Source: an uncultured Actinomycetota bacterium | Lineage (GTDB): Bacteria; Actinomycetota; Actinomycetes; JAHEKZ01 | NCBI GenBank assembly: GCA_963718235.1 | Contig: CAVQYR010000001.1 | Location: 608,001 to 672,000, forward strand | DNA: 64,000 nt | Direction of reading: 5' to 3' | Shown: piece by piece, positions 1 to 64,000 of the stretch | Numbering within the stretch: position 1 is the first letter of the stretch | How the letters are laid out: each line of letters opens with the position of its first letter | Made by a program: the position numbers and the translations under genes | The notes under the pieces: generated by a model | What the model saw: the letters and a program-made list of their open reading frames with translations, nothing else | Database searches by the model: none | Told to the model about the DNA's origin: nothing

Positions 1-535
1 CAACGTCCGGTTCACCCCCACGGCGCCGGTCACCATCGACCCGGCGGTGGGTCCGGCGTCCACCTTCCCGGAGCCCACGGACCCTCGGGTGTTCCTCGGC
101 GCCTGGTCCGGCGACCTGGGGCTGGACGCCGGGGTTCCGCAGTCGGTGTACGAGCTCGACACGGCGTCGATGACCCAGCTCGGCAACGACGACCTGGGCG
201 TCGGTGAGACCTGGGAGCTGCCCGACGGTGCGGGCTCGATCACCTTCGACGGCTTCGTTGAGTACGGCAACTTCCAGGTGGCCAGCGATCCGGGCCGGGT
301 GATCGCCCTCGTGGCCGCCGTGCTGGCGATCACCGGGGTGATCGTCTCGTTGACCGTGCCACGGCGTCGGATCTGGGTCCGTGCGACGCAGCCCTCGCCA
401 GGCCGTACCCTGCTGGAGGTCGCCGGGCTGGCGCGCAGCGAGTCCGGCAGTCTGCAGGAGGAGGTCAGCGCGCTGTCCACGGCGCTGACCGGCCCACTTC
501 CTGCTCGCCTGTCACCTGAAGGGGACGACTCGTGA
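1..535 (+). CDS. resB: Cytochrome c biogenesis protein ResB, C-terminal part (5' truncated by window)
   Basis: Frame is open from position 2. C-terminal 'FQVASDPG-TM-SLTVPRRRIWVR...EVAGLAR' is typical of ResB. GTGA overlap with the downstream heme-attachment gene. Confidence 0.88.
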   Translation, partial: NVRFTPTAPVTIDPAVGPASTFPEPTDPRVFLGAWSGDLGLDAGVPQSVYELDTASMTQLGNDDLGVGETWELPDGAGSITFDGFVEYGNFQVASDPGRVIALVAAVLAITGVIVSLTVPRRRIWVRATQPSPGRTLLEVAGLARSESGSLQEEVSALSTALTGPLPARLSPEGDDS

Positions 536-1533
536 CCGATGCCGGGCTCGCGCAGCTGAGCAACAACCTGGTCTACGCGACGCTGGTCGTGCTGGCCCTG
601 GCCCTGGTCTCGTTCGCGGCCGACCTGGCGTACGGTTCCGGCCGGGCACGGGCCCGGGCGTCGTCGACCCGGTCACGGGTAGCGGTCGGTGCCGGCGGCG
701 GAGCCGACGCCGTCGACCTGCCGACCAGTCCCGAGGGCGGCCGCACAGAGGGCACCGAGACCGACAGCGACCGCCTCGGCCGGATCGGGGTGGCGCTCAC
801 CGGCTTGGCCTTCGGCCTGCTGCTGGCCGCCGTCGTGGCCCGCGGGGTGTCAGCCGGGCGACCGCCCTGGGGCAACATGTACGAGTTCTCCCTGGCCGGA
901 GCCCTGTCGGCGCTCGGGGTGTTCCTGGTCCTGCTGCTGCTCGGCCGCCAGGTGCGCTACCTGGGCGTGTTCGTCGTGCTGGCGGCGCTGGTGACTCTGG
1001 GGGTCGCGGTCGTCGTCCTGTACACCGAGTCGGCCCAGCTGGTCCCGGCCCTGAAGTCGTACTGGCTGTGGATCCACGTGACGGCGGCGATCATCAGCAG
1101 CGGGATCTTCACCGTGGCCACCGCCGCCACGGTGATGTACCTGGTGGCCGACGCGGCAGACCGCAGGAAGGCCGCGGGTCGACCCGGCGGGTGGGTCGGC
1201 GCCGTCGCCTCGCACCTGCCGGACGCGGTGACCCTGGACCGGGTGGCCTACCGCACGATCGCCTTCGGCTTCCCGCTGTGGTTCTTCACGATCGTGGCCG
1301 GCGCGATCTGGGCCGAGGCCGCGTGGGGCCGCTACTGGGGCTGGGACCCCAAGGAGACCTGGTCCTTCGTGACGCTGGTCCTGTACGCGGCCTACCTGCA
1401 CGCGCGCGCCACGGCGGGCTGGAAGGGCCGAAGTGCGGCGTTGGTCGCGCTGGCCGCCTACAGCTGCTTCCTGTTCAACTACTTCGGGGTCAACATCTGG
1501 TTCTTCGGCCTGCACAGCTACGGCGGCGTCTGA
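532..1533 (+). CDS. ccsB: c-type cytochrome biogenesis protein CcsB/ResC (system II)
   Basis: WWD domain 'WAEAAWGRYWGWDPKETW', 'PWGNMYEF', 'LKSYWLWIHV' and C-terminal 'GLHSYGG'. Confidence 0.96.
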   Translation: MTDAGLAQLSNNLVYATLVVLALALVSFAADLAYGSGRARARASSTRSRVAVGAGGGADAVDLPTSPEGGRTEGTETDSDRLGRIGVALTGLAFGLLLAAVVARGVSAGRPPWGNMYEFSLAGALSALGVFLVLLLLGRQVRYLGVFVVLAALVTLGVAVVVLYTESAQLVPALKSYWLWIHVTAAIISSGIFTVATAATVMYLVADAADRRKAAGRPGGWVGAVASHLPDAVTLDRVAYRTIAFGFPLWFFTIVAGAIWAEAAWGRYWGWDPKETWSFVTLVLYAAYLHARATAGWKGRSAALVALAAYSCFLFNYFGVNIWFFGLHSYGGV

Positions 1534-1862
1534 CGGTCGTCGTGGGTGCTGTCGTGGCTGCTGTCTGGACTGCTGTCGGGGGTGGGGTCCGGGGGAGCGG
1601 CGTCGGGTCCGGACGCCGGGTCCCAACCGTCGACGGGCTCGTCGACCGGGCCGTCGACCGGGCCGTCGACCGGGCCGCGCGCCTGCCGCTCGCGCCACAG
1701 GCGGTCGTCGAGGTCACGCAGGAACTTGGGGTCGTCGTCCGGGGCCTTGGGCGAGAGCGGCGGCCGGCGGCCCCCGGGGGCACCGCCACGGCGCTGGACC
1801 ATGGTGACCAGCAGGTACACCACCGCGAAGACGACGGCGAGCAACGCGAGAGCCTTGAGCAC
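1518..1862 (-). CDS. Small membrane-anchored hypothetical protein
   Basis: N-terminal TM helix, 'PKAPDDDPKFLRDLD' motif like small proteins commonly found beside actinobacterial ccsB, acidic low-complexity tail, AGGGGG RBS before the GTG. Confidence 0.7.
   Translation of the reverse strand: MLKALALLAVVFAVVYLLVTMVQRRGGAPGGRRPPLSPKAPDDDPKFLRDLDDRLWRERQARGPVDGPVDGPVDEPVDGWDPASGPDAAPPDPTPDSSPDSSHDSTHDDRQTPP
1628..1677. repeat. 12-bp in-frame tandem repeat (CCGTCGACCGGG unit, about 4 copies) encoding GPVD-GPVD-GPVD-EPVD
   Basis: Directly visible in the sequence; boundaries approximate. Confidence 0.75.
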
Positions 1863-2063
1863 GGCGTCACCCCCTGGTCCGACGGCGGCCCGCAGCGCGT
1901 CGAGGCGCGATTCGGGACGTGTGGGACCAGCCTAACCGCGGCGTTCGCCGTTCGCGCGCGCAGACCAGCCCCCGCCGTCGTCCCAGACGGACAGCGGGCG
2001 CAGGGCGTGCGTGGGCGAGGGGGTCGGCGGGCGCAGGAGGTGGGGGCGAGCGATGGCCGCGGC

Positions 2064-2186
2064 CTACCGCTTCCAAAAGGAGCGGATCCGGTCGCGGGTG
2101 AGCCGGTTCGGGTGGACGACCACGCGCCGGGCGTCGTGCTCCAACGTGCGGATGTGCGCGTGGGCCTGCTCGAGCGAGGGAAGCAT
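2064..2186 (-). CDS. Putative 40-aa small protein MLPSLEQAHAHIRTLEHDARRVVVHPNRLTRDRIRSFWKR
   Basis: Hand-translated and not in the ORF track. GGAG RBS upstream of the ATG, GC-rich third codon positions, divergent from the Lrp gene. Confidence 0.55.
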   Translation of the reverse strand: MLPSLEQAHAHIRTLEHDARRVVVHPNRLTRDRIRSFWKR

Positions 2187-2272
2187 GGGGAACAACTCCA
2201 AATCGGTGAATCCAAGGTCTCCAACTTCTTGCGTCTTCAATCATAAGGCAAGAGTCCGATATCGTCCAACGA

Positions 2273-2818
2273 ATGAGAGTCGATGAGGCCACGATGACCT
2301 TGGATGAGACGGTCGAGCCAGCCCGGCCGGGCCGGGCCGGTGGCCGGCGGCGCGAGCAGGGGCTGGACACCACCGACCAGGCGATCCTGGCCGCCCTGCG
2401 CACCAACGCTCGGATCCCCTACGCCGACCTGGCCCGGCTGGTGGGACTGTCCGGGCCCAGCGTGGCCGACCGGGTCAGGCGGCTGGAGCAGCTGGGGGTG
2501 ATCACCGGGTACCACGCTGCGGTGGCCCCCGCGGCGCTCGGGCTCGGGGTCGTTGCGCTGGTCGGCATCGAACAGACCGACGACGGAGACCAGGACGCCA
2601 TCGCGGCCGCCCTGGAGCGGCACCCGCAGATCGAGGACTGCTGGTTCGTGGCCGGCGACGAGGTGTTCGTGGTGAAGGTCCGGGTGGCCGACGTCGAGGC
2701 CCTGGAGAGCACCTTGCGCACCCTGCGCCGGATCGCCGGCGTCTCGCGCACCCACACGACCGTGGTGCTGTCCACCAAGTGGGAGGGACGGGCCGCGGCC
2801 GGCCCGCAGGCCGACTGA
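2273..2818 (+). CDS. Lrp/AsnC family transcriptional regulator
   Basis: 'LDTTDQAILAALRTNARIPYADLARLVGLSGPSVADRVRRLEQLGVITGY' HTH plus RAM domain. Start uncertain. Confidence 0.93.
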   Translation: MRVDEATMTLDETVEPARPGRAGGRRREQGLDTTDQAILAALRTNARIPYADLARLVGLSGPSVADRVRRLEQLGVITGYHAAVAPAALGLGVVALVGIEQTDDGDQDAIAAALERHPQIEDCWFVAGDEVFVVKVRVADVEALESTLRTLRRIAGVSRTHTTVVLSTKWEGRAAAGPQAD

Positions 2819-2886
2819 CGCCGTCGCGCTCGGGGCAGGGCATACGCCCTGCCAGCCAGGCGCGGCCCGCGAGGCACAATGGGCGG

Positions 2887-3195
2887 GTGAGTCGCGTCCC
2901 TCCCGTCATCACCTACTCGGTGCTTCGCCTGTTGCTCTTCGCCGTCCCGTTCGGTCTCCTGCTGCTGGTCGGTGTGCCAGTGCTGTGGGCGCTGCCCGTG
3001 GCGTTCATCGTGTCGGCCCTGGTGAGCCTGTTCGCGCTGAGCGGCCAGCGCGATGCGATCTCGGCGTCGGTCGTCGACCGGTCGGCCCGGGTCAAGAACA
3101 CGATGGACGAGCGGGCAGCGGCCGAGGACGCGTGGGACGACGAGCAGCGCGCCAAGGACGAGGGCGCTCAGCGCGGCGACGACTCCGGGAGCTGA
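2887..3195 (+). CDS. Small membrane protein, DUF4229-like
   Basis: 'YSVLRLLLF' with two TM helices and an acidic 'AEDAWDD' tail. GTG lies 6 nt after a CACAAT -10-like hexamer. Confidence 0.75.
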   Translation: MSRVPPVITYSVLRLLLFAVPFGLLLLVGVPVLWALPVAFIVSALVSLFALSGQRDAISASVVDRSARVKNTMDERAAAEDAWDDEQRAKDEGAQRGDDSGS

Positions 3196-4448
3196 GCGGG
3201 CGCCGTGTCCTGCCCGACCCGGTCCGGTCGGTCGGCGGGTGCCGCATCGAGCTCGCGCAGCGGTCGGCTGAACCACGCCGCGATCAAGGTGAGGGTCGCG
3301 AGCCCGGCGCAGCCGGCGACCGTCGCCTGGGGCCCGACCGCGGCGACCACGAGACCGGCGAACAGGTACCCCAGTGGAACGACGCCGTAGGCCACCGACA
3401 CGATCACGCCCATGACGCGACCGCGCATCGGCTCCGGGGTGCGCTGCTGCAGGGTGAAGTTGACCACCGGGTTGATCGGTCCGGTCAGGACGCCGCCGAG
3501 GACGGCCCCGGCCACCAGCCATCCGTAGGGAGGCTGCAGGGCGAACCAGGTCAGGGCCAGGACACCCCCGGCCATGCCGACGACGAGCGCGATCCGCTGG
3601 CTCACCCGGTGACCCAGGGCGCTGTACCCCAGCGCGCCGGCGATGCCCCCGATGCTGAAGGCCATGAGCAGGACGCCGAGCCGCTCGGGCTCGGCCTGCC
3701 GCTCGAAGACGACGGGCAGTACCACGCCGAGGACCGGGTAGGTGATGGCCACGAAGGCGGAGGACAGCAGGGTCACCGAGCGGAGGACCCGGTTGTCCCA
3801 CACGAACCGGAGGCCGACCAGGGTGCCGGCCCAGAAGGGCGGCCGGTGCTTGGCCAGCGGACGTCCGGCCCCTGGCACGTGGACCAGGGCCAGAAGGGCC
3901 GCCGAGGCCACGAACCCGGCGAACATGGCCCACAGCGCGGGGACGGCGCCGACCAGACCGATCAGCACGCCTCCGACGGCCGGGCCGACGAGGAAGGCGA
4001 GTCCCCAGATGGCCTCGTGGATACCGTTCACCCGCTGGAGGGGGAGCTGGGCGGTCTCGGCGACGTCGGGCAGCATCGCCTCGCGGGCGGTGACGCCGGC
4101 CGGGTCGAAGACCGACCCGAGCACCCCGAGGGCGAGCACCCAGGCGAAGGTGAGGTCTGCGGTCAGCGCGACGAGCGGGATCCCTGCGACGGAGACGGCG
4201 GAGAAGACGTCGGAGACGACCGAGGTGCGTCGTCGGCCGAACCGGTCGACCATGGTGCCGGAGAACAGACTGGACAGCAGCATCGGCAGTGCGCTGACGC
4301 CGGCCACCACGCCTGCGGCGGCGGGGTTGCCCGTCAGCTCGAGCACGATCCACGGCATGGCCACCATCGCCACGCCGTTGCCGAGGCCCGACATCAACGT
4401 GGCCCCCTCGAGGGCCAGGAACGGGACGAGTCGCCGAGGGCTCGTCAT
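3168..4448 (-). CDS. MFS efflux transporter (Tap/Rv1258c-like)
   Basis: About 12 TM segments, motif A 'GTMVDRFGRRR', 'FDPAGVTAREAMLP' and 'QQRTPEPMRGRVMG'. Confidence 0.9.
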   Translation of the reverse strand: MTSPRRLVPFLALEGATLMSGLGNGVAMVAMPWIVLELTGNPAAAGVVAGVSALPMLLSSLFSGTMVDRFGRRRTSVVSDVFSAVSVAGIPLVALTADLTFAWVLALGVLGSVFDPAGVTAREAMLPDVAETAQLPLQRVNGIHEAIWGLAFLVGPAVGGVLIGLVGAVPALWAMFAGFVASAALLALVHVPGAGRPLAKHRPPFWAGTLVGLRFVWDNRVLRSVTLLSSAFVAITYPVLGVVLPVVFERQAEPERLGVLLMAFSIGGIAGALGYSALGHRVSQRIALVVGMAGGVLALTWFALQPPYGWLVAGAVLGGVLTGPINPVVNFTLQQRTPEPMRGRVMGVIVSVAYGVVPLGYLFAGLVVAAVGPQATVAGCAGLATLTLIAAWFSRPLRELDAAPADRPDRVGQDTAPAQLPESSPR

Positions 4449-5035
4449 GACTGGCTCCGACGGCGACGGGTCGGTGGCGCGGTGACCCCGGCGAGCAGGC
4501 TGGTGGCCACGACCCCGGGCGCATCGCGGGCGGCCAGTCGGCCCTCGTGCACGGAGTCCCAGGCCGTGATGACCGCACCGCCGAGCAGGTCGACGACCCA
4601 GTCGACGGGCAGGTCGGCGCGAAGCTGTCCGGAGTCCTGACCGCGTCGGACTGCGGCCGCGACCGGCTCGAAGACCTCGTACCAGCGCCGGCCCAGGGTG
4701 GGGGAGTCGTAGATGACCGGGTCGGCGTTGAGGAAACGCAGGTAGGGCCCGAGCTCGACCAGCTGCTCGACGACCCGACGCAGCGCCGTCGCCGCGTCGT
4801 CGTCACCGGGTCGGGCCGAGTCGATGGCCGCGGCGACGGTGTCGAGGGCCTCGTCGGCCAGGGCGTGCAGCAGGTCGTCGCGGGTGGCGAAGCAGCGGTG
4901 CAGGGTGGTGCGTCCGACCCCGGCGGCGGCCGCGACCTCCGACAGGCTGGCCCGGGCGTCCTTGCTCAACCGCTCGGCGGCGGCGTCCAGGACGGCTCGG
5001 CGGGTCCGGTCGTGGCGGGGCATCGGGGTCGACAT
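4445..5035 (-). CDS. TetR/AcrR family regulator
   Basis: 'ASLSEVAAAAGVGRTTLHRCFATRDDLL' HTH. ATGA overlap with the MFS gene. Start trimmed from the track ORF 4445..5962. Confidence 0.92.
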   Translation of the reverse strand: MSTPMPRHDRTRRAVLDAAAERLSKDARASLSEVAAAAGVGRTTLHRCFATRDDLLHALADEALDTVAAAIDSARPGDDDAATALRRVVEQLVELGPYLRFLNADPVIYDSPTLGRRWYEVFEPVAAAVRRGQDSGQLRADLPVDWVVDLLGGAVITAWDSVHEGRLAARDAPGVVATSLLAGVTAPPTRRRRSQS

Positions 5036-5037
5036 GG

Positions 5038-5087
5038 ATGGAACACTCCTGCTTCGTATGGAACACCATTGTTCCATACGAAGCAGG
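5038..5087. promoter_or_regulatory. Perfect 18-bp inverted repeat plus an extra half-site; probable TetR operator and/or menA terminator
   Basis: CCTGCTTCGTATGGAACA-ccat-TGTTCCATACGAAGCAGG at 5048-5087. ATGGAACAC also occurs at 5038 and 5058. Confidence 0.75.
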
Positions 5088-5103
5088 CTCCGACCAGCCG
5101 GGC

Positions 5104-5979
5104 TCAGCCGAGGGCCAGGCCCACGGCGAGGGTGAGACCGAAGAGCAGCTGGGTGCGGCCGGTGTCCCGCAGGGTGACGATCAGCGCGCGGCCGGTCGCC
5201 CCCCGCAGGACCGCCCCGACCGGCGGCAGTCCGGGGACGACGGCCAGCAGGGTCAGTAGGGCCCACTCGGTCCACAGGACGGCGACCAGGACCCCCCCGG
5301 CCAGGGCGAGCAGCATCATCGCGACGTAGAGCCAACGGGTCCCGCGGTCGCCCAGCCGGACGGCCAGGGTCACCTTGCCCACCGCCTCGTCGGTCGGACG
5401 GTCGCGCAGGTTGTTCACGACCAGCAGGGCCGAGGCGAGCAGGCCGACCGGCACCGCGCAGACGAACGCCAGGGCGGTCAGCTGCTCGGTCTGGACGAAC
5501 GCCGTTCCGGTCACGGCCACCAGCCCGAAGAAGACGAACACGCTCAGCTCGCCCAGGCCTCGGTAGCCGTAGGGCGAGCGACCGCCGGTGTAGTACCAGG
5601 CGGCCACGATCGCGGCGACCCCGACCAGCAGCAGCCACCAGGCCTGGGTCCACAGCACCAGCACCAGGCCGGCCACGGCGGCCACGCCGAACATCCCGAG
5701 CGCCGCGCGCTTCACGACGCTCGGTTCCGCCGCGCCGCTGGCGACCAGCCGCACCGGGCCGACCCGCTCCTCGTCGGTGCCGCGCACGCCGTCGCTGTAG
5801 TCGTTGGCGTAGTTGACCCCGACCTGCAGGGACAGCGCGACGACGAGAGCCAGCAGGGCCTGGGCGGCGAGGAAGGAACCTTCGAACGAGGCAACCCCGG
5901 AGCCGACGGCGACGGGGGCGATCGCCGCGGGAAGGGTTCGCGGGCGCGCGCCCTCCCACCACTGGGCCGGTGTCGCCAT
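5104..5979 (-). CDS. menA: 1,4-dihydroxy-2-naphthoate polyprenyltransferase
   Basis: 'WWEGARPRTLPAA', 'NYANDYSDGVRGTD' and 'VVNNLRD' motifs. Confidence 0.96.
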   Translation of the reverse strand: MATPAQWWEGARPRTLPAAIAPVAVGSGVASFEGSFLAAQALLALVVALSLQVGVNYANDYSDGVRGTDEERVGPVRLVASGAAEPSVVKRAALGMFGVAAVAGLVLVLWTQAWWLLLVGVAAIVAAWYYTGGRSPYGYRGLGELSVFVFFGLVAVTGTAFVQTEQLTALAFVCAVPVGLLASALLVVNNLRDRPTDEAVGKVTLAVRLGDRGTRWLYVAMMLLALAGGVLVAVLWTEWALLTLLAVVPGLPPVGAVLRGATGRALIVTLRDTGRTQLLFGLTLAVGLALG

Positions 5980-5996
5980 CAGGCTGCTCGCTCTCG

Positions 5997-7211
5997 TCAG
6001 GGTGCGGCGTCGAGCGTCTCCGGGGACGACGAGCCGGTGGCGAGGGTACGCACCGCGGCCCGGTCCGGCTTGCCCGAGGTCAGCAGGGGGAGCTCGGCGA
6101 GTCCGACGACGAGGCGTGGCAGCGCGGCCGCGGGAAGCTGGGTGGCCGCGAAGTCCCTGAGCTGCGCAAGCGTCGGCCAGGCCCCCGGTGCTGTGGGAAC
6201 GACCGCCGCGACGACCTGCTGACCCCACTCGGGGTCAGGGACTCCGACCACCACGACCTCGGCAACGCCCGGGTGGCCGGAAAGTACCGCCTCGACCCGG
6301 ACACACGACACGTTGACCCCACCGGAGACCACGACGTCGTCGTCGCGACCGAGCACGGTGAGGCGTCCCGCCTCGTCGAGGAGTCCGAGGTCCTGGGTGT
6401 AGAGCTCCTGGCCGCGCAGCACCTGCGACGTGAGGGTCGGTTCGAGTCGGTAGCCGGTGAACAAGGTCGGCCCGGATAGCACGACGTGTCCGTCGGAGTC
6501 GAGGCGCACCCCCACGCCCGGCAGCGGATGGCCGTCGTAGACGCACCCGCCGCTGGTCTCGGTCATGCCGTACGTCGTGACGACCCGAACGCCACGGTCG
6601 GCCGCACGCACGAGCAGCGACGGGTCGGACCCGGCACCGCCCAGGAGCACCACGTCGAGCCGGGCCAGTGCGGCGGTGGCCGCCGGGTCGTCCAGCAGCC
6701 GGTAGAGCTGGGTGGGCACCAGCGAGGTCGCCCGCACGCCGTCCCCACCGGTGTGGTCCAGCTGGGCGGCGGCAGCGGCGAAGGCTGACGGCGAGAACCT
6801 CTCGCTCAGGTCGAGGAGCACCGGGTGGGTGCCGGCGAGCAGCGAGCGCACCAGCACCTGCAGCCCCCCGATCGAGCTCAGGGGCAGGGCCACCACCCAC
6901 GCACCGGGGCCGCCGATCACCTCCTCAGTGGCCCGTGCGCTCGCGCGGAGCGCCTCGGCGGTGAGCATCGCCAGCTTGGGGACACCGGTCGAGCCGGAGG
7001 TCGCGACCACGACGCTGACGTCGTCGTGCTCGAGCGGTCGGTCCAGCTGGGCGGCCTCGACCAGGGCGGACCGCACGGCCGGCGGCCCCGGAGGAAGGGG
7101 GAGGATCGCCGGGCCGGACCCGTCGAGGGCGGCAGCCAGGCGACGGCGGAAGGGGTCCACGGCGTCCGCCCGCGTCGGGGCGTCCAGGGTGATCAGGTGC
7201 CGCGTACGCAT
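5997..7211 (-). CDS. menE: o-succinylbenzoate-CoA ligase
   Basis: AMP-binding 'TSGSTGVPK', '[15 protein letters not shown]' and 'SGKPDR'; men-cluster context. Confidence 0.92.
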
Positions 7212-7217
7212 CGCACC

Positions 7218-7224
7218 TAGGCTA
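7218..7224. promoter_or_regulatory. Overlapping back-to-back -10 hexamers (TAGGCT on +, TAGCCT on -) for divergent menE/menB
   Basis: TANNNT on both strands in a 55-bp intergenic gap. The minus hexamer is 7 nt from the menE ATG. Confidence 0.5.
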
Positions 7225-7266
7225 CTGACCGGGCCAGTGACCACTGCCGAGGAGGACCCTGCCGCG

Positions 7267-8139
7267 ATGACCGACCAGCCGGACCCCGCCGCGACGACGA
7301 TCAAGCCCGGTGCCGAATGGGTACGCAGTGGTGACTACGCCGACATCGAGTACCACACCGCCGACGGCATGGCGAAGATCACGATCAACCGGCCCGAGGT
7401 GCGCAACGCCTTCCGCCCGCAGACCCTCTTCGAGCTGCAGCACGCGTTCAACGTCGCCCGCGACGACGACACAGTCGGGGTGATCGTCCTGACCGGCAAG
7501 GGCGACCTCGCATTCTGCTCCGGGGGTGACCAGCGGATCCGGGGGGACGACGGCTACCTCGGGGACGACGACGTCGCCCACAAGGGGATCGGTCGGCTCA
7601 ACGTCTTGGACCTGCAGGTGCAGATCCGGCGCACGCCGAAGCCGGTGGTGGCGATGATCGCCGGGTACGCCGTGGGCGGCGGCCACGTGCTGCACGTCGT
7701 CTGCGACCTGTCGATCGCCGCGGACAACGCCCGGTTCCAGCAGACCGGTCCCAAGGTCGGGTCGTTCGACGGCGGCTACGGCTCCGGCCTGCTGGCCGCG
7801 CAGATCGGCCAGAAGCGCGCCAGGGAGATCTGGTTCCTGTGCCGTCAGTACGACGCGGCAACAGCACTCGACTGGGGCCTCGTGAACGCGGTGGTCCCGC
7901 TCGAGCAGCTGGAGATCGAGACAGTTCGCTGGTGTCGGGAGATGCTCGAGCACTCACCACTCGCGCTGCGCATGCTGAAGGCGTCGATGAACGCCGCCGA
8001 CGACGGTCTGGCCGGCGTGCAGCAGCTCGCCGGCGACGCGACCCTGCTCTTCTACATGACCGAGGAGGCCCAGGAGGGCCGCAACGCCTACCAGGACAGG
8101 CGCAAGCCCGACTTCGGCAAGTTCCCCAAGCGTCCCTGA
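7267..8139 (+). CDS. menB: 1,4-dihydroxy-2-naphthoyl-CoA synthase
   Basis: '[13 protein letters not shown]', 'FCSGGDQR' and '[12 protein letters not shown]'; GAGGAGG RBS. Confidence 0.97.
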
Positions 8140-8142
8140 CCC

Positions 8143-9120
8143 GTGGCCCTCCCCTCGCTGGACGACCTCCTGGACGGATCGGTCTGTTTCGCCGTCCCTC
8201 TCACCGTCCGGTTCCGCGGCACCGACCATCGCGAGGGCCTGCTCGTCCGCGGTCCGGTGGGCTGGGGTGAGTTCGCGCCGTTCCCCGAGTACGGACCGGC
8301 CGAGTCGTCGAGGTGGCTCGCGGCTGCGATAGAGGCCGCGTGGACCGGCTGGCCGGAGCCACTGCGCGACACCGTTCCGGTCAACGCCATCGTCCCTGCG
8401 GTGGAGCCGGACGTCGCGTCGCGGCTGACCCGGGAGTCCGGCTGCACGACCGCGAAGGTCAAGGTGGCTGACGCTGGTCAGTCGCTGGCGCAGGACGTCG
8501 CGCGGGTGGCTGCCGTCCGGGATGCACTCGGCCCGGCCGGCGCGGTGCGGGTCGACGCTAACGGAGCGTGGACCCTCGACGAGGCGGTCGACGCCCTTCG
8601 TGAGCTCGAGCCGTTCGGTCTGGAGTACGCGGAGCAGCCGTGCCCGACGATCGAGGAGTGCGCCCAGGTGCGGCGGGTGGTCGACGTCCCGCTGGCGATC
8701 GACGAGGGGGTACGGCGGGCCGGAGACCCCCGGGCGGTGGTCGGGCTGCGCGAGGCCGCCGACGTCCTCGTGCTGAAGGTGCCCCCGCTGGGCGGGGTGG
8801 GCGCCGCGCTGCGCGTGGCCGAGACCTACGGGCTGCCGTGCGTCGTCTCGTCGGCTCTGGACACCTCCGTGGGGCTCGCGGCCGGGCTGGCCCTGGCCGC
8901 CGCGCTGCCTGAGCTCCCCTACGCGTGCGGCCTGGCCAGTGGGCTCCTGCTGGCTTCCGACGTCGTCACCGACCGCCTGCTGCCCGTGCAGGGAAGCCTC
9001 GGCGTGCGGCGCCCGTCGGTCGACCGCGCCGTGGTGTCCGCCTCGGCCCCCACCGATGGCTGGAACCGCTGGCGCTCGCGCCTGGCGCAGGCACACGAGG
9101 TCCTGTCCAGGACCTCCTAG
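8143..9120 (+). CDS. menC: o-succinylbenzoate synthase
   Basis: 'WGEFAPFPEY', 'KVKVA', 'RVDANGAW', 'EQP' and 'IDE' enolase-superfamily motifs. Confidence 0.95.
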   Translation: MALPSLDDLLDGSVCFAVPLTVRFRGTDHREGLLVRGPVGWGEFAPFPEYGPAESSRWLAAAIEAAWTGWPEPLRDTVPVNAIVPAVEPDVASRLTRESGCTTAKVKVADAGQSLAQDVARVAAVRDALGPAGAVRVDANGAWTLDEAVDALRELEPFGLEYAEQPCPTIEECAQVRRVVDVPLAIDEGVRRAGDPRAVVGLREAADVLVLKVPPLGGVGAALRVAETYGLPCVVSSALDTSVGLAAGLALAAALPELPYACGLASGLLLASDVVTDRLLPVQGSLGVRRPSVDRAVVSASAPTDGWNRWRSRLAQAHEVLSRTS

Positions 9121-9134
9121 GGCTCCTGCGCAAT

Positions 9135-9164
9135 GCACCCGATCTGGCGATGAAGATCGGGTGT
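9135..9164. terminator. Hairpin between menC and menD
   Basis: CACCCGATCT-N8-AGATCGGGTG stem with no U-tract; followed by TACAGT at 9177-9182. Confidence 0.4.
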
Positions 9165-9239
9165 CCGGGCGGCCGATACAGTCGACAGGTCCGTCTGCCC
9201 GCGTTCTCGGCCCCCACGCGCCACCCGGCAGGAGAAGTG

Positions 9240-10931
9240 ATGAACCCCTCGACCGCGCTCGCCACGGTGCTGGTCGACGAGCTGCTGCGGTGCGGGGTGC
9301 GGGAGGCAGTGCTGTCGCCCGGGTCGCGCTCGACGCCGCTGGCGCTGGCCCTCCAGGCGGCCGACGACGACGGGCGGGTCCGCCTGCACGTGCGGATCGA
9401 CGAGCGCAGTGCGGGCTTCCTGGCCCTCGGGCTGGCCAAGGTGTCGCACGCCCCGGTCCCCGTCGTGACCACCTCGGGGACGGCGGCGGCGAACCTGCAC
9501 CCGGCCGTGCTGGAGGCCGACCAGAGCGGCGTGCCCCTGCTCGTGCTCTCCGCGGACCGCCCCCCTGAGCTGCGTTCGACCGGTGCCAACCAGACCATCG
9601 ACCAGGTCAAGCTCTACGGCAGCGCGGTGCGGCTGTTCGCCGAGGTCGGTACCCCGGATGCGGTGGTGGGCCTCACCGCCTACTGGCGGGCGCTGGCCGG
9701 GCGGGCCGCGGCCGCGGCCCTCGGCACCTTGTCGCGCGACCCGGGCCCGGTCCACCTCAACCTCGCGTTCCGCGAGCCCCTGGTGCCCAACGGCGACGCG
9801 ACCTGGCCGGAGCCGCTGGGAGGCCGCCCCGACGGTCAGCCCTGGACCCTGGTCGAGCCGGCCGACACGCTCGCGCCGAACGCGAGCCTGCCGGCGCGCA
9901 CCCTGGTGATCGTGGGCGACGCCCTTCCCGAGCTCGGGCGAGACGCCGTCCGCCTGGCCGAGGAGCGAGGCTGGCCCGTCGTCAGCGAGCCGAGCGGGAA
10001 CGCGCGCAGTGGGCCGAACGCGATCTCGACCGGCGGGCTCCTGCTCGCTTCGCCGCAGTTCCTCGTCGAGGCGCGGCCCGACCACGTGCTCGTCGTGGGT
10101 CGACCGACCGTCTCCCGGGCGGTGATGGTGCTGCTGGGTGACCCTCGGGTCTCCGTCTCGGTCGTGGCTGGGGCCGAGCGCTGGGCGGATGCCACGCGCA
10201 CGGCGGCGCACGTGCTGCCGGGGCTACCGGTCAGCGACGGCCACCACGAGCCGGACGAGGAGTGGCTGCAGACGTGGCGAGACGCCGAGGCTGCGGCCAG
10301 AGCGTCGCTCGACGACCTCCTGGACGAAGGCCTCAGCGAGCCGCGGCTGGCCCGCGACCTGTGCGCGGCGCTGCCCGCGGACGCCCTGCTCTACCTGGGC
10401 TCCTCGATGCCGGTCCGCGACGTGTTCCACGCCGCTGCGGCCCGCGACGGCGTGACCGTGCTGGCCAACCGCGGAGCCGCTGGGATCGACGGCACGATCT
10501 CTAGTGCGATTGGTGCGGCGCTTGCCTGGCAACGTTCCGGCGGTGGGCGGGCCTTCGCGCTGGTCGGTGACCTGACCGCGCTGCACGACGGAAACGGGCT
10601 GATCCTCGGACCCGACGAGATGCGGCCCGACCTCACGATCGTGGTCGTGAACAACGACGGTGGTGCGATCTTCGGTTTGCTGGAGCAGTCAGGCGAGGAG
10701 CACGCCGACGCCTACGAACGGGTTTTCGGCACTCCCCACGGGGTCGACTTCGCCGCCTGGTGCGGTGCGACGCAGACGCCGTTCACCCGCGCGCGCGACG
10801 TGGTCGGGGCCCTGACGGCTGCGCTCGACCCTCGCGGTGGCCTCCAGGTCGTCGAGCTGCGCACCGACCGAGCCGACGTGGCCAAGACGCAGGCCGCGCT
10901 GCGCGACGTCGTCACCCGAGCAGTCACCTGA
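9240..10931 (+). CDS. menD: SEPHCHC synthase (ThDP-dependent)
   Basis: 'SPGSRSTPL', 'DERSAGFLALG', 'ANRGAAGIDG' and 'GDLTALHD...NNDGGAIF'; AGGAG RBS. Confidence 0.97.
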   Translation: MNPSTALATVLVDELLRCGVREAVLSPGSRSTPLALALQAADDDGRVRLHVRIDERSAGFLALGLAKVSHAPVPVVTTSGTAAANLHPAVLEADQSGVPLLVLSADRPPELRSTGANQTIDQVKLYGSAVRLFAEVGTPDAVVGLTAYWRALAGRAAAAALGTLSRDPGPVHLNLAFREPLVPNGDATWPEPLGGRPDGQPWTLVEPADTLAPNASLPARTLVIVGDALPELGRDAVRLAEERGWPVVSEPSGNARSGPNAISTGGLLLASPQFLVEARPDHVLVVGRPTVSRAVMVLLGDPRVSVSVVAGAERWADATRTAAHVLPGLPVSDGHHEPDEEWLQTWRDAEAAARASLDDLLDEGLSEPRLARDLCAALPADALLYLGSSMPVRDVFHAAAARDGVTVLANRGAAGIDGTISSAIGAALAWQRSGGGRAFALVGDLTALHDGNGLILGPDEMRPDLTIVVVNNDGGAIFGLLEQSGEEHADAYERVFGTPHGVDFAAWCGATQTPFTRARDVVGALTAALDPRGGLQVVELRTDRADVAKTQAALRDVVTRAVT

Positions 10932-10952
10932 ACCGCGCCCGGGCGACACCGG

Positions 10953-11927
10953 CTAGGCCTGGGCCTTCTTGGTCTCCTCGATGATCGCCGGAAGGATCTT
11001 GTGCAGGTCACCGATGACGGCGTAGTCGGCGTAGCCCATGATCGCTGCCTCGGCGTCGTTGTTGATCACGATCATCGTCTTGGCGTTACGGCACCCGGCA
11101 ATGTGCTGGGTCGCCCCGCTGATCCCTGCGGCGATGTAGAGGTCCGGCGCCACCTTCGTACCGGTCTGCCCCACCTGCTCGGTGTGTGGTCGCCACCCGT
11201 TCCCGGTGACCACCCGAGAGCAGCCGACTGCTCCGCCGAGCAGCTCGGCGAGCTCCTCCAGCGGTGCGAACCCCTCGGCGCTGCCCACGCCACGCCCACC
11301 GGACACGATCACCTTGGCGTCGGCCAGTGAGACCTTGCCGGGGCCGGCCTCCTCGTCGGCCGCCGGCTGCGCGAGCACGACGAGGTCGGCGTCGGACAGC
11401 TCGGGGGTGAACTCGGCGACCGCGACCGTGGTCGCCCCGCCCGGCTCTGCGGCGAACGTGTGCGGGACGACGGTGGCGAGGGTCGTGGGTGCGTGCACGA
11501 TCGCCTCCTCGATGAGGCTGCCGCCCCACCGCGCCCTGGTCACCGTGGTCGGGTCACCGGGCTGGACGGCGACGCAGTCCGCGGCGACGGGAAGGTCGGT
11601 GATCGCACCCAGGTGGGCGAGCACCTCGTTCCCGCGCAGTGAACCGACGGCCAGCACGACCGTGGTGCCCGAGCGCTGCATCACCTCGGCCACCGCCCGC
11701 GCCGACGCGAGCGGCGCGTAGTCGGTCAGGCCGGGGTGCACGGCCAGGTGCGCCGTGGTGACTCCGTAGTCACCGAGGGCAGCTGTGGCGGGCCGGCCGT
11801 CTTCTCCGACGACGACAGCCTCGAGCGGCTCTGCGAGCCCACCCGCCAGCTGGCGACCGAAGGTCAGCGCCTGCAGCGTCAGCTCGTCCAGCTGTCCGTG
11901 GTCGTGGTCGACGAGGACGAGTACCAC
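10953..11927 (-). CDS. etfA: Electron transfer flavoprotein alpha subunit
   Basis: 'VSGGRGVGS' and 'QVGQTGTKVAPDLYIAAGISGATQHIAG'. Confidence 0.96.
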   Translation of the reverse strand: MVLVLVDHDHGQLDELTLQALTFGRQLAGGLAEPLEAVVVGEDGRPATAALGDYGVTTAHLAVHPGLTDYAPLASARAVAEVMQRSGTTVVLAVGSLRGNEVLAHLGAITDLPVAADCVAVQPGDPTTVTRARWGGSLIEEAIVHAPTTLATVVPHTFAAEPGGATTVAVAEFTPELSDADLVVLAQPAADEEAGPGKVSLADAKVIVSGGRGVGSAEGFAPLEELAELLGGAVGCSRVVTGNGWRPHTEQVGQTGTKVAPDLYIAAGISGATQHIAGCRNAKTMIVINNDAEAAIMGYADYAVIGDLHKILPAIIEETKKAQA

Positions 11928-12683
11928 TCAGATCACCCCGATCTGCTTGAAGATCTCGACGACTGCGGGCGCGGCTTCCGGACCGGTGCCCAGCACGGCG
12001 GCCTGCTTGGCCTCGGTCTGCGGGACGACGAGCCGGGTCTTCTGCAGCCGCGGCTCGGGACGGTCCGGCGTGCGTCGGTCGACCGGCTTCTTCTTGGCCC
12101 GGATGCGTCCTGGCACCGATGGGTAGCGAGGCACGTTCAGCCCGTCGAGCACGGTGACCACGGCCGGGAGCGGAACCTCGTAGCGCTCGCGCGCCGATGC
12201 GGTGGGTCGTTCGCAGGTGACCCGACCGTCGTCGACGGTCATCGCCTTCACCCCGGTGACGACGGGTCGGCCCAGGGTGTGGGCCACCCGGATGCCGACC
12301 TGGTAGCCGCTTGCGTCGGCCGACTCGTTGCCCATGATCACCAGGTCGAACGAGGTCTCGTCGGCCACGATCGCCTCGGCGATCGCCGTCGCCGTCGCCT
12401 GCGGGTCCCACTCCTGGCCGTCGGTCTCGATCAGGATGCCCCGGTCGGCGCCGATCGCCATCTGCTCGCGGATCTGCTCCTCGGCCTCGGCCGGGCCGAG
12501 GGTGAGCACGGTGACGCTGCCCCCGTGCTTCTCCACGAGCCGGACCGCCTCCTCGACCGCGACCTCCTCGTGCGGGCTGATCGTGAATCCGAGCCGGGCC
12601 GTCTCGATGTCCAGGCCGTCCTCGGTGATGGTGAACTTGCCCCCGCTCAGGGGGACCCGCTTGATGCAGACCAGGATGTCCAT
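11928..12683 (-). CDS. etfB: Electron transfer flavoprotein beta subunit
   Basis: 'MDILVCIKRVP', 'AVEEAVRL', 'GADRG' and 'NVPRYPS'. Confidence 0.95.
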   Translation of the reverse strand: MDILVCIKRVPLSGGKFTITEDGLDIETARLGFTISPHEEVAVEEAVRLVEKHGGSVTVLTLGPAEAEEQIREQMAIGADRGILIETDGQEWDPQATATAIAEAIVADETSFDLVIMGNESADASGYQVGIRVAHTLGRPVVTGVKAMTVDDGRVTCERPTASARERYEVPLPAVVTVLDGLNVPRYPSVPGRIRAKKKPVDRRTPDRPEPRLQKTRLVVPQTEAKQAAVLGTGPEAAPAVVEIFKQIGVI

Positions 12684-15202
12684 CAGGAGAGAATCCGCTC
12701 GTTCTTGGGGTCGAACAGGGGAGTGGCGCCGGCCACGGCGACCGTCACCGGGTAGTGCTCACCGAGGTACTCCACGACGAGCTTGGTGCCCTCGACGGCG
12801 TACTGCGGCGGCAGGTAGCTCATGAGCACGTGCTGCCCGAGTGACGGTGCCGAGCCGGCGCTGGTGACGAACGAGTACCGGCCGTGAGCGTCGACGATCG
12901 AACCGTGGTCGGGCGTGAGGATCGGCTCCTTGCCCATCATGTAGCGCTTCTCGCCGGTGCTGCTGGTGTGGTCGTCGACGGTCAACGTGCACAGCACGGT
13001 CACGGGCTCGGCCTCGCGGTGCTTCAGGTGCGCGGCTTTGCCGATGAAGTCGTGCTCCTTGATCTTCGGCGGAGCCATGCCGGCCTCGACGACGGTGTAC
13101 TCAGACTCCAGCTCTGCGCCGAAGGCCCGGTAACCCTTCTCGAGTCGTCCGGTCGTGCCGTAGACGCCAATGCCGACGGGGACGACGCCGTACTCCTGGC
13201 CAGCGTCCCAGACGGCGTCCCACAGCTGGGCGCCCTGCTCCATCGGGACGTAGAGCTCCCAGCCGAGGTCGCCCACGTAGGAGATCCGTGAGGCGAGCAC
13301 CTTCAAGGACCCGATCTCGATCGTGCGGCAGGTGCCGAACTTGAAGGCCTCGTTGGAGACGTCGTCACGAGTGATGCTGGACAAGATGTCCCTGGCCTTG
13401 GGCCCCCAGAGTCCCAGCGTCGTGTACGACGACGTGAGGTCGAACACCTGCGCCGTGCCGTCGGCCGGCAGGTTGTCGGAGAACCACTTGAGGTCGGCCA
13501 TTCCGTGAGCGCCACCGGTGACCACTCGGTAGTGGTCGTGTCCGAGACGCATCACGGTCAGGTCGGACTTGAAGCCACCGCTGGGCGAGAGCACCGGCGT
13601 GTAGACGACACGGCCGTTCGGGACGTCCATCTGGCGCATGCAGACCGTCTGCAGTGCCTCGAGCGCGCCGGGACCGGTGATGTCGAAGATGACGAAGGCG
13701 GTGAGGTCCACCATGCCTGCGGTGTCGCGCATCGCCAGGTGCTCGGCGTTGATGATCGGTGACCACCAGCGCGACTCCCACTCGGCGGTGCGTGGCATCA
13801 CGGCGTCGCCGTACTTGGCGACCAGGTCGGCGTTCGACTCGTACCAGAACGGCCGCTCCCAGCCGGCGGTCTCGAAGAACGTGGCTCCGAGCGCCTTCTC
13901 GCGCTCGTAGAACGGCGAGAGCCGCACGTTGCGGTTGGACTCCCACTGCTCGGCCGGGTGAACGATGCCGTAGGTCTTGTTGAAGCCCTCGGCCGTACGC
14001 TCCTTGACGTTCTTGCGCGTCGTCTGATGGGGGTAGAAGCGGGCGATGTCGGAGGCCTGCAGGTCGATCTCGGACTCGCCGTTGACCATCCACTCCGAGA
14101 CGGCGCGGCCGATGCCTGGGCCCTCCTTGATCCACACCGCAGACACCGACCAGAGGCCCTTGACCTCGGGCGTCTCGCCGAGCAGTGGCATGCCGTCAGG
14201 AGTCAGCGAGAGCAGTCCGTTGATGGCGTACTTCTGGCCGACGGTCTCGTCGCCGACGATCTCGGGCATCAGCTCGAGTGCCTGCTCGTACTGCAGCTCG
14301 AAGTCCTCGGCGGTGAAGGGGAACTCGGTGGGCGACAGCTGCGCCTCCTCGACCGACGGCAGGTCCTCGGGGTCGTAGAGGATCGCGCGGTGTGCGTAGG
14401 AGCCGATCTCCAGGCCGCCGCCGTGCTGGCGCTCGTACATGTTGGTGTCCATGTCGCGCACGATCGGGAACTCGATGTCGCCCTTGGCGTCGGCGAACCG
14501 GGGCACGGGTCCGACGTCGATCATCTGGTGCACTGCCGGCGTCAACGGGATCGAGGCACCGGCCATCCGGGCCAGGCGCGGACCCCACAGCCCGGTCGCG
14601 ATGACGACGTACTCGGCCTCGATCCGGCCCTTGTCGGTGACCACGGCCTTGACCCGGCCGTCCTCGACCTCGATGTCGTGCACCTCGGTCTCTGCCGAGA
14701 CCGTCAAGGCCCCCATCTCCTGGGCCTTCTCGCGCATCAGCGTGCCGGCGCGCAACGAGTCGACCACACCGACGGTCGGTGTGTAGAAGCCACCGAGGAT
14801 CACACTGCCGTCCATGTACGGCACGAGCTCGACGCACTCATCAGGGGTGAGGATGGTGCAGTCGGGAATGCCCCAGGCCTTGGACGACGACATGCGGCGC
14901 TGCAGCTCCTGCATGCGCTCCTCGGTGCGCGCGACCTCGATGCCACCGCACTGGGTGAAGACACCGAGCTCCTTGTACTGCTTGACGCTGTCGAAGGTGA
15001 GCAGCGCCATCTCCTTGGTGTGGTCGACCGGGAAGATGAAGTTCGACGCGTGGCCGGTCGAACCGCCGGGGTTCGGCAGCGGGCCCTTGTCGATCTGCAC
15101 GAGGTCGCGCCAGCCCAGACGCGCCAGGTGGTAGGCCATGGAGTTGCCGACGATGCCGGCGCCGATGATGACCGCCTTGGCCTTGGTGGGGAGGGTGCTC
15201 AT
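12683..15202 (-). CDS. Dimethylglycine/sarcosine dehydrogenase family (FAD domain plus GcvT folate-binding domain)
   Basis: 'IIGAGIVG', 'GGSTGHA' (covalent FAD His), 'TPDGMPLLG', 'GWERP', 'SYVGDLGWELY' and 'RLEKGYR'. 839 aa, translationally coupled to etfB. Confidence 0.9.
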   Translation of the reverse strand: MSTLPTKAKAVIIGAGIVGNSMAYHLARLGWRDLVQIDKGPLPNPGGSTGHASNFIFPVDHTKEMALLTFDSVKQYKELGVFTQCGGIEVARTEERMQELQRRMSSSKAWGIPDCTILTPDECVELVPYMDGSVILGGFYTPTVGVVDSLRAGTLMREKAQEMGALTVSAETEVHDIEVEDGRVKAVVTDKGRIEAEYVVIATGLWGPRLARMAGASIPLTPAVHQMIDVGPVPRFADAKGDIEFPIVRDMDTNMYERQHGGGLEIGSYAHRAILYDPEDLPSVEEAQLSPTEFPFTAEDFELQYEQALELMPEIVGDETVGQKYAINGLLSLTPDGMPLLGETPEVKGLWSVSAVWIKEGPGIGRAVSEWMVNGESEIDLQASDIARFYPHQTTRKNVKERTAEGFNKTYGIVHPAEQWESNRNVRLSPFYEREKALGATFFETAGWERPFWYESNADLVAKYGDAVMPRTAEWESRWWSPIINAEHLAMRDTAGMVDLTAFVIFDITGPGALEALQTVCMRQMDVPNGRVVYTPVLSPSGGFKSDLTVMRLGHDHYRVVTGGAHGMADLKWFSDNLPADGTAQVFDLTSSYTTLGLWGPKARDILSSITRDDVSNEAFKFGTCRTIEIGSLKVLASRISYVGDLGWELYVPMEQGAQLWDAVWDAGQEYGVVPVGIGVYGTTGRLEKGYRAFGAELESEYTVVEAGMAPPKIKEHDFIGKAAHLKHREAEPVTVLCTLTVDDHTSSTGEKRYMMGKEPILTPDHGSIVDAHGRYSFVTSAGSAPSLGQHVLMSYLPPQYAVEGTKLVVEYLGEHYPVTVAVAGATPLFDPKNERILS

Positions 15203-15247
15203 GGTGCGTTCCCTTCGTTTCCTGACGGGTGGTGCCGGTGCGTGGTG

Positions 15248-15919
15248 CTACAGCGAACGGCGGATCGAGCCTTCGAATCCGTCGACGTGGGAGGACATGA
15301 CGGCGGTGGCGCGCTCGGCGTCACCGCTGCGGATGGCCTCGAGCAGGCTGCGGTGCTCGAGGACGGCGTCCTCGAGGTGGCTGACCCGGTCGAGGGCGAG
15401 GAACCAGATGCGTAGCGCGTGCATGTAGTGCTCGTCGAGCACGGATGCCAGGAACTCGTTGTGGGCGGCCCGGTGCACGAACCGGTGGATGCGCTGGTCG
15501 ACCTCGATCAGCCGGCGCTCCTCGGGCAGCTCGCCCAGGGCGTCCAGCTCGACGAGCAGGCCCTCGAGGTCGTCGCGGTCGGCGTCGTTTCGCCGCTCGG
15601 CGGCGAGACCGGCCGCGAACGGCTCCAGGACGCTGCGCACCTCCGACAGGGCGGCCAGGTCGCGGACGTCGACGCCTGCGACGAACATGCCGCGCCGGGG
15701 GTAGACCTCGACCAGGTTCTCCCTAGCCAGGGCGCGAAGCGCCTCGCGCACGGGGGTGCGGCCGATCCCGAGCCGGGCCATCAGGTCCTGCTCGCTGACC
15801 ACCGACCCGGGGGCGAGGTCGAGGGTGACGATCATGCTGCGGATCGCGTAGTAGGCCTGCTCCGACTGCGAGCCGGCATCGGCCGACGCCGGCTGCAGGA
15901 TCTCCACGGACGAGGTCAC
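15248..15919 (-). CDS. GntR (FadR/FCD subfamily) regulator
   Basis: 'SEQDLMARLGIGRTPVREAL' wHTH plus FCD histidines. Confidence 0.94.
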   Translation of the reverse strand: MTSSVEILQPASADAGSQSEQAYYAIRSMIVTLDLAPGSVVSEQDLMARLGIGRTPVREALRALARENLVEVYPRRGMFVAGVDVRDLAALSEVRSVLEPFAAGLAAERRNDADRDDLEGLLVELDALGELPEERRLIEVDQRIHRFVHRAAHNEFLASVLDEHYMHALRIWFLALDRVSHLEDAVLEHRSLLEAIRSGDAERATAVMSSHVDGFEGSIRRSL

Positions 15920-15920
15920 G

Positions 15921-15936
15921 GTATAGATATATCAGT
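15921..15936. promoter_or_regulatory. Putative GntR operator (GATATATC palindrome)
   Basis: AT-rich GTATAGATATATCAGT immediately upstream of the gntR start codon. Confidence 0.55.
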
Positions 15937-15964
15937 TACCCCCCGATTCGTACACCACCTCTTT

Positions 15965-16030
15965 CAAGTTGATCATGGACATGATGTGCGGTCTCGACCG
16001 GTTTCGACCGCATCTTCTGCTTGATCAACG
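15965..16030 (+). repeat. REP-like palindromic repeat, copy A
   Basis: GTTGATCA...TGATCAAC ends with an internal TGCGGTC/GACCGCA stem. First 36 nt match the reverse complement of copy B at 34 positions. Confidence 0.8.
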
Positions 16031-16066
16031 CGACGTGGGCGAGTGAAGCCCTGGGGTGGGGGGGAG

Positions 16067-16519
16067 TTACTGGCCGGCCTCCGCGGCGCGCAGCCGGCGG
16101 GCCAGCACCGACAGCATCGGGACGGCGACCTCGGGGTGCTCGTCGAGCAGGGCCTTGAACGTCGGCTTCTCCAGCGCGAAGGTCGTCATGCCCTCCGGCC
16201 CGGCCACGACATCGGCCGTGCGTGGTTCGCCGTCGATGAGCGACAGCTCGCCGAAGTACTGCCCAGGCCCGAGGGTCGCCACGGTGGTGCCTCCCTTGAC
16301 GACGTCGCCGGAGCCCTCCAGGACGAGGTGGAAGAGCACCCCTCGGGCGGAGAAGGTCTTGAACCCGGCGACCGACTCACCCTCGACGGTCACCTTCTCG
16401 CCAGGGGGGAAGCGGCCCTCCTCACCGGCGTGCACGAGCTTCTTCAGGGTGCGATGGGACAGACCGGAGAACAGGTCGGTCGACTCCATGACCGTGACGA
16501 TCGCCTCTGTGGAATCCAC
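16067..16519 (-). CDS. Stand-alone cyclic-nucleotide-binding domain protein (150 aa)
   Basis: 'LGPGQYFGELSLIDGEPRTADVVA' phosphate-binding cassette, no C-terminal HTH, GGGAGG RBS before the GTG. Confidence 0.88.
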   Translation of the reverse strand: MDSTEAIVTVMESTDLFSGLSHRTLKKLVHAGEEGRFPPGEKVTVEGESVAGFKTFSARGVLFHLVLEGSGDVVKGGTTVATLGPGQYFGELSLIDGEPRTADVVAGPEGMTTFALEKPTFKALLDEHPEVAVPMLSVLARRLRAAEAGQ

Positions 16520-16646
16520 GTACGCTTCCCTCCCGCAAAGCCCCCGTCCGACCGTCGGGCGGAGGCGACAACCGTCGTCGCGGCTCGGTGCTGACCGAGG
16601 AGCGCGACGGACCTGGGCATGATCGTCCGCTGACCGGGTACGCCGG

Positions 16647-17351
16647 TCAACCCCCCGGTGCTGTCGTCCCCGGTCGGGACGGCGTCGAACGTGCAGAACA
16701 TGAGGTCCGAAACGGTCGAGACCGCACATCAAGTCCAAGATCAACTTGGGGGTGGGGTGGGGGGTCGGCGGTGAGGAGGCGCTGCAGCTCGGCCTCCAGG
16801 CCGGCCAGGCCGACGTCGACCACCTCGAGCGGCAGGCCGATCGCGGCCGCGGCCACGCGGGCGGCGGCGGTCAGCTCGGGCGTGCGTCGCTGGGCGAGCC
16901 ACACGACCCGGGTGTAGCGACCGAAGTAGTCGTCGCGCAGCTCGGGGTACCGGTCGAGCCCCAGCTCGGCCAGGACGGTCCGGCGAAACGAGAGCACCAG
17001 GAAGTCGGTGAGCACGTAGGTGCCGGGCTGCTCCTCGAACACCTGCTTCATCCGTTGGACGCCGGCGAACACGTCGTAGCAGTGCGCGCCGCCGAGCCGA
17101 CCGACACCGCGGCGGGCACAGACGTCGTCGAGCGCCCCGTAGGTGCCGCAGTCGGCGTACCCGACGGCCAACCGCTGGTGGCGGGCCGACAGCTCGTCGA
17201 GCGCCACCTCGACCGCGTCAGCGATCCGCTCGGGGTGGTTGTGCAGCAGCGGGGGCAGCGGTTTGACCTCGATCGGCCAGCCGCGGGCGTCGGCGACCGA
17301 GGAGATGTCGGAGGCGATCGCCCCGCACGCGACGACGCCGACGGAGGTCAC
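16647..17351 (-). CDS. DUF1638-like protein (corrinoid reactivation partner)
   Basis: 'VVACGAIA', 'LPPLLHNHPERI', 'YADCGTYGALD', 'GAHCY', 'GTYVLTDFL' and 'LGLDRYPELRDDYF'. GTGA overlap with the RACo gene. Confidence 0.85.
   Translation of the reverse strand: MTSVGVVACGAIASDISSVADARGWPIEVKPLPPLLHNHPERIADAVEVALDELSARHQRLAVGYADCGTYGALDDVCARRGVGRLGGAHCYDVFAGVQRMKQVFEEQPGTYVLTDFLVLSFRRTVLAELGLDRYPELRDDYFGRYTRVVWLAQRRTPELTAAARVAAAAIGLPLEVVDVGLAGLEAELQRLLTADPPPHPQVDLGLDVRSRPFRTSCSARSTPSRPGTTAPGG
16682..16748 (-). repeat. REP-like repeat, copy B (inverted relative to copy A)
   Basis: Reverse complement reads CAAGTTGATCTTGGACTTGATGTGCGGTCTCGACCG. Confidence 0.8.
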
Positions 17352-19198
17352 GTCGGGAAGCCCAGCTGCTCGACGAACAGGTCGTTGAAGTCCGAGCGGT
17401 CGGACAGCTCGAGGTACTCGATCTCGTCGAGCAGGGTCTGGGCGCCATGGCGCTCCTGGGCCGAGAGCAGCACCATCTTCGCCCCCTCACCAGCGACATT
17501 ACCGGCGCTGACGATGCGCAGCACCGGAAGGTTCGGCACCAGCCCGATCCGCACAGCACTGGACGGCGACAGGTACGTGCCGAACGACCCGGCGAGCAGG
17601 ACCTGCTGGATCTCGCCCTCGCCGACTCCGAACTCCTCCAGCAGCAGGCGCCAGCCCGTGGAGATCGCCGCCTTGGCGAACTGCAGCTCGCGCACGTCGC
17701 GCTGGGACAGGTAGACCGGGTCTCCCTCGACCGGCGAGGCGAGCTCGAAGACCCGCTCCTTGTCGATGGTCACCAGCCGGTCGGCCAGGGCAGGGGCGAC
17801 CTGGCGCGCCACGTCGTCGGTGACGAACCGACCGGAGGAGTCGAGCAGTCCGACCCGCACGAGCTCGCTCACGGCGTCGACCAGCCCTGACCCGCACAGC
17901 CCCACGGGCTCGACGTCACCGATGACCTGCAGCTCGAGGCCCTGGTCGGTGGCCCTGACCACCTCGATCGCCCCGGGTGCGGCCCGCATGCCGCTGCGGA
18001 TCGAGGCCGCCTCGAAGGCCGGGCCGGCCGGTGCCGCCGTGGCGAGCAACCGTTCGCCGTCACCGAGCACGAGCTCGCAGTTGGTCCCGATGTCGATGAA
18101 CAGCCGCAGCCGCTTGTCTCGGTCCATCCCCGTGGCCAGGACGCCGGAGATGATGTCGCCACCGACGTAGGCCCCCAGCGAGGGGAAGACCGACGCGCGG
18201 GCCCTGGGGTGGATCGACACCCCGAGGTCGTGGGCGGTGAGCCCCTGGTACCCGCTCGTGGCCAGGATGAACGGCGCGACCCCCAGGGGCTCCGGGTCGA
18301 TACCGAGGACGAGCTGCACCATGGTCGCGTTGCCGGCCAGAGCCACCTCGTACACCTCGGAGGGGTCGACACCGGCCTCTGCGCATGCCTCGTGCGCGAG
18401 CTCGTTGAGGGTCTGCTGGGCCAGGAACTGCAGCCGGCCCAGAGCCTCCGGGTCGAGCATGGTGGAGCTGATCCGGGTGATCACGTCGGCCCCGAACGGC
18501 TGCTGGCGGTTCAGCATCGAGTGGACGGCGGCCGGGGTCCCGGTCTTCACGTCCATCAGGTTGGCCACCACCGTCGTGGTTCCCAGGTCGAACGCCAGCG
18601 CGTACGCCCGCGCAGCCGTGTCCCCGGCCTCGACGCCGATGAGCTCGTCGTCGACGACGATCGCGGTCACCTTGTAGTCGGCGGCTCGGAGCACCCGCCC
18701 GAGCTCTCGGTGTACGGCGGGATCGACCCGCAGCTCGAGGTCGTCGATGGCGTCGAGCAGCCGGGCGAGGTCGCTGCGCTGGTCGGACAGCGTCGGCTCG
18801 TCGAGCTCGACGAACCGCTTCTGCAGCGCCGGCCGCAAGATGACCTGGCGCCCCACGCCCACCGTGGCCGCCTTGGGTCGGGTGGTCAGCGGGGGGACCT
18901 CGATCGACAGGTCGGTGTTGGCGGCTGCCATGCAGGCAAGACGCCAGCCGTCGTCGAGCTGGTCGGTGTCGAAGGCGCGGAGGTCCAGGCGCTGCACGGG
19001 GACGTCGCCGGACAGCACGCGCACCTTGCACTTCTTGCACGTGCCGTGGCCACCGCAGGTCGAGTCGATGGCGATGCCGTTCCAGCTGGCGGCGTCGAAC
19101 ACGGTGACGCCGGCCGGGACGCGCACCTCCTTGTCCGACGGTGTGAAGCTGAGTCGTACGCGGGCAGGACCGTGGTCCTCGACCGGCTCGACGGACAC
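17348..19198 (-). CDS. ATP-dependent reductive activator of corrinoid protein (RACo/RamA-like; 2Fe-2S plus ASKHA, DUF4445)
   Basis: 'CGGHGTCKKC...RLAC' 2Fe-2S domain, 'DLGTTT', 'FGADVITRI', 'DIGTNCE', 'AGPAFE' and 'GLCGSG'. Confidence 0.94.
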   Translation of the reverse strand: MSVEPVEDHGPARVRLSFTPSDKEVRVPAGVTVFDAASWNGIAIDSTCGGHGTCKKCKVRVLSGDVPVQRLDLRAFDTDQLDDGWRLACMAAANTDLSIEVPPLTTRPKAATVGVGRQVILRPALQKRFVELDEPTLSDQRSDLARLLDAIDDLELRVDPAVHRELGRVLRAADYKVTAIVVDDELIGVEAGDTAARAYALAFDLGTTTVVANLMDVKTGTPAAVHSMLNRQQPFGADVITRISSTMLDPEALGRLQFLAQQTLNELAHEACAEAGVDPSEVYEVALAGNATMVQLVLGIDPEPLGVAPFILATSGYQGLTAHDLGVSIHPRARASVFPSLGAYVGGDIISGVLATGMDRDKRLRLFIDIGTNCELVLGDGERLLATAAPAGPAFEAASIRSGMRAAPGAIEVVRATDQGLELQVIGDVEPVGLCGSGLVDAVSELVRVGLLDSSGRFVTDDVARQVAPALADRLVTIDKERVFELASPVEGDPVYLSQRDVRELQFAKAAISTGWRLLLEEFGVGEGEIQQVLLAGSFGTYLSPSSAVRIGLVPNLPVLRIVSAGNVAGEGAKMVLLSAQERHGAQTLLDEIEYLELSDRSDFNDLFVEQLGFPT

Positions 19199-19200
19199 CG

Positions 19201-20070
19201 CTACCCGGCCGCGGCTTCTGCGGCCTGCCGGGCTCGGAACCGCTGGATCCAGCTCGCACCCCACTCGTCGTTGCCGAGCATCAGGTCGGCCGCCTTGACG
19301 GCGTCGACGACCTCGGGCGTGCGCGCGTCCATGATGGCGCTGGTCAGACCGGACTTCATGGCCATGGGCAGGAACGCGGCGTTGAGGGTGTGCCGTCCTG
19401 GCATACCGAAGGACACGTTGGACGCGCCGAGGGTCATGTTGACCCCCAGCCCGTCGCGGATCAGCGAGATGGCCTCGAAGGTGCGGGCGGCGTGCAGGGA
19501 GTCGGCACCCACCGGCATCGCCAAGGGGTCGATGACGATGTCCTCGACCGGGATCCCGTACTTGGTCGTGGCCACCTCGACGATCTTGCGGGCCAGCTCG
19601 AAGCGGCGCTGCGGGTCCTCGGGGATCTCGGTCTCGTCGTTGGGCAGGGCGATGATCGCGGCGCCGTACTTCTTGACCAGCGGGAGGATGACCTCCATCC
19701 GGTCGTCCTCGGCGGTCACCGAGTTCACGAGCGCCTTGCCCTCGTAGGCGGCCAGCCCGGCGTCGAGCGCCTCGACGACCGAGGAGTCGATGCAGATCGG
19801 CAGGTCGGTGAGGCTCTGCACGAGCGTGACCGCCTTGGCCAGCAGCTCGGCCTCGTCGGTCAGGGGCACCCCCATGTTGACGTCGAGGACCATGGCGCCG
19901 CCGTCGACCTGCGCGGCGACGTCCTTCTCGATCGCCGAGAGGTCGCCGGCCCGAAGCTGCTCCTGGAACACCTTGCGTCCGGTGGGATTGATCCGCTCAC
20001 CGATGATGCAGAAGGGTTGGTCGTGACCGATCACGACCTGCTTAGCCGGCGAGCTGAGAACCGTGTGCAT
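19201..20070 (-). CDS. Methyl-corrinoid:tetrahydrofolate methyltransferase (pterin-binding; MtgA/AcsE/MetH-Fol domain-like)
   Basis: 'IIGERINPTGRK', 'LDVNMG', 'CIDSS', 'LVNSV', 'IDPL' and 'GASNVSFGMP'. Confidence 0.92.
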   Translation of the reverse strand: MHTVLSSPAKQVVIGHDQPFCIIGERINPTGRKVFQEQLRAGDLSAIEKDVAAQVDGGAMVLDVNMGVPLTDEAELLAKAVTLVQSLTDLPICIDSSVVEALDAGLAAYEGKALVNSVTAEDDRMEVILPLVKKYGAAIIALPNDETEIPEDPQRRFELARKIVEVATTKYGIPVEDIVIDPLAMPVGADSLHAARTFEAISLIRDGLGVNMTLGASNVSFGMPGRHTLNAAFLPMAMKSGLTSAIMDARTPEVVDAVKAADLMLGNDEWGASWIQRFRARQAAEAAAG

Positions 20071-20995
20071 GGTGCTCCTGTTCCGATGCTGGGTGCGTGG
20101 CTTGGAAGACTCCGAGCTCGTCGACGAGCCGGGCCAGGCTGCCGTCGTGGCGGAAGTCGGCGAAGTGGACGCCGGCTACCCCGGTCAGCGACAGCGCGTG
20201 GCGCGCCTGCTCGAGGGCCATCTCGTACGAGGCCTCCGCGGGGTCGGCGGCGTCCCGAATGCGCTGGATCGTGGCGGCGGGCACGCTGATCCCCGGCACG
20301 TGCTCGTCCATGAACGCCAGGGCCCTGGCCGACCTGGTCAGGCAGATGGTGGGCAGCAGTGCCGTCCGCGAGGTGGTGCCGGCCTCGACGCAGCCGGCCA
20401 CGAACCGCTCGAGCCGGTCGGCGTGGTAGCCGATCTGCAGCTGCAGGAACCGGGCGCCGTTGGCCGACTTCTTGGCGGCCCGCTCGATCCGGTGCGCCAG
20501 GGGAGGTGCGTACGGGTTCTCCACGGCCCCGACGAACAGAGCTGGTGCGGGGTCGATCGCGCGCCCGGAGAGGTAGCGCCCCTCGCCGATCCCGGTCGCG
20601 ACCCGGATCAGCTGCGGTCCGTCGAGGTCGAACACCCGTCGCGCCTCCGGCTCGTCACCGGCGGTCACGTCGTCGCCGGTGAGCGCGCAGATGTTCTCGA
20701 CGCCGAACAGCGCCGCACCCACGATGTCGGCCTGGATCGCCAGACGGTTCTTGTCACGGCATACCACCTGCATGATCGGCTCGGCGCCGAGCTGCTTCAT
20801 GGCGATGGCGATCGACACGTTGGAAGCATGGGCGTGCGCCGCGGGGTTGTCGGTGGCGTTGATGGCATCGACGTGCGGTGCGATCATCTCGAGCTTGCGC
20901 CGCACCTCGTCCAGGCCACCGGAGTTGGTCGGTGGCAGCTCGGCGGTGACGACGGGCCGCTGGCCCGCCTCGAGCAGGTCCTGGAGTCGTGACAC
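20042..20995 (-). CDS. metF: Methylenetetrahydrofolate reductase, MetF-type subunit
   Basis: 'TAELPP', 'DAINATDN', 'EPIMQVVCRDKNRLAIQ', 'LTGD', 'VFDLD' and 'GARFLQLQ'. Confidence 0.9.
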   Translation of the reverse strand: MSRLQDLLEAGQRPVVTAELPPTNSGGLDEVRRKLEMIAPHVDAINATDNPAAHAHASNVSIAIAMKQLGAEPIMQVVCRDKNRLAIQADIVGAALFGVENICALTGDDVTAGDEPEARRVFDLDGPQLIRVATGIGEGRYLSGRAIDPAPALFVGAVENPYAPPLAHRIERAAKKSANGARFLQLQIGYHADRLERFVAGCVEAGTTSRTALLPTICLTRSARALAFMDEHVPGISVPAATIQRIRDAADPAEASYEMALEQARHALSLTGVAGVHFADFRHDGSLARLVDELGVFQATHPASEQEHHAHGSQLAG

Positions 20996-20996
20996 G

Positions 20997-21455
20997 TCAG
21001 TGGTCCTCGGCGTGGAAGGGAGTGCGGAAAGGGCCCTCGAACTCGACCAGCGACAGCTCCGGCTCGTCGAAGGGCTCGGCAGGCAGAGCATGCCCTTGCC
21101 ACCCGAGGGGCGTCTCGTGGTCTCGCCGGGTGACCAGGTTGAGCCACGACGACGTGTTCTCCAGCTGGTTGTCCACCGGTGGTCGGGTGTCATGGATCTC
21201 GTCGCGCCAGTGCTTCGGCAGCAGCGGCAGGGTCCGACTGCGGTCCTCCGCCGCGACCCACACGCAGCGCATCTCCGGCTTGACCTCGCACCGGCCGTCC
21301 TCGCGCACCCCCCCGCACGGGCCGTTGCGCAGCGTCTTGGGACACGTCATCGGACACGTCATGCCCGTGGAGTGCAGGACGCACTGACCGCACGTTCGGC
21401 AGTCCCACACGGGTTTCTTGATCGCGTCCTCGAGGCGCGTGAGCAGGTCGGTCAC
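20997..21455 (-). CDS. metV: MetV-like Cys-rich subunit (MTHFR C-terminal/Zn-finger domain)
   Basis: 'CRTCGQCVLHSTGMTCPMTCPKTLRNGPCGG...CEV...CVW', directly upstream of metF. Confidence 0.88.
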   Translation of the reverse strand: MTDLLTRLEDAIKKPVWDCRTCGQCVLHSTGMTCPMTCPKTLRNGPCGGVREDGRCEVKPEMRCVWVAAEDRSRTLPLLPKHWRDEIHDTRPPVDNQLENTSSWLNLVTRRDHETPLGWQGHALPAEPFDEPELSLVEFEGPFRTPFHAEDH

Positions 21456-21464
21456 CAGTATCTC

Positions 21465-22130
21465 TCAGGCGTTGGCGAGGGCGCGCTTGCGCTGCAGGAG
21501 GTCCTTGGCCCGCCGGACGGCGGTCGAGGCGTCGGCGGCGTACCCGTCGGCTCCGACGGCGTCGGCGTACTCCTGGGTCACCGGTGCCCCGCCGACCATG
21601 ACGATCACCTGGTCGCGCAGACCGGCCTTCTCGAGTGCGTTGATGTTCGCCTTGAACATCGGCATGGTGGTGGTGAGGAACGCTGAGAAGCCGACGATGT
21701 CGGGCTGGTGCTCGTTGATCGCCTCGACGAACTTCTCCGGTGGCACCTGGACGCCGAGGTCGATCACCTCGAACCCGGCCCCCTCGAGCATGATGTTGAC
21801 CAGGTTCTTGCCGATGTCGTGCACGTCGCCCTTGACCGTCCCCATCAGGAACTTGCCGACGGTCTCGGCGCCGGTAGCCGCCAGGAGCGGGCGCAGCACC
21901 TCGAGGGCGCCGGCCATGGCCCGACCGGCGATCAGCATCTCCGGGACGAAGAAGTCGCCGCGCTCGAACCGCGCACCGACCTCCTCCAGCGACGGGATGA
22001 GCGCCTCGAACAGCAGGGTCTCGGGGTTCATGCCGTCGGCGATGCCCTGGTTGGTCAGCTCGAGGACGGTGGGGGCGTTGCCCACCAGCGTCTCGTCGTA
22101 CAGGCCCTTGAGAATCTCGTCGGGAGTCAT
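21465..22130 (-). CDS. Stand-alone corrinoid (B12-binding) protein, MtgC/MttC-like
   Basis: Cap domain 'FFVPEML' plus 'GTVKGDVHDIGKNLV' (DxHxxG), 'SAFLTTTM' and 'VGGAP'. Confidence 0.96.
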   Translation of the reverse strand: MTPDEILKGLYDETLVGNAPTVLELTNQGIADGMNPETLLFEALIPSLEEVGARFERGDFFVPEMLIAGRAMAGALEVLRPLLAATGAETVGKFLMGTVKGDVHDIGKNLVNIMLEGAGFEVIDLGVQVPPEKFVEAINEHQPDIVGFSAFLTTTMPMFKANINALEKAGLRDQVIVMVGGAPVTQEYADAVGADGYAADASTAVRRAKDLLQRKRALANA

Positions 22131-22903
22131 GCGGCACCCACCCTTCGCGAACGCGGTTGATCAGGGGTTCCGAGTGCGCGGGACACCGCGCGCGCCTCGT
22201 CGACCAGGAGTCGGCCGACCCCTGGAATCCGGTCGCCGGTGAGGCGCACGGAAGGTCCGGTCACCGAGATCGCCGCGACGACGGTGCCGTCGGGGCCGGT
22301 GATGGGAGAGGCCACGGCCACCAGGCCGGGCTCGAGCTCGGAGTCTGCGACGGCGTACCCCACCCGACGCACCTTGGCCAGCTCGACGTCGAGCTGCTCG
22401 CGCGAGGTGAGGGTGCGCTCAGTACGCCGCTCGAGGCGGCCCTTGGGGACGGCGACGACGCCGTGGGCCAGGAACACCTTGCCCAGGGCCGAGCAGTGGA
22501 ACGGTACGGAGCGGCCGATCCAGTTGACTGCGCCGAGCAGGTACCGGGAGTCGACCTGGGCGATCTGTTCGACCGCGCCGGGACCGGGGACGGCCAGGTT
22601 GACCGTCTCACCGGTCACCTCACCGAGGCGGTCGAGGTGGGGCTGGGCCACCCGCAGCAGCGCGTTGGCCCGACCCGACCCGGCGAACCGGGTGAGCACT
22701 GGCCCGGGCCGCACCGCGGAATCGGGCCCGCGGCGGACCAGGCCGTGCCGCTCCAGGCTGGTGAGCAGGCGCGAGGCCGTGCTCTTGGGCAGCTCGGTGG
22801 CCGCGGCCAGCTCGGCGAACGGGACCGGGCGGGGCGACTCGAGTACGGCGATGAGCAGTGAGCTCGCTCGGTCGACGGCTTGGGTGCCGGAGGGCGCGCC
22901 CAT
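22127..22903 (-). CDS. IclR family regulator
   Basis: 'QAVDRA...LPKSTASRLL' HTH, 'GETVNL' and 'HCSALGKVFLA'. ATGA overlap with the corrinoid protein gene. Confidence 0.94.
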   Translation of the reverse strand: MGAPSGTQAVDRASSLLIAVLESPRPVPFAELAAATELPKSTASRLLTSLERHGLVRRGPDSAVRPGPVLTRFAGSGRANALLRVAQPHLDRLGEVTGETVNLAVPGPGAVEQIAQVDSRYLLGAVNWIGRSVPFHCSALGKVFLAHGVVAVPKGRLERRTERTLTSREQLDVELAKVRRVGYAVADSELEPGLVAVASPITGPDGTVVAAISVTGPSVRLTGDRIPGVGRLLVDEARAVSRALGTPDQPRSRRVGAA

Positions 22904-22971
22904 GGCGGTCAGTCCTTCCGGTCGTGGGTTGGAGCCAGGAGGGTGGAGCCAGCGTTGGCAGGGACGAGCAC

Positions 22972-22998
22972 GTTCTATCATATGGAACCCCCGTTCCA
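22972..22998. promoter_or_regulatory. Putative IclR operator in the iclR/mttB divergent region
   Basis: GTTCTAT-CAT-ATGGAAC near-palindrome overlapping TGGAAC-CCCC-GTTCCA. Confidence 0.6.
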
Positions 22999-23067
22999 CG
23001 GGGCGATAGTAGGATTCGTCGTCCGGGCGGGTCAAGGCCGCGCCTTCGTCGGATTCGTGGAGGGTCG

Positions 23068-24507
23068 ATGTTCGTCAACCGCATGCCGCGCTACGAGATC
23101 CTGTCGGCAGACTCGATGGCCACGCTCGACCGGGGATGGCGGCGGATCGTCTCCGAGATCGGCGTGGAGTTCATGAAGCCGGAGGCGCTCGACCTCTTCC
23201 GCCAGGCGGGGCAGAAGGTGGAGGAGAACAACGTCTTCTTCGACCCCGACTTCCTGCTCGAGCAGGCGGCCAAGGCCCCCCGCGAGTTCGACATCCAGGC
23301 CCGCAACCATGCCAACGACGTGCACATCGGCGGAGACCACATGGTCTTCTCCAGCGTCTACGGACCGCCCTTCGTCCGGCGGGGCGACGTCCGGCGGGAG
23401 GGCACGCTGGAGGACTACCGCAACTTCGCCAAGCTGGCCCAGTCCTTCGACGTCCTCGACAGCGTCGGCGGGGTGGTCGCCGAGCCCAACGACGCACCGC
23501 TGGACTCCCGGCACCTCGACATGCTCTACGCCACCATGACGCTCACCGACAAGATGTACATGGGCAACGTGGTCAGCGGGGGCAACGCACGCGACACGAT
23601 CGCGATGAGCGAGATCCTCTTCGGTGGGCGTGAGTCGATCGAGCAGACACCGGCCTGCATCTCGCTCATCAACTGCAACTCACCCCTTCGCTGGGACGAC
23701 CGCATGCTCGACGCCCAGTTCGAGTACTCCGCGGCCAACCAGCCGGTGGTGCTGACCCCCTTCCTGCTCATGGGGGCCATGTCGCCGGTCACGATCCCCT
23801 CCGCGCTGGTCCAGCAGATCGCCGAGGCACTGACCGGGATCGCTCTGAGCCAGCTGATCCGCCCCGGGGCCCCGGTGGTGTTCGGCTCGTTCCTGTCCAA
23901 CATCGACATGCAGTCGGGCTCTCCCCAGTTCGGCACGCCCGAGTCGGCCATGGGCCTGCTGTGTACAGGCCAGATCGCGCGTCACTTCGGGCTGCCCTTC
24001 CGTGGCGGTGGCGGGCTCAACTCCTCCCAGGTGCCCGACGCCCAGGCCGCCTACGAGTCGCTCATGACGATGCTGCCGACCTTCCTGGCCGGCACGAACT
24101 TCGTCATGCACTCCGCGGGCTGGCTGGAGGGTGGTCTGGTCTCGTGTTTCGAGAAGTACGTCATCGACGTGCAGGTGCTCGAGATGCTGCAGAAGGAGTT
24201 CACACCACTCGAGATCACCGACGAGGACCTCGCCTTCGACGCCCACCAGGAGGTCGGCCACGGCGGTCACTTCCTCGGTGCGATGCACACCATGGAGCGG
24301 TTCCGAACGTGCTTCTACCGGCCGTTCCTGTCGTCGTCGGACAACTTCGAGCGGTGGACCCGCAACGGGTCCAAGGACACCGCGACCCGGGCCGGTGAGA
24401 TCGTCGACACCAAGCTCGAGGCCTACCAGCCGCCGCCGCTGGACGACGCGGTCCGCGAGCAGCTCGAGGACTACGTCATCCGTCGCCGCACCGAGCTCGG
24501 CGACTGA
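23068..24507 (+). CDS. Non-pyrrolysine trimethylamine methyltransferase (MttB) family protein, probable glycine betaine:corrinoid methyltransferase (MtgB-like)
   Basis: 'YGPPFV', 'EPND', 'NCNSPLRWD', 'GAMSPVT', 'GTPE', 'VPDAQAAYES', 'HSAGWLEGG' and 'GHGGHFLG'. No in-frame TAG; GGAGG RBS. Confidence 0.92.
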   Translation: MFVNRMPRYEILSADSMATLDRGWRRIVSEIGVEFMKPEALDLFRQAGQKVEENNVFFDPDFLLEQAAKAPREFDIQARNHANDVHIGGDHMVFSSVYGPPFVRRGDVRREGTLEDYRNFAKLAQSFDVLDSVGGVVAEPNDAPLDSRHLDMLYATMTLTDKMYMGNVVSGGNARDTIAMSEILFGGRESIEQTPACISLINCNSPLRWDDRMLDAQFEYSAANQPVVLTPFLLMGAMSPVTIPSALVQQIAEALTGIALSQLIRPGAPVVFGSFLSNIDMQSGSPQFGTPESAMGLLCTGQIARHFGLPFRGGGGLNSSQVPDAQAAYESLMTMLPTFLAGTNFVMHSAGWLEGGLVSCFEKYVIDVQVLEMLQKEFTPLEITDEDLAFDAHQEVGHGGHFLGAMHTMERFRTCFYRPFLSSSDNFERWTRNGSKDTATRAGEIVDTKLEAYQPPPLDDAVREQLEDYVIRRRTELGD

Positions 24508-24527
24508 CCCCGATCAGAGCTGGAACG

Positions 24528-24564
24528 CGCGAACGGCGCAACCGAAGCGGTTGCGCCGTTCGCG
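24528..24564. terminator. Probable bidirectional terminator hairpin
   Basis: Perfect 17-bp stem CGCGAACGGCGCAACCG-aag-CGGTTGCGCCGTTCGCG between convergent genes. Confidence 0.8.
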
Positions 24565-24595
24565 TCGAACTGTCCGGTTGTGAGACCGGGCAGGA

Positions 24596-25573
24596 TCAGC
24601 CGCCCTGAAGCCAGGCGTCGACCTTGTCCGGGTTGTCGTCGATCCACTGCTGGGCGGCGTCCTCGGGGGACATGCCGTCCTTGGCGATCATCAACGCAAC
24701 GGCGTTCTGGTCGTCGTTGGTCCAGGTGAAGTTCTCCACCAGCTGTGCGGCCGGGCCGTTCTCCTCCATGAAATCAGCCGCAGCGATCTTGTCCAGGATG
24801 TACTCGGGGTAGTCACAGGCCACGGTCGCCGGGTCGGCGTCACAGCCCTCGGTCCACACCGGCAGGTCGACCTTCACCAGCGGCACCTCGGACAGGAACC
24901 ACTGTGGCTCGTAGAAGTACCCGAGGACCCATTCCTTGTTCTGCTCGGCAGTGCGGAACGCCTGGATCAGGGCAGCCTCGCTGCCGGCGTACACGACCTC
25001 GAAGTTGAGGTCGAGGTTCTCGATGAGCGCCTCGTCGTTGGTGACGAACGAGGGGTCGCCGTCGAGCAGCTGGCCCTTGTCGCCCGACTCGGCGGTCTTG
25101 AACTTGTCCGCGTACTTGTTCAGGTTCTCCCAGTTCGTGATGTCCGGGTACTCCTCGGCCAGCCACGGCGGCACGTACCAGCCGATGACGCCGATGTTGC
25201 CGTTCGGGCCGACGTCGACCGCAGTGCCCTGCTTGTCGATGTACTTGGCCTTCAGGTCGTCGTGGCCCCAGTTCTCGATGACGACGTCGACCTCACCGGT
25301 GCCCATTCCCTGCCAGGAGACTTCTTCCTTGAGGTCCTTGTAGTTGACCGTGCAGCCGAGCTTGGTGGCGGCCACCTCACCGACCACGTAGGCAGACGCC
25401 TCGTAGCCGACCCAGGGGTTGATCGCCATGTTGAAGTCACCGCACTCGGAGGCCGCCGTGCTGCCGCCGTCCCCACCACCGCTGATGTCATCACTCCCGC
25501 ACGCCGCCACGGCCAGACTGGCTGCGGCAGCGAGCACTGCCAGACGGGCTACCCGTCGTCTTGCTCCTCGCAC
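24596..25573 (-). CDS. Glycine betaine/choline ABC transporter substrate-binding lipoprotein (ProX/OpuAC family)
   Basis: Lipobox 'LAVAAC', 'NPWVG', 'IENWG', 'GWYVP' and 'YFYEPQW'. GAAGGAG RBS before the GTG. Confidence 0.9.
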   Translation of the reverse strand: MRGARRRVARLAVLAAAASLAVAACGSDDISGGGDGGSTAASECGDFNMAINPWVGYEASAYVVGEVAATKLGCTVNYKDLKEEVSWQGMGTGEVDVVIENWGHDDLKAKYIDKQGTAVDVGPNGNIGVIGWYVPPWLAEEYPDITNWENLNKYADKFKTAESGDKGQLLDGDPSFVTNDEALIENLDLNFEVVYAGSEAALIQAFRTAEQNKEWVLGYFYEPQWFLSEVPLVKVDLPVWTEGCDADPATVACDYPEYILDKIAAADFMEENGPAAQLVENFTWTNDDQNAVALMIAKDGMSPEDAAQQWIDDNPDKVDAWLQGG

Positions 25574-25611
25574 TGTGTCTCCTTCTGTCGGGCCGCACGT
25601 CGCGGCACTGG

Positions 25612-27777
25612 TCACGCTGCCTCCACCCGTCCGTAGCGGGCTGCTGTGTGGACGGTGATCCGGTCGAGCATCACACCGAGCGCGGTGATGGCGATTCCGG
25701 CCGCCAACCCCTTTCCGAAGTCCTCGCCCTGGGAGAACCCGCTGATGACCAGGAAGCCGAGTCCGCCCCCGCCGACGAGACCGCCGATCACGACCATGGA
25801 GAGGACGAAGAGCAGTCCCTGGTTCGCGGCGAGCACGATCGAGCCTTTGGCCATGGGGAGCTGGACCTTGCCGATCATCTGCCAGCGGTTGGAGCCGGCT
25901 GCTTGGGCGGCCTCGACCGTGGTCGGTGAGACCCCTCTGATGCCGTCGGCTGAGATCTTGATGGCGACCGGTGCCGCATACAGCACGGCTGCTGCGATCG
26001 CCAGGAAGCGACCGGGGGGGAACAGTGCCAAGGCGGGGACGAGGTACACCAGCGAGGGCATCGTCTGCAGCCCGTCCAGCAGCGGCCGAACGGCGGTGTC
26101 GACCCGTCGGCTGCGGCCCATCCAGACTCCGACGACCACGCCCAGCACCATGACCAGGATCGCGGCGACGAGCGTCATGGCCAAGGTGACCATCGAGTCG
26201 TTCCAGAGGCCGGTCCCGAAGATGACGGCCAGGCAGATCGAGGTCGGAAGGAGCGCGCCACCCGCCCCTGACGCCACCGCGGCCACGACGAGCGCGGTGA
26301 TGATGCCCCAACACAACCACCAGGCGACGTCGAGCGACCCGTTGGCCCAGAGGCCGGAGCCGACGACGATGAGGGCGCACAGGACAGTCGACACCAGTCG
26401 TCGGCCCTGACTCGACGCGCCCACGCCGCCGAGGATCCCGGCGATGGCCAGGATCGTGCCTGCGACGAGCCACCACGGGGCGTTGGCCATCAGGTCCTGC
26501 AGCGGGTTGAGCAAGAAGTTCGTGACCGCGTCGCTGATCCACTTCGTGACCTGACCGAACGTGTCGGTGAACGCCTTGATGGCGTCGTTCACCCATCGCG
26601 CGATGCTGCGGCCCAGGTCACTGTCAGGGAACACCGACCAGCGAAGCTTGGTGTTCGACAGGTACACGAAGACGACGGCGACGATGCCGCCGGCGGCCAG
26701 CGTGGCGTTTCGGACGCGAGGGTTGATCCGCCGACGCGCTGTGACCTCGTAGCGCTCACCTGCGGCTACGGTCGCCCGGTCCAGCATGATCGCCATGATC
26801 ACGATGCAGGCGCCGGCGACGAACGAGACGCCCACGTTGAGCGCACCCAGTGCACGGACGATGGGGATACCCAGACCGGGCCCACCGACGAAGGCCGCGA
26901 TGATCGCCATGGACAGCGCCGCCATGATCGTCTGGTTGAGTCCGACGATGATCGTTCGGCGTGCCATCGGCAGCTGAACCTTCGACAGCAGCTGCCGCGA
27001 GGTCGACCCCAAGGCGGTGGTTGCCTCCACGGTGGTCGGCGAGACGGTGCGGAGCCCATGTGCCGAGATGCGGACCAGGGGAGGCAGCGCGTAGATCAGC
27101 GTGGCCACCACGGCGGCCGGGTTGCCGATGCCGAAGACGAGCACCAGCGGCGTCAGGTAGGCAAAGGATGGCATCGTCTGGAAGACGTCGAGCACCGGGG
27201 TCACCATCGCGGTTGCCCTCTCACTGCGCGACATCCAGATGCCCAGCGGCAGGCCGATGCCGACGCAGATCACGACGGACACCAAAGTGATGACCAGCGT
27301 GTCGATGCTCGCTTCCCAGTACCCGAGGTAGCCGAACGCCAGCATCGAGAAGAGGGTGAGCACGGCGATCCGGACGCTGGCCAGGGCGTAGGCCACCCAG
27401 ACGGCGAGGGCGACGACGCCCGCCCACCCGACCACGGCCACGGCCAGGGGACGCCCTGGGTCGGAAACGAAGAGCTTCTGCAACGTGCTGACCGTCCAGT
27501 CGATCGCGCTGCTGATCCAGTCGATCGGAAGGAAGAGGAGGTTGCCGTTGAACTTGGCCTCTTCGACGGAGTCTCTGAGGCTGTTCAGCCAGAGCTGGAA
27601 ATCGGTGAGCTCGGCCGTCGGCAGGTCCTGGGTGTTCCTGCCCTGGAGGAGCCAGCCCAGCACGACCCATACTGCGACCACTGCCGCGAGTGCGAGCCAG
27701 CGGTTGCGGTTGGTGCGGTCCGGTGGCGGTGGACTCTCGGGCTGGGGGTACTCGATCTCGGCGAGTTCGACAGCCAT
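25612..27777 (-). CDS. Glycine betaine ABC transporter permease with two fused ProW-type domains
   Basis: Two copies of 'LD..QTMPS..YL.P' and two EAA loops ending 'KVQLPMA'. Confidence 0.92.
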   Translation of the reverse strand: MAVELAEIEYPQPESPPPPDRTNRNRWLALAAVVAVWVVLGWLLQGRNTQDLPTAELTDFQLWLNSLRDSVEEAKFNGNLLFLPIDWISSAIDWTVSTLQKLFVSDPGRPLAVAVVGWAGVVALAVWVAYALASVRIAVLTLFSMLAFGYLGYWEASIDTLVITLVSVVICVGIGLPLGIWMSRSERATAMVTPVLDVFQTMPSFAYLTPLVLVFGIGNPAAVVATLIYALPPLVRISAHGLRTVSPTTVEATTALGSTSRQLLSKVQLPMARRTIIVGLNQTIMAALSMAIIAAFVGGPGLGIPIVRALGALNVGVSFVAGACIVIMAIMLDRATVAAGERYEVTARRRINPRVRNATLAAGGIVAVVFVYLSNTKLRWSVFPDSDLGRSIARWVNDAIKAFTDTFGQVTKWISDAVTNFLLNPLQDLMANAPWWLVAGTILAIAGILGGVGASSQGRRLVSTVLCALIVVGSGLWANGSLDVAWWLCWGIITALVVAAVASGAGGALLPTSICLAVIFGTGLWNDSMVTLAMTLVAAILVMVLGVVVGVWMGRSRRVDTAVRPLLDGLQTMPSLVYLVPALALFPPGRFLAIAAAVLYAAPVAIKISADGIRGVSPTTVEAAQAAGSNRWQMIGKVQLPMAKGSIVLAANQGLLFVLSMVVIGGLVGGGGLGFLVISGFSQGEDFGKGLAAGIAITALGVMLDRITVHTAARYGRVEAA

Positions 27778-27779
27778 GA

Positions 27780-28850
27780 CTAGTGCGCTTCCTCGGCGAC
27801 GACGATCCGCAGGATGTCGTCCTGGTCCACAACCCCCAGGAGCTGGCCGCCCTCGACGACCCGCACCGGGTGCTCGGCGTCGATGACGCGGCGCGCGGCG
27901 TCTCGGACGATGGTGTCCGGTGACATCTCCGGTCCCTCCAGGGACTCGTCACCGCGCCGTTCGCGCATCACCCACCGCAACGTCAGCACGTGCGACCGGG
28001 GCACCTCGCTGACGAAGTCACGCACGTAGTCGTCCGCGGGGGCTCCCACGACTTCGGCCGGCGTACCCATCTGGATCAGTGCACCGTCTCGCATGATCAG
28101 GATCCGGTCACCCAGCTTGAGGGCCTCCTGCAGGTCATGGGTGATGAAGACCATGGTCTTGCCCACCTCGTGGTGCAGCCGGATGACCTCGTTCTGCATG
28201 TCGCGACGGATCAGCGGGTCGAGGGCGGAGAACGGCTCGTCGAAGAGCAGCACCGAGGGGTCGACCGCCAGCGCACGGGCCAGTCCGACGCGCTGCTGCA
28301 TGCCACCGGAGAGCTGGTCGGGGTAGGAGTCCTCGTTGCCGGTCAGACCGACGAGGTCGACGAGCTCCTGCGCCTTGGCCCGACGGTCGGCCTTGCCGAC
28401 CCCGCGGATCTCCAAGCCGTACGCGACGTTGTCGATGACCTTGCGGTGCGGCAGCAGCCCGAAGTGCTGGAACACCATGGAGACGTGGTGCCGACGCAAC
28501 TCCCTGAGCCGGGACTCCGACATCTTGACGACGTCCTCGTCTCCGATCAGCACCTTGCCGGAGGTCGGCTCGATCAGCCGGGTGAGGCAGCGCACGAGGG
28601 TGGACTTGCCGGAGCCGGAAAGGCCCATGACGACGAAGACCTCGCCCGGTGCGACGTCGAAGCTCACGTCGCGCACTGCTGCGGTACAGCCTGTCTTCGC
28701 CATCAGATCTGACCGACTGAGCTCGGCGTCCGGTGAGCCGACGATCTTGTCGGCCTTGGGTCCGAAGATCTTCCACAGCCCCTCGACGGTCAGGGCCGCC
28801 CCTCCAGTGGTGGTCGCCGGCAGTGCGGCGTCGTCGACAGCAACACTCAT
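27780..28850 (-). CDS. Glycine betaine ABC transporter ATP-binding protein (ProV/OpuAA family)
   Basis: 'GLSGSGKST', '[15 protein letters not shown]' and '[12 protein letters not shown]'; short CBS-like C-terminus. Confidence 0.95.
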
Positions 28851-30562
28851 GCGTGGGCTCCCTGCTGGTCGCTCTGCTGGTTTCGGTAGTCACCCGGAGG
28901 GTAGAGCGGACTGCCGTCTCGGTAGCGGTAGTACGGCGCATCCGAGGGGGGAAGTGGCGTGTTGCCGGCGATGAGGTCTGCGGCCTTCTCGGCCAGCATC
29001 ATCACCGGGGCGTAGATGTTGCCGTTGGTGACGTAGGGCATCGAGCTGGCGTCCACGACGCGCAGGCCCTCGACGCCGTGTACCTCCATCGTCGTCGGGT
29101 CGAGCACTGCGTCGTCGTCGACGCCCATCTTGGCCGTGCACGACGGGTGGAGTGCGGTCTCGGCGTCCTTGGCGACCCAGTCGAGGATCTCCTCGTCGGT
29201 CTCCACCGAGGGTCCCGGTGAGAGCTCACCGTCGTTGAACGGCGCGAACGCCTGCTGGTTGAGGATGTCCCGGGCCACGTGGATGCACTCGATCCACTCC
29301 TGGCGGTCGGTGTCGGTGGACAGGTAGTTGAACTGCAGCGCCGGGTGCTGCCTGGGGTCGGTGGACTTGAGCTTCACGGTACCGCGCGCGTCGGAGTACA
29401 TCGGTCCGATGTGCACCTGGTAGCCGTGGCCCTCGGTGGGTGAGGTGCCGTCGTACCGGATCGCGATCGGCAGGAAGTGGAACATCAGGTTCGGGTAGTC
29501 GACCTGGTCGTTGCTGCGGACGAAGCCACCGCCCTCGAAGTGGTTGGTCGCACCGAGCCCCGAGCGCAGGAACATCCACTGCGCGCCGATTCCGGGGCGC
29601 TTCCACCAGGCGAGCCCGGGGGCGATCGACACGGGCTGCTTGCTGGCGTACTGGATGTACACCTCGAGGTGGTCCTGCAGGTTGGCGCCCACGCCGGGGA
29701 GGTCGGCGACGACCGGGATCCCGAGTGCGGACAGGTCGTCGGCGTTCCCCACGCCGGACAGCTGCAGCAGCTGGGGGCTGTTGATGGCCCCGCCGCACAG
29801 GATCACCTCGCCAGCGCTCACCGACCGCAGCGACCGTCCGGCCCGCAGGTACTCGACACCGACTGCGCGCTTGCCCTCGAACAGCACCCTGGTGGCGTGG
29901 GCGAGGGTCTCGACCTTGAGGTTCTTGCGGTCCATGACCGGGTGCAGGTAGGCCCGTGCGGCGCTGAGCCGGCGTCCGCGGTGGATGTTGCGGTCGAACC
30001 GGGCGAACCCCTCCTGGCGGTATCCGTTGACGTCGTCGGTCAACGGGTAGCCGGCCTGCTGGGAGGCCTCGAAGAAGGCCCCGAACAGCGGGTTGGTCGC
30101 GGGTCCGCGCTCGAGCACCAGCGGGCCGCTGCCTCCGCGCCACTCGTCGGCGCCGGCGAGGCAGGTCTCCATGCGCTTGAAGTACGGCAGACAGTGGGCG
30201 AAGTCCCAGGTCTCCATGCCCTTGTCGGCGCCCCAGCGCTCGTAGTCCATCGGGTTGCCGCGCTGGAATATCATCCCGTTGATGCTGCTGGACCCACCGA
30301 GCACCTTGCCTCGCGCGTGGTAGACCTTGCGCCCGCCCATGAAGGGCTCCGGCTCCGACTCGTACTTCCAGTCGTACAGGCGGCTGCCGATCGGGAACGG
30401 CAGCGCTGCGGGCATGTGGATGAACGGGTCCCAGATGAAGTCCGACCGTCCGGCCTCGAGGACCAGCACGCTCGTCGCCGGGTCGGTGCTGAGCCGGTTG
30501 GCCAGGGCCGACCCGGCCGATCCGCCACCCACGATGACGATGTCGAAGTGCCGGTCACTCAT
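28847..30562 (-). CDS. betA: Choline dehydrogenase (GMC oxidoreductase)
   Basis: 'VGGGSAG', 'IHMPAAL', '[14 protein letters not shown]', 'NLQDHLE', '[11 protein letters not shown]' and 'ETALHPSCT'. Confidence 0.94.
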
Positions 30563-30589
30563 CAGTCGTGCTCCCAGGGCTCGTCACGG

Positions 30590-32059
30590 TCACGACCCGA
30601 ACCAGTGCTGCGGCTGGGGCTCGAGGTTGTTCCAGATGTGCTTGGTCTCGCGGTACTCGGCCAGGCCGTGGTGTCCCAGCTCGCGCCCGAAGCCGGACTG
30701 CTTGTAGCCGCCCCACTCGGCCTGTGGCACGTACGGGTGGTAGTCGTTGATCCACACCGTCCCCGCGCGCAGGCCGGCGGCCACCCGCTGGGCCTTGGCC
30801 GCGTCGGAGGTCCAGACCGCTCCGGCCAGGCCGTACGTCGTGTCGTTGGCCAGGGCGAGGGCCTCGGCCTCGTCGGAGAAGGTCTCCACCGTGAGGACTG
30901 GGCCGAACGACTCGTCCTGCACGATGCTCATCGCCGCGGCGCACCGGTCGAAGATCGTGGGCAGGTAGTAGAAGCCGTCAGCCAGGGCCGGGTCGTCGGG
31001 ACGACGGCCACCGCAGCGCAGCACCGCGCCCTCGGCGACCCCGGCGGCGACGTACGCCTCGACCTTGCCCAGGTGGGCAGCCGAGACCAACGGACCTGTC
31101 TCCGCCTTCTCGTCGAACGGGCCACCGAGCCGGATTGCTGACGTTCGCCGGACCAGCTCGTCGACGAAGTCGTCGTGGATCGACTCCTCGACCAGCAGCC
31201 GCGCCCCGGCCGAGCACACCTGGCCGGAGTGCAGGAACACCGCCGTCAGCGCGAAGTCGAGGGCCGCCTCACGGTCGGCGTCGGCGAACACGATGTTCGG
31301 GTTCTTGCCGCCCAGCTCGAGGGCGACCTTCTTCACCGTCGCCGCGGCCTCGACCATGATGTGGCGCCCCGTCGCGAGCCCGCCGGTGAACGAGACGAGG
31401 TCGACGCGGGGGTCGCTGGACAACGGTGCGCCGGCGGCCGGCCCGGCTCCGAGCACAAGGTTGGCCACGCCGGACGGGAGCCCGGCGTCGGCCAGCTCAC
31501 GCATCAAGAGGATCGCGGTGGACGGGGTGAGCTCGCTGGGCTTCAGGACGAACGTGTTGCCTGCCGCGAGCGCGGGTGCGACCTTCCACGAGGTCTGGAG
31601 CAGGGGGTAGTTCCACGGCGTGATCAGCCCACAGACCCCCACGGGTTCGTTCACGACCCGGCTGTCGACCTCGGGGCGGTCGACCTCGACCTGCCGGGTG
31701 CTCTCTTCGGCCGCGAGGCGGGCGTAGTAGCGAAAGACCGCGATGACGTCGTCGAGGTCGTACTCGGCCTCGACGTAACGCTTGCCGGTGTCCATCGCCT
31801 CGGCGCGGGCGAACTCGGCCTTGTGCGCCACCAGCCGGTCGGCCACCGCGCTGAGCAGCGCCCCTCGCTCGACACCGGAGGTGGAGGGCCACGGACCGTG
31901 GTCGAAGGCCGCTCGGGCGGCCGCGATCGCCGCCTGGGTGTCCTCGGCGGTCGCCTCGTCGACCTCGGTGACGAACGACCCGTCTGCGGGGCAGGTGATC
32001 GTGCGGCGCCCGTGCTGGCGCGCGGACTGCCACTCACCGCCGATGAACAGGTCCGGCAC
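30590..32059 (-). CDS. betB: Betaine aldehyde dehydrogenase
   Basis: 'ITPWNYP', 'LELGGKNP', 'HSGQVCSAG' and 'ESFGP'; adjacent to betA; GAGGT RBS. Confidence 0.88.
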   Translation of the reverse strand: MPDLFIGGEWQSARQHGRRTITCPADGSFVTEVDEATAEDTQAAIAAARAAFDHGPWPSTSGVERGALLSAVADRLVAHKAEFARAEAMDTGKRYVEAEYDLDDVIAVFRYYARLAAEESTRQVEVDRPEVDSRVVNEPVGVCGLITPWNYPLLQTSWKVAPALAAGNTFVLKPSELTPSTAILLMRELADAGLPSGVANLVLGAGPAAGAPLSSDPRVDLVSFTGGLATGRHIMVEAAATVKKVALELGGKNPNIVFADADREAALDFALTAVFLHSGQVCSAGARLLVEESIHDDFVDELVRRTSAIRLGGPFDEKAETGPLVSAAHLGKVEAYVAAGVAEGAVLRCGGRRPDDPALADGFYYLPTIFDRCAAAMSIVQDESFGPVLTVETFSDEAEALALANDTTYGLAGAVWTSDAAKAQRVAAGLRAGTVWINDYHPYVPQAEWGGYKQSGFGRELGHHGLAEYRETKHIWNNLEPQPQHWFGS

Positions 32060-32084
32060 GCTTACCTCGACTCGTGGTGCAATA

Positions 32085-32124
32085 GTGTTGCGAATGGCGC
32101 AACGCCATGTGCTGTACGCAACAC
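32085..32124. promoter_or_regulatory. Putative IclR operator upstream of betB
   Basis: GTTGCG-AATGG-CGCAAC palindrome at 32087-32103 plus a further CGCAACAC half-site near 32118. Confidence 0.6.
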
Positions 32125-32214
32125 AATGCTGAGGGCGGCCAAGCGCGTCAAGGGTTGTGGCCGCACTGTGATCCACCCGTTGATCCAGCGGGGTTGCGAC
32201 CCTCCCTCACCTGC

Positions 32215-33006
32215 TCAGCGGTTGGCCCATCCCATCCGGGCGGACACCTGGGCCCCAGCGGCCCGCACCGCGTCGATCACGGTGCCAGTCCCCTCGACGG
32301 CGAGCCGGAAGCTGGGCCCCGAGACGCTCACCGACGCGATGATGTCGCCGTGCAGCGAGCGCACCGGTGCCGCGACGGCGGTGAGCCCGACCTCGAGCTC
32401 GTCGACGGCGACGGCGAACCCGTCGCGGCGCGTCTCGTCCAGCGCGGCGATGAGCTCGGCCGGGGTCGACAGGGTGGCCGGGGTGTACTGCCGAAGGTCC
32501 GAGCCGATCAGCCGTCGCACCTGGTCATCGGTCAGCCCGCCCAGCAGGACTCGTCCGTTCGCCGTAGCGTGGGCGGGGACCCGTTGGCCGATCCAGTTGT
32601 GCAGCTGCACCGCGGTGGGTCCGGCCACCTGGTCGAGGTAGAGCACAGCGCCGTCGCTGAGCACCGCCAAGTTGACCGTCTCCCCGGTCCGAGCAGCCAG
32701 GTCGCGGCAGATCGTCCGGGCCTCGGAGACGACGTCGAGCCGGGCGATCATGGCTCCGGCCAGTCGCAGGATGCCCGAGCCGAGGCGGTACTTGCCCCGC
32801 TCGCCGTTCTGCTCGACGAGGTCACGAACCTCCAGTGCTGTGACCAGCCGGAAGGCGGTGGACTTGTGAACCCCCAGGAAGGTGGCGATCTCGGTCACCC
32901 CCACCTCACCGGTGGAGGCGAGCAGCTCCAGGATCCGCCCGGCCCGGTCGACCGACTGCACGGTTGCGCTCGCAGCCTCCGCGGGGCCACCGCCGGTGTT
33001 GCTCAT
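32215..33006 (-). CDS. IclR family regulator
   Basis: 'VQSVDRA...GVHKSTAFRL', 'GETVNL' and 'HATANGRVLL'. ATG is 6 nt after TACCGT. Confidence 0.94.
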   Translation of the reverse strand: MSNTGGGPAEAASATVQSVDRAGRILELLASTGEVGVTEIATFLGVHKSTAFRLVTALEVRDLVEQNGERGKYRLGSGILRLAGAMIARLDVVSEARTICRDLAARTGETVNLAVLSDGAVLYLDQVAGPTAVQLHNWIGQRVPAHATANGRVLLGGLTDDQVRRLIGSDLRQYTPATLSTPAELIAALDETRRDGFAVAVDELEVGLTAVAAPVRSLHGDIIASVSVSGPSFRLAVEGTGTVIDAVRAAGAQVSARMGWANR

Positions 33007-33054
33007 GCCGCAACGGTAGGGCACCAGGCGCACCCGGGGGTGGCTCGTCGGCGG

Positions 33055-33819
33055 TCAGCAGCCGAGGTCGACCCAGTGCGGCCGTGGGCCGACCCGCAGT
33101 CCGTGGGTCCTGGCCCGCACCTCGAGCCGGCTGCGGTACCCCTGCATGGTGCGGTGGGAGAAGTCGGTGTGCGTCATGCAGCGCCAGGACCGGTACCGCT
33201 CGTGGCGGAAGGGGCTCAGGAGGCTCTCCCCGTGCCCGATCACGTTCTTCACCGGGATGTCGAACCTCGCCATGAGCCAGACGGTCAGCCTCAGCGACGC
33301 GCGGCGCTGTAGGCGATTGCCCATCACCTGGCGGTCGCTGGTCCCGACGTGCTCGATGCCGACGGCGGTCTGGTTGAGGCCGATCGTATGGCGGCAGCGC
33401 AGTCCGAGGGGGACCGTGCGATAGATGGTCCCGTCGTCGTCGACGATGAAGTGCGTGCAGACCCCGGGGAACTCGTCGAGATTCTTGGTGTTGTTGGCCA
33501 TCGTCCACCAGGCGCTAAGCATCGTGGGCCCGTCGGTGTAGTGCTCGACGATCACCCTCGGATGGCGCAACCGGTGCTCCCGCTCGCCGTAGTGGCGCTT
33601 GGAGTAGCGAGCCATCTGCCGCATCCGGCGCTGCCCGAACGGAATCAGCTTGTCGACCAGGTGGGGTCGCAGTGCCGCAGACGACGTGGTCCTGCTGGCG
33701 GCGCCGGGCTCCGTACCGGCTGGTTGGCGTGCAGGCGTGGGTGCTGCCGTGGCCGAGGTCGTGAGCATCAGGACGGCCGTCAGCAGGGCCAGACCGGCCA
33801 CTGCCGACCGTGGCCTCAC
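33055..33819 (-). CDS. Secreted N-acetylmuramoyl-L-alanine amidase (Amidase_2/PGRP-like)
   Basis: Signal peptide, 'IVEHYT', 'HFIVDDDGTIY', 'NQTAVGIEH', 'VIGH' and 'HTD'. Confidence 0.85.
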   Translation of the reverse strand: MRPRSAVAGLALLTAVLMLTTSATAAPTPARQPAGTEPGAASRTTSSAALRPHLVDKLIPFGQRRMRQMARYSKRHYGEREHRLRHPRVIVEHYTDGPTMLSAWWTMANNTKNLDEFPGVCTHFIVDDDGTIYRTVPLGLRCRHTIGLNQTAVGIEHVGTSDRQVMGNRLQRRASLRLTVWLMARFDIPVKNVIGHGESLLSPFRHERYRSWRCMTHTDFSHRTMQGYRSRLEVRARTHGLRVGPRPHWVDLGC

Positions 33820-35069
33820 GCGGTTCCCTCGAGCGCGTCGCGCATGGCGACGAACTTCTGCTGGGTCTCGGCCAGCTCGTTCCCGGGTACCGAGCCCTCC
33901 ACGATCCCCGCGCCGGCGTACAGCCGCAGCAGCGGGCCGCTCACCGCAGCGCAGCGCAGGGCGATGCCGAAGGCCCCGTCACCGTGGGCGTCGACCCAGC
34001 CCACCGGGCCGGCGTAACGGCCGCGGTCCATACCCTCGAGCTCGGCGATGAGCGCGCGGGCCGCGCCGGTCGGGGTCCCGCACACCGCGGCCGTGGGGTG
34101 CAGGGCCGCCGCGAGGTCGAGGGCCGTCTCGCCGTTGTTGAGGCGCCCGGTCACATCGGTCTGCAGGTGCGAGACGTTGGCGAGTCGCACGATCTCTGGG
34201 GTGCGCGGAACCACCAGGTCGGAGCAGAACGGGCCCAGGGCATCGGCGACCGACCGGACCGAGAGCGAGTGCTCCGAGCGGTCCTTAGTCGAGCCCAGGA
34301 GCTCAGCCGCGTGCTGGGCGTCGGTGACCGGGTCCGCCCCACGTCCGATCGTGCCGGCGAGCACCCGGGAGACGACGTGGTCGTCGGTGCGCCGCATGAG
34401 CAGCTCCGGGGTCGAACCGACCAGGCCGTCCACGGCGAAGGTCCAGCAGTGGGGGTAGCTGCGGGCCAGCGGCTCGAGCAGTGCGCGGACGTCGACGTCG
34501 TGCTGGGCCACGGCGACCAGGTCACGGGCCAGCACGACCTTGTCCAGCCGGCCCTGCCGGATGAGCGAGACCGCCCGGGCCACGGCCGCCTCGTAGCCGG
34601 CGGCACCGACCTGCCCGTCGGACCAGGCGACCTCCCCGATCGGTTCGGGGGAGTCGACCGACGGTGCGGTGGATGCGCCGTCGACGGCGGTGACCCAGGC
34701 GGCGCCGTCGCGCCGACCGACCACGACGGAGGGGACGACGACCACCGAGGCGGTGGGACCCTCGGCGAAGGTGAACGAGGCGAACGCCACGGGACCGCTG
34801 CCGGGGACCCCGACGACGTCATCGACCTGCATGTGCGCGACCTGCTCGGCCCACCAACGGGCTGCGGTGGCGAACCGGTCGGGCCCGCTGACCTCGAGTC
34901 GCGCGCTCTCGCCCCAGGCGACCAGGCCGTCGCCGTTGCGCAACCAGGCGAGTCCGCCCGCGACGGGCAGGCGCGCGAGCAGGTCGCCGGGGTCGTCGAC
35001 CGGCACCGAGCGGACCCGAAGCGGGACTCGCTGCGGCGTGAGGGCCGGGCGACGGACAGTGGTGCTCAC
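33816..35069 (-). CDS. menF: Isochorismate synthase
   Basis: 'KVVLARD', 'GSTPELL', 'VLAGT', 'KDRSEH', 'LHPTAAVCGTP' and 'YAGAGIV'. Confidence 0.93.
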   Translation of the reverse strand: MSTTVRRPALTPQRVPLRVRSVPVDDPGDLLARLPVAGGLAWLRNGDGLVAWGESARLEVSGPDRFATAARWWAEQVAHMQVDDVVGVPGSGPVAFASFTFAEGPTASVVVVPSVVVGRRDGAAWVTAVDGASTAPSVDSPEPIGEVAWSDGQVGAAGYEAAVARAVSLIRQGRLDKVVLARDLVAVAQHDVDVRALLEPLARSYPHCWTFAVDGLVGSTPELLMRRTDDHVVSRVLAGTIGRGADPVTDAQHAAELLGSTKDRSEHSLSVRSVADALGPFCSDLVVPRTPEIVRLANVSHLQTDVTGRLNNGETALDLAAALHPTAAVCGTPTGAARALIAELEGMDRGRYAGPVGWVDAHGDGAFGIALRCAAVSGPLLRLYAGAGIVEGSVPGNELAETQQKFVAMRDALEGTA

Positions 35070-35130
35070 GATGCTCCAGCGTAGGACCGCCTGGCCGCTG
35101 TCGCGCGTCCGGGCGAGCGGGTTTGGTGGC

Positions 35131-36423
35131 TCAGGTGGCCGGGAACAGGCCGAGCCGAGCGTGGTACTCCTTGGCGAGCCGGGTGGTGTCCGAGCCGATG
35201 TACAGCCCGCGGGACGTGGCCACCAGCTCCTGCGCCCCGACCCCACGAGCCCGGCCCGGGTTCCAGGCGAGGGCGCTGCCGTCGATCGGGCTGACCGCCC
35301 CCACCCCCTCGCGAGGCACCGCGTTGGGCCCGGCGCAGTTGCTGCAGTACGGGTTGTTCAGCCACCGCTGGTGGCCACCCACGTAGACGGCTGCGGGAGT
35401 CACTGCCACCGACCACAAGGTGTCGCCGCCGGTGTAGTTGACCCACGTCGGCTGGGCGCTGGTGGACGTCGGGGTCAGCTCCCACCGTGAGACCGTGTCG
35501 CACAGACCGGCGCTCGACGGGGATGCGTAGCCGCCCCGGGCGGACAAAGCGAACCAGTCGTTGGTCGGCGCGATCTCGACGTCGGTGAAGAAGAAGGACA
35601 CTGACGCACCGCACGCGTACGACGTGCGGGGGCTCTGCCAGGGGGTCAGCGTGTTGCTCTGCAGGTCGATGATCGCGACCTGGTTGCGGCTCACCCCGGC
35701 GACGGTCAGGAAGTTGCCGAGGACGATCAGGTACCGGCCGTCAGTCGTCGCATCCATCTCCCACACGAACGAGTTGGGCTGGACGGCGGGCTTGCGAGAT
35801 CCAGCGACGGGCAGGTCGAAGCCAGTGGCCACCGCGCCGGTCACGGCGTTCACCGAGGCCAGGCCCTGACGGGACACCCCGCCGATGCTGGTGAACTCGC
35901 CACCCACGAGCAGGCGGTTGCCTCTCAGGAGGACCTTGTTGACCGTGCTGTTCGTGACGGCGGAGAACGCACGGATCCGCGAACCGTCGGCCAGGCTCAG
36001 CTTGACGAGCCCCCGCTGGGCCTTTCCGTTGACGGTCCGGAAGGCGCCGCCGACGATCACCGCACCCGGCTCGGGTGCGGCGACGACCGTCTCGACCCTG
36101 CCGTCGAGCACGGGGGCGAACGCGCCGAGGACCCGTCCGGTCGAGGCGTCGTAGGCGATCAGGTTGGACCGATTGATGGTCGCCGTGTTGGCCGCGTTGC
36201 GCACCTGGGTGAAGGAGCCGCCGACCACCACGGTGCCGCCGACCTCCGCGATCGCGCGCACGGTGCCGTCGAGCACGTGGGGGGTGTTGTCGACCGGGTT
36301 GGCCGAGACCACCTTGGGGAGCGGAGCGCTCACGGCGGTCGCCGGGGCAGCGACGGACCCGAGGACGAGCGCGGTCGGCAGGGCCAGGACCCCGGCGAGG
36401 AGCCATCTCCTGGACTGGACCAT
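35131..36423 (-). CDS. Secreted beta-propeller-like hypothetical protein
   Basis: Signal peptide with SRR; repeated blade-like motifs 'VVGGSFT', 'IVGGAFR', 'LVGGEFT', 'VLGNFL' and 'YVGGH'. Confidence 0.8.
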
Positions 36424-36544
36424 GTATGTCCCCGTTCCGGTGCGTCGAGCGGTCGGTCGAAGGCTACTGGCTCCCGCGGTCAGATCCTCCGGAGCGCGCC
36501 GAGGGGTGGATGGGGCGCGGTATGCGGTCGGTCACACTGGGTCG

Positions 36545-37237
36545 GTGTCCACCGCCGATCTGATGAAGCACCCCGCCGACGTCGCCGCCATGTTCGACCA
36601 GGTCGCGGACCGCTACGACCTGGCCAACGACGTGCTGTCGCTGGGTCAGGACCGGCGCTGGCGCCGGATGGTCGTCCAGGCAGTGGACCCTCGCCCGGGG
36701 CAGCGAATCCTCGACCTTGCCGCGGGCACGGGTACGTCGAGCGAGCCGTTCGCCCGGGCCGGCGCCGAGGTCGTGCCCTGCGACTTCTCGCTGGGGATGC
36801 TGCAGGTCGGGAAGCGACGCAACCCGAAGCGAGCGTTCACGGCAGGTGACGGGATGAGGCTCCCGTTCGCTGACCATGCGTTCGACGCGGTCACGATCTC
36901 GTTCGGGTTACGCAACATCCACGACCCGCACGCGGGGCTCGGCGAGATGCTGCGCGTCACGCGCCCCGGCGGTCGGCTGGTCGTGTGCGAGTTCAGCCAT
37001 CCCACCTCGGCGCCGTTTCGCACGCTGTACCTCGAGTACCTCATGAAGGCGCTCCCGCGGATGGCCCAGGCCGTCTCCAGCAACCCGGTGGCGTACGTGT
37101 ACCTGGCCGAGTCGATCCGGGCCTGGCCCGACCAGGCCCAGCTGGCGCACTGGCTGGGCCGGGCCGGTTGGCAGCACGTCGCCTGGCGGGACGTGTCGGG
37201 GGGGATCGTCACGCTGCACCGGGGGACCAAGCCCTAG
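36545..37237 (+). CDS. menG: Demethylmenaquinone methyltransferase (MenG/UbiE)
   Basis: 'VAAMFD...[13 protein letters not shown]', 'LDLAAGTG', 'ISFGLRN' and 'YLAESI'. GTG is 6 nt after CACACT. Confidence 0.96.
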
Positions 37238-37290
37238 GCAGACGCTGAGTGCCTCGGCAGTGCCGGTCTGCGGGCCTCGACTGCGCGTCC

Positions 37291-37324
37291 TACACTGCAA
37301 CTGCTCGTGAAGGCTTTCACAAGC
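37291..37324 (+). promoter_or_regulatory. -10 box (TACACT) followed by a Rex-type operator
   Basis: TCGTGAA-GGCT-TTCACAA at 37305-37322 has one mismatch to TTGTGAA-N4-TTCACAA. Confidence 0.72.
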
Positions 37325-37343
37325 GCGCCCCCTGCGAGGACCC

Positions 37344-38651
37344 GTGACTGCGACTGCCCGCCCGGCCGACCGCCGCGACGACGCCGACGTGATCGTCGTC
37401 GGTGCCGGGCCCGCCGGCTCGACGACGGCCCACCACCTGGCCCGGTCGGGCCTGGACGTCCTGCTCCTGGAGAAGACCGCGTTCCCCCGGGAGAAGGTCT
37501 GCGGTGACGGACTCACCCCCCGCGCGGTCAAGGAGCTGCTAGCGATCGGTGTCGAGCCGAGCGCCGAGAGCGGCTGGGTCCGCAACCACGGCCTGCGGAT
37601 CATCGGGGGTGGCATGCGCCTGGAGCTGCCGTGGCCGGAGCTCTCGTCGTTTCCGGACTACGGGCTCGTCCGCACCAGGACCGACTTCGACGAGATCGTC
37701 GCCCGGCAGGCCCAGAAGGCCGGAGCCCGGCTCCACGAACGGACCACGGTCACCGGGCCCGTCCTCGACGCCCAAGGGTCGATCGTCGGGGTGACCGCGC
37801 GAACCACCGAGCCGGACGGTGCCCGCGGACCCGCCACCGAGTTCCGGGCTCCACTGGTGGTCGCTGCGGACGGCAACTCCACCCGGCTGTCCCTGGCGAT
37901 GGGACTGCGCAAGCGCGACGACCGGCCCATGGGGGTGGCCGTGCGCACGTACTACACGAGCCCGCGCACCGACGACGACTGGCTGGAGTCCTGGCTGGAG
38001 CTGTGGCAGGAGCACGAGGGCGGCGCCCGCAGCCTGCTGCCCGGCTACGGCTGGATCTTCGGTGTCGGGGACGGCACCGTCAACGTCGGACTCGGAATCC
38101 TCAACTCCAGCTCGGCCTTCGGCCGAGTCGACTACCGCAACCTGCTCACGAGCTGGGTCGAGAGCACGCCGGAGGAGTGGGGCCTGCGGGAGGCCAACCG
38201 CACCCAGCCGGTCCGCGGCGCCGCGCTGCCGATGGGCTTCAACCGGACCCCTCACTACACGCGAGGTCTCCTGCTGGTCGGCGACGCCGGGGGGATGGTC
38301 AACCCGTTCAACGGGGAGGGCATCGCGTACGCCATGGAGTCGGGGCGGATGGCGGCCGACGTCATCGTCCAGGCTGCGGGCCGGGAGACCGCGTCCTCCC
38401 GTGAGCGAGCCCTGGAGGCCTACCCGCAGGCCCTCAAGGACGCGTACGGCGGCTACTACACGCTGGGGCGGGTCTTCGTGAAGCTGATCGGCCACCCCTC
38501 GGTGATGAAGGTGGCCACCCGCCACGGGCTCCCGCACCCGACGCTGATGCGGTTCACCCTGAAGCTGCTCGCCAACCTGACCGACCCCCGAGACGGCGAC
38601 GCCATGGACCGGGTCATCAACGCCCTGACGAAGGTGGCCCCCGCCGCGTGA
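37344..38651 (+). CDS. menJ: Menaquinone side-chain reductase (geranylgeranyl reductase family)
   Basis: 'VGAGPAG', 'FPREKVCGDGLTPRAV', 'PGYGWIF' and 'GDAGGMVNPFNGEGI'; lies between menG and nuoA. Confidence 0.88.
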   Translation: MTATARPADRRDDADVIVVGAGPAGSTTAHHLARSGLDVLLLEKTAFPREKVCGDGLTPRAVKELLAIGVEPSAESGWVRNHGLRIIGGGMRLELPWPELSSFPDYGLVRTRTDFDEIVARQAQKAGARLHERTTVTGPVLDAQGSIVGVTARTTEPDGARGPATEFRAPLVVAADGNSTRLSLAMGLRKRDDRPMGVAVRTYYTSPRTDDDWLESWLELWQEHEGGARSLLPGYGWIFGVGDGTVNVGLGILNSSSAFGRVDYRNLLTSWVESTPEEWGLREANRTQPVRGAALPMGFNRTPHYTRGLLLVGDAGGMVNPFNGEGIAYAMESGRMAADVIVQAAGRETASSRERALEAYPQALKDAYGGYYTLGRVFVKLIGHPSVMKVATRHGLPHPTLMRFTLKLLANLTDPRDGDAMDRVINALTKVAPAA

Positions 38652-38733
38652 CCGGGAGCCACGTCCCTAGGATGGGCGCCGGTCCGGAGCCGGTCGCCGG
38701 GCGTCACGACTTTCGGGAAAGGGGCCGTGCACG

Positions 38734-39093
38734 ATGAACGCTGCGGTGCCGATCCTCTTCCTCGGGGCACTGGCCCTGGGGTTCGCGGTCTTCTCCATCA
38801 TCGCCGGCGCAGTGTCGGGTCCGAAGCGGTACAACCGGGTCAAGCTCGACTCCTACGAGTGCGGCATCGAGCCCACGCCGCAACCGGTCGGTGGCGGTCG
38901 GTTCCCGGTCAAGTACTTCCTGATCGCGATGCTGTTCATCCTGTTCGACATCGAGATCGTCTTCCTCTACCCGTGGGCGGTCGCCTTCGACCAGCTCGGG
39001 CTGTTCGGCCTGGTGGAGATGGTGCTGTTCATCACGACGCTCGCCATCGCCTACGTGTACGTGTGGCGCCGCGGCGGGCTCGAGTGGGACTGA
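38734..39093 (+). CDS. nuoA: NADH-quinone oxidoreductase subunit A
   Basis: 'YECGIEP' and '[11 protein letters not shown]'. Confidence 0.96.
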
Positions 39094-39121
39094 TGCCGGT
39101 GAGCAGAGAGGGGACCGCCTG

Positions 39122-39676
39122 ATGGGCCTGGAGGAGAAGCTCCCCAGCGGAGTGCTGCTGACCTCGGTCGAGCTGTTCGCCGGCTGGGCGCGCAAGAGCT
39201 CGCTGTGGCCGGCGACGTTCGGTCTCGCCTGCTGCGCGATCGAGATGATGGCGACCGGCGCGGGTCGCTACGACCTGGCCCGCTTCGGCATGGAGGTGTT
39301 CCGGGCGTCGCCGCGCCAGGCTGACCTGATGATCGTGGCCGGTCGGGTGAGCCAGAAGATGGCACCGGTCCTGCGTCAGATCTACGACCAGATGGCCGAA
39401 CCCAAGTGGGTCATCTCGATGGGTGCCTGCGCCTCGAGCGGCGGCATGTTCAACAACTACGCGATCGTGCAGGGTGTCGACCACGTCGTCCCCGTCGACA
39501 TCTACCTGCCCGGATGCCCACCCCGGCCCGAGATGCTGCTCGATGCGATCCTGAAGCTGCACGACGAGATCCAGCACACCAAGCTCGGCGCCCACCGCAA
39601 GCGCGAGCTCGACGAGCTCGAGGCATCGGCGCTGACGGCGGTCCCGACGAGCGCGATGAAGGGGCTGCTGGCGTGA
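39122..39676 (+). CDS. nuoB: NADH-quinone oxidoreductase subunit B
   Basis: 'GLACCAIEM', 'SPRQAD' and 'PGCPPRPE'. Confidence 0.97.
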
Positions 39677-40380
39677 CCGACCCGCACGACGACCCCGCGC
39701 TTCCGGCCGTGCCGGAGGACGCCCCGATCACCTTGGACGTGGTCGAGGTGCGGCACGGCATGTTCGGGGCGGGCGACGCTGGTGACACCAGTGGCTACGG
39801 GGGCCTGGTCGCCCCGGTCCTGGCCGCTCCGCCGGCATCCCGGCCGTACGGAGGGTGGTTCGACGAGGTCGCCGACGCCCTGGTCGCTGCCCTGCCGGGC
39901 TACGACGAGGCCGTCGAGAAGGTCGTCGTGGCCCACGACGAGCTGACATTCTTCGTCGCCCGCGAGCACCTCGTCGAGTTCGCCCAGCACCTGCGTGACG
40001 ACCCCGCACTGCGGTTCGAGATGTGTCTGGGGGTCAGCGGAGTCCACTGGCCGCACGAGTCCGGCCGTGAGCTGCACGCGGTGTACCCGTTCCTGTCGAT
40101 CACGCACAACCGACGGGTCCGGGTCACTGTGACGTGCCCTGACGCCGACCCGCACATCCCCTCGATCTACTCGGTGTACCCGGCCAACGACTGGCACGAG
40201 CGTGAGACCTACGACTTCTTCGGCATCATCTTCGACGGGCACCCGTCGCTGACCAGGATCGAGATGCCCGACGACTGGCCCGGGCACCCGCAGCGCAAGG
40301 ACTACCCGCTGGGTGGCATCCCGGTCGAGTACAAGGGTGCCGAGATCCCACCGCCGGACGAGCGGAGGCAGTACTTCTGA
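39673..40380 (+). CDS. nuoC: NADH-quinone oxidoreductase subunit C
   Basis: '[18 protein letters not shown]' and 'GHPQRKDYP'; GTGA overlap with nuoB. Confidence 0.96.
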
Positions 40381-41741
40381 TGACCACGACCGACCAGCAC
40401 CCCTATGACGACCCCGACGTCTCCGCGCCGTCACGGGAGACCACCGAGGGCCGCATCTACACCGTGACCGGCGGCGACTGGGACACGTTCGCGGCAGAGG
40501 CGGCCGAGTCGGGTGAGGGCACGCTCGTCGTCAACATGGGGCCGCAGCACCCCTCGACCCACGGTGTGCTCCGGCTGATCCTCGAGCTCGACGGCGAGAC
40601 CGTGCGCGAGACGCGCTGCGGCATCGGCTACCTGCACACCGGGATCGAGAAGAACCTGGAGTTCCGCACCTGGACGCAGGGCGTCACCTTCGTGACCCGG
40701 ATGGACTACCTGTCGCCGTTCTACAACGAGACCGCCTACAGCATGGCCGTGGAGAAGCTGCTGGGGATCACCGACGACGTCCCTCGCCGGGCCAACCTGC
40801 TGCGGATCCTGCTCATGGAGCTCAACCGGATCTCCTCGCACCTGGTGTGCATCGCGACCGGCGGCATGGAGATCGGCGCCCTCACCGTGATGACGATCGG
40901 CTTCCGGGAGCGCGAGCTGGTGCTCGACCTGTTCGAGCTGATCACCGGACTCCGGCTCAACCACGCCTACGTGCGCCCTGGAGGCGTCGCCCAGGACCTC
41001 CCGGACGGTGCGTACGAGGACATCCGCGACTTCTACGTGCTCATGTCCGAGCGGATCAAGGACTACATCGACCTGTGCAACGAGAACCCGATCTTCAAGG
41101 GGCGGTTGCAGGACGTCGGGTACCTCGACCTGGCCGGGTGCATGGCCCTGGGCATGACCGGGCCGGTGCTCCGCTCCACGGGGCTGCCCTGGGACCTCCG
41201 CCGCACCCAGCCGTACCTCGGCTACGACGAGCTCGAGTTCGACGTCCCCACGTGGGACACCTGCGACGCCTACGGGCGCTTCCGGATCCGGCTGGAGGAG
41301 ATGGTCGAGTCCCTGCGCATCATCAAGCAGGTGGCCATCGCGCTCGAGGACGAGGGGCCGGGGCCGGTCATGGTCGGCGACCCCAAGATCGCGTGGCCGG
41401 CGCAGCTGTCCCTCGGCCCCGACGGGCTGGGCAACTCCCGCGCGCACATCGAGCACATCATGACCCAGTCGATGGAGGCGCTCATCCATCACTTCAAGCT
41501 CGTCACCGAGGGCTTCCGGGTGCCGGCCGGGCAGGTCTACGCGGCGATCGAGTCACCGCGGGGCGAGCTCGGTGCGCAGGTCACCAGCGACGGCGGCACA
41601 CGCCCCTACCGGATGCACATGCGCGACCCCTCGTTCAACAACCTGCAGGCCACGGCGGCCATGTGCGACGGCAGCCAGATCGCCGACGTGATCGTGGCCG
41701 TGGCATCGATCGACCCGGTCATGGGCGGTGTCGACCGATGA
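40380..41741 (+). CDS. nuoD: NADH-quinone oxidoreductase subunit D
   Basis: '[15 protein letters not shown]', 'GYLHTGIEK', 'RMDY' and C-terminal 'GGVDR'. Confidence 0.97.
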
Positions 41742-42426
41742 GGCCGACCACCAGGGGAAGGTGAACTCAGCAATGGCGATCAGCGACCCCGTGCGTGGGC
41801 AGATGCGCGAGATCCGCGCGCGGTACCCGCGCAATCGCTCGGCCGTGATGCCGTGCCTGCACCTCGCTCAGTCGGTCGAGGGGTACATCAGCCCCGAGGC
41901 GATCGGCGTCGTCGCCGAGGAGCTCGACCTGACCCAGGCCGAGGTCACCGCGGTCGCCACCTTCTACACGATGTACCTGCGGGGTCAGGGCGGGGAGTAC
42001 CGGATCGGCGTCTGCATCAACTCCCTGTGCGCGATCCTGGGTGGTGACGACATCTGGGAGTCACTGGTCGACTACGTCGGAGTGGGCAACTTCGAGACGA
42101 CGCCCGACGGCAAGATCTCGCTGGAGCGGATCGAGTGCCAGGCGGCATGCACCCACGCTCCGGTGATGACGGTCAACTGGGAGTTCCTGGACAACCAGAC
42201 GCCCGAGAGCGCCCGCGAGCTCGTCGAGACCATCCGAAGCGGCGGCCCGGTGGCCAGCACCCGTGGGCCACGGGAGGTCGCGTCGTTCGCAACGGTCGGC
42301 GAGGCCCTCGCCGGCGTCGATGACCGGCTGGCCGACTCCGACGTCGGGCTGGACGACCTCACCCTGGTCGGGCTGCGGGTCGCACGTGAGCGCGGACACT
42401 CCGCACCACCGGTCGGGGAGGACTGA
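41728..42426 (+). CDS. nuoE: NADH-quinone oxidoreductase subunit E
   Basis: 'VATFYTMY' and 'CINSLC...CQAAC' 2Fe-2S ligands. Start may instead be 41761 or 41773. Confidence 0.94.
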
Positions 42427-42429
42427 GCC

Positions 42430-43731
42430 ATGACCCTCACCCCCGTCCTCACCGAGCACTGGGACGACCCTGCGCTGCACACCCTCGAGGGCTACCGCCG
42501 ACACGGCGGGTACGAGTCGTTGCCCGTCGCCTTCGCCATGGACCAGGACGACGTCATCGCCCGGGTGAAGGACTCGGGGCTGCGCGGTCGAGGCGGCGCT
42601 GGCTTCCCCACGGGGCTCAAGTGGAGCTTCGTCCCGCAGGGCGACGGCAAGCCGCACTACCTGGTGGTCAACGCCGACGAGTCCGAGCCGGGAGCCTGCA
42701 AGGACGTCCCGTTGATGATGGTCGACCCGCACGCGCTGGTCGAGGGAGTCATCGTCACCTCCTACGCGATCCGGGCCAACCAGGCCTTCATCTACGTCCG
42801 TGGTGAGGTCCCGTTCGTGATCAGGCGGGTCCGTCGGGCGGTCCAGGAGGCCTACGACGCCGGCTACCTCGGACGTGACATCCAGGGGACGGGTTTCGAC
42901 CTCGACGTCGTCGTCCACGCCGGCGCCGGTGCGTACATCTGCGGGGAGGAGACGGCGCTGCTGGACTCCCTCGAGGGGTTCCGTGGGCAGCCCAGGCTCA
43001 AGCCCCCCTTCCCGGCGGTCGCCGGTCTCTACGCGGCCCCGACGGTGATCAACAACGTCGAGACGATCATGAACGTCCCGTACATCCTCAACCGTGGGGT
43101 CGAGTGGTTCCGGTCGTTCGGCACCGAGAAGTCCCCGGGGTTCAAGGTGTTCGCGATGTCGGGGCACGTGTCGAGGCCCGGGATCTACGAGGCGCCGCTC
43201 GGGACGCCCTTTGCCGAGCTCCTCGACTACGCAGGCGGCATGCGTGACGGGCACGAGCTCAAGTTCTGGCTGCCCGGCGGCTCCAGCGTCCCGCTGCTGA
43301 CCGCAGAGCACGCTGACACCCCGATGACCTACGAGGACATCGCCGCGGTCGGGTCGATGCTCGGCACGGGTACGCCGATGGTCTTCGACGAGACCACCAG
43401 CGTGGTCCGCGCGGTGGCACGATGGATCGAGTTCTACAAGCACGAGTCCTGCGGCAAGTGCACCCCGTGCCGCGAAGGCACCTACTGGCTGGTCGACCTC
43501 TTACGCAAGTTCGACGAGGGCCGAGCCGCTGCCGACGACCTGCAGAAGACCCTCGACGTCGGCGAACAGATCATGGGGCGTTCGTTCTGTGCGCTCGGTG
43601 ACGCCGCAGCGACTCCCTACCCGTCGGCGATGAAGTACTTCCGGGCCGAGTTCGAAGCCGGCACGCACACGCCCGTCCACGAGGACTTCCCACCAGCGGC
43701 CTCGACCGTCTTCACCGGAGTCAGCGTCTGA
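42430..43731 (+). CDS. nuoF: NADH-quinone oxidoreductase subunit F
   Basis: 'SGLRGRGGAGFPTG', 'GAGAYICGEETAL' and 'ESCGKCTPCREG'. Confidence 0.97.
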   Translation: MTLTPVLTEHWDDPALHTLEGYRRHGGYESLPVAFAMDQDDVIARVKDSGLRGRGGAGFPTGLKWSFVPQGDGKPHYLVVNADESEPGACKDVPLMMVDPHALVEGVIVTSYAIRANQAFIYVRGEVPFVIRRVRRAVQEAYDAGYLGRDIQGTGFDLDVVVHAGAGAYICGEETALLDSLEGFRGQPRLKPPFPAVAGLYAAPTVINNVETIMNVPYILNRGVEWFRSFGTEKSPGFKVFAMSGHVSRPGIYEAPLGTPFAELLDYAGGMRDGHELKFWLPGGSSVPLLTAEHADTPMTYEDIAAVGSMLGTGTPMVFDETTSVVRAVARWIEFYKHESCGKCTPCREGTYWLVDLLRKFDEGRAAADDLQKTLDVGEQIMGRSFCALGDAAATPYPSAMKYFRAEFEAGTHTPVHEDFPPAASTVFTGVSV

Positions 43732-46142
43732 TGACCGTCACGACCCCCGTCACCACAGGCGTCGCACCCGTCGACCCAGTCGACACCGTCACGCTGACCG
43801 TCGACGGCATCGAGATCGCCGTGCCCAAGGGCACGCTCATCATCCGTGCGGCCGAGCAGGTGGGCGTGGCCGTGCCGCGGTTCTGCGACCACCCCCTGCT
43901 CGAACCGGTGGCCGCCTGCCGCATGTGCCTCATCGAGGTCGAGGGCCAGCCCAAGCCCCAGCCGGCCTGTGCGGTCACCTGTTCGGACGGCATGGTGGTG
44001 CGCACCCAGCTCACCTCGCCCGTCGCCGACGAGGCTCAGCGCGGGGTGATGGAGTTCCTCCTCATCAACCACCCGCTCGACTGCCCGGTCTGTGACAAGG
44101 GTGGCGAGTGCCCCCTGCAGAACCAGGCGATGACCGAGGGCAACGCCGAGACCCGGTTCGACGGCGCGAAGCGACTGTTCCCCAAACCGATCAACGTGTC
44201 GGCCCAGGTGCTGCTCGACCGGGAGCGCTGCGTGTCGTGCGCCCGTTGCACTCGGTTCTCCGAGCAGATCGCCGGAGACCCGTTCATCGAGCTGCTCGAG
44301 CGTGGGGCGAACCAGCAGGTGGGGATCGCACAGGACGTGCCGTTCAACTCCTACTACTCGGGCAACACGATCCAGATCTGCCCGGTCGGTGCACTGACCA
44401 GTGCGCTGTACCGCTTCCGGGCCCGCCCCTTCGACCTGGTCTCGACCCAGACCACCTGCGAGCACTGCGCCTCAGGGTGTCAGCTGCGCACCGACGTGCG
44501 ACGTGGCTCGATCATGCGCAGGCTCGCCTCCAGCGACCCGACGGTCAACGAGGACTGGAACTGCGACAAGGGACGCTTCGCGTTCCGTTACGTCGAGTCC
44601 GACGACCGGATCACCCATCCGATGGTCCGCGACGGTGAGGAGGGGGCGTTGCGGGTCGCGTCCTGGCCGGAGGCACTCGACGCCGCCGCCCGCGGACTGC
44701 GGGCCGCCGGCCCCCGTACCGGGGTGATGGCCGGTGGGCGCCTGACGGTGGAGGACGCCTACGCCTACGCCAAGTTCGCCAGGGTCGTGCTGAAGAACAA
44801 CAACGTCGACTTCCGGGCCCGTGCGGGGTCCGAGGAGGAGGCAGCCTTCCTGGGGTCTACGGTCGCCGGTACCCGGATGTCGACGACGTACGCGGACCTC
44901 GAGGCCGCCCCGACCGTGCTGCTCGTGGCCTTCGAGCCAGAGGACGAGTCACCGATCGTGCAGCTGCGGCTGCGCAAGGCGGCCCGTCGCGGGTCGACGA
45001 AGGTGTTCAGCGTGGGCGCTGTGGCCACGCGCGGTCTGGCCAAGCTCGACGGCGAGCTCGTAACGACCGTGCCCGGTGAGGAGCCCCGGGCGCTCGACAC
45101 ACTGGCCGACGAGGGCAGCACCGTCGGCCAGGCACTGCGCAAGCGGGGGGCCGTCATCGTCGTGGGTGAGCGCGCGGCCGGGCTGCCGGGAACCCTGAGC
45201 GCCGTCCTTCGGCTGGCGCAGGCGACCGGCGCGAGCGTGGCGTGGGTCCCCCGTAGGGCCGGAGAGCGTGGCGCGGTCGAGAGCGGACTGCTGCCGGGGC
45301 TGCTGCCCGGTGGTCGCCCGGTGTCCGACGCTGCGGCTCGGGTCGATGCGGCGGCCGTGTGGGGTGTGGACTCCGTGCCCGACGAGCCGGGTCTCGACCT
45401 TCCGACGATGGTGGCCGACTGTGCATCAGGTGCGCTCTCCGCCGTCGTCGTCGCCGGGCTCGACCTCGACGACCTGCCCGACTCCGACGCAGCGGTCGCC
45501 GCCCTGGACACCGTCGACTTCGTGGTGGCGCTGGACACCCACCGGCACGATGTCACCGAGCGCGCCGACGTCGTGCTCCCGGTGGCGGCTGCGCCCGAGA
45601 AGGCGGGCTCCTACCTGAACTGGGAGGGGCGGGACCGACCGTTCGGGCAGGCGGTTCGGCATGCGGCCGTCCTGTCCGATGCCCGGGTCCTCAGCTGGCT
45701 GGCCGCCGAGCTCGATGTCGACCTCGGGCTGGACACCCTCGACCGGACCCGCGCCGAGCTCGCGCAGTTCGACGCGTGGGGTGGCACGAGGGTGGCCGCA
45801 CCGGAGGTCGCTCCTGCCGACCCGGCGCAGCCGTCCGGGCGTGAGCTCGTGCTCGCCGGCTGGCGCGCACTCATCGACCCGTCGGTCATGCAGGACGGCG
45901 AGCCGTACCTGGCAGCCACCGCACGGCCCCTGGTCGCGCGGGTGGCCCCGCGAACCGCGGCTGACCTCGGGCTCGCCGACGGCGACGACGTCACCGTCTC
46001 CGGAGCGTCCGGTGCGGTCCGCCGCAGGATCGAGGTCGTGCCCATGGCTGCGGGAGTCGTCGCGCTGACCGAGCACGTCCACCGAGAGCTGGGTGTGGCT
46101 CCCGGTGCGGTCGTCACCGTGAGCGGCGGAGGTGCCGCATGA
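43731..46142 (+). CDS. nuoG: NADH-quinone oxidoreductase subunit G
   Basis: 'PRFCDH', 'CRMC', '[18 protein letters not shown]', 'CVSCARC' and 'CEHCASGC'. Confidence 0.97.
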
Positions 46143-47488
46143 GCACCCTGATGACCCTTCTGGCTGACCAGCAGGACGAGCTCACCACGGCAGCCGCGCT
46201 CGCGGACACCCCGTGGTGGTTGTCGCTGCTCAAGGCGGTCTTCATCTTCGTCTTCCTGGTGCTGTCCACGTTGATCATGATCTGGGCCGAACGTCGCGTC
46301 GTCGCCCGCATGCAGCAGCGGGTCGGGCCCAACCGAGTCGGACCGTTCGGGCTGCTCCAGGGCCTGGCCGACGGCATCAAGCTGGCGCTCAAGGAGGACA
46401 TCACCCCGACTGCCTCGGACCGTGCGGTCTTCATCCTCGCGCCGATCATCTCGGCCACCTTGTGCTTCCTGGCCTTCGCGGTGATTCCGTTCGGCCCGGT
46501 GGTCTCGGTGTTCGGTCACCTGACCCCCTTGCAGCTCAGCGACTTTCCGATCTCGGTCCTCTACGTGCTGGCGATCACCTCGATCGGGGTCTACGGCCTC
46601 GTCCTCGCTGGGTGGTCCAGCGGGTCGACGTACCCGCTGCTGGGTGGGCTGCGCTCGACGGCACAGGTGATCTCGTACGAGATCGCCATGGGTCTGTCCT
46701 TCGTCGCGGTCTTCCTGTTCGCCGGAACCATGTCCACCTCGGGCATCGTGGGGGCGCAGGAGCCGATCTGGTACGCCGTGATCTTGGCCCCTTCGTTCGT
46801 CATCTACGTGATCGCCATGGTCGGCGAGACCAACCGGGCCCCGTTCGACCTGCCTGAGGCGGAGGGTGAGCTGGTCGGCGGGTTCCACACCGAGTACAGC
46901 TCACTGAAGTTCGCACTGTTCTTCCTGGCCGAGTACATCAACATGTTCACGGTGGCCGCGCTGGCGACCACCTTGTTCCTGGGCGGCTGGCACGCACCGT
47001 GGCCGCTGAGCGCGATCGACGACGGCGTGCTGAACACCGGCTGGTGGCCGATGCTCTGGTTCGTCGGCAAGCTGTGGATCTTCATGTTCATGTTCATCTG
47101 GCTGCGCGGAACCCTCCCGAGGATGCGCTACGACCAGTTCATGCGGTTCGGCTGGAAGGTCCTGATCCCGATCTCGCTGCTGTGGATCGTCGCGGTCGCG
47201 ACGGTCCGGGCCGTCGCCACTGAGACCGACCTCGACCGCAACCGCCTGATCGCCTGGGCCGTGGTCGCCATCCTGATCCTGCTCGCGGGCACCTTCGTGT
47301 GGGACTTCGTCGCGGGCCGACGGGCGCCGGTCGAGGTCACGGAGGACGAACCCGAGACCTTCGACGCCTTCGCCGGTGGGTACCCTGTCCCGCCGTTGCC
47401 GGGTCAGCTCTCCGGCGAGGACCAGCCGGTCACCGCCGATGTCGGTCCCGGTCCCACGTCGTCCAGCGAGGAGGTCAGTGATGCCTAG
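46139..47488 (+). CDS. nuoH: NADH-quinone oxidoreductase subunit H
   Basis: '[16 protein letters not shown]' and '[19 protein letters not shown]'. Confidence 0.97.
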
Positions 47489-48023
47489 CTTCCTCGACCC
47501 CATCGCTGGGTTCGGCGTCACGTTCAAGACGATGCCGAAGAAGGTGACGACCGAGTTCTACCCGGAGGAGAAGAACCCCGGAAAGCCGCGGTTCCACGGT
47601 CGGCACGTGCTCAACCGCTACTCCGACGGGCTCGAGCGCTGCATCGGGTGCGAGCTGTGCGCCTGGGCGTGCCCGGCCGACGCGATCTACGTCGAGGGGG
47701 CGCCCAACACCGACGATGAGCGGTTCTCTCCGGGTGAGCGGTACGGCCGGGTGTACCAGATCAACTATCTGCGCTGCATCTTCTGCGGGTTGTGCCTGGA
47801 GGCGTGCCCGACCCGCGCGCTGACCATGAGTCGGGAGTACGAGCTGGCGGACACCAGCCGGTCGAGCCTCATCTTCGAGAAGCACGAGCTCCTCGCACCG
47901 CTCGGTGAGGGTGCCGAGGAGCCGCCGCATGCGATGGCCCCCGGCACGACCCAGGACAACTACTACGCGGGGGAGCTCGACAGCGACCCGGCGGCGCCGG
48001 AATCTGTGGGCGGTGCGCAGTGA
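47481..48023 (+). CDS. nuoI: NADH-quinone oxidoreductase subunit I
   Basis: Two CxxCxxCxxxCP motifs and 'RFHGRH'. Confidence 0.97.
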
Positions 48024-48799
48024 CGACCCTGATGGCGGCCACCACAGTCTCCACCGGGGAGCAGGTGACGTTCTGGCTGCTGGCCCCGGTGATGGTGCTG
48101 GCCGCGCTGATGATCCTGCTCAGTCGCAAGGCCGTGCACAGTGCGTTGTGGATGGCGACGACCATGGTGCTGATGTCGGTCTTCTACGCGATGCAAGGCG
48201 GCATCTTCCTGGGCGTGGTGCAGGTGGTCGTCTACACCGGTGCCGTGATGATGCTGTTCCTGTTCGTGCTGATGCTTGTCGGTGTCGACGCTTCCGACTC
48301 GTTCGTGGAGACTCTGCGGGGCCAGCGCTGGGTCACCATGGTGCTCGCCCTCGGCTTCGGTGGGCTCCTGCTCTCGGGGATCGCCCGCGCGACGTTCCCT
48401 CCGGCGGTGGGAGTCACGGCGGCCGACGAGGCTGCCGGTGGACATGTCCGCGCGCTGGCCGAGATCATCTTCACGCAGTACGTCTTCGGCTTCGAGGTGA
48501 TCTCCGCCGTCTTGATCGTGGCTGCGGTGGGAGCGATGGCGCTCACCCACCGCACGACGCTGAAGGCGCGGCTGTCCCAACCGGCGCTGTCCCGGCTGCG
48601 GGTGACCAGCGGGCGGGTGACGACCTTGCCGAGCCCGGGGGTCTACGCCAGGCACAACGCGGTCGACACTCCGGCGCTGCTGCCGGACGGCTCCGCGGCC
48701 GAGGACTCCGTGCCCGAGCATCTGCGCCGCCGCGGTCTCGTGCGGCCCTCTGGGGATGTCGAGCTCCCGCGCGCGGTCGAGGAGGGGGGCGAGCCATGA
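48020..48799 (+). CDS. nuoJ: NADH-quinone oxidoreductase subunit J
   Basis: '[19 protein letters not shown]'. Confidence 0.96.
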
Positions 48800-49095
48800 C
48801 CCCCACCAACTACCTGTACCTCGCCGGGGTCCTGTTCGCGATCGGCGCGAGTGGGGTGCTGCTGCGTCGGAACTCGATCGTGGTCTTCATGTGCGTCGAG
48901 CTCATGCTGAACGCCTCGAACCTCGCGTTCGTCACGTTCGCCCGGATCAACGGCAACCTCGACGGCCAGGTCGTGGCCTTCTTCGTGATGGTCGTGGCAG
49001 CGGCCGAGGTCGTGGTCGGCCTGGCGATCATCGTGACGATCTTCCGTACCCGGCGCTCGGCCTCGGTCGACGACCCCAACCTGCTGAAGTTGTAG
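48796..49095 (+). CDS. nuoK: NADH-quinone oxidoreductase subunit K
   Basis: '[17 protein letters not shown]' and '[10 protein letters not shown]'; ATGA overlap with nuoJ. Confidence 0.96.
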
Positions 49096-49099
49096 GCCG

Positions 49100-51034
49100 A
49101 TGCTTGCTCATCTCGCTGACGAAACCGGCTCGCAGACGCTGCAGTCCGTGCAGGACGCGTCCGGTGTCTTCTCGCTGACCTGGCTGCTGGTGGCGCTTCC
49201 ACTGCTGGGCGCGGCGATCCTGCTCCTGGGTGGGCGCCGGACCGACCGATGGGGGCCCTGGCTCGCGGTGGCGACGGTCTGGGCCGGGTTTGCCATCGGC
49301 GCCGTCCAGTTCCTCTCCATGCTCGGACAGCCGTCCGACGAGCGCGCCTACGGTCAGGATCTGTACACGTGGACGGCGTCCGGGCTGTTCGACGTCAACG
49401 TCGGGTTCCTCGTCGACCAGCTGTCGATGGTGTTCATCCTGCTGATCACCTTCGTCGGCGGCCTGATCCACGTCTACTCGCTCGGCTACATGGGCCACGA
49501 CCCCGACCGACGCAGGTTCTTCGCCTACCTGAACCTGTTCGTCGCATCGATGCTGCTGCTGGTCACCGCCTCCAACTACGTGATGGTGTACGTCGGCTGG
49601 GAGGGCGTGGGTCTGGCGTCCTACCTCCTCATCGGCTTCTGGAACCAGAGGGCCGACTACGCCACCGCCGGCAACAAGGCGTTCATCATGAACCGGGTCG
49701 GCGACCTCGGGATGTCGGTCGCCATCATGGTGCTGTTCGCCACCTTCGGCACGACGGCGTTCTCCGGGGTGTTCGCGGCCGCACCCGAGGCGTCGTCCGG
49801 GACCCTGCTCGCCCTCGGCCTGCTGCTCCTGCTGGCGGCCGTCGGCAAGTCGGCCCAGGTGCCGCTCCAGGCCTGGTTGTTGGACGCCATGGCCGGCCCC
49901 ACCCCGGTGTCGGCGCTGATCCACGCGGCCACCATGGTGACGGCCGGTGTCTACCTGATCGTCCGCTCCGGACCCATCTTCAACCTGACCGACGGGGCCC
50001 GGCTGGCGGTCGCCGTCGTCGGGGTCGTCACCTTGCTGCTCGGTGCGTTCATCGGTACCGCCAAGGACGACATCAAGAAGGCCCTGGCCGGCTCGACCAT
50101 GAGCCAGATCGGCTACATGGTGCTGGCTGCCGGCCTCGGGCCGGCCGGCTACGCGTTCGCCATCTTCCACCTGCTCATGCACGGCTTCTTCAAGGCCAAC
50201 CTGTTCCTCGGGGCCGGCTCGGTCATGCACGCCATGGACGACGAGCTGGACATGCGCCGTTTCGGCGGGCTGCGATCCGTGATGCCCATCACCTTCGTCA
50301 CCTTCATGGCCGGCTACCTGGCCATCATCGGCATCCCCCCGTTCGACGGCTTCTTCTCCAAGGACAAGATCATCGAGGCGGCACTGGCCGACAACATCTG
50401 GCTGGGGCTCCTGGCTGCCGTCGGCGCCGGGATCACGGGGTACTACATGACCCGCGTGGTGCTGATGACCTGGTTCGGCGAGCGTCGCTGGGCGGAGTCG
50501 GTGCACCCGCACGAGTCGCCGGGCAGCATGACGGGTCCGCTGGTCGTGCTCGGCATCCTGTCCACCGTCGCGGGGCTCTTCCTGGCGATGGGCAACCGGT
50601 TCGTCGACTGGCTGGCTCCGGTCGTCGGCGAGCCGGTCGAGCACACCTTCGCCGTTCCCACCTGGGTCATCTCCGCGGGAGTCCTGGCCCTGGTCGGGAT
50701 CGGGGTCGGCTTGGCCTACCTCCAGTACGCCACCCGGTCGGTGCCGGTCACGGCCCCGGTCGGCACCCCGGTGACCGTGGCCGCACGCAACGACTTCTAC
50801 GAGGACGCGTTCAACGAGGCCGTCGTGATGCGCCCGGGGCAGTGGCTGACCAGGTTCCTCGTCTTCTTCGACAACAAGGTCGTCGACGGCCTCGTGAATG
50901 GGCTGGCTGCCGGCATCGGTGGCTCGTCGGGACGGCTGCGGCGTTGGCAGACCGGGTTCGTGCGCACGTATGCCTCGTCGATGTTCGCCGGTGCTCTCCT
51001 GATCGTGGGCGCCCTTGTCCTGGTGAGGCTGTGA
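49100..51034 (+). CDS. nuoL: NADH-quinone oxidoreductase subunit L
   Basis: 'GWEGVG', '[31 protein letters not shown]' and 'HGFFKA'. Confidence 0.97.
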
Positions 51035-51035
51035 C

Positions 51036-52578
51036 GTGAGCGACTTTCCCTGGCTGACCGCCCTGGGCGTGGTGCCGTTCGTCGGTGCCGCGGTGGTGGC
51101 GGCCGTCCCGAAGGGACGCGAGCTCCTGGCCAAGCAGCTGGCGCTCGCGTTCTCCGTGGTCGCCCTGGTCATCGTGGTCGTGATGGCCCTGCAGTTCGAC
51201 GCCGACGCCAGCGAGCCCTTCCAGTTCGTCGAGAGCCACGTCTGGATCGAGCAGTTCGGCATCTCCTACGCGGTCGGCGTCGACGGCATCGCCCTGGTGC
51301 TCCTGGCCCTGCTGGCGGCGCTGGTGCCGGTGGTGATCCTGGCCGGCTGGCACGACGCCGACGACGGTCGACACAGGGTCCAGACGTTCTTCGCCTTGTT
51401 CCTCGCCCTCGAAGGAACGCGTCGTCTTCGTCTTCGCGGCGACGGACCTGTTCCTGTTCTACGTGGCCTTCGAGGTCATGCTCATCCCCGTCTACTTCCT
51501 GATCGGACTCTACGGAGGAGCGCAGCGCACCTACGCAGCCGTGAAGTTCCTCCTGTACAGCCTGTTCGGTGGGCTGATCCTGCTGGCCGGGCTGATCTCC
51601 TTGTACGTCGTGTCGGCCCGTGAGCTCGGTGACGGGACCTTCGACGTCACGACTCTCGCGGGTCTGTCGATCGACCCGAACACCCAGAAGTGGCTCTTCG
51701 CGGCGTTCTTCTTCGCCTTCGCAGTCAAGGCGCCGATGTTCCCCGTGCACACGTGGCTGCCCGACGCCACTGCCGCGGGAACCGCGGGAACGAACACCCT
51801 CGTCGTGGGCGTCCTCGACAAGGTGGGCACGTTCGCAATGATCCGGATCTGCCTTCCTCTGTTCCCCGATGCCTCGCAGTGGGCTGCGCCGGCAGTGGTC
51901 ACGCTCGCAGCCGTCAGCGTCGTCTACGCCGGGCTCGTCGCGATCGGCCAGACCGACATGAACCGCCTGGTCGCGTACGTGTCGGTGTCGCACTTCGGCG
52001 TCATCGTGCTCGGCATCTTCGCCTTCACGACGCTGGGGGGCTCCGGATCGACGTTCTACATGGTCGCCCACGGTCTGAGTGCCGCCGCGCTCTTCCTCAC
52101 CATCGGCTTCCTGGTCCGCCGCCGTGGGTCGGCCCAGGTAGGCGACTACGGCGGCGTCGCCCGGGTGGCCCCGATGCTCGCCGGGGTGCTGCTGGTCGCC
52201 GGGCTGTCCAGCCTGGCCATGCCGGGCCTGGCCGGCTTCGTCGGAGAGCTCACCTCGCTGGTGGGCTCCTACCCGCGCTGGCCGGTGGCGGCGGTGGTGG
52301 CGGTTGCCGGCATCGTCTTGTCCGCGATCTACATCCTGCAGATGTACAAGCGGGTGGCACAGGGACCGAGGTCCGACCAGGTCAAGGGCTTCAGCGACCT
52401 GCTCCCGCGCGAGGCCTGGGCGATCGCCCCGGTCCTGGCGCTGACCATCGCCGCAGGTGTGTTCCCGCAGCCGATCTTCGATGTCGTCAACCCCGCGGTC
52501 GACCGCGTGCTCGAGCAGGTGTCGGCCCCGGTGCTGGAGCCGTCCGTTCCGGCTGACCCGGAAGGAGTCCAGCCGTGA
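51036..52578 (+). pseudogene. nuoM: NADH-quinone oxidoreductase subunit M, frameshifted near 51420 (sequence error or real lesion)
   Basis: N-terminal NuoM (from 51036) and 'VFAATDLFLFYVAFE...VKAPMFPVHTWLPDA' lie in different frames; one surplus base in GAA GGA ACG C GTC GTC. Confidence 0.9.
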
Positions 52579-54131
52579 TCCGGGCCGTCGGTGAGGCTTT
52601 CGAGACTCCGACCTTCGAGTACGGCCTCCTGGCGCCGATGCTGGTCGTGTTCGGGGCGGCTCTGGTCGGGGTCGTGGTCGAGGCGGTGGTCCCTCGTCAG
52701 CACCGCCGGTTCGTGCAGATGGTCGTCTCCCTGGGCGCACTGGTGCTGGCCTTCGTCCTGCTCATCACCGTGGCCCTGCCCGACGCGGGGTCGCTGGCCG
52801 CGCAAGGCAGCGTCGCGATGGACCAGGCGGGCGTGTTCCTCCAGGGCGCCGTCTTGGTCCTTGCTTTCGTGTCGTTCCTGCTCTTCGCCGAGCGGAGGGT
52901 CGACAGCGCTGGCGACTCGTTCACGCCGTCGGCGGCGACGATCCCCGGCAGCGAGGACGAGCGGGAGCTCACCGCGGCAGGTGTTCTGACCACTGAGGTC
53001 TGGCCTCTGGCGCTCTTCTCCGTCGGGGGCATGCTGCTCTTCCCAGTGGCCAACGACCTGCTCACCATGTTCATTGCGCTGGAGGTCATGTCCCTGCCGC
53101 TGTACGTCCTGGCCGGACTCGCCCGTCGTCGTCGCCTGCTGTCGCAGGAGGCCGCGCTGAAGTACTTCCTGCTGGGCGCGTTCTCGTCAGCGTTCTTCCT
53201 GTTCGGCTCGGCGATGCTGTTCGGCTTCTCGGGGTCGATCTCGATGGCCGGGATCAGTGAGGCGCTGGGGACGACGATCGGGCTGGACCCGGTGCTGCTC
53301 CTGGGTACAGCGATGATCGCCGTCGGTCTGCTCTTCAAGATCGGAGCGGTGCCGTTCCACTCGTGGGTTCCCGATGTGTACCAGGGCTCACCGACCCCGG
53401 TGACGGCGTTCATGGCAGCCGCGACGAAGGTCGCCGCGTTCGGTGCCCTGCTGCGGGTCTTCTACGTGGCGCTCGGCGACTACCGGTGGGACTGGCGCCC
53501 CATGATGTGGGCCGTGGCAGTGGCCACCATGCTCGTCGGCGTGGTCGTCGCGATCACCCAGACCGACATCAAGCGGATGCTCGCCTACTCCTCGATCGCC
53601 CAGGCGGGCTTCATCCTCACCGGTGTGATCGCCACGAGCTCGGCAGGGCTGTCGAGCACGCTGTTCTACCTCGTCGCGTACGGGTTCGCGACGATCGGTG
53701 CCTTTGCGATCGTGATGCTGGTCCGAGACGCCGGCGGTGAGGCCACCCACCTGTCCAAGTGGGCCGGACTCGGTCGCCGCTCGCCGGTCGTCGCGGGGGC
53801 GTTCGGGCTGTTCCTGCTGTCCTTCGCCGGGATACCGCTGACCAGCGGGTTCACCGCCAAGTTCGCGGTCTTCGAGGCGGCGGCCGCCGGGGGCGCCGTG
53901 CCCCTGGTGGTGATCGGTGTCGTGTCCAGTGCCATCGCAGCCTTCTTCTACCTGCGGGTCATCGTCTTGATGTTCTTCTCCGAGCCGGCCGACGACGGCC
54001 CGACCGTGGCCATTCCCAGTGCGTTCACGTCGCTGGCGCTGGCCGTCGCGGCGATCGTCACGGTGGCCCTGGGCGTGTTCCCCCAGCCGGTCCTGCAACT
54101 GGCGCAAGAGGCCGCCCAACTGGTGAGGTAG
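52575..54131 (+). CDS. nuoN: NADH-quinone oxidoreductase subunit N
   Basis: 'EAALKYFLLG', 'FKIGAVPFHSWVPDVYQG' and 'KRMLAYSSIA'. Confidence 0.97.
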   Translation: MIRAVGEAFETPTFEYGLLAPMLVVFGAALVGVVVEAVVPRQHRRFVQMVVSLGALVLAFVLLITVALPDAGSLAAQGSVAMDQAGVFLQGAVLVLAFVSFLLFAERRVDSAGDSFTPSAATIPGSEDERELTAAGVLTTEVWPLALFSVGGMLLFPVANDLLTMFIALEVMSLPLYVLAGLARRRRLLSQEAALKYFLLGAFSSAFFLFGSAMLFGFSGSISMAGISEALGTTIGLDPVLLLGTAMIAVGLLFKIGAVPFHSWVPDVYQGSPTPVTAFMAAATKVAAFGALLRVFYVALGDYRWDWRPMMWAVAVATMLVGVVVAITQTDIKRMLAYSSIAQAGFILTGVIATSSAGLSSTLFYLVAYGFATIGAFAIVMLVRDAGGEATHLSKWAGLGRRSPVVAGAFGLFLLSFAGIPLTSGFTAKFAVFEAAAAGGAVPLVVIGVVSSAIAAFFYLRVIVLMFFSEPADDGPTVAIPSAFTSLALAVAAIVTVALGVFPQPVLQLAQEAAQLVR

Positions 54132-54135
54132 CGAG

Positions 54136-55134
54136 GTGACCCCGTCCAGCCCGTTCGGCCTCACGGTCTCCGACGACCGGCTCGCGGCCGATCTTCGGAT
54201 CGGGCTCGACTCGGTCGAGACGCTGCTGCGGGAGACCGTGAAGAGCGAGTACCCGTTCGTCACGGAGACCTCCCGGCACCTCGTCGACGCGGGGGGCAAG
54301 CGTTTCCGGCCGCTGCTGGTTCTCCTGGCCGCGCAGTATGGCGACGGCGCAGCGCCCGGCGTCGTGCCGTCCGCCGTCGTGGTCGAGCTCACCCACCTGG
54401 CCACGCTCTACCACGACGACGTCATGGACGAGGCGTCCATCCGCCGCGGTGCGCCTTCGGCGAACGCCCGGTGGGACAACACGGTGGCGATCCTCACCGG
54501 TGACTTCCTGTTCGCCAAGGCGTCGGAGCTGCTGGCCGATCTGGGACCAGCCGCTGTGCGGATCCAGGCGCGCACGTTCGAGCGGCTGTGCACCGGCCAG
54601 ATCAAGGAGACGGTCGGCCCCGGTGAGGGGGAGGACCCGGTCGACCACTACCTGTCGGTCGTGGCGGACAAGACCGGGTCCCTGATCGCCACGTCGGGCC
54701 GGTTCGGGGCGATGCTGGCCGGTGCCCCCGACGGCATCGTGGAGCTGCTCACCCGGTTCGGTGAGCGGATCGGGGTGGCGTTCCAGCTGTCCGACGACAT
54801 CCTCGACGTCGCGAGCGACAGCGGGGAGTCCGGCAAGACCCCCGGCACCGACCTGCGCGAGGGGGTCGACACCTTGCCCGTACTCCATCTGCGCCGGGCC
54901 GCCGACCCCGGCGACGCGGCGCTGCTCGCGCTGCTCGACAGCCCTCTCGAGGACGAGGACCGGCTCGGCGAGGCTGTCCGGCGGCTTCGGGGGCATGCGG
55001 CGATGGCCGCGGCCCGCGCGGACCTCCAGCGCTACGCCGACGAGGCGCGCGAGGTGCTCCCGGCGCTGCCCGGGGGCCCGGCCACCGACGCCCTGCACCA
55101 CCTCTGCGACCTGGTCGTGTCCCGAACCGCCTGA
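54136..55134 (+). CDS. Long-chain trans-polyprenyl diphosphate synthase (HepT/GrcC-like)
   Basis: 'GGKRFRP', 'HDDVMD', 'GDFL', 'KTG' and 'FQLSDDILD'. Confidence 0.95.
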   Translation: MTPSSPFGLTVSDDRLAADLRIGLDSVETLLRETVKSEYPFVTETSRHLVDAGGKRFRPLLVLLAAQYGDGAAPGVVPSAVVVELTHLATLYHDDVMDEASIRRGAPSANARWDNTVAILTGDFLFAKASELLADLGPAAVRIQARTFERLCTGQIKETVGPGEGEDPVDHYLSVVADKTGSLIATSGRFGAMLAGAPDGIVELLTRFGERIGVAFQLSDDILDVASDSGESGKTPGTDLREGVDTLPVLHLRRAADPGDAALLALLDSPLEDEDRLGEAVRRLRGHAAMAAARADLQRYADEAREVLPALPGGPATDALHHLCDLVVSRTA

Positions 55135-55146
55135 GCCGTCACCGGC

Positions 55147-56055
55147 TCACTCGGTGATGGGGCGCAGCGCCTCGGTCGCCGTCCTGCGGTGCGCCACCAG
55201 ACTCTCGACCGCGATCAGCACCAAGGCGCTCCACACGAGCACAAAGCCCAGCCACCGCGAGGCCGGCATCGGCTCGTCGTAGACGGCCACGCCGATCACG
55301 AACTGCATGACCGGGGCGACGTACTGCATGAGGCCGATCCAGGTCAGAGGCACCCGGGTGGCCGCGGCGCCGAAGAACAGCAGGGGAACCGCCGTCACGA
55401 CTCCCGTGGTCATGAGCAGCACCGCATGCCCGGGCCCTTCCTGGCCCAGTGTGCTCTCGCCGCGTGACTGCAGGAGGATCAGGAAGCCCAGGGCCGGAAG
55501 GAACAGCAGCCCGGTCTCGACCGTGAGGCTCTCGACCGACCCCATGTCGAGGGTCTTCTTGAGCAGGCCGTAGGTGCCGAACGAGAAGGCCAGCACCAGG
55601 GCGATCCAGGGCGGGTGTCCGTAGTCGACGGTGAGCACCAGCACTGCCGCGGCGCCCAGGGCCACAGCCACCCACTGCCAGGCCCGCAGGCGCTCGTGCA
55701 GGAGGACGACCCCGAAGAGGATCGACACCAGGGGGTTGATGAAGTACCCGAGAGACGTCTGCACGACCTGCTCGGAGTTGACGCCGTAGATGTAGGTGCC
55801 CCAGTTCACCGTGATCACGACCGCGGCCGCGGTCAGCAGCAGCATCTGGTGCCGGTTGCGCAGGACGCCGTTCAGCCAGGCCCAGTTGCGCGTGACGGCG
55901 AGGATGACGACGACCACGACGAGCGACCAGATGATCCGGTTGGCCAGGATCTCCAGGGGGCCGGCCGGCTCCAACAACGGCCAGTAGAGCGGGAACAGCC
56001 CCCAGAGCAGGTACGCGGCGAGCCCGAAGACCAGGCCCTTCCGACGCTGCGACAC
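55147..56055 (-). CDS. rarD: EamA-family transporter RarD
   Basis: 'AYLLWGLFPLYW', 'SLGYFINPLV', 'YGLLKK' and 'GLMQY'. Confidence 0.93.
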   Translation of the reverse strand: MSQRRKGLVFGLAAYLLWGLFPLYWPLLEPAGPLEILANRIIWSLVVVVVILAVTRNWAWLNGVLRNRHQMLLLTAAAVVITVNWGTYIYGVNSEQVVQTSLGYFINPLVSILFGVVLLHERLRAWQWVAVALGAAAVLVLTVDYGHPPWIALVLAFSFGTYGLLKKTLDMGSVESLTVETGLLFLPALGFLILLQSRGESTLGQEGPGHAVLLMTTGVVTAVPLLFFGAAATRVPLTWIGLMQYVAPVMQFVIGVAVYDEPMPASRWLGFVLVWSALVLIAVESLVAHRRTATEALRPITE

Positions 56056-56079
56056 CCGATGACCCTATTGCCGGTCGGG

Positions 56080-57207
56080 TTAGTCGACCGACCAGGTGTC
56101 CTTGCCGTGCAGAAGGGCCTGCAGCGCCTCGGTCCCGGCCGGTCCGTGCCCGCCTTGCGCCGCCTGCAGCTGCTCGTGCAGCAGGTCGTCGTAGGACGGC
56201 CGGTGCACGTCACGGAAGACCCCGATCGTGCTGCGGTCCAGCGACGTCGGGTCGGCCAGCCGGGACAACGCGAAGGCGATGTCGGGGTTGGCCGCGTGCA
56301 TGTCGTGGACGAGCAGCGCCTTGGTGCCGTACTCGGAGACCTCGACGACCTGCAGGGAGCCGTCGTCTCGCCGGGCGACGCCGTACCGGTCGTCGACCCC
56401 GAACCTGATCGGCTGTCCGTGCACCAGCCTGATCAGCGACTCGTCACGCGTCGCCGGCGAGGTCAGCAGGTCGAAGGCCCCGTCGTTGAAGATGTTGCAG
56501 TTCTGGTAGATCTCCACCAACGCGGTTCCCCGGTGGTGCGCAGCGGCCCGCAGCACGGCGGTGAGGTGTTTGCGGTCGGTGTCGATGCTGCGCGCCACGA
56601 ACGAGGCCTCGGCGCCGAGGGCCAGTGAGACCGGGTTGAACGGGACGTCGAGGGAGCCCAGGGGTGTGGACTTGGTGACCTTGCCCTGCTCGGAGGTCGG
56701 GGAGTACTGCCCTTTGGTCAACCCGTAGATCCGGTTGTTGAACAGCAGGATCTTCAGGTTGACGTTGCGCCGTAGCGCATGGATCAGATGGTTGCCGCCG
56801 ATGGACAGGGCGTCGCCGTCGCCGGTCACGACCCAGACCGACACGTCGGGTCGCGAAAGCGCCAGGCCTGTGGCGATGGCCGGCGCTCGGCCGTGGATCG
56901 AGTGCATGCCGTACGTGTCGACGTAGTACGGGAACCGTGAGGAGCAGCCGATCCCCGAGACGAACACGATGTTCTCCCGCCGCACCTCCAGCTCCGGCAG
57001 GAAGGACTGGACGGCGGCGAGGATCGCGTAGTCACCGCACCCGGGGCACCACCGCACCTCTTGGTCGGTCTTGAAGTCCTTGGTCTTGAGCGGCACCGGT
57101 GCACGGGGCAGGCCGGCGAGCGGGTCGAGCGCTGAGTCCTCGGCCGCGGCGGCGAAGGTGGACCCGAACGAGCCATGGTCGGTCGGGCGAGCGCCCTGGT
57201 CACTCAT
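56080..57207 (-). CDS. korB: 2-oxoacid:ferredoxin oxidoreductase beta subunit
   Basis: 'WCPGCGD', 'SGIGCSSR', 'IHGRA', 'GDGD' and 'YGLTKGQYSPT'. Confidence 0.95.
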   Translation of the reverse strand: MSDQGARPTDHGSFGSTFAAAAEDSALDPLAGLPRAPVPLKTKDFKTDQEVRWCPGCGDYAILAAVQSFLPELEVRRENIVFVSGIGCSSRFPYYVDTYGMHSIHGRAPAIATGLALSRPDVSVWVVTGDGDALSIGGNHLIHALRRNVNLKILLFNNRIYGLTKGQYSPTSEQGKVTKSTPLGSLDVPFNPVSLALGAEASFVARSIDTDRKHLTAVLRAAAHHRGTALVEIYQNCNIFNDGAFDLLTSPATRDESLIRLVHGQPIRFGVDDRYGVARRDDGSLQVVEVSEYGTKALLVHDMHAANPDIAFALSRLADPTSLDRSTIGVFRDVHRPSYDDLLHEQLQAAQGGHGPAGTEALQALLHGKDTWSVD

Positions 57208-59062
57208 GTCCGGCCACCTCCCTGATCACCTCGGCGAGCTCTCCCGCCTTGAACGGCAGACCGCGGACCTGGTTGTACTGGACGATGTCGACGAGGAACC
57301 GGCCACGCAGGAGCAGGGCGAGCTGGCCGAGGTTCATCTCCGGCAGGACCACGGTCGGGTAGGCGCGCAGCACGTCCTCGGTGTTGGGCGGGAGCGGGTT
57401 GAGGTACCGGAAGTGCGCCTGCGCGACGTCGAGCCCGGCGTCGCGACAGCGACGGACCGCTGCTCCGATCGGCCCGTACGTCGAGCCCCATCCGATGACG
57501 AGGATCTGCGCGCGGCCGCTCGGGTCGTCGACGTCCAGGACGGGGATCGTCCGGGCGATCCCATCGACCTTGGCCTGGCGGGTTCGGACCATGTGGTCGT
57601 GGTTGACCGGGTCGTAGGACACGTTGCCGGAGCCGTCCTCCTTCTCCAGGCCACCGATCCGGTGCTCCAGGCCCGGTGTACCCGGGATGGCCCACGGACG
57701 CGCGAGGGTCTCCGGGTCGCGCAGGTACGGCCAGAACCGAGGCGTCCCGTCGTCGTCGACGTGGTTGGGCTCGGTCGAGAAGACGACGCCGAGGTCGGGC
57801 AGGGACCCCACGTCCGGTACCTGCCAGGGCTCCGAGCCGTTGGCGAGGTAGCCGTCGCTGAGGACGATCACCGGCGTGCGGTAGGCGAGGGCGATCCGGG
57901 CGGCCTCCAGACCGATGCTGAAGCAGTCGCTGGGTGACCGTGGAGCCAGCACAGGCACCGGTGCCTCGCCGTTGCGGCCGAACATGGCCTGGAGCAGGTC
58001 GGACTGCTCGGTCTTGGTGGGCAGACCGGTCGACGGGCCACCACGCTGGATGTCGCACACGATGAGCGGCAGCTCCAGTGAGACGGCCAGTCCGACCGTC
58101 TCGGCCTTCAGGGCCAGCCCGGGCCCTGAGGTCGTGGTCACGCCGAGGTGACCCCCGAAAGCCGCCCCGAGGGCCGCACCGACACCGGCGATCTCGTCCT
58201 CGGCCTGGAACGTGCGCACACCGAACCGCTTGTGCTTGCTCAGCTCGTGCAGGATGTCCGAGGCCGGAGTGATCGGGTATGAGCCGAGGAACAAGGAGAG
58301 CCCCGACTTCACCGACGCCGCCAGCAGCCCGTAGGCCAGAGCCACATTGCCGCTGATGTTGCGGTAGGTGCCGGACGCCAGTGGGGCGGGCTTGATCTCG
58401 TAGGAGACGGAGAAGTCCTCGGTGGTCTCACCGAAGTTCCAGCCGGCCTTGAACGCAGTGACGTTGGCCGTCATGAGCAGCGGGTTGCTGGCGAACTTGT
58501 GCTCGAGGAAGGCCAGGGTGCCGTCGGTGGGTCGGTGGTACAGCCAGCTCAGCAGCCCGAGGGCGAACATGTTCTTCGCCCGCTCCGCGTCCTTGCGCGA
58601 GACGCCGAGCTCGGCCAGTGCCGTGACCGTCATGGACGTGAGGCCGATGGCGTGCACGCGGTACGCCTCGAGCGTGCCGTCCTCCAGGGGATTCGCGTCG
58701 TAGCCGACCCGCTTCAGGTTCCGGGCGGTGAACTCGTCGGTGTTGACGATGAGGTCCGACCCTCGTGGGAGGTCCTTCAGGTTGGCCCTCAGTGCCGCTG
58801 GGTTCATGGCGACGAGCACGTTGGGGGCGTCGCCCGGAGTCATGATGTCGTGGTCTGCGAAGTGCAGCTGGAACGCGGAGACACCGGGGAGCGTGCCTGC
58901 TGGCGCCCGGATCTCGGCCGGGAAGTCGGGCAGCGTCGCCAGGTCGTTTCCCAGGAGGGCGGTCTCGTGGGTGAAGCGGTCGCCGGTGAGCTGCATGCCG
59001 TCGCCGGAGTCGCCGGCGAACCTGATGATGACGCGGTCCAGCTGGACGACCTCTTTGGTCAC
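57200..59062 (-). CDS. korA: 2-oxoacid:ferredoxin oxidoreductase alpha subunit (fused gamma-alpha)
   Basis: 'FAGDSGDGMQLTG', 'PAEIRAP', 'SYPITPAS' and 'QRGGPSTGLPT'. GTG is 6 nt after TACCAT. Confidence 0.95.
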   Translation of the reverse strand: MTKEVVQLDRVIIRFAGDSGDGMQLTGDRFTHETALLGNDLATLPDFPAEIRAPAGTLPGVSAFQLHFADHDIMTPGDAPNVLVAMNPAALRANLKDLPRGSDLIVNTDEFTARNLKRVGYDANPLEDGTLEAYRVHAIGLTSMTVTALAELGVSRKDAERAKNMFALGLLSWLYHRPTDGTLAFLEHKFASNPLLMTANVTAFKAGWNFGETTEDFSVSYEIKPAPLASGTYRNISGNVALAYGLLAASVKSGLSLFLGSYPITPASDILHELSKHKRFGVRTFQAEDEIAGVGAALGAAFGGHLGVTTTSGPGLALKAETVGLAVSLELPLIVCDIQRGGPSTGLPTKTEQSDLLQAMFGRNGEAPVPVLAPRSPSDCFSIGLEAARIALAYRTPVIVLSDGYLANGSEPWQVPDVGSLPDLGVVFSTEPNHVDDDGTPRFWPYLRDPETLARPWAIPGTPGLEHRIGGLEKEDGSGNVSYDPVNHDHMVRTRQAKVDGIARTIPVLDVDDPSGRAQILVIGWGSTYGPIGAAVRRCRDAGLDVAQAHFRYLNPLPPNTEDVLRAYPTVVLPEMNLGQLALLLRGRFLVDIVQYNQVRGLPFKAGELAEVIREVAGHE

Positions 59063-59178
59063 CTGCCGATGGTATGCCGGACACACCGTCCGGGCGCGCC
59101 CGGACCACCCCGGGCGGCGGGGGTTGCTCACTACGATGGGCTCTTTGGCGGCCGGGGCGGGATCGGAGGGCGACGGTC

Positions 59179-59562
59179 ATGCTCGACGACTGGAGCGGGT
59201 ACTTCGCCGGCTACGCCGTGCTCGGCATCGTCCTCGCCGTCGGGGTGGCGTTCGTCGGCACCGCTTTGGTGGGTAACGCCCTGCTGCGTCCCTCGGCGCC
59301 CTCCTCGGGCAAGCTGGCGAGCTACGAGTGCGGCCTGGACCCGGTGGGTGACGGCTGGGCGCAGATCCACCTGCGCTACTACGTGTACGCCTACCTGTAC
59401 GTGATCTTCGCCGTCGACGCCGTGTACCTGTTCCCGTGGGCGACGGTCTTCGACGATCCCGGGTTCGGTGCGGTCACGCTGGTCGAGATGTTCGCCTTCC
59501 TGGGCTTCCTCGCGGTCGGCATCCTCTACGCGTGGCGCCGTGGCGTCCTGAGCTGGACGTGA
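59179..59562 (+). CDS. nuoA: NuoA paralogue (second cluster)
   Basis: 'YECGLDP' and '[11 protein letters not shown]'; GGAGG RBS. Confidence 0.93.
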
Positions 59563-59569
59563 ACCGGCC

Positions 59570-60115
59570 GTGGCCCCCGTCGACATCCCGTCACCCACGC
59601 TGGGTGCACTGAGTCGCGTCGCCCCTCAGCCCATCCGGCTCGTCCTCAACTGGGGTCGTCGTTACAGCCTGTGGGTGTTCAACTTCGGACTGGCATGCTG
59701 TGCGATCGAGTTCATCGCGACCTCGATGAGCCGCTACGACTTCATCCGGCTCGGGGTCATCCCCTTCGCCCCCGGGCCGCGCCAGGCGGACCTCATGATC
59801 GTCTCGGGCACCGTGACGGACAAGATGGCACCGGCCATCAAGCGCCTGTACGACCAGATGCCCGACCCGAAGTACGTCATCTCCTTCGGCGCCTGCTCCA
59901 ACTGCGGCGGTCCCTACTGGGACTCCTACAGCGTCACCAAGGGCGTCGACCAGATCATCCCGGTCGACGTGTACGTCCCGGGATGCCCGCCGCGTCCGGA
60001 GGCGTTGCTGCAGGGGATCCTGAAGCTGCAGCGGAAGATCGCCGACGAGAACCTGGCGACCCGATACCGTCCGTCGGCCGCGGCGCTCCAGCGACCCCTG
60101 GTACCGGCGCCGTGA
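59570..60115 (+). CDS. nuoB: NuoB paralogue (second cluster)
   Basis: 'GLACCAIEF', 'GPRQAD' and 'PGCPPRPE'. Confidence 0.95.
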
Positions 60116-60696
60116 GCTCCGGCTGGGTCGAGGAGGTCACCGACGCGTTCGCTGCGCTGGACGGAGTGGTCAGCGAGTCCTACGGCGACGTCGTGGTCGA
60201 CCTCCTCAGTGTGCACTGGGTCGACGGGGTCACGATCGCTCGCGACGGCTTGAGACTGTCGTTCTTCGACTGGTTGTCGGCCGTCGACGAGCTGGAGGGG
60301 CTCTTCACCGTGGTGGTCCACGTGTACGACCCGCACCGGCGGCATCGACTGCTGCTTCGCACGCGGGTCGGCGAGTCCGGCTCCGCGAGCGTGGACACCA
60401 TCACCGGTGTCTTCGCCGGAGCCTCGTGGCACGAGCGTGAGACCTGCGAGATGTTCGGTATCCACTTCGAGGGCCATCCGAACCTCGTGCCGCTCCTGCT
60501 CCCGGAGGGGTTCGAGGGGCACCCGTGGCGCAAGAGCTTCGTGCTGGCCTCACGGGCAGCCAAACCCTGGCCAGGGGCCAAGGAGCCGGGAGAGTCGGAG
60601 CACGCCGCCAGCCCCAGCCGTCGCAAGACGCTGCCGCCGGGTGTGCCCGACCCGGCCACCTGGGGTCCACGCCGCGACAGCCAGGAGTCGCCGTGA
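60112..60696 (+). CDS. nuoC: NuoC paralogue (second cluster)
   Basis: 'FDWLSAVD' and '[18 protein letters not shown]'. Confidence 0.93.
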
Positions 60697-61643
60697 GCGA
60701 GCTCCTCGAGATCCTGATCCGGGTCGCGGTGGTCCTCGCTGCCTTCCTGACCCTTCCGCTGCTCGTCGGCCAGATGGAGCACAAGGCGATGGCGCACATG
60801 CAGTCGCGCCTCGGCCCCATGTACGCCGGTGCGTTCCACGGCTGGGCCCAGCTCGTCGCCGACGGCGTCAAGTTCGCCCAGAAGGAGCAGGTCGTGCCGA
60901 CGGCAGCGGATGCCAGGGTCTTCCGCCTGGCTCCGGCGATCGCGCTGCTGCCCTACTTCGTCGTCCTCGCCCTGATCCCGATCGCCCCCGACGTCGTCGG
61001 CCGGTCGCTGGACTCAGGCCTGTTCGTCGTGCTGGCGATCATGGCGGTCGGTGTCCTGGGCACGCTCATGGCCGGATGGGCCAGCGCCAACAAGTACGCG
61101 CTGCTCGGCGGGATGCGCCAGGCGGCGCAGCTGATGGCCTACGAGCTCCCCTTCGTCCTGGCCGCCGCCTCCGTGGCCACGGCCGCAGGGACGCTGTCGT
61201 TGACCGGGATCGTCGAGGCCTGGCAGCCGTCCTGGCTCCTGTGGCAGGGCGTCGGTGCGGTGGTGTTCTTCGTTGCCGGACTCGCCGAGCTCAACCGTCC
61301 GCCCTTCGACATGCCCGTGGCCGACTCCGAGGTCATCTTCGGCCCCTACACCGAGTACGGAGGTCTGCGGTTCGCGCTCTTCCTGCTCGCTGAGTACGCC
61401 GGGATCGTGGTCTTGTGCCTGCTCACGGCGGTCCTGTTCCTCGGCGGATGGCAGGGTCCGTTCGGGGACTCGCTGGTCTGGACCCTGGCCAAGGGTGCGG
61501 TTCTGGCCTTCGTCGTGATCTGGCTGAGGGTGAGCTTCCCGCGCCTGCGCGAGGACCAGCTCCAGCGGCTCGCCTGGCAGGGCCTGGTCCCGCTGGCGCT
61601 CGCCCAGCTCGCCGTCACCGGCGTCGTCAAGGTGGTCTGGTGA
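60693..61643 (+). CDS. nuoH: NuoH paralogue (second cluster)
   Basis: 'HMQSRLGP', 'ADGVKF' and '[15 protein letters not shown]'. Confidence 0.94.
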
Positions 61644-62182
61644 CGACGCCGGACCGCTCGCGACGCGCGCTGCCGGGCTCCGGCCTGGTCAAGGGCCTGG
61701 GTGTGACCCTGCGTTCGATGACCCGGCGTTCGGTCACCGAGCAGTACCCCGACGTGAAGCCGGAGCTTCCCCCGCGCTCGCGCGGGGTGATCGCGCTGCT
61801 CGAGGAGAGCTGCACCGTGTGCATGCTGTGCGCACGCGAGTGCCCCGACTGGTGCATCTACATCGACTCCCACAAGGAGGTCGTCCCCGCGACCGAGCCG
61901 GGCGCGCGAGACCGCACCCGCAACATGCTCGACCGGTTCGCGATCGACTTCTCGCTGTGCATGTACTGCGGCATCTGCATCGAGGTCTGCCCTTTCGATG
62001 CGCTGTTCTGGTCGCCGGAGTTCGAGTACGCCGAGCTGGACATCCGTGACCTGGTCCATGAGAAGGACCGGCTGCGCGAGTGGATGTGGACGGTTCCAGC
62101 TCCTCCTGCTGCTGACGTCACGGCGCAGGAGCCCAAAGAGGTGACCGCTGCGCGCAAGGCCGCAGAGGAGCCAGGTTCGTGA
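61640..62182 (+). CDS. nuoI: NuoI paralogue (second cluster)
   Basis: '[12 protein letters not shown]' and '[12 protein letters not shown]'. Confidence 0.94.
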
Positions 62183-62706
62183 GCGCGCTGCTCTCGCCGA
62201 GCGCGCTCGAGCTGGTCTTCGCCCTCTTCGGGCTCGTGGCCGTTGCTGCGGCGGTGGTGGTGGTGACGACCCGTCACCTGGTTCATGCGGCGCTGTGGCT
62301 GGTGGTGTCGCTCGGGGCGGTGGCTGGGTGCTTCCTTCTCCTGAGCGCGGAGTTCGTGGCCTGGATGCAGGTGCTGGTCTACGTCGGAGCGGTCGTCGTG
62401 ATCGTGCTGTTCGGGTTCATGCTCACTCGAGCACCGATCGGGCCCAGCGACGACCTCACGACCGGAAACCGGTGGGCGGCCCTGCTGGTCGCCGGCGGTG
62501 CCACCGCGGCGCTGGTCGTGCTCCTCATCGACGGCTTCGCCGAGGTGGTGCTCGACCTGTCCGACCCGGTTCCGGCCGATGCTGCGGTGATCGGCAGCGC
62601 GCTGTTCCGCTGGTGGGTGCTGCCTTTCGAGGCGTTGTCGGTCCTGCTGCTGGCAGCCCTGATCGGCGCGATCGCGGTGTCCCGCCTGCGACGTCGGGAG
62701 GTGTGA
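62179..62706 (+). CDS. nuoJ: NuoJ paralogue (second cluster)
   Basis: '[16 protein letters not shown]' and 'LPFE'. Confidence 0.93.
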
Positions 62707-62707
62707 C

Positions 62708-63046
62708 GTGCACGCGCTGTACCCGCTGCTCGTCTCGGCCCTGCTGTTCGGCGTGGGGATCTACGGCGTACTGGCCAGGCGCAACGCGATCCTCGTGCTG
62801 ATGTCGGTGGAGATCATGCTCAATGCGGTGAACCTGGCCCTGGTCACCTTCGACGTCATGCTCGACGACCCCACTCATGCCGGGCAGTCGCTGAGTGTGT
62901 TCGTCATCACGATCGCGGCGGCCGAGATCGGGCTGGGTCTGGCCATCGTGCTGCTGGTGTTCCGGCTGCGTCGCACGATCGCGGTCGACGACCTGCACGA
63001 CCTGGGCGAGGGCCGCTCGGACGACCTGTCGAAGAGCCGCCCGTGA
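62708..63046 (+). CDS. nuoK: NuoK paralogue (second cluster)
   Basis: '[17 protein letters not shown]' and '[10 protein letters not shown]'. Confidence 0.94.
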
Positions 63047-64000
63047 CCGGCCTCTGGCTCGTGGCCGGTCCGCTGGCTGCGGCCCTGGCCGGCCTCTGCC
63101 TCGGCGGCCTCGGGCGTCGTTGGGTCGCCGCGATCGCGGTGCTCGGGGCGACCGCCGCCCTGGTGGTCGGTGTCGCCCTTGCCGCCCAGCAGCCCTGGCA
63201 GGAGCCAGTGGTCGCCGACGGGCTGCGTGGCGCCTGGGTCGTGCTTCCGCTGGCCACGGTCGTCGACGGCCTCGCGGTGACGGTCGCCGTGATGGTCGCC
63301 GTCGTCGCGCTGCTCGTCCAGGTCTACTCCACGGCCTACCTGCGCGGTGAGCCCCGATACGCCACCTACGCCGCGTTCGTCTCGCTGTTCACCGCCGCGA
63401 TGCTGGCGGTCGTCGTCGCAGGAGACCTGTTGCTGCTGGTCATCGGCTGGGAGGTCATGGGGCTGTGCTCGTACGTGCTGATCGGTCAGAACTGGGAGGA
63501 CCCCGCGGCGCGGGCCGCGGCGGTCAAGGCCTTTCTCGTGACCAAGACGGGCGACGTGGGCTTCGTCGTCGGCGTCATCGTGCTCATCGCCTCGACCGGG
63601 ACCCTGCTGCTGGGTGACGCCGTCGCGGCTGCTTCCAACGTGACCAGCACCGCCACGGTGGTCACCTTGCTCCTGTTGATGGGCGTCGTGGGGAAGTCGG
63701 CCCAGTTCCCCCTTCATGCGTGGCTCCCCGATGCGATGGCGGGCCCGTCGCCGGTGAGTGCGCTGATCCACGCTGCGACGATGGTGGCGGCCGGGATCTA
63801 CGTCGTCGCGCGTACCTTCCCGATGTGGCAGGCGGCTCCCGTGACTCTGGCGGTCATGGCGGTGATCGCCTGCCTCACCATGCTGGGTGCAGCGTTGGCC
63901 GCCCTGGTCCAGACCGACCTGAAGCGCGTGCTCGCGTGGTCCACGGTGAGCCAGCTTGCGTACATGCTGGCGGCACTCGCCGTGGGCAGCGAGCAGGCGG
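63043..64000 (+). CDS. nuoL: NuoL paralogue (second cluster), 3' truncated by window
   Basis: Hand-translated from the GTG at 63043: '[11 protein letters not shown]', '[32 protein letters not shown]' and '[14 protein letters not shown]'. Confidence 0.93.

Follow-up and report, generated by a model that had tools for sequence, protein, structure and literature searches.

Predicted cobalamin-dependent betaine demethylation genes joined to choline uptake and oxidation genes in an uncultured actinobacterium

A gene block of about 22 kb from an uncultured member of the Actinomycetota most probably encodes, judging from its sequence, an actinobacterial version of aerobic cobalamin-dependent MtgBCD-type betaine demethylation, joined to choline uptake and oxidation and to dimethylglycine (DMG) oxidation. 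According to ORF, Pfam and NCBIfam searches, this choline/betaine block spans positions 10953-33033 of the window, i.e., the whole 64-kb stretch of DNA analysed here. Its genes lie in two operons with tight coupling on either side of a divergent non-pyrrolysine mttB gene, and stop/start overlaps run along both of them. Genes were called from GC3-filtered ORFs and assigned to families by Pfam and NCBIfam profiles, and their starts were refined, the likely true start being later than that of the longest ORF for several genes. All gene classes listed in a preliminary description of this DNA are present in the order and range that it gave, with an additional cNMP-binding ORF. The 19 genes and one promoter palindrome are the following:

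10953-11927, minus strand: etfA, ETF alpha (Pfam ETF_alpha 9.2e-34, ETF 7e-26)
11928-12683, minus strand: etfB, ETF beta (Pfam ETF 1.3e-35)
12683-15202, minus strand: DMG dehydrogenase/oxidase-type (DAO-GcvT) enzyme (Pfam DAO, FAO_M, GCV_T, GCV_T_C)
15248-15919, minus strand: GntR/FCD regulator (Pfam GntR 5.3e-18, FCD 7.3e-25)
16067-16489, minus strand: stand-alone cNMP-binding ORF, 140 aa (Pfam cNMP_binding 1.1e-10)
16647-17351, minus strand: DUF1638 protein, proposed corrinoid-reactivation helper (Pfam PF07796 1.9e-22)
17348-19198, minus strand: RACo/RamA-type ATP-dependent reductive activase (Pfam Fer2, RACo_linker, Raco_middle, RACo_C_ter)
19201-20070, minus strand: mtgA, methyl-corrinoid:tetrahydrofolate methyltransferase, MtgA/MtgD type (Pfam Pterin_bind, PF00809, 2.5e-29)
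20042-20995, minus strand: metF, methylenetetrahydrofolate reductase, MetVF type (Pfam MTHFR 7.9e-22)
20997-21455, minus strand: metV, cysteine-rich MTHFR_C/DUF5981 subunit (Pfam PF12225 1.1e-24)
21465-22130, minus strand: mtgC, corrinoid protein (Pfam B12-binding, PF02310, 5.1e-32; B12-binding_2, PF02607, 2.9e-15)
22127-22903, minus strand: first IclR regulator, heading the B12 operon (Pfam HTH_IclR, IclR_C)
22972-22988, no strand: palindrome GTTCTATCATATGGAAC in the iclR-mttB divergent promoter, candidate IclR operator
23068-24507, plus strand: mttB1, non-pyrrolysine MttB-superfamily methyltransferase (Pfam MTTB, PF06253, 4.8e-188)
24596-25573, minus strand: OpuAC-type substrate-binding protein of a betaine/choline ABC importer (Pfam OpuAC 2.8e-39)
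25612-27777, minus strand: fused double permease of the importer (Pfam, two BPD_transp_1 domains)
27780-28850, minus strand: ProV-type ATPase of the importer (NCBIfam TIGR01186)
28847-30562, minus strand: BetA, choline dehydrogenase, GMC flavoprotein (TIGR01810)
30590-32059, minus strand: BetB-like betaine aldehyde dehydrogenase (Pfam Aldedh 3.8e-164; TIGR01804 best model)
32215-33006, minus strand: second IclR regulator, heading the betBA-importer operon (Pfam HTH_IclR, IclR_C)

The longest ORFs extend over 17348-19264 (RACo), 20042-21193 (MTHFR), 22127-23035 (IclR), 22858-24507 on the plus strand (MTTB) and 32215-33033 (second IclR), while the likely starts lie at 19198 (RACo), 20995 (metF), 22903 (iclR), 23068 (mttB), 25573 (opuAC), 32059 (betB) and 33006 (second iclR). 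A 322-aa ORF at 16746-17714 on the plus strand, antisense to the DUF1638 and RACo genes and devoid of a family match, is probably a shadow ORF.

The conservation of the block was analysed in 50 full-length actinobacterial loci of at least 19 kb each. Gene order is conserved, and homologues were found for mtgC and mtgA in all 50 loci, for iclR in 49, RACo in 48, DUF1638 in 43, and betA, betB and proV in 41 each; the carriers include cultured Nocardioides, Planobispora, Planomonospora and Phycicoccus. The cNMP-binding ORF, on the other hand, has a homologue in none of the 50 loci and one paralogue in the genome (38% identity). Since the same arrangement recurs in many genomes, it is not due to chance. 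The core is thus kept in 43-50 of the 50 loci, and the architecture is widespread in sequenced Actinomycetota. The novelty suggested in the preliminary description is therefore not supported, although our literature search found no experimental work on this system in the phylum.

We infer all pathway steps from homology and synteny, and on these grounds the route suggested earlier, from choline to betaine, DMG (plus methyl-THF) and sarcosine (plus methylene-THF), is the best reading. An OpuA/ProU-type ABC importer would bring in choline or betaine, and BetA and BetB would convert choline to glycine betaine. MttB1 would then transfer one betaine methyl group to Co(I) MtgC, leaving DMG, and the pterin-binding methyltransferase would pass this methyl group from MtgC to tetrahydrofolate; RACo and the DUF1638 protein would use ATP to reduce Co(II) formed by accidental oxidation back to Co(I). 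Methyl-THF would be oxidised to methylene-THF by MetVF. Finally, the DAO-GcvT enzyme would convert DMG to sarcosine and methylene-THF, donating electrons to the translationally coupled EtfBA, from which they would probably reach menaquinone through an EtfD-like Fe-S/CCG membrane protein. The sarcosine would be handled by one of six DAO-GcvT paralogues encoded elsewhere. No sarcosine oxidase was found in the genome. The block is not "self-contained", as had been claimed: it lacks genes for oxidising sarcosine and C1 units, for re-oxidising ETF and for making the B12 cofactor.

The MttB1 reading frame contains no internal stop and matches PF06253 with an E value of 4.8e-188. The pyrrolysine trimethylamine methyltransferase MttB was considered and rejected, given the lack of an in-frame UAG, a score of only 152 bits against the pyrrolysine enzyme 7xcl and a TIGR02369 score (287.8) below the cut-off of 525; the non-pyrrolysine assignment made earlier is thereby borne out. 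Among solved structures, MttB1 scores 444 bits against 4yyc, 384 against Desulfitobacterium hafniense MtgB (2qne) and 382 against 9yce, a "glycine betaine methyltransferase". The genome encodes three MttB paralogues which share one B12 core, and MttB1 is the closest to the solved betaine methyltransferases (MttB2, 313 bits; MttB3, 322 bits). The betaine pocket was placed by hand from the MttB1-2qne alignment (2qne numbering = native + 16). The betaine-binding residues validated experimentally in D. hafniense MtgB are Y97, R312, H348, and F356 (PMC13080624). The first three correspond to Y168, R382 and H418 of MttB1 and are conserved in 79/79 actinobacterial orthologues, while the F356 equivalent is a glycine (G426) in MttB1, in the same 79/79 orthologues and in Sinorhizobium meliloti MttB. 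Four residues upstream of G426, at the I352 position, lies an invariant tryptophan (W422), which may substitute for the missing aromatic side chain.

Because of the glycine at the F356 position, the betaine specificity of MttB1 remains a proposal. Indeed, the substrate could be another acidic quaternary amine (proline betaine, carnitine or gamma-butyrobetaine), the betAB and DMG neighbours being coincidental or part of a broader osmolyte island. Besides the glycine, this alternative is in keeping with the finding that R312, and less so H348, is conserved in MttB members with other substrates whereas the aromatic pair is not (Picking 2026, PMC13080624). Likewise, we found no published in vitro substrate for the 4yyc-like clade, and the Ruegeria pomeroyi knock-outs concern mtgC and mtgD and not the mttB homologues. 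We nevertheless consider it unlikely, as MttB1 and all its orthologues retain the Y97 equivalent, which the two orphan paralogues have replaced by A and G, MttB1 is the paralogue nearest to solved MtgB, and the betaine-producing betAB genes are present in 41/50 loci, with a DMG-type enzyme wherever the flank reaches it (9/50, an undercount, the gene lying 8-10 kb away). On the basis of these comparisons, MttB1 is proposed to be a glycine betaine:corrinoid methyltransferase with MtgB function.

Among the other components of the B12 core, MtgC carries the DVHDIG (DxHxxG) motif at residues 102-107. Besides MtgC and MetH, the genome encodes no capped corrinoid protein. With each of the two curated MtgC models, MtgC scores less than the cut-off (210 vs 370 bits and 170 vs 310 bits). 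The mtgA product exceeds the cut-off of NCBIfam NF005719 (321.8 vs 259 bits). RACo, encoded by a single gene in the genome, matches the solved RACo 3zyy over its full length (332 bits) and has an N-terminal [2Fe-2S] ferredoxin domain with a CX5CX2C motif. The adjoining gene, whose start overlaps the RACo stop (GTGA), is also single-copy; its product, first described as "DUF1638-like", is a true member of this family (E = 1.9e-22). The metV and metF genes lie directly upstream of mtgA; metF, single-copy by tblastn of the genome, likely starts with a GTG located 1 nt past the metV stop. MetV is rich in Cys at its N-terminus. The two-gene pair of PF12225 MetV and MetF, here translationally coupled, recalls acetogen MetVF, e.g., Clostridium ljungdahlii MetFV (PMC8515935). 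Unlike in acetogens, the host is an aerobe, and the enzyme lies beside a methyltransferase predicted to produce methyl-THF and would run oxidatively. As metVF lies within the cluster in only 14 of the 50 loci, it constitutes an optional part.

As to the cofactor, CobU, CobT and CobS are encoded in the genome together with only two TP_methylase genes, and neither CbiC nor CobD/CbiB, nor a pathway of corrin-ring synthesis, was found in this 95% complete assembly. Searches for a cobalamin riboswitch (at gathering score) and for a B12 importer gave none. We assume that the cell imports a corrinoid and that CobU/T/S complete it.

A system built of the same parts was described by genetics and proteomics in the aerobe R. 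pomeroyi DSS-3, comprising an MttB-family methyltransferase, a corrinoid protein, a methyl-THF methyltransferase, RACo/RamA, DUF1638, and MetF (Mausz 2025, PMC12478193). There, strains lacking mtgC or mtgD no longer grow on betaine, MetF2, RamA and DUF1638 are induced on betaine, and two MttB homologues are induced as well; the system is reported to depend on B12 and to respond to betaine, choline or carnitine (PMC12478193). S. meliloti is named in the same study as having co-localised MtgBCDE and reactivation genes, and its locus contains all seven core parts, MetV included, in the same divergent mtgC-mttB layout and with the same Y/R/H/W/G pocket pattern of MttB. Identities with the window are 31% (RACo), 47% (MtgD, annotated as "methyltetrahydrofolate cobalamin methyltransferase"), 36% (MetF), 51% (MetV, an "MTHFR C-terminal domain-containing protein"), 41% (DUF1638), 46% (MtgC, a cobalamin-binding protein), and 45% (MttB). 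In view of these matches, the label "anaerobe type" given earlier to the block is not supported. The actinobacterium resembles R. pomeroyi also as an aerobic host in which several MttB paralogues go with one corrinoid core. With D. hafniense Y51 MtgB/MtgC/MtgA, which carries out anaerobic betaine:THF methyl transfer (2qne, 9yce; PMC13080624), it shares the three-component chemistry. It differs from it in the F356 to Gly and I352 to Trp replacements, in an MtgC scoring below the curated cut-offs, in a host respiring with O2 and menaquinone, and in that methyl-THF would presumably be oxidised instead of being fed to an anaerobic pathway.

The comparison with R. pomeroyi raises the question of whether the corrinoid protein, pterin methyltransferase, RACo and DUF1638 act mainly as a split methionine synthase, as in Phaeobacter/Ruegeria, with betaine as a secondary role. 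The four proteins are homologous to MtgC, MtgD, RamA and DUF1638, which are needed for methionine synthesis in R. pomeroyi (PMC12478193), and the genome holds two stand-alone homocysteine S-methyltransferase (PF02574) proteins. However, their identity with the S. meliloti bmt/MtgE-type protein is no more than 26% and 28%, and one of the two genes adjoins an amino-acid permease, as MmuM does. Moreover, the genome has a reading frame for a classical MetH of 1164 aa, no S-methyl_trans gene lies inside the cluster, and the first gene of the operon codes for a regulator that the operon shares with mttB, which makes a primary role in methionine synthesis highly unlikely. A second use of MtgC and MtgD, in which they form a split methionine synthase together with MtgE, has been reported, but the betaine role does not depend on it, since 28 of the 239 genomes with metH also carry MtgBCD (PMC12478193). 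With a classical MetH, no close MtgE and no corrin synthesis found, this genome differs from those of R. pomeroyi and S. meliloti; given the first two features, the methionine-synthase link is probably not needed here, and betaine demethylation stays the preferred role of the core.

The other half of the block concerns choline. BetA exceeds the TIGR01810 equivalog cut-off (831.6 vs 732.1 bits), and its best solved relative, 9lq0, annotated as "oxygen-dependent choline dehydrogenase", scores 619 bits, compared with 282 for choline oxidase 2jbv. BetB scores highest with TIGR01804 (BADH), reaching 588.1 bits, below the equivalog cut-off of 668.6, and the function is assigned because the gene adjoins betA. 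ProV, whose start overlaps the betA stop (ATGA), passes TIGR01186 (354.9 vs 326.6 bits); the fused permease reaches 358.7 bits with the NCBIfam choline permease model (cut-off 363) and 345 bits with ProW. The OpuAC protein, whose start has an RBS, matches the choline-binding model TIGR03414 weakly and below the cut-off (59.9 bits). BetAB and ProU are classical osmoprotection genes. This half could serve to make and accumulate betaine, only the other half being catabolic, so that two functions would merely be adjacent. In favour of this reading, the betAB-importer module is found in both orientations with respect to the B12 module, possesses a separate IclR regulator (with orthologues at 53-63% identity adjoining betAB in Nocardioides-type loci) and is absent from 9 of the 50 loci that keep the B12 core. 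We regard such a separation as rather improbable, considering that the modules adjoin in 41/50 loci from several families and that growth of R. pomeroyi on choline induces BetABC along with MtgBCD (PMC12478193). In any case, osmoprotection and catabolism are not mutually exclusive.

The DAO-GcvT enzyme, one of seven such paralogues in the genome, shares the four-domain DAO-FAO_M-GcvT organisation, including a folate-binding domain for capture of the C1 unit, with Arthrobacter globiformis DMG oxidase (1pj5) and mammalian DMGDH (5l46, 4pab). By sequence it is nearer to the oxidase (562 bits vs 302-307 bits for the mammalian enzymes), whereas its arrangement resembles the dehydrogenase: the etfB ATG shares one base with the stop of the DAO-GcvT gene, and etfA starts directly after the etfB stop. 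This overlap suggests that ETF accepts the electrons, as it does from mammalian DMGDH, and is the single observation that points to such coupling. The PDB scores of EtfBA do not separate bifurcating from non-bifurcating ETFs. A canonical ETF-QO was not found in the 95% complete genome, which encodes an EtfD-like 1060-aa protein with Fer4 and two CCG domains. COX1 is also present in the genome, and men and nuo genes flank the block. The earlier statement that no step needs O2 should be read as a prediction, considering the proximity of the DAO-GcvT enzyme to the oxidase and of BetA to 9lq0.

Three regulators accompany these genes. The GntR/FCD regulator keeps its position between the DMG enzyme and DUF1638 genes in related loci. 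The first iclR overlaps mtgC (ATGA) and lies beside mttB in 49 of 50 full-length loci. The palindrome GTTCTATCATATGGAAC in the intervening promoter is the only match with up to 2 mismatches in the window, and a further GTTCCA half-site is found beside it at 22993-22998. The motif GTTCYA-N5-TGGAAC occurs exactly in 52 of 80 related loci, shortly upstream of mttB wherever its position was compared with the gene start, and is absent from the paralogue loci and from the S. meliloti locus. Through this conserved palindrome, the first IclR regulator probably acts on both the B12 operon and mttB. Among the sequencing runs listed as holders of this DNA, none is an RNA run. A single tight IclR-led operon with its own palindrome, the attachment of betAB, the ABC importer and the DMG enzyme-EtfBA genes to the block, and a host from another phylum distinguish this system from those of R. 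pomeroyi and S. meliloti.

A broader organisation can be envisaged only tentatively, and we consider it possible though doubtful: one corrinoid hub (MtgC, the methyl-THF methyltransferase, RACo, DUF1638 and MetVF) would serve three MttB spokes, each with its own DAO-GcvT dehydrogenase, in the demethylation of three quaternary amines by an aerobic actinomycete scavenging the corrin ring, with MetVF running backwards and possibly delivering electrons through EtfBA to menaquinone. As this system was reported from aerobes in 2025 and is frequent among actinobacterial genomes, what is new here is the host and not the pathway. The small new points are the conserved iclR-mttB palindrome, the glycine at the F356 position, and the three MttB paralogues on one B12 core.

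Open reading frames in the window (G+C about 66–75%), which belongs to a 3.17 Mb genome in two contigs with an estimated completeness of 95%, were filtered by third-position GC and then scanned against Pfam and NCBIfam. The scans bore out every gene listed in the preliminary description between 10953 and 33033. The likely start codons, together with overlaps between stop and start codons, point to two compact minus-strand operons, one on either side of a single plus-strand gene:

23.0 kb down to 16.6 kb, minus strand: operon A, iclR-mtgC-metV-metF-mtgA-RACo-DUF1638
23068–24507, plus strand: mttB1, MttB-family gene, divergent from operon A, 164-bp intergenic region
33.0 kb down to 24.6 kb, minus strand: operon B, iclR-betB-betA-proV-fused double permease-opuAC, convergent on mttB1

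Operon A contains an ATGA overlap between iclR and mtgC (corrinoid protein gene) and a GTGA overlap between RACo and DUF1638; the betA/proV junction of operon B is also an ATGA overlap. Behind operon A, with unchanged orientation, come a 140-aa cNMP-binding ORF, the gene of a GntR/FCD regulator, that of a dimethylglycine (DMG) dehydrogenase/oxidase-type protein (the DAO-GcvT enzyme), etfB and etfA, with the etfB start sharing one base with the DAO-GcvT stop codon. None of the 50 full-length related loci has the stand-alone cNMP-binding ORF (16067–16489), which is inserted between DUF1638 and gntR; the genome encodes one paralogue of it, with 38% identity, at another site.

Menaquinone genes are found on both sides of the block (upstream, a MenD-type TPP enzyme; downstream, a chorismate-binding enzyme and UbiE/MenG), and the downstream ones are followed by a complete nuo operon at 38734–54131. 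A few kb farther, in the region 56080–63046, a second, partial nuo-like set is present, with a two-subunit 2-oxoacid:ferredoxin oxidoreductase (56080–59131) divergent from it:

59074–59562: NuoA
59570–60115: NuoB
60525–61643: NuoH
62179–62706: NuoJ
62708–63046: NuoK

This second set could be a ferredoxin-linked relative of complex I.

The mttB1 reading frame has no internal stop, and its product, MttB1, scores 444 bits against 4yyc, 384 against D. hafniense MtgB (2qne), 382 against 9yce ("glycine betaine methyltransferase") and 152 against a pyrrolysine MttB. A complex of MttB with a corrinoid protein has been solved, and the corrinoid protein of the cluster carries both B12-binding domains and the DVHDIG motif. 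The alignment of RACo with the solved RACo 3zyy spans the full length, and the ferredoxin Cys motif is there as well. MetV is cysteine-rich. Among the NCBIfam models, BetA exceeds the cut-off of the curated choline dehydrogenase model; for BetB the best-scoring model is BADH, with a score below its cut-off.

According to Picking et al. (2026, PMC13080624), the betaine-binding residues Y97, R312, H348 and F356 of D. hafniense MtgB have been validated. Mapping them onto MttB1 via its alignment to the solved MtgB shows that the equivalents of Y, R and H are kept, and that the F356 position is a Gly, with a Trp four residues before. All 79 orthologues compared from Actinomycetota show this same pattern, as does the protein of S. 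meliloti. In place of Tyr97, the two paralogues of the genome, MttB2 and MttB3, carry Ala or Gly, and both score lower to MtgB than MttB1. Given this pocket pattern and these scores, betaine is the best guess for the substrate of MttB1 from its sequence, a reading strengthened by the betAB genes and the DMG-type enzyme on its flanks.

In the aerobe Ruegeria pomeroyi, according to Mausz et al. (2025, PMC12478193), betaine, choline and carnitine induce RamA, a DUF1638 protein, a paralogue of MetF and two proteins of the MttB family; the authors add that comparable genes frequently lie together in other bacteria, including S. meliloti, and that Actinomycetota account for about 5% of ocean mtgC reads. 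An annotated S. meliloti locus contains homologues of all seven core parts, including MetV, at 31–51% identity, and shares with the window the divergent arrangement of mtgC and mttB. Since both the R. pomeroyi system and this locus match the cluster, the initial label "anaerobe-type" no longer fits and the cluster is assigned to the aerobic MtgBCD type. The possible novelty raised for Actinomycetota is overstated, as the architecture is widespread in sequenced members of the phylum and the system itself is the MtgBCD type of 2025; our literature search, whose coverage stopped short of subscription journals and supplements, found no experimental study of an MtgBCD-type system in this phylum. 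The cluster is real, complete and well conserved, and it reveals no new kind of system.

The preliminary description had also inferred that no step needs O2 as co-substrate, a reading on which the following results set limits. The DAO-GcvT enzyme is nearest to DMG oxidase (562 bits for the Arthrobacter enzyme vs 307 for mammalian DMG dehydrogenase), and the nearest solved relative of BetA was deposited as "oxygen-dependent choline dehydrogenase". The one argument for ETF as acceptor of the DAO-GcvT enzyme is the gene overlap with etfB. The PDB scores of EtfA (bifurcating CarE 155 and C. difficile 154 vs Paracoccus 133 and human 130) are non-discriminating, and those of EtfB (95, 92.5 and 92.5) do not separate ETF types. 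No canonical ETF-QO was found in the genome, which encodes a 1060-aa protein with Fer4 and two CCG domains, of the kind that we take to be EtfD in mycobacteria. The genome also encodes a haem-copper oxidase subunit I, and in it no SoxB-type sarcosine oxidase scores above the cut-off (best 121.7 vs 529 bits).

A scan of species-representative genomes yielded at least 581 relatives. The best 80 of these are 76–90% identical and, by their record titles, come almost only from Actinomycetota, with cultured Nocardioides, Planobispora, Planomonospora and Phycicoccus among the carriers of the cluster. Such carriers include Nocardioides aquiterrae JCM 11813, N. islandensis KCTC 19275, N. mangrovi, Planobispora takensis NBRC 109077 and Planomonospora venezuelensis CECT 3303. 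Synteny was analyzed by tblastn at E ≤ 1e-10 in the 50 loci that measure 19 kb or more; the HSP had to span half the query or more, with metF, the cNMP ORF and mttB exempt. The B12 core is nearly constant (mtgC 50, mtgA, the pterin-binding methyltransferase gene, 50, iclR 49, RACo 48, DUF1638 43), followed by the bet and importer genes (betA, betB and proV 41 each, permease 36, opuAC 33). Lower counts were obtained for metF and metV (14 each), gntR (12), the DMG enzyme (9), etfB (7), etfA (4) and the cNMP ORF (0), the last few cluster genes being undercounted because their distance from mttB is 8–12 kb, which puts them at the edge of the 10-kb flank or outside it. Gene order is kept among the related loci, though the betAB-importer module can face either way; L018, a MAG locus, has the same orientation and menF-like neighbour as the window. 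Six MAG records titled Bifidobacterium breve, Rubrivirga sp. or Actinomyces sp. (L029, L040, L041, L064, L067 and L077) carry this high-GC actinobacterial cluster with 78–80% MttB identity, and the taxon labels of these contigs look wrong.

Within the organism's own family, a match was found in 17/18 genomes and an orthologue in 14/18, 12 of the 14 as one full-length piece with 86–93% identity; three genomes have an MttB3-like gene only, and the single one without a match is 73% complete. In a class-level sample, 29/301 genomes match at E ≤ 1e-100, and 14/286 outside the family (one of these 14 is flagged unpublished and was used in that count alone). Any MTTB-family gene was found in 68/401 genomes of the phylum-level sample. 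Among sequencing runs listed as containing this DNA there was no RNA run; the 20 DNA runs had shares of 0.45 or less.

When the upstream regions of 79 mttB genes were aligned, the palindrome GTTCCA-N5-TGGAAC emerged. It occurs once in the window (22972–22988), at a distance of 69 nt to the ATG of iclR and of 80 nt to that of mttB, is exact in 52 of the best 80 related loci, and lies shortly upstream of mttB wherever its position was compared with the gene start. It is absent from the paralogue loci and the S. meliloti locus. We consider this palindrome a candidate operator for the IclR regulator. A search for further copies, allowing 3 mismatches, gave 38 matches vs 24.7 expected; the extra ones were unconvincing and none fell in a cluster promoter.

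Apart from MetH, the genome has RACo, DUF1638, MetF, MetV, the pterin methyltransferase and the capped corrinoid protein in single copy. Its MttB genes number three and its DAO-GcvT genes seven, and every MttB gene has one of the seven beside it. MttB2, 54% identical to MttB1, lies on contig C1 of the source genome G000 (G000:C1:1077000-1090000; L084 7000-20000), in a stretch whose G+C is 59–66%, against about 72% for the flanking DNA. Encoded around MttB2 are an alpha/beta hydrolase, a DAO-GcvT enzyme, a carboxylesterase and an SBP_bac_5 protein, together with apparent gene fragments of a Rieske oxygenase alpha subunit and of a DAO; no MttB2-like match (about 54% identity) was found in the 30 relatives searched. 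This stretch gives the impression of an island for a different quaternary amine or ester, acquired recently and by now decayed in part. MttB3 (G000:C2:165000-173000; L085 7980-15291) is 39% identical to MttB1, has Gly at the Tyr97 position, and is placed between a Zn-alcohol dehydrogenase and a divergent DAO oxidoreductase, DAO-GcvT enzyme and EamA transporter; no corrinoid protein is found near it in L085. MttB3-like genes are present in most family genomes. A 182-aa ORF with a B12-binding domain (C1:772408-772956; L091), preceded by a UvrD helicase and by an ORF that matches no Pfam family, and followed by an Oxidored_FMN gene, was rejected as a second MtgC, as it lacks the cap domain and has an unrelated context. 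The protein encoded next to it, 809 aa long, is an Oxidored_FMN/Pyr_redox flavoprotein resembling dienoyl-CoA reductases or amine dehydrogenases in type (G000:C1:772408-775400; L091 3409-6399).

Neither CbiC nor CobD/CbiB was found in the genome (95% complete), and TP_methylase genes are only two. CobU, CobT and CobS are encoded in a row (G000:C1:1487400-1492300; L086 3405-8285), the order being gcvT and then, on the other strand, cobS, cobT and a metallo-beta-lactamase-CobU fusion. Taken together, these presences and absences suggest corrinoid salvage or remodelling without ring synthesis. For these reasons the organism probably scavenges corrinoids. The only RF00174 match in the genome is sub-threshold (26.5 vs 31.5 bits), with none at the gathering score; the seven ORFs scanned around this site (six left, one across) gave no Pfam match, and no B12 importer was identified. 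As for methionine synthesis, the genome has a classical MetH and two stand-alone homocysteine methyltransferase-domain genes with 26–28% identity to S. meliloti bmt. One homocysteine S-methyltransferase-domain gene, whose 317-aa product is 26% identical to bmt, is convergent on another DAO-GcvT paralogue (G000:C1:2109300-2112730; L088 4300-7727), and the pair could be a B12-independent betaine-homocysteine route.

What the cluster adds is modest: an actinobacterial host range, a likely corrinoid dependence, a hub-and-spoke layout and a candidate operator. With it, the aerobic B12-dependent breakdown of betaine, recently described for Proteobacteria (marine and rhizobial), reaches Actinomycetota of soil and freshwater. 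It also supplies the regulator of the pathway with a candidate operator and links osmolyte catabolism to a likely corrinoid-scavenging lifestyle, with the cultured carriers open to experimental test.
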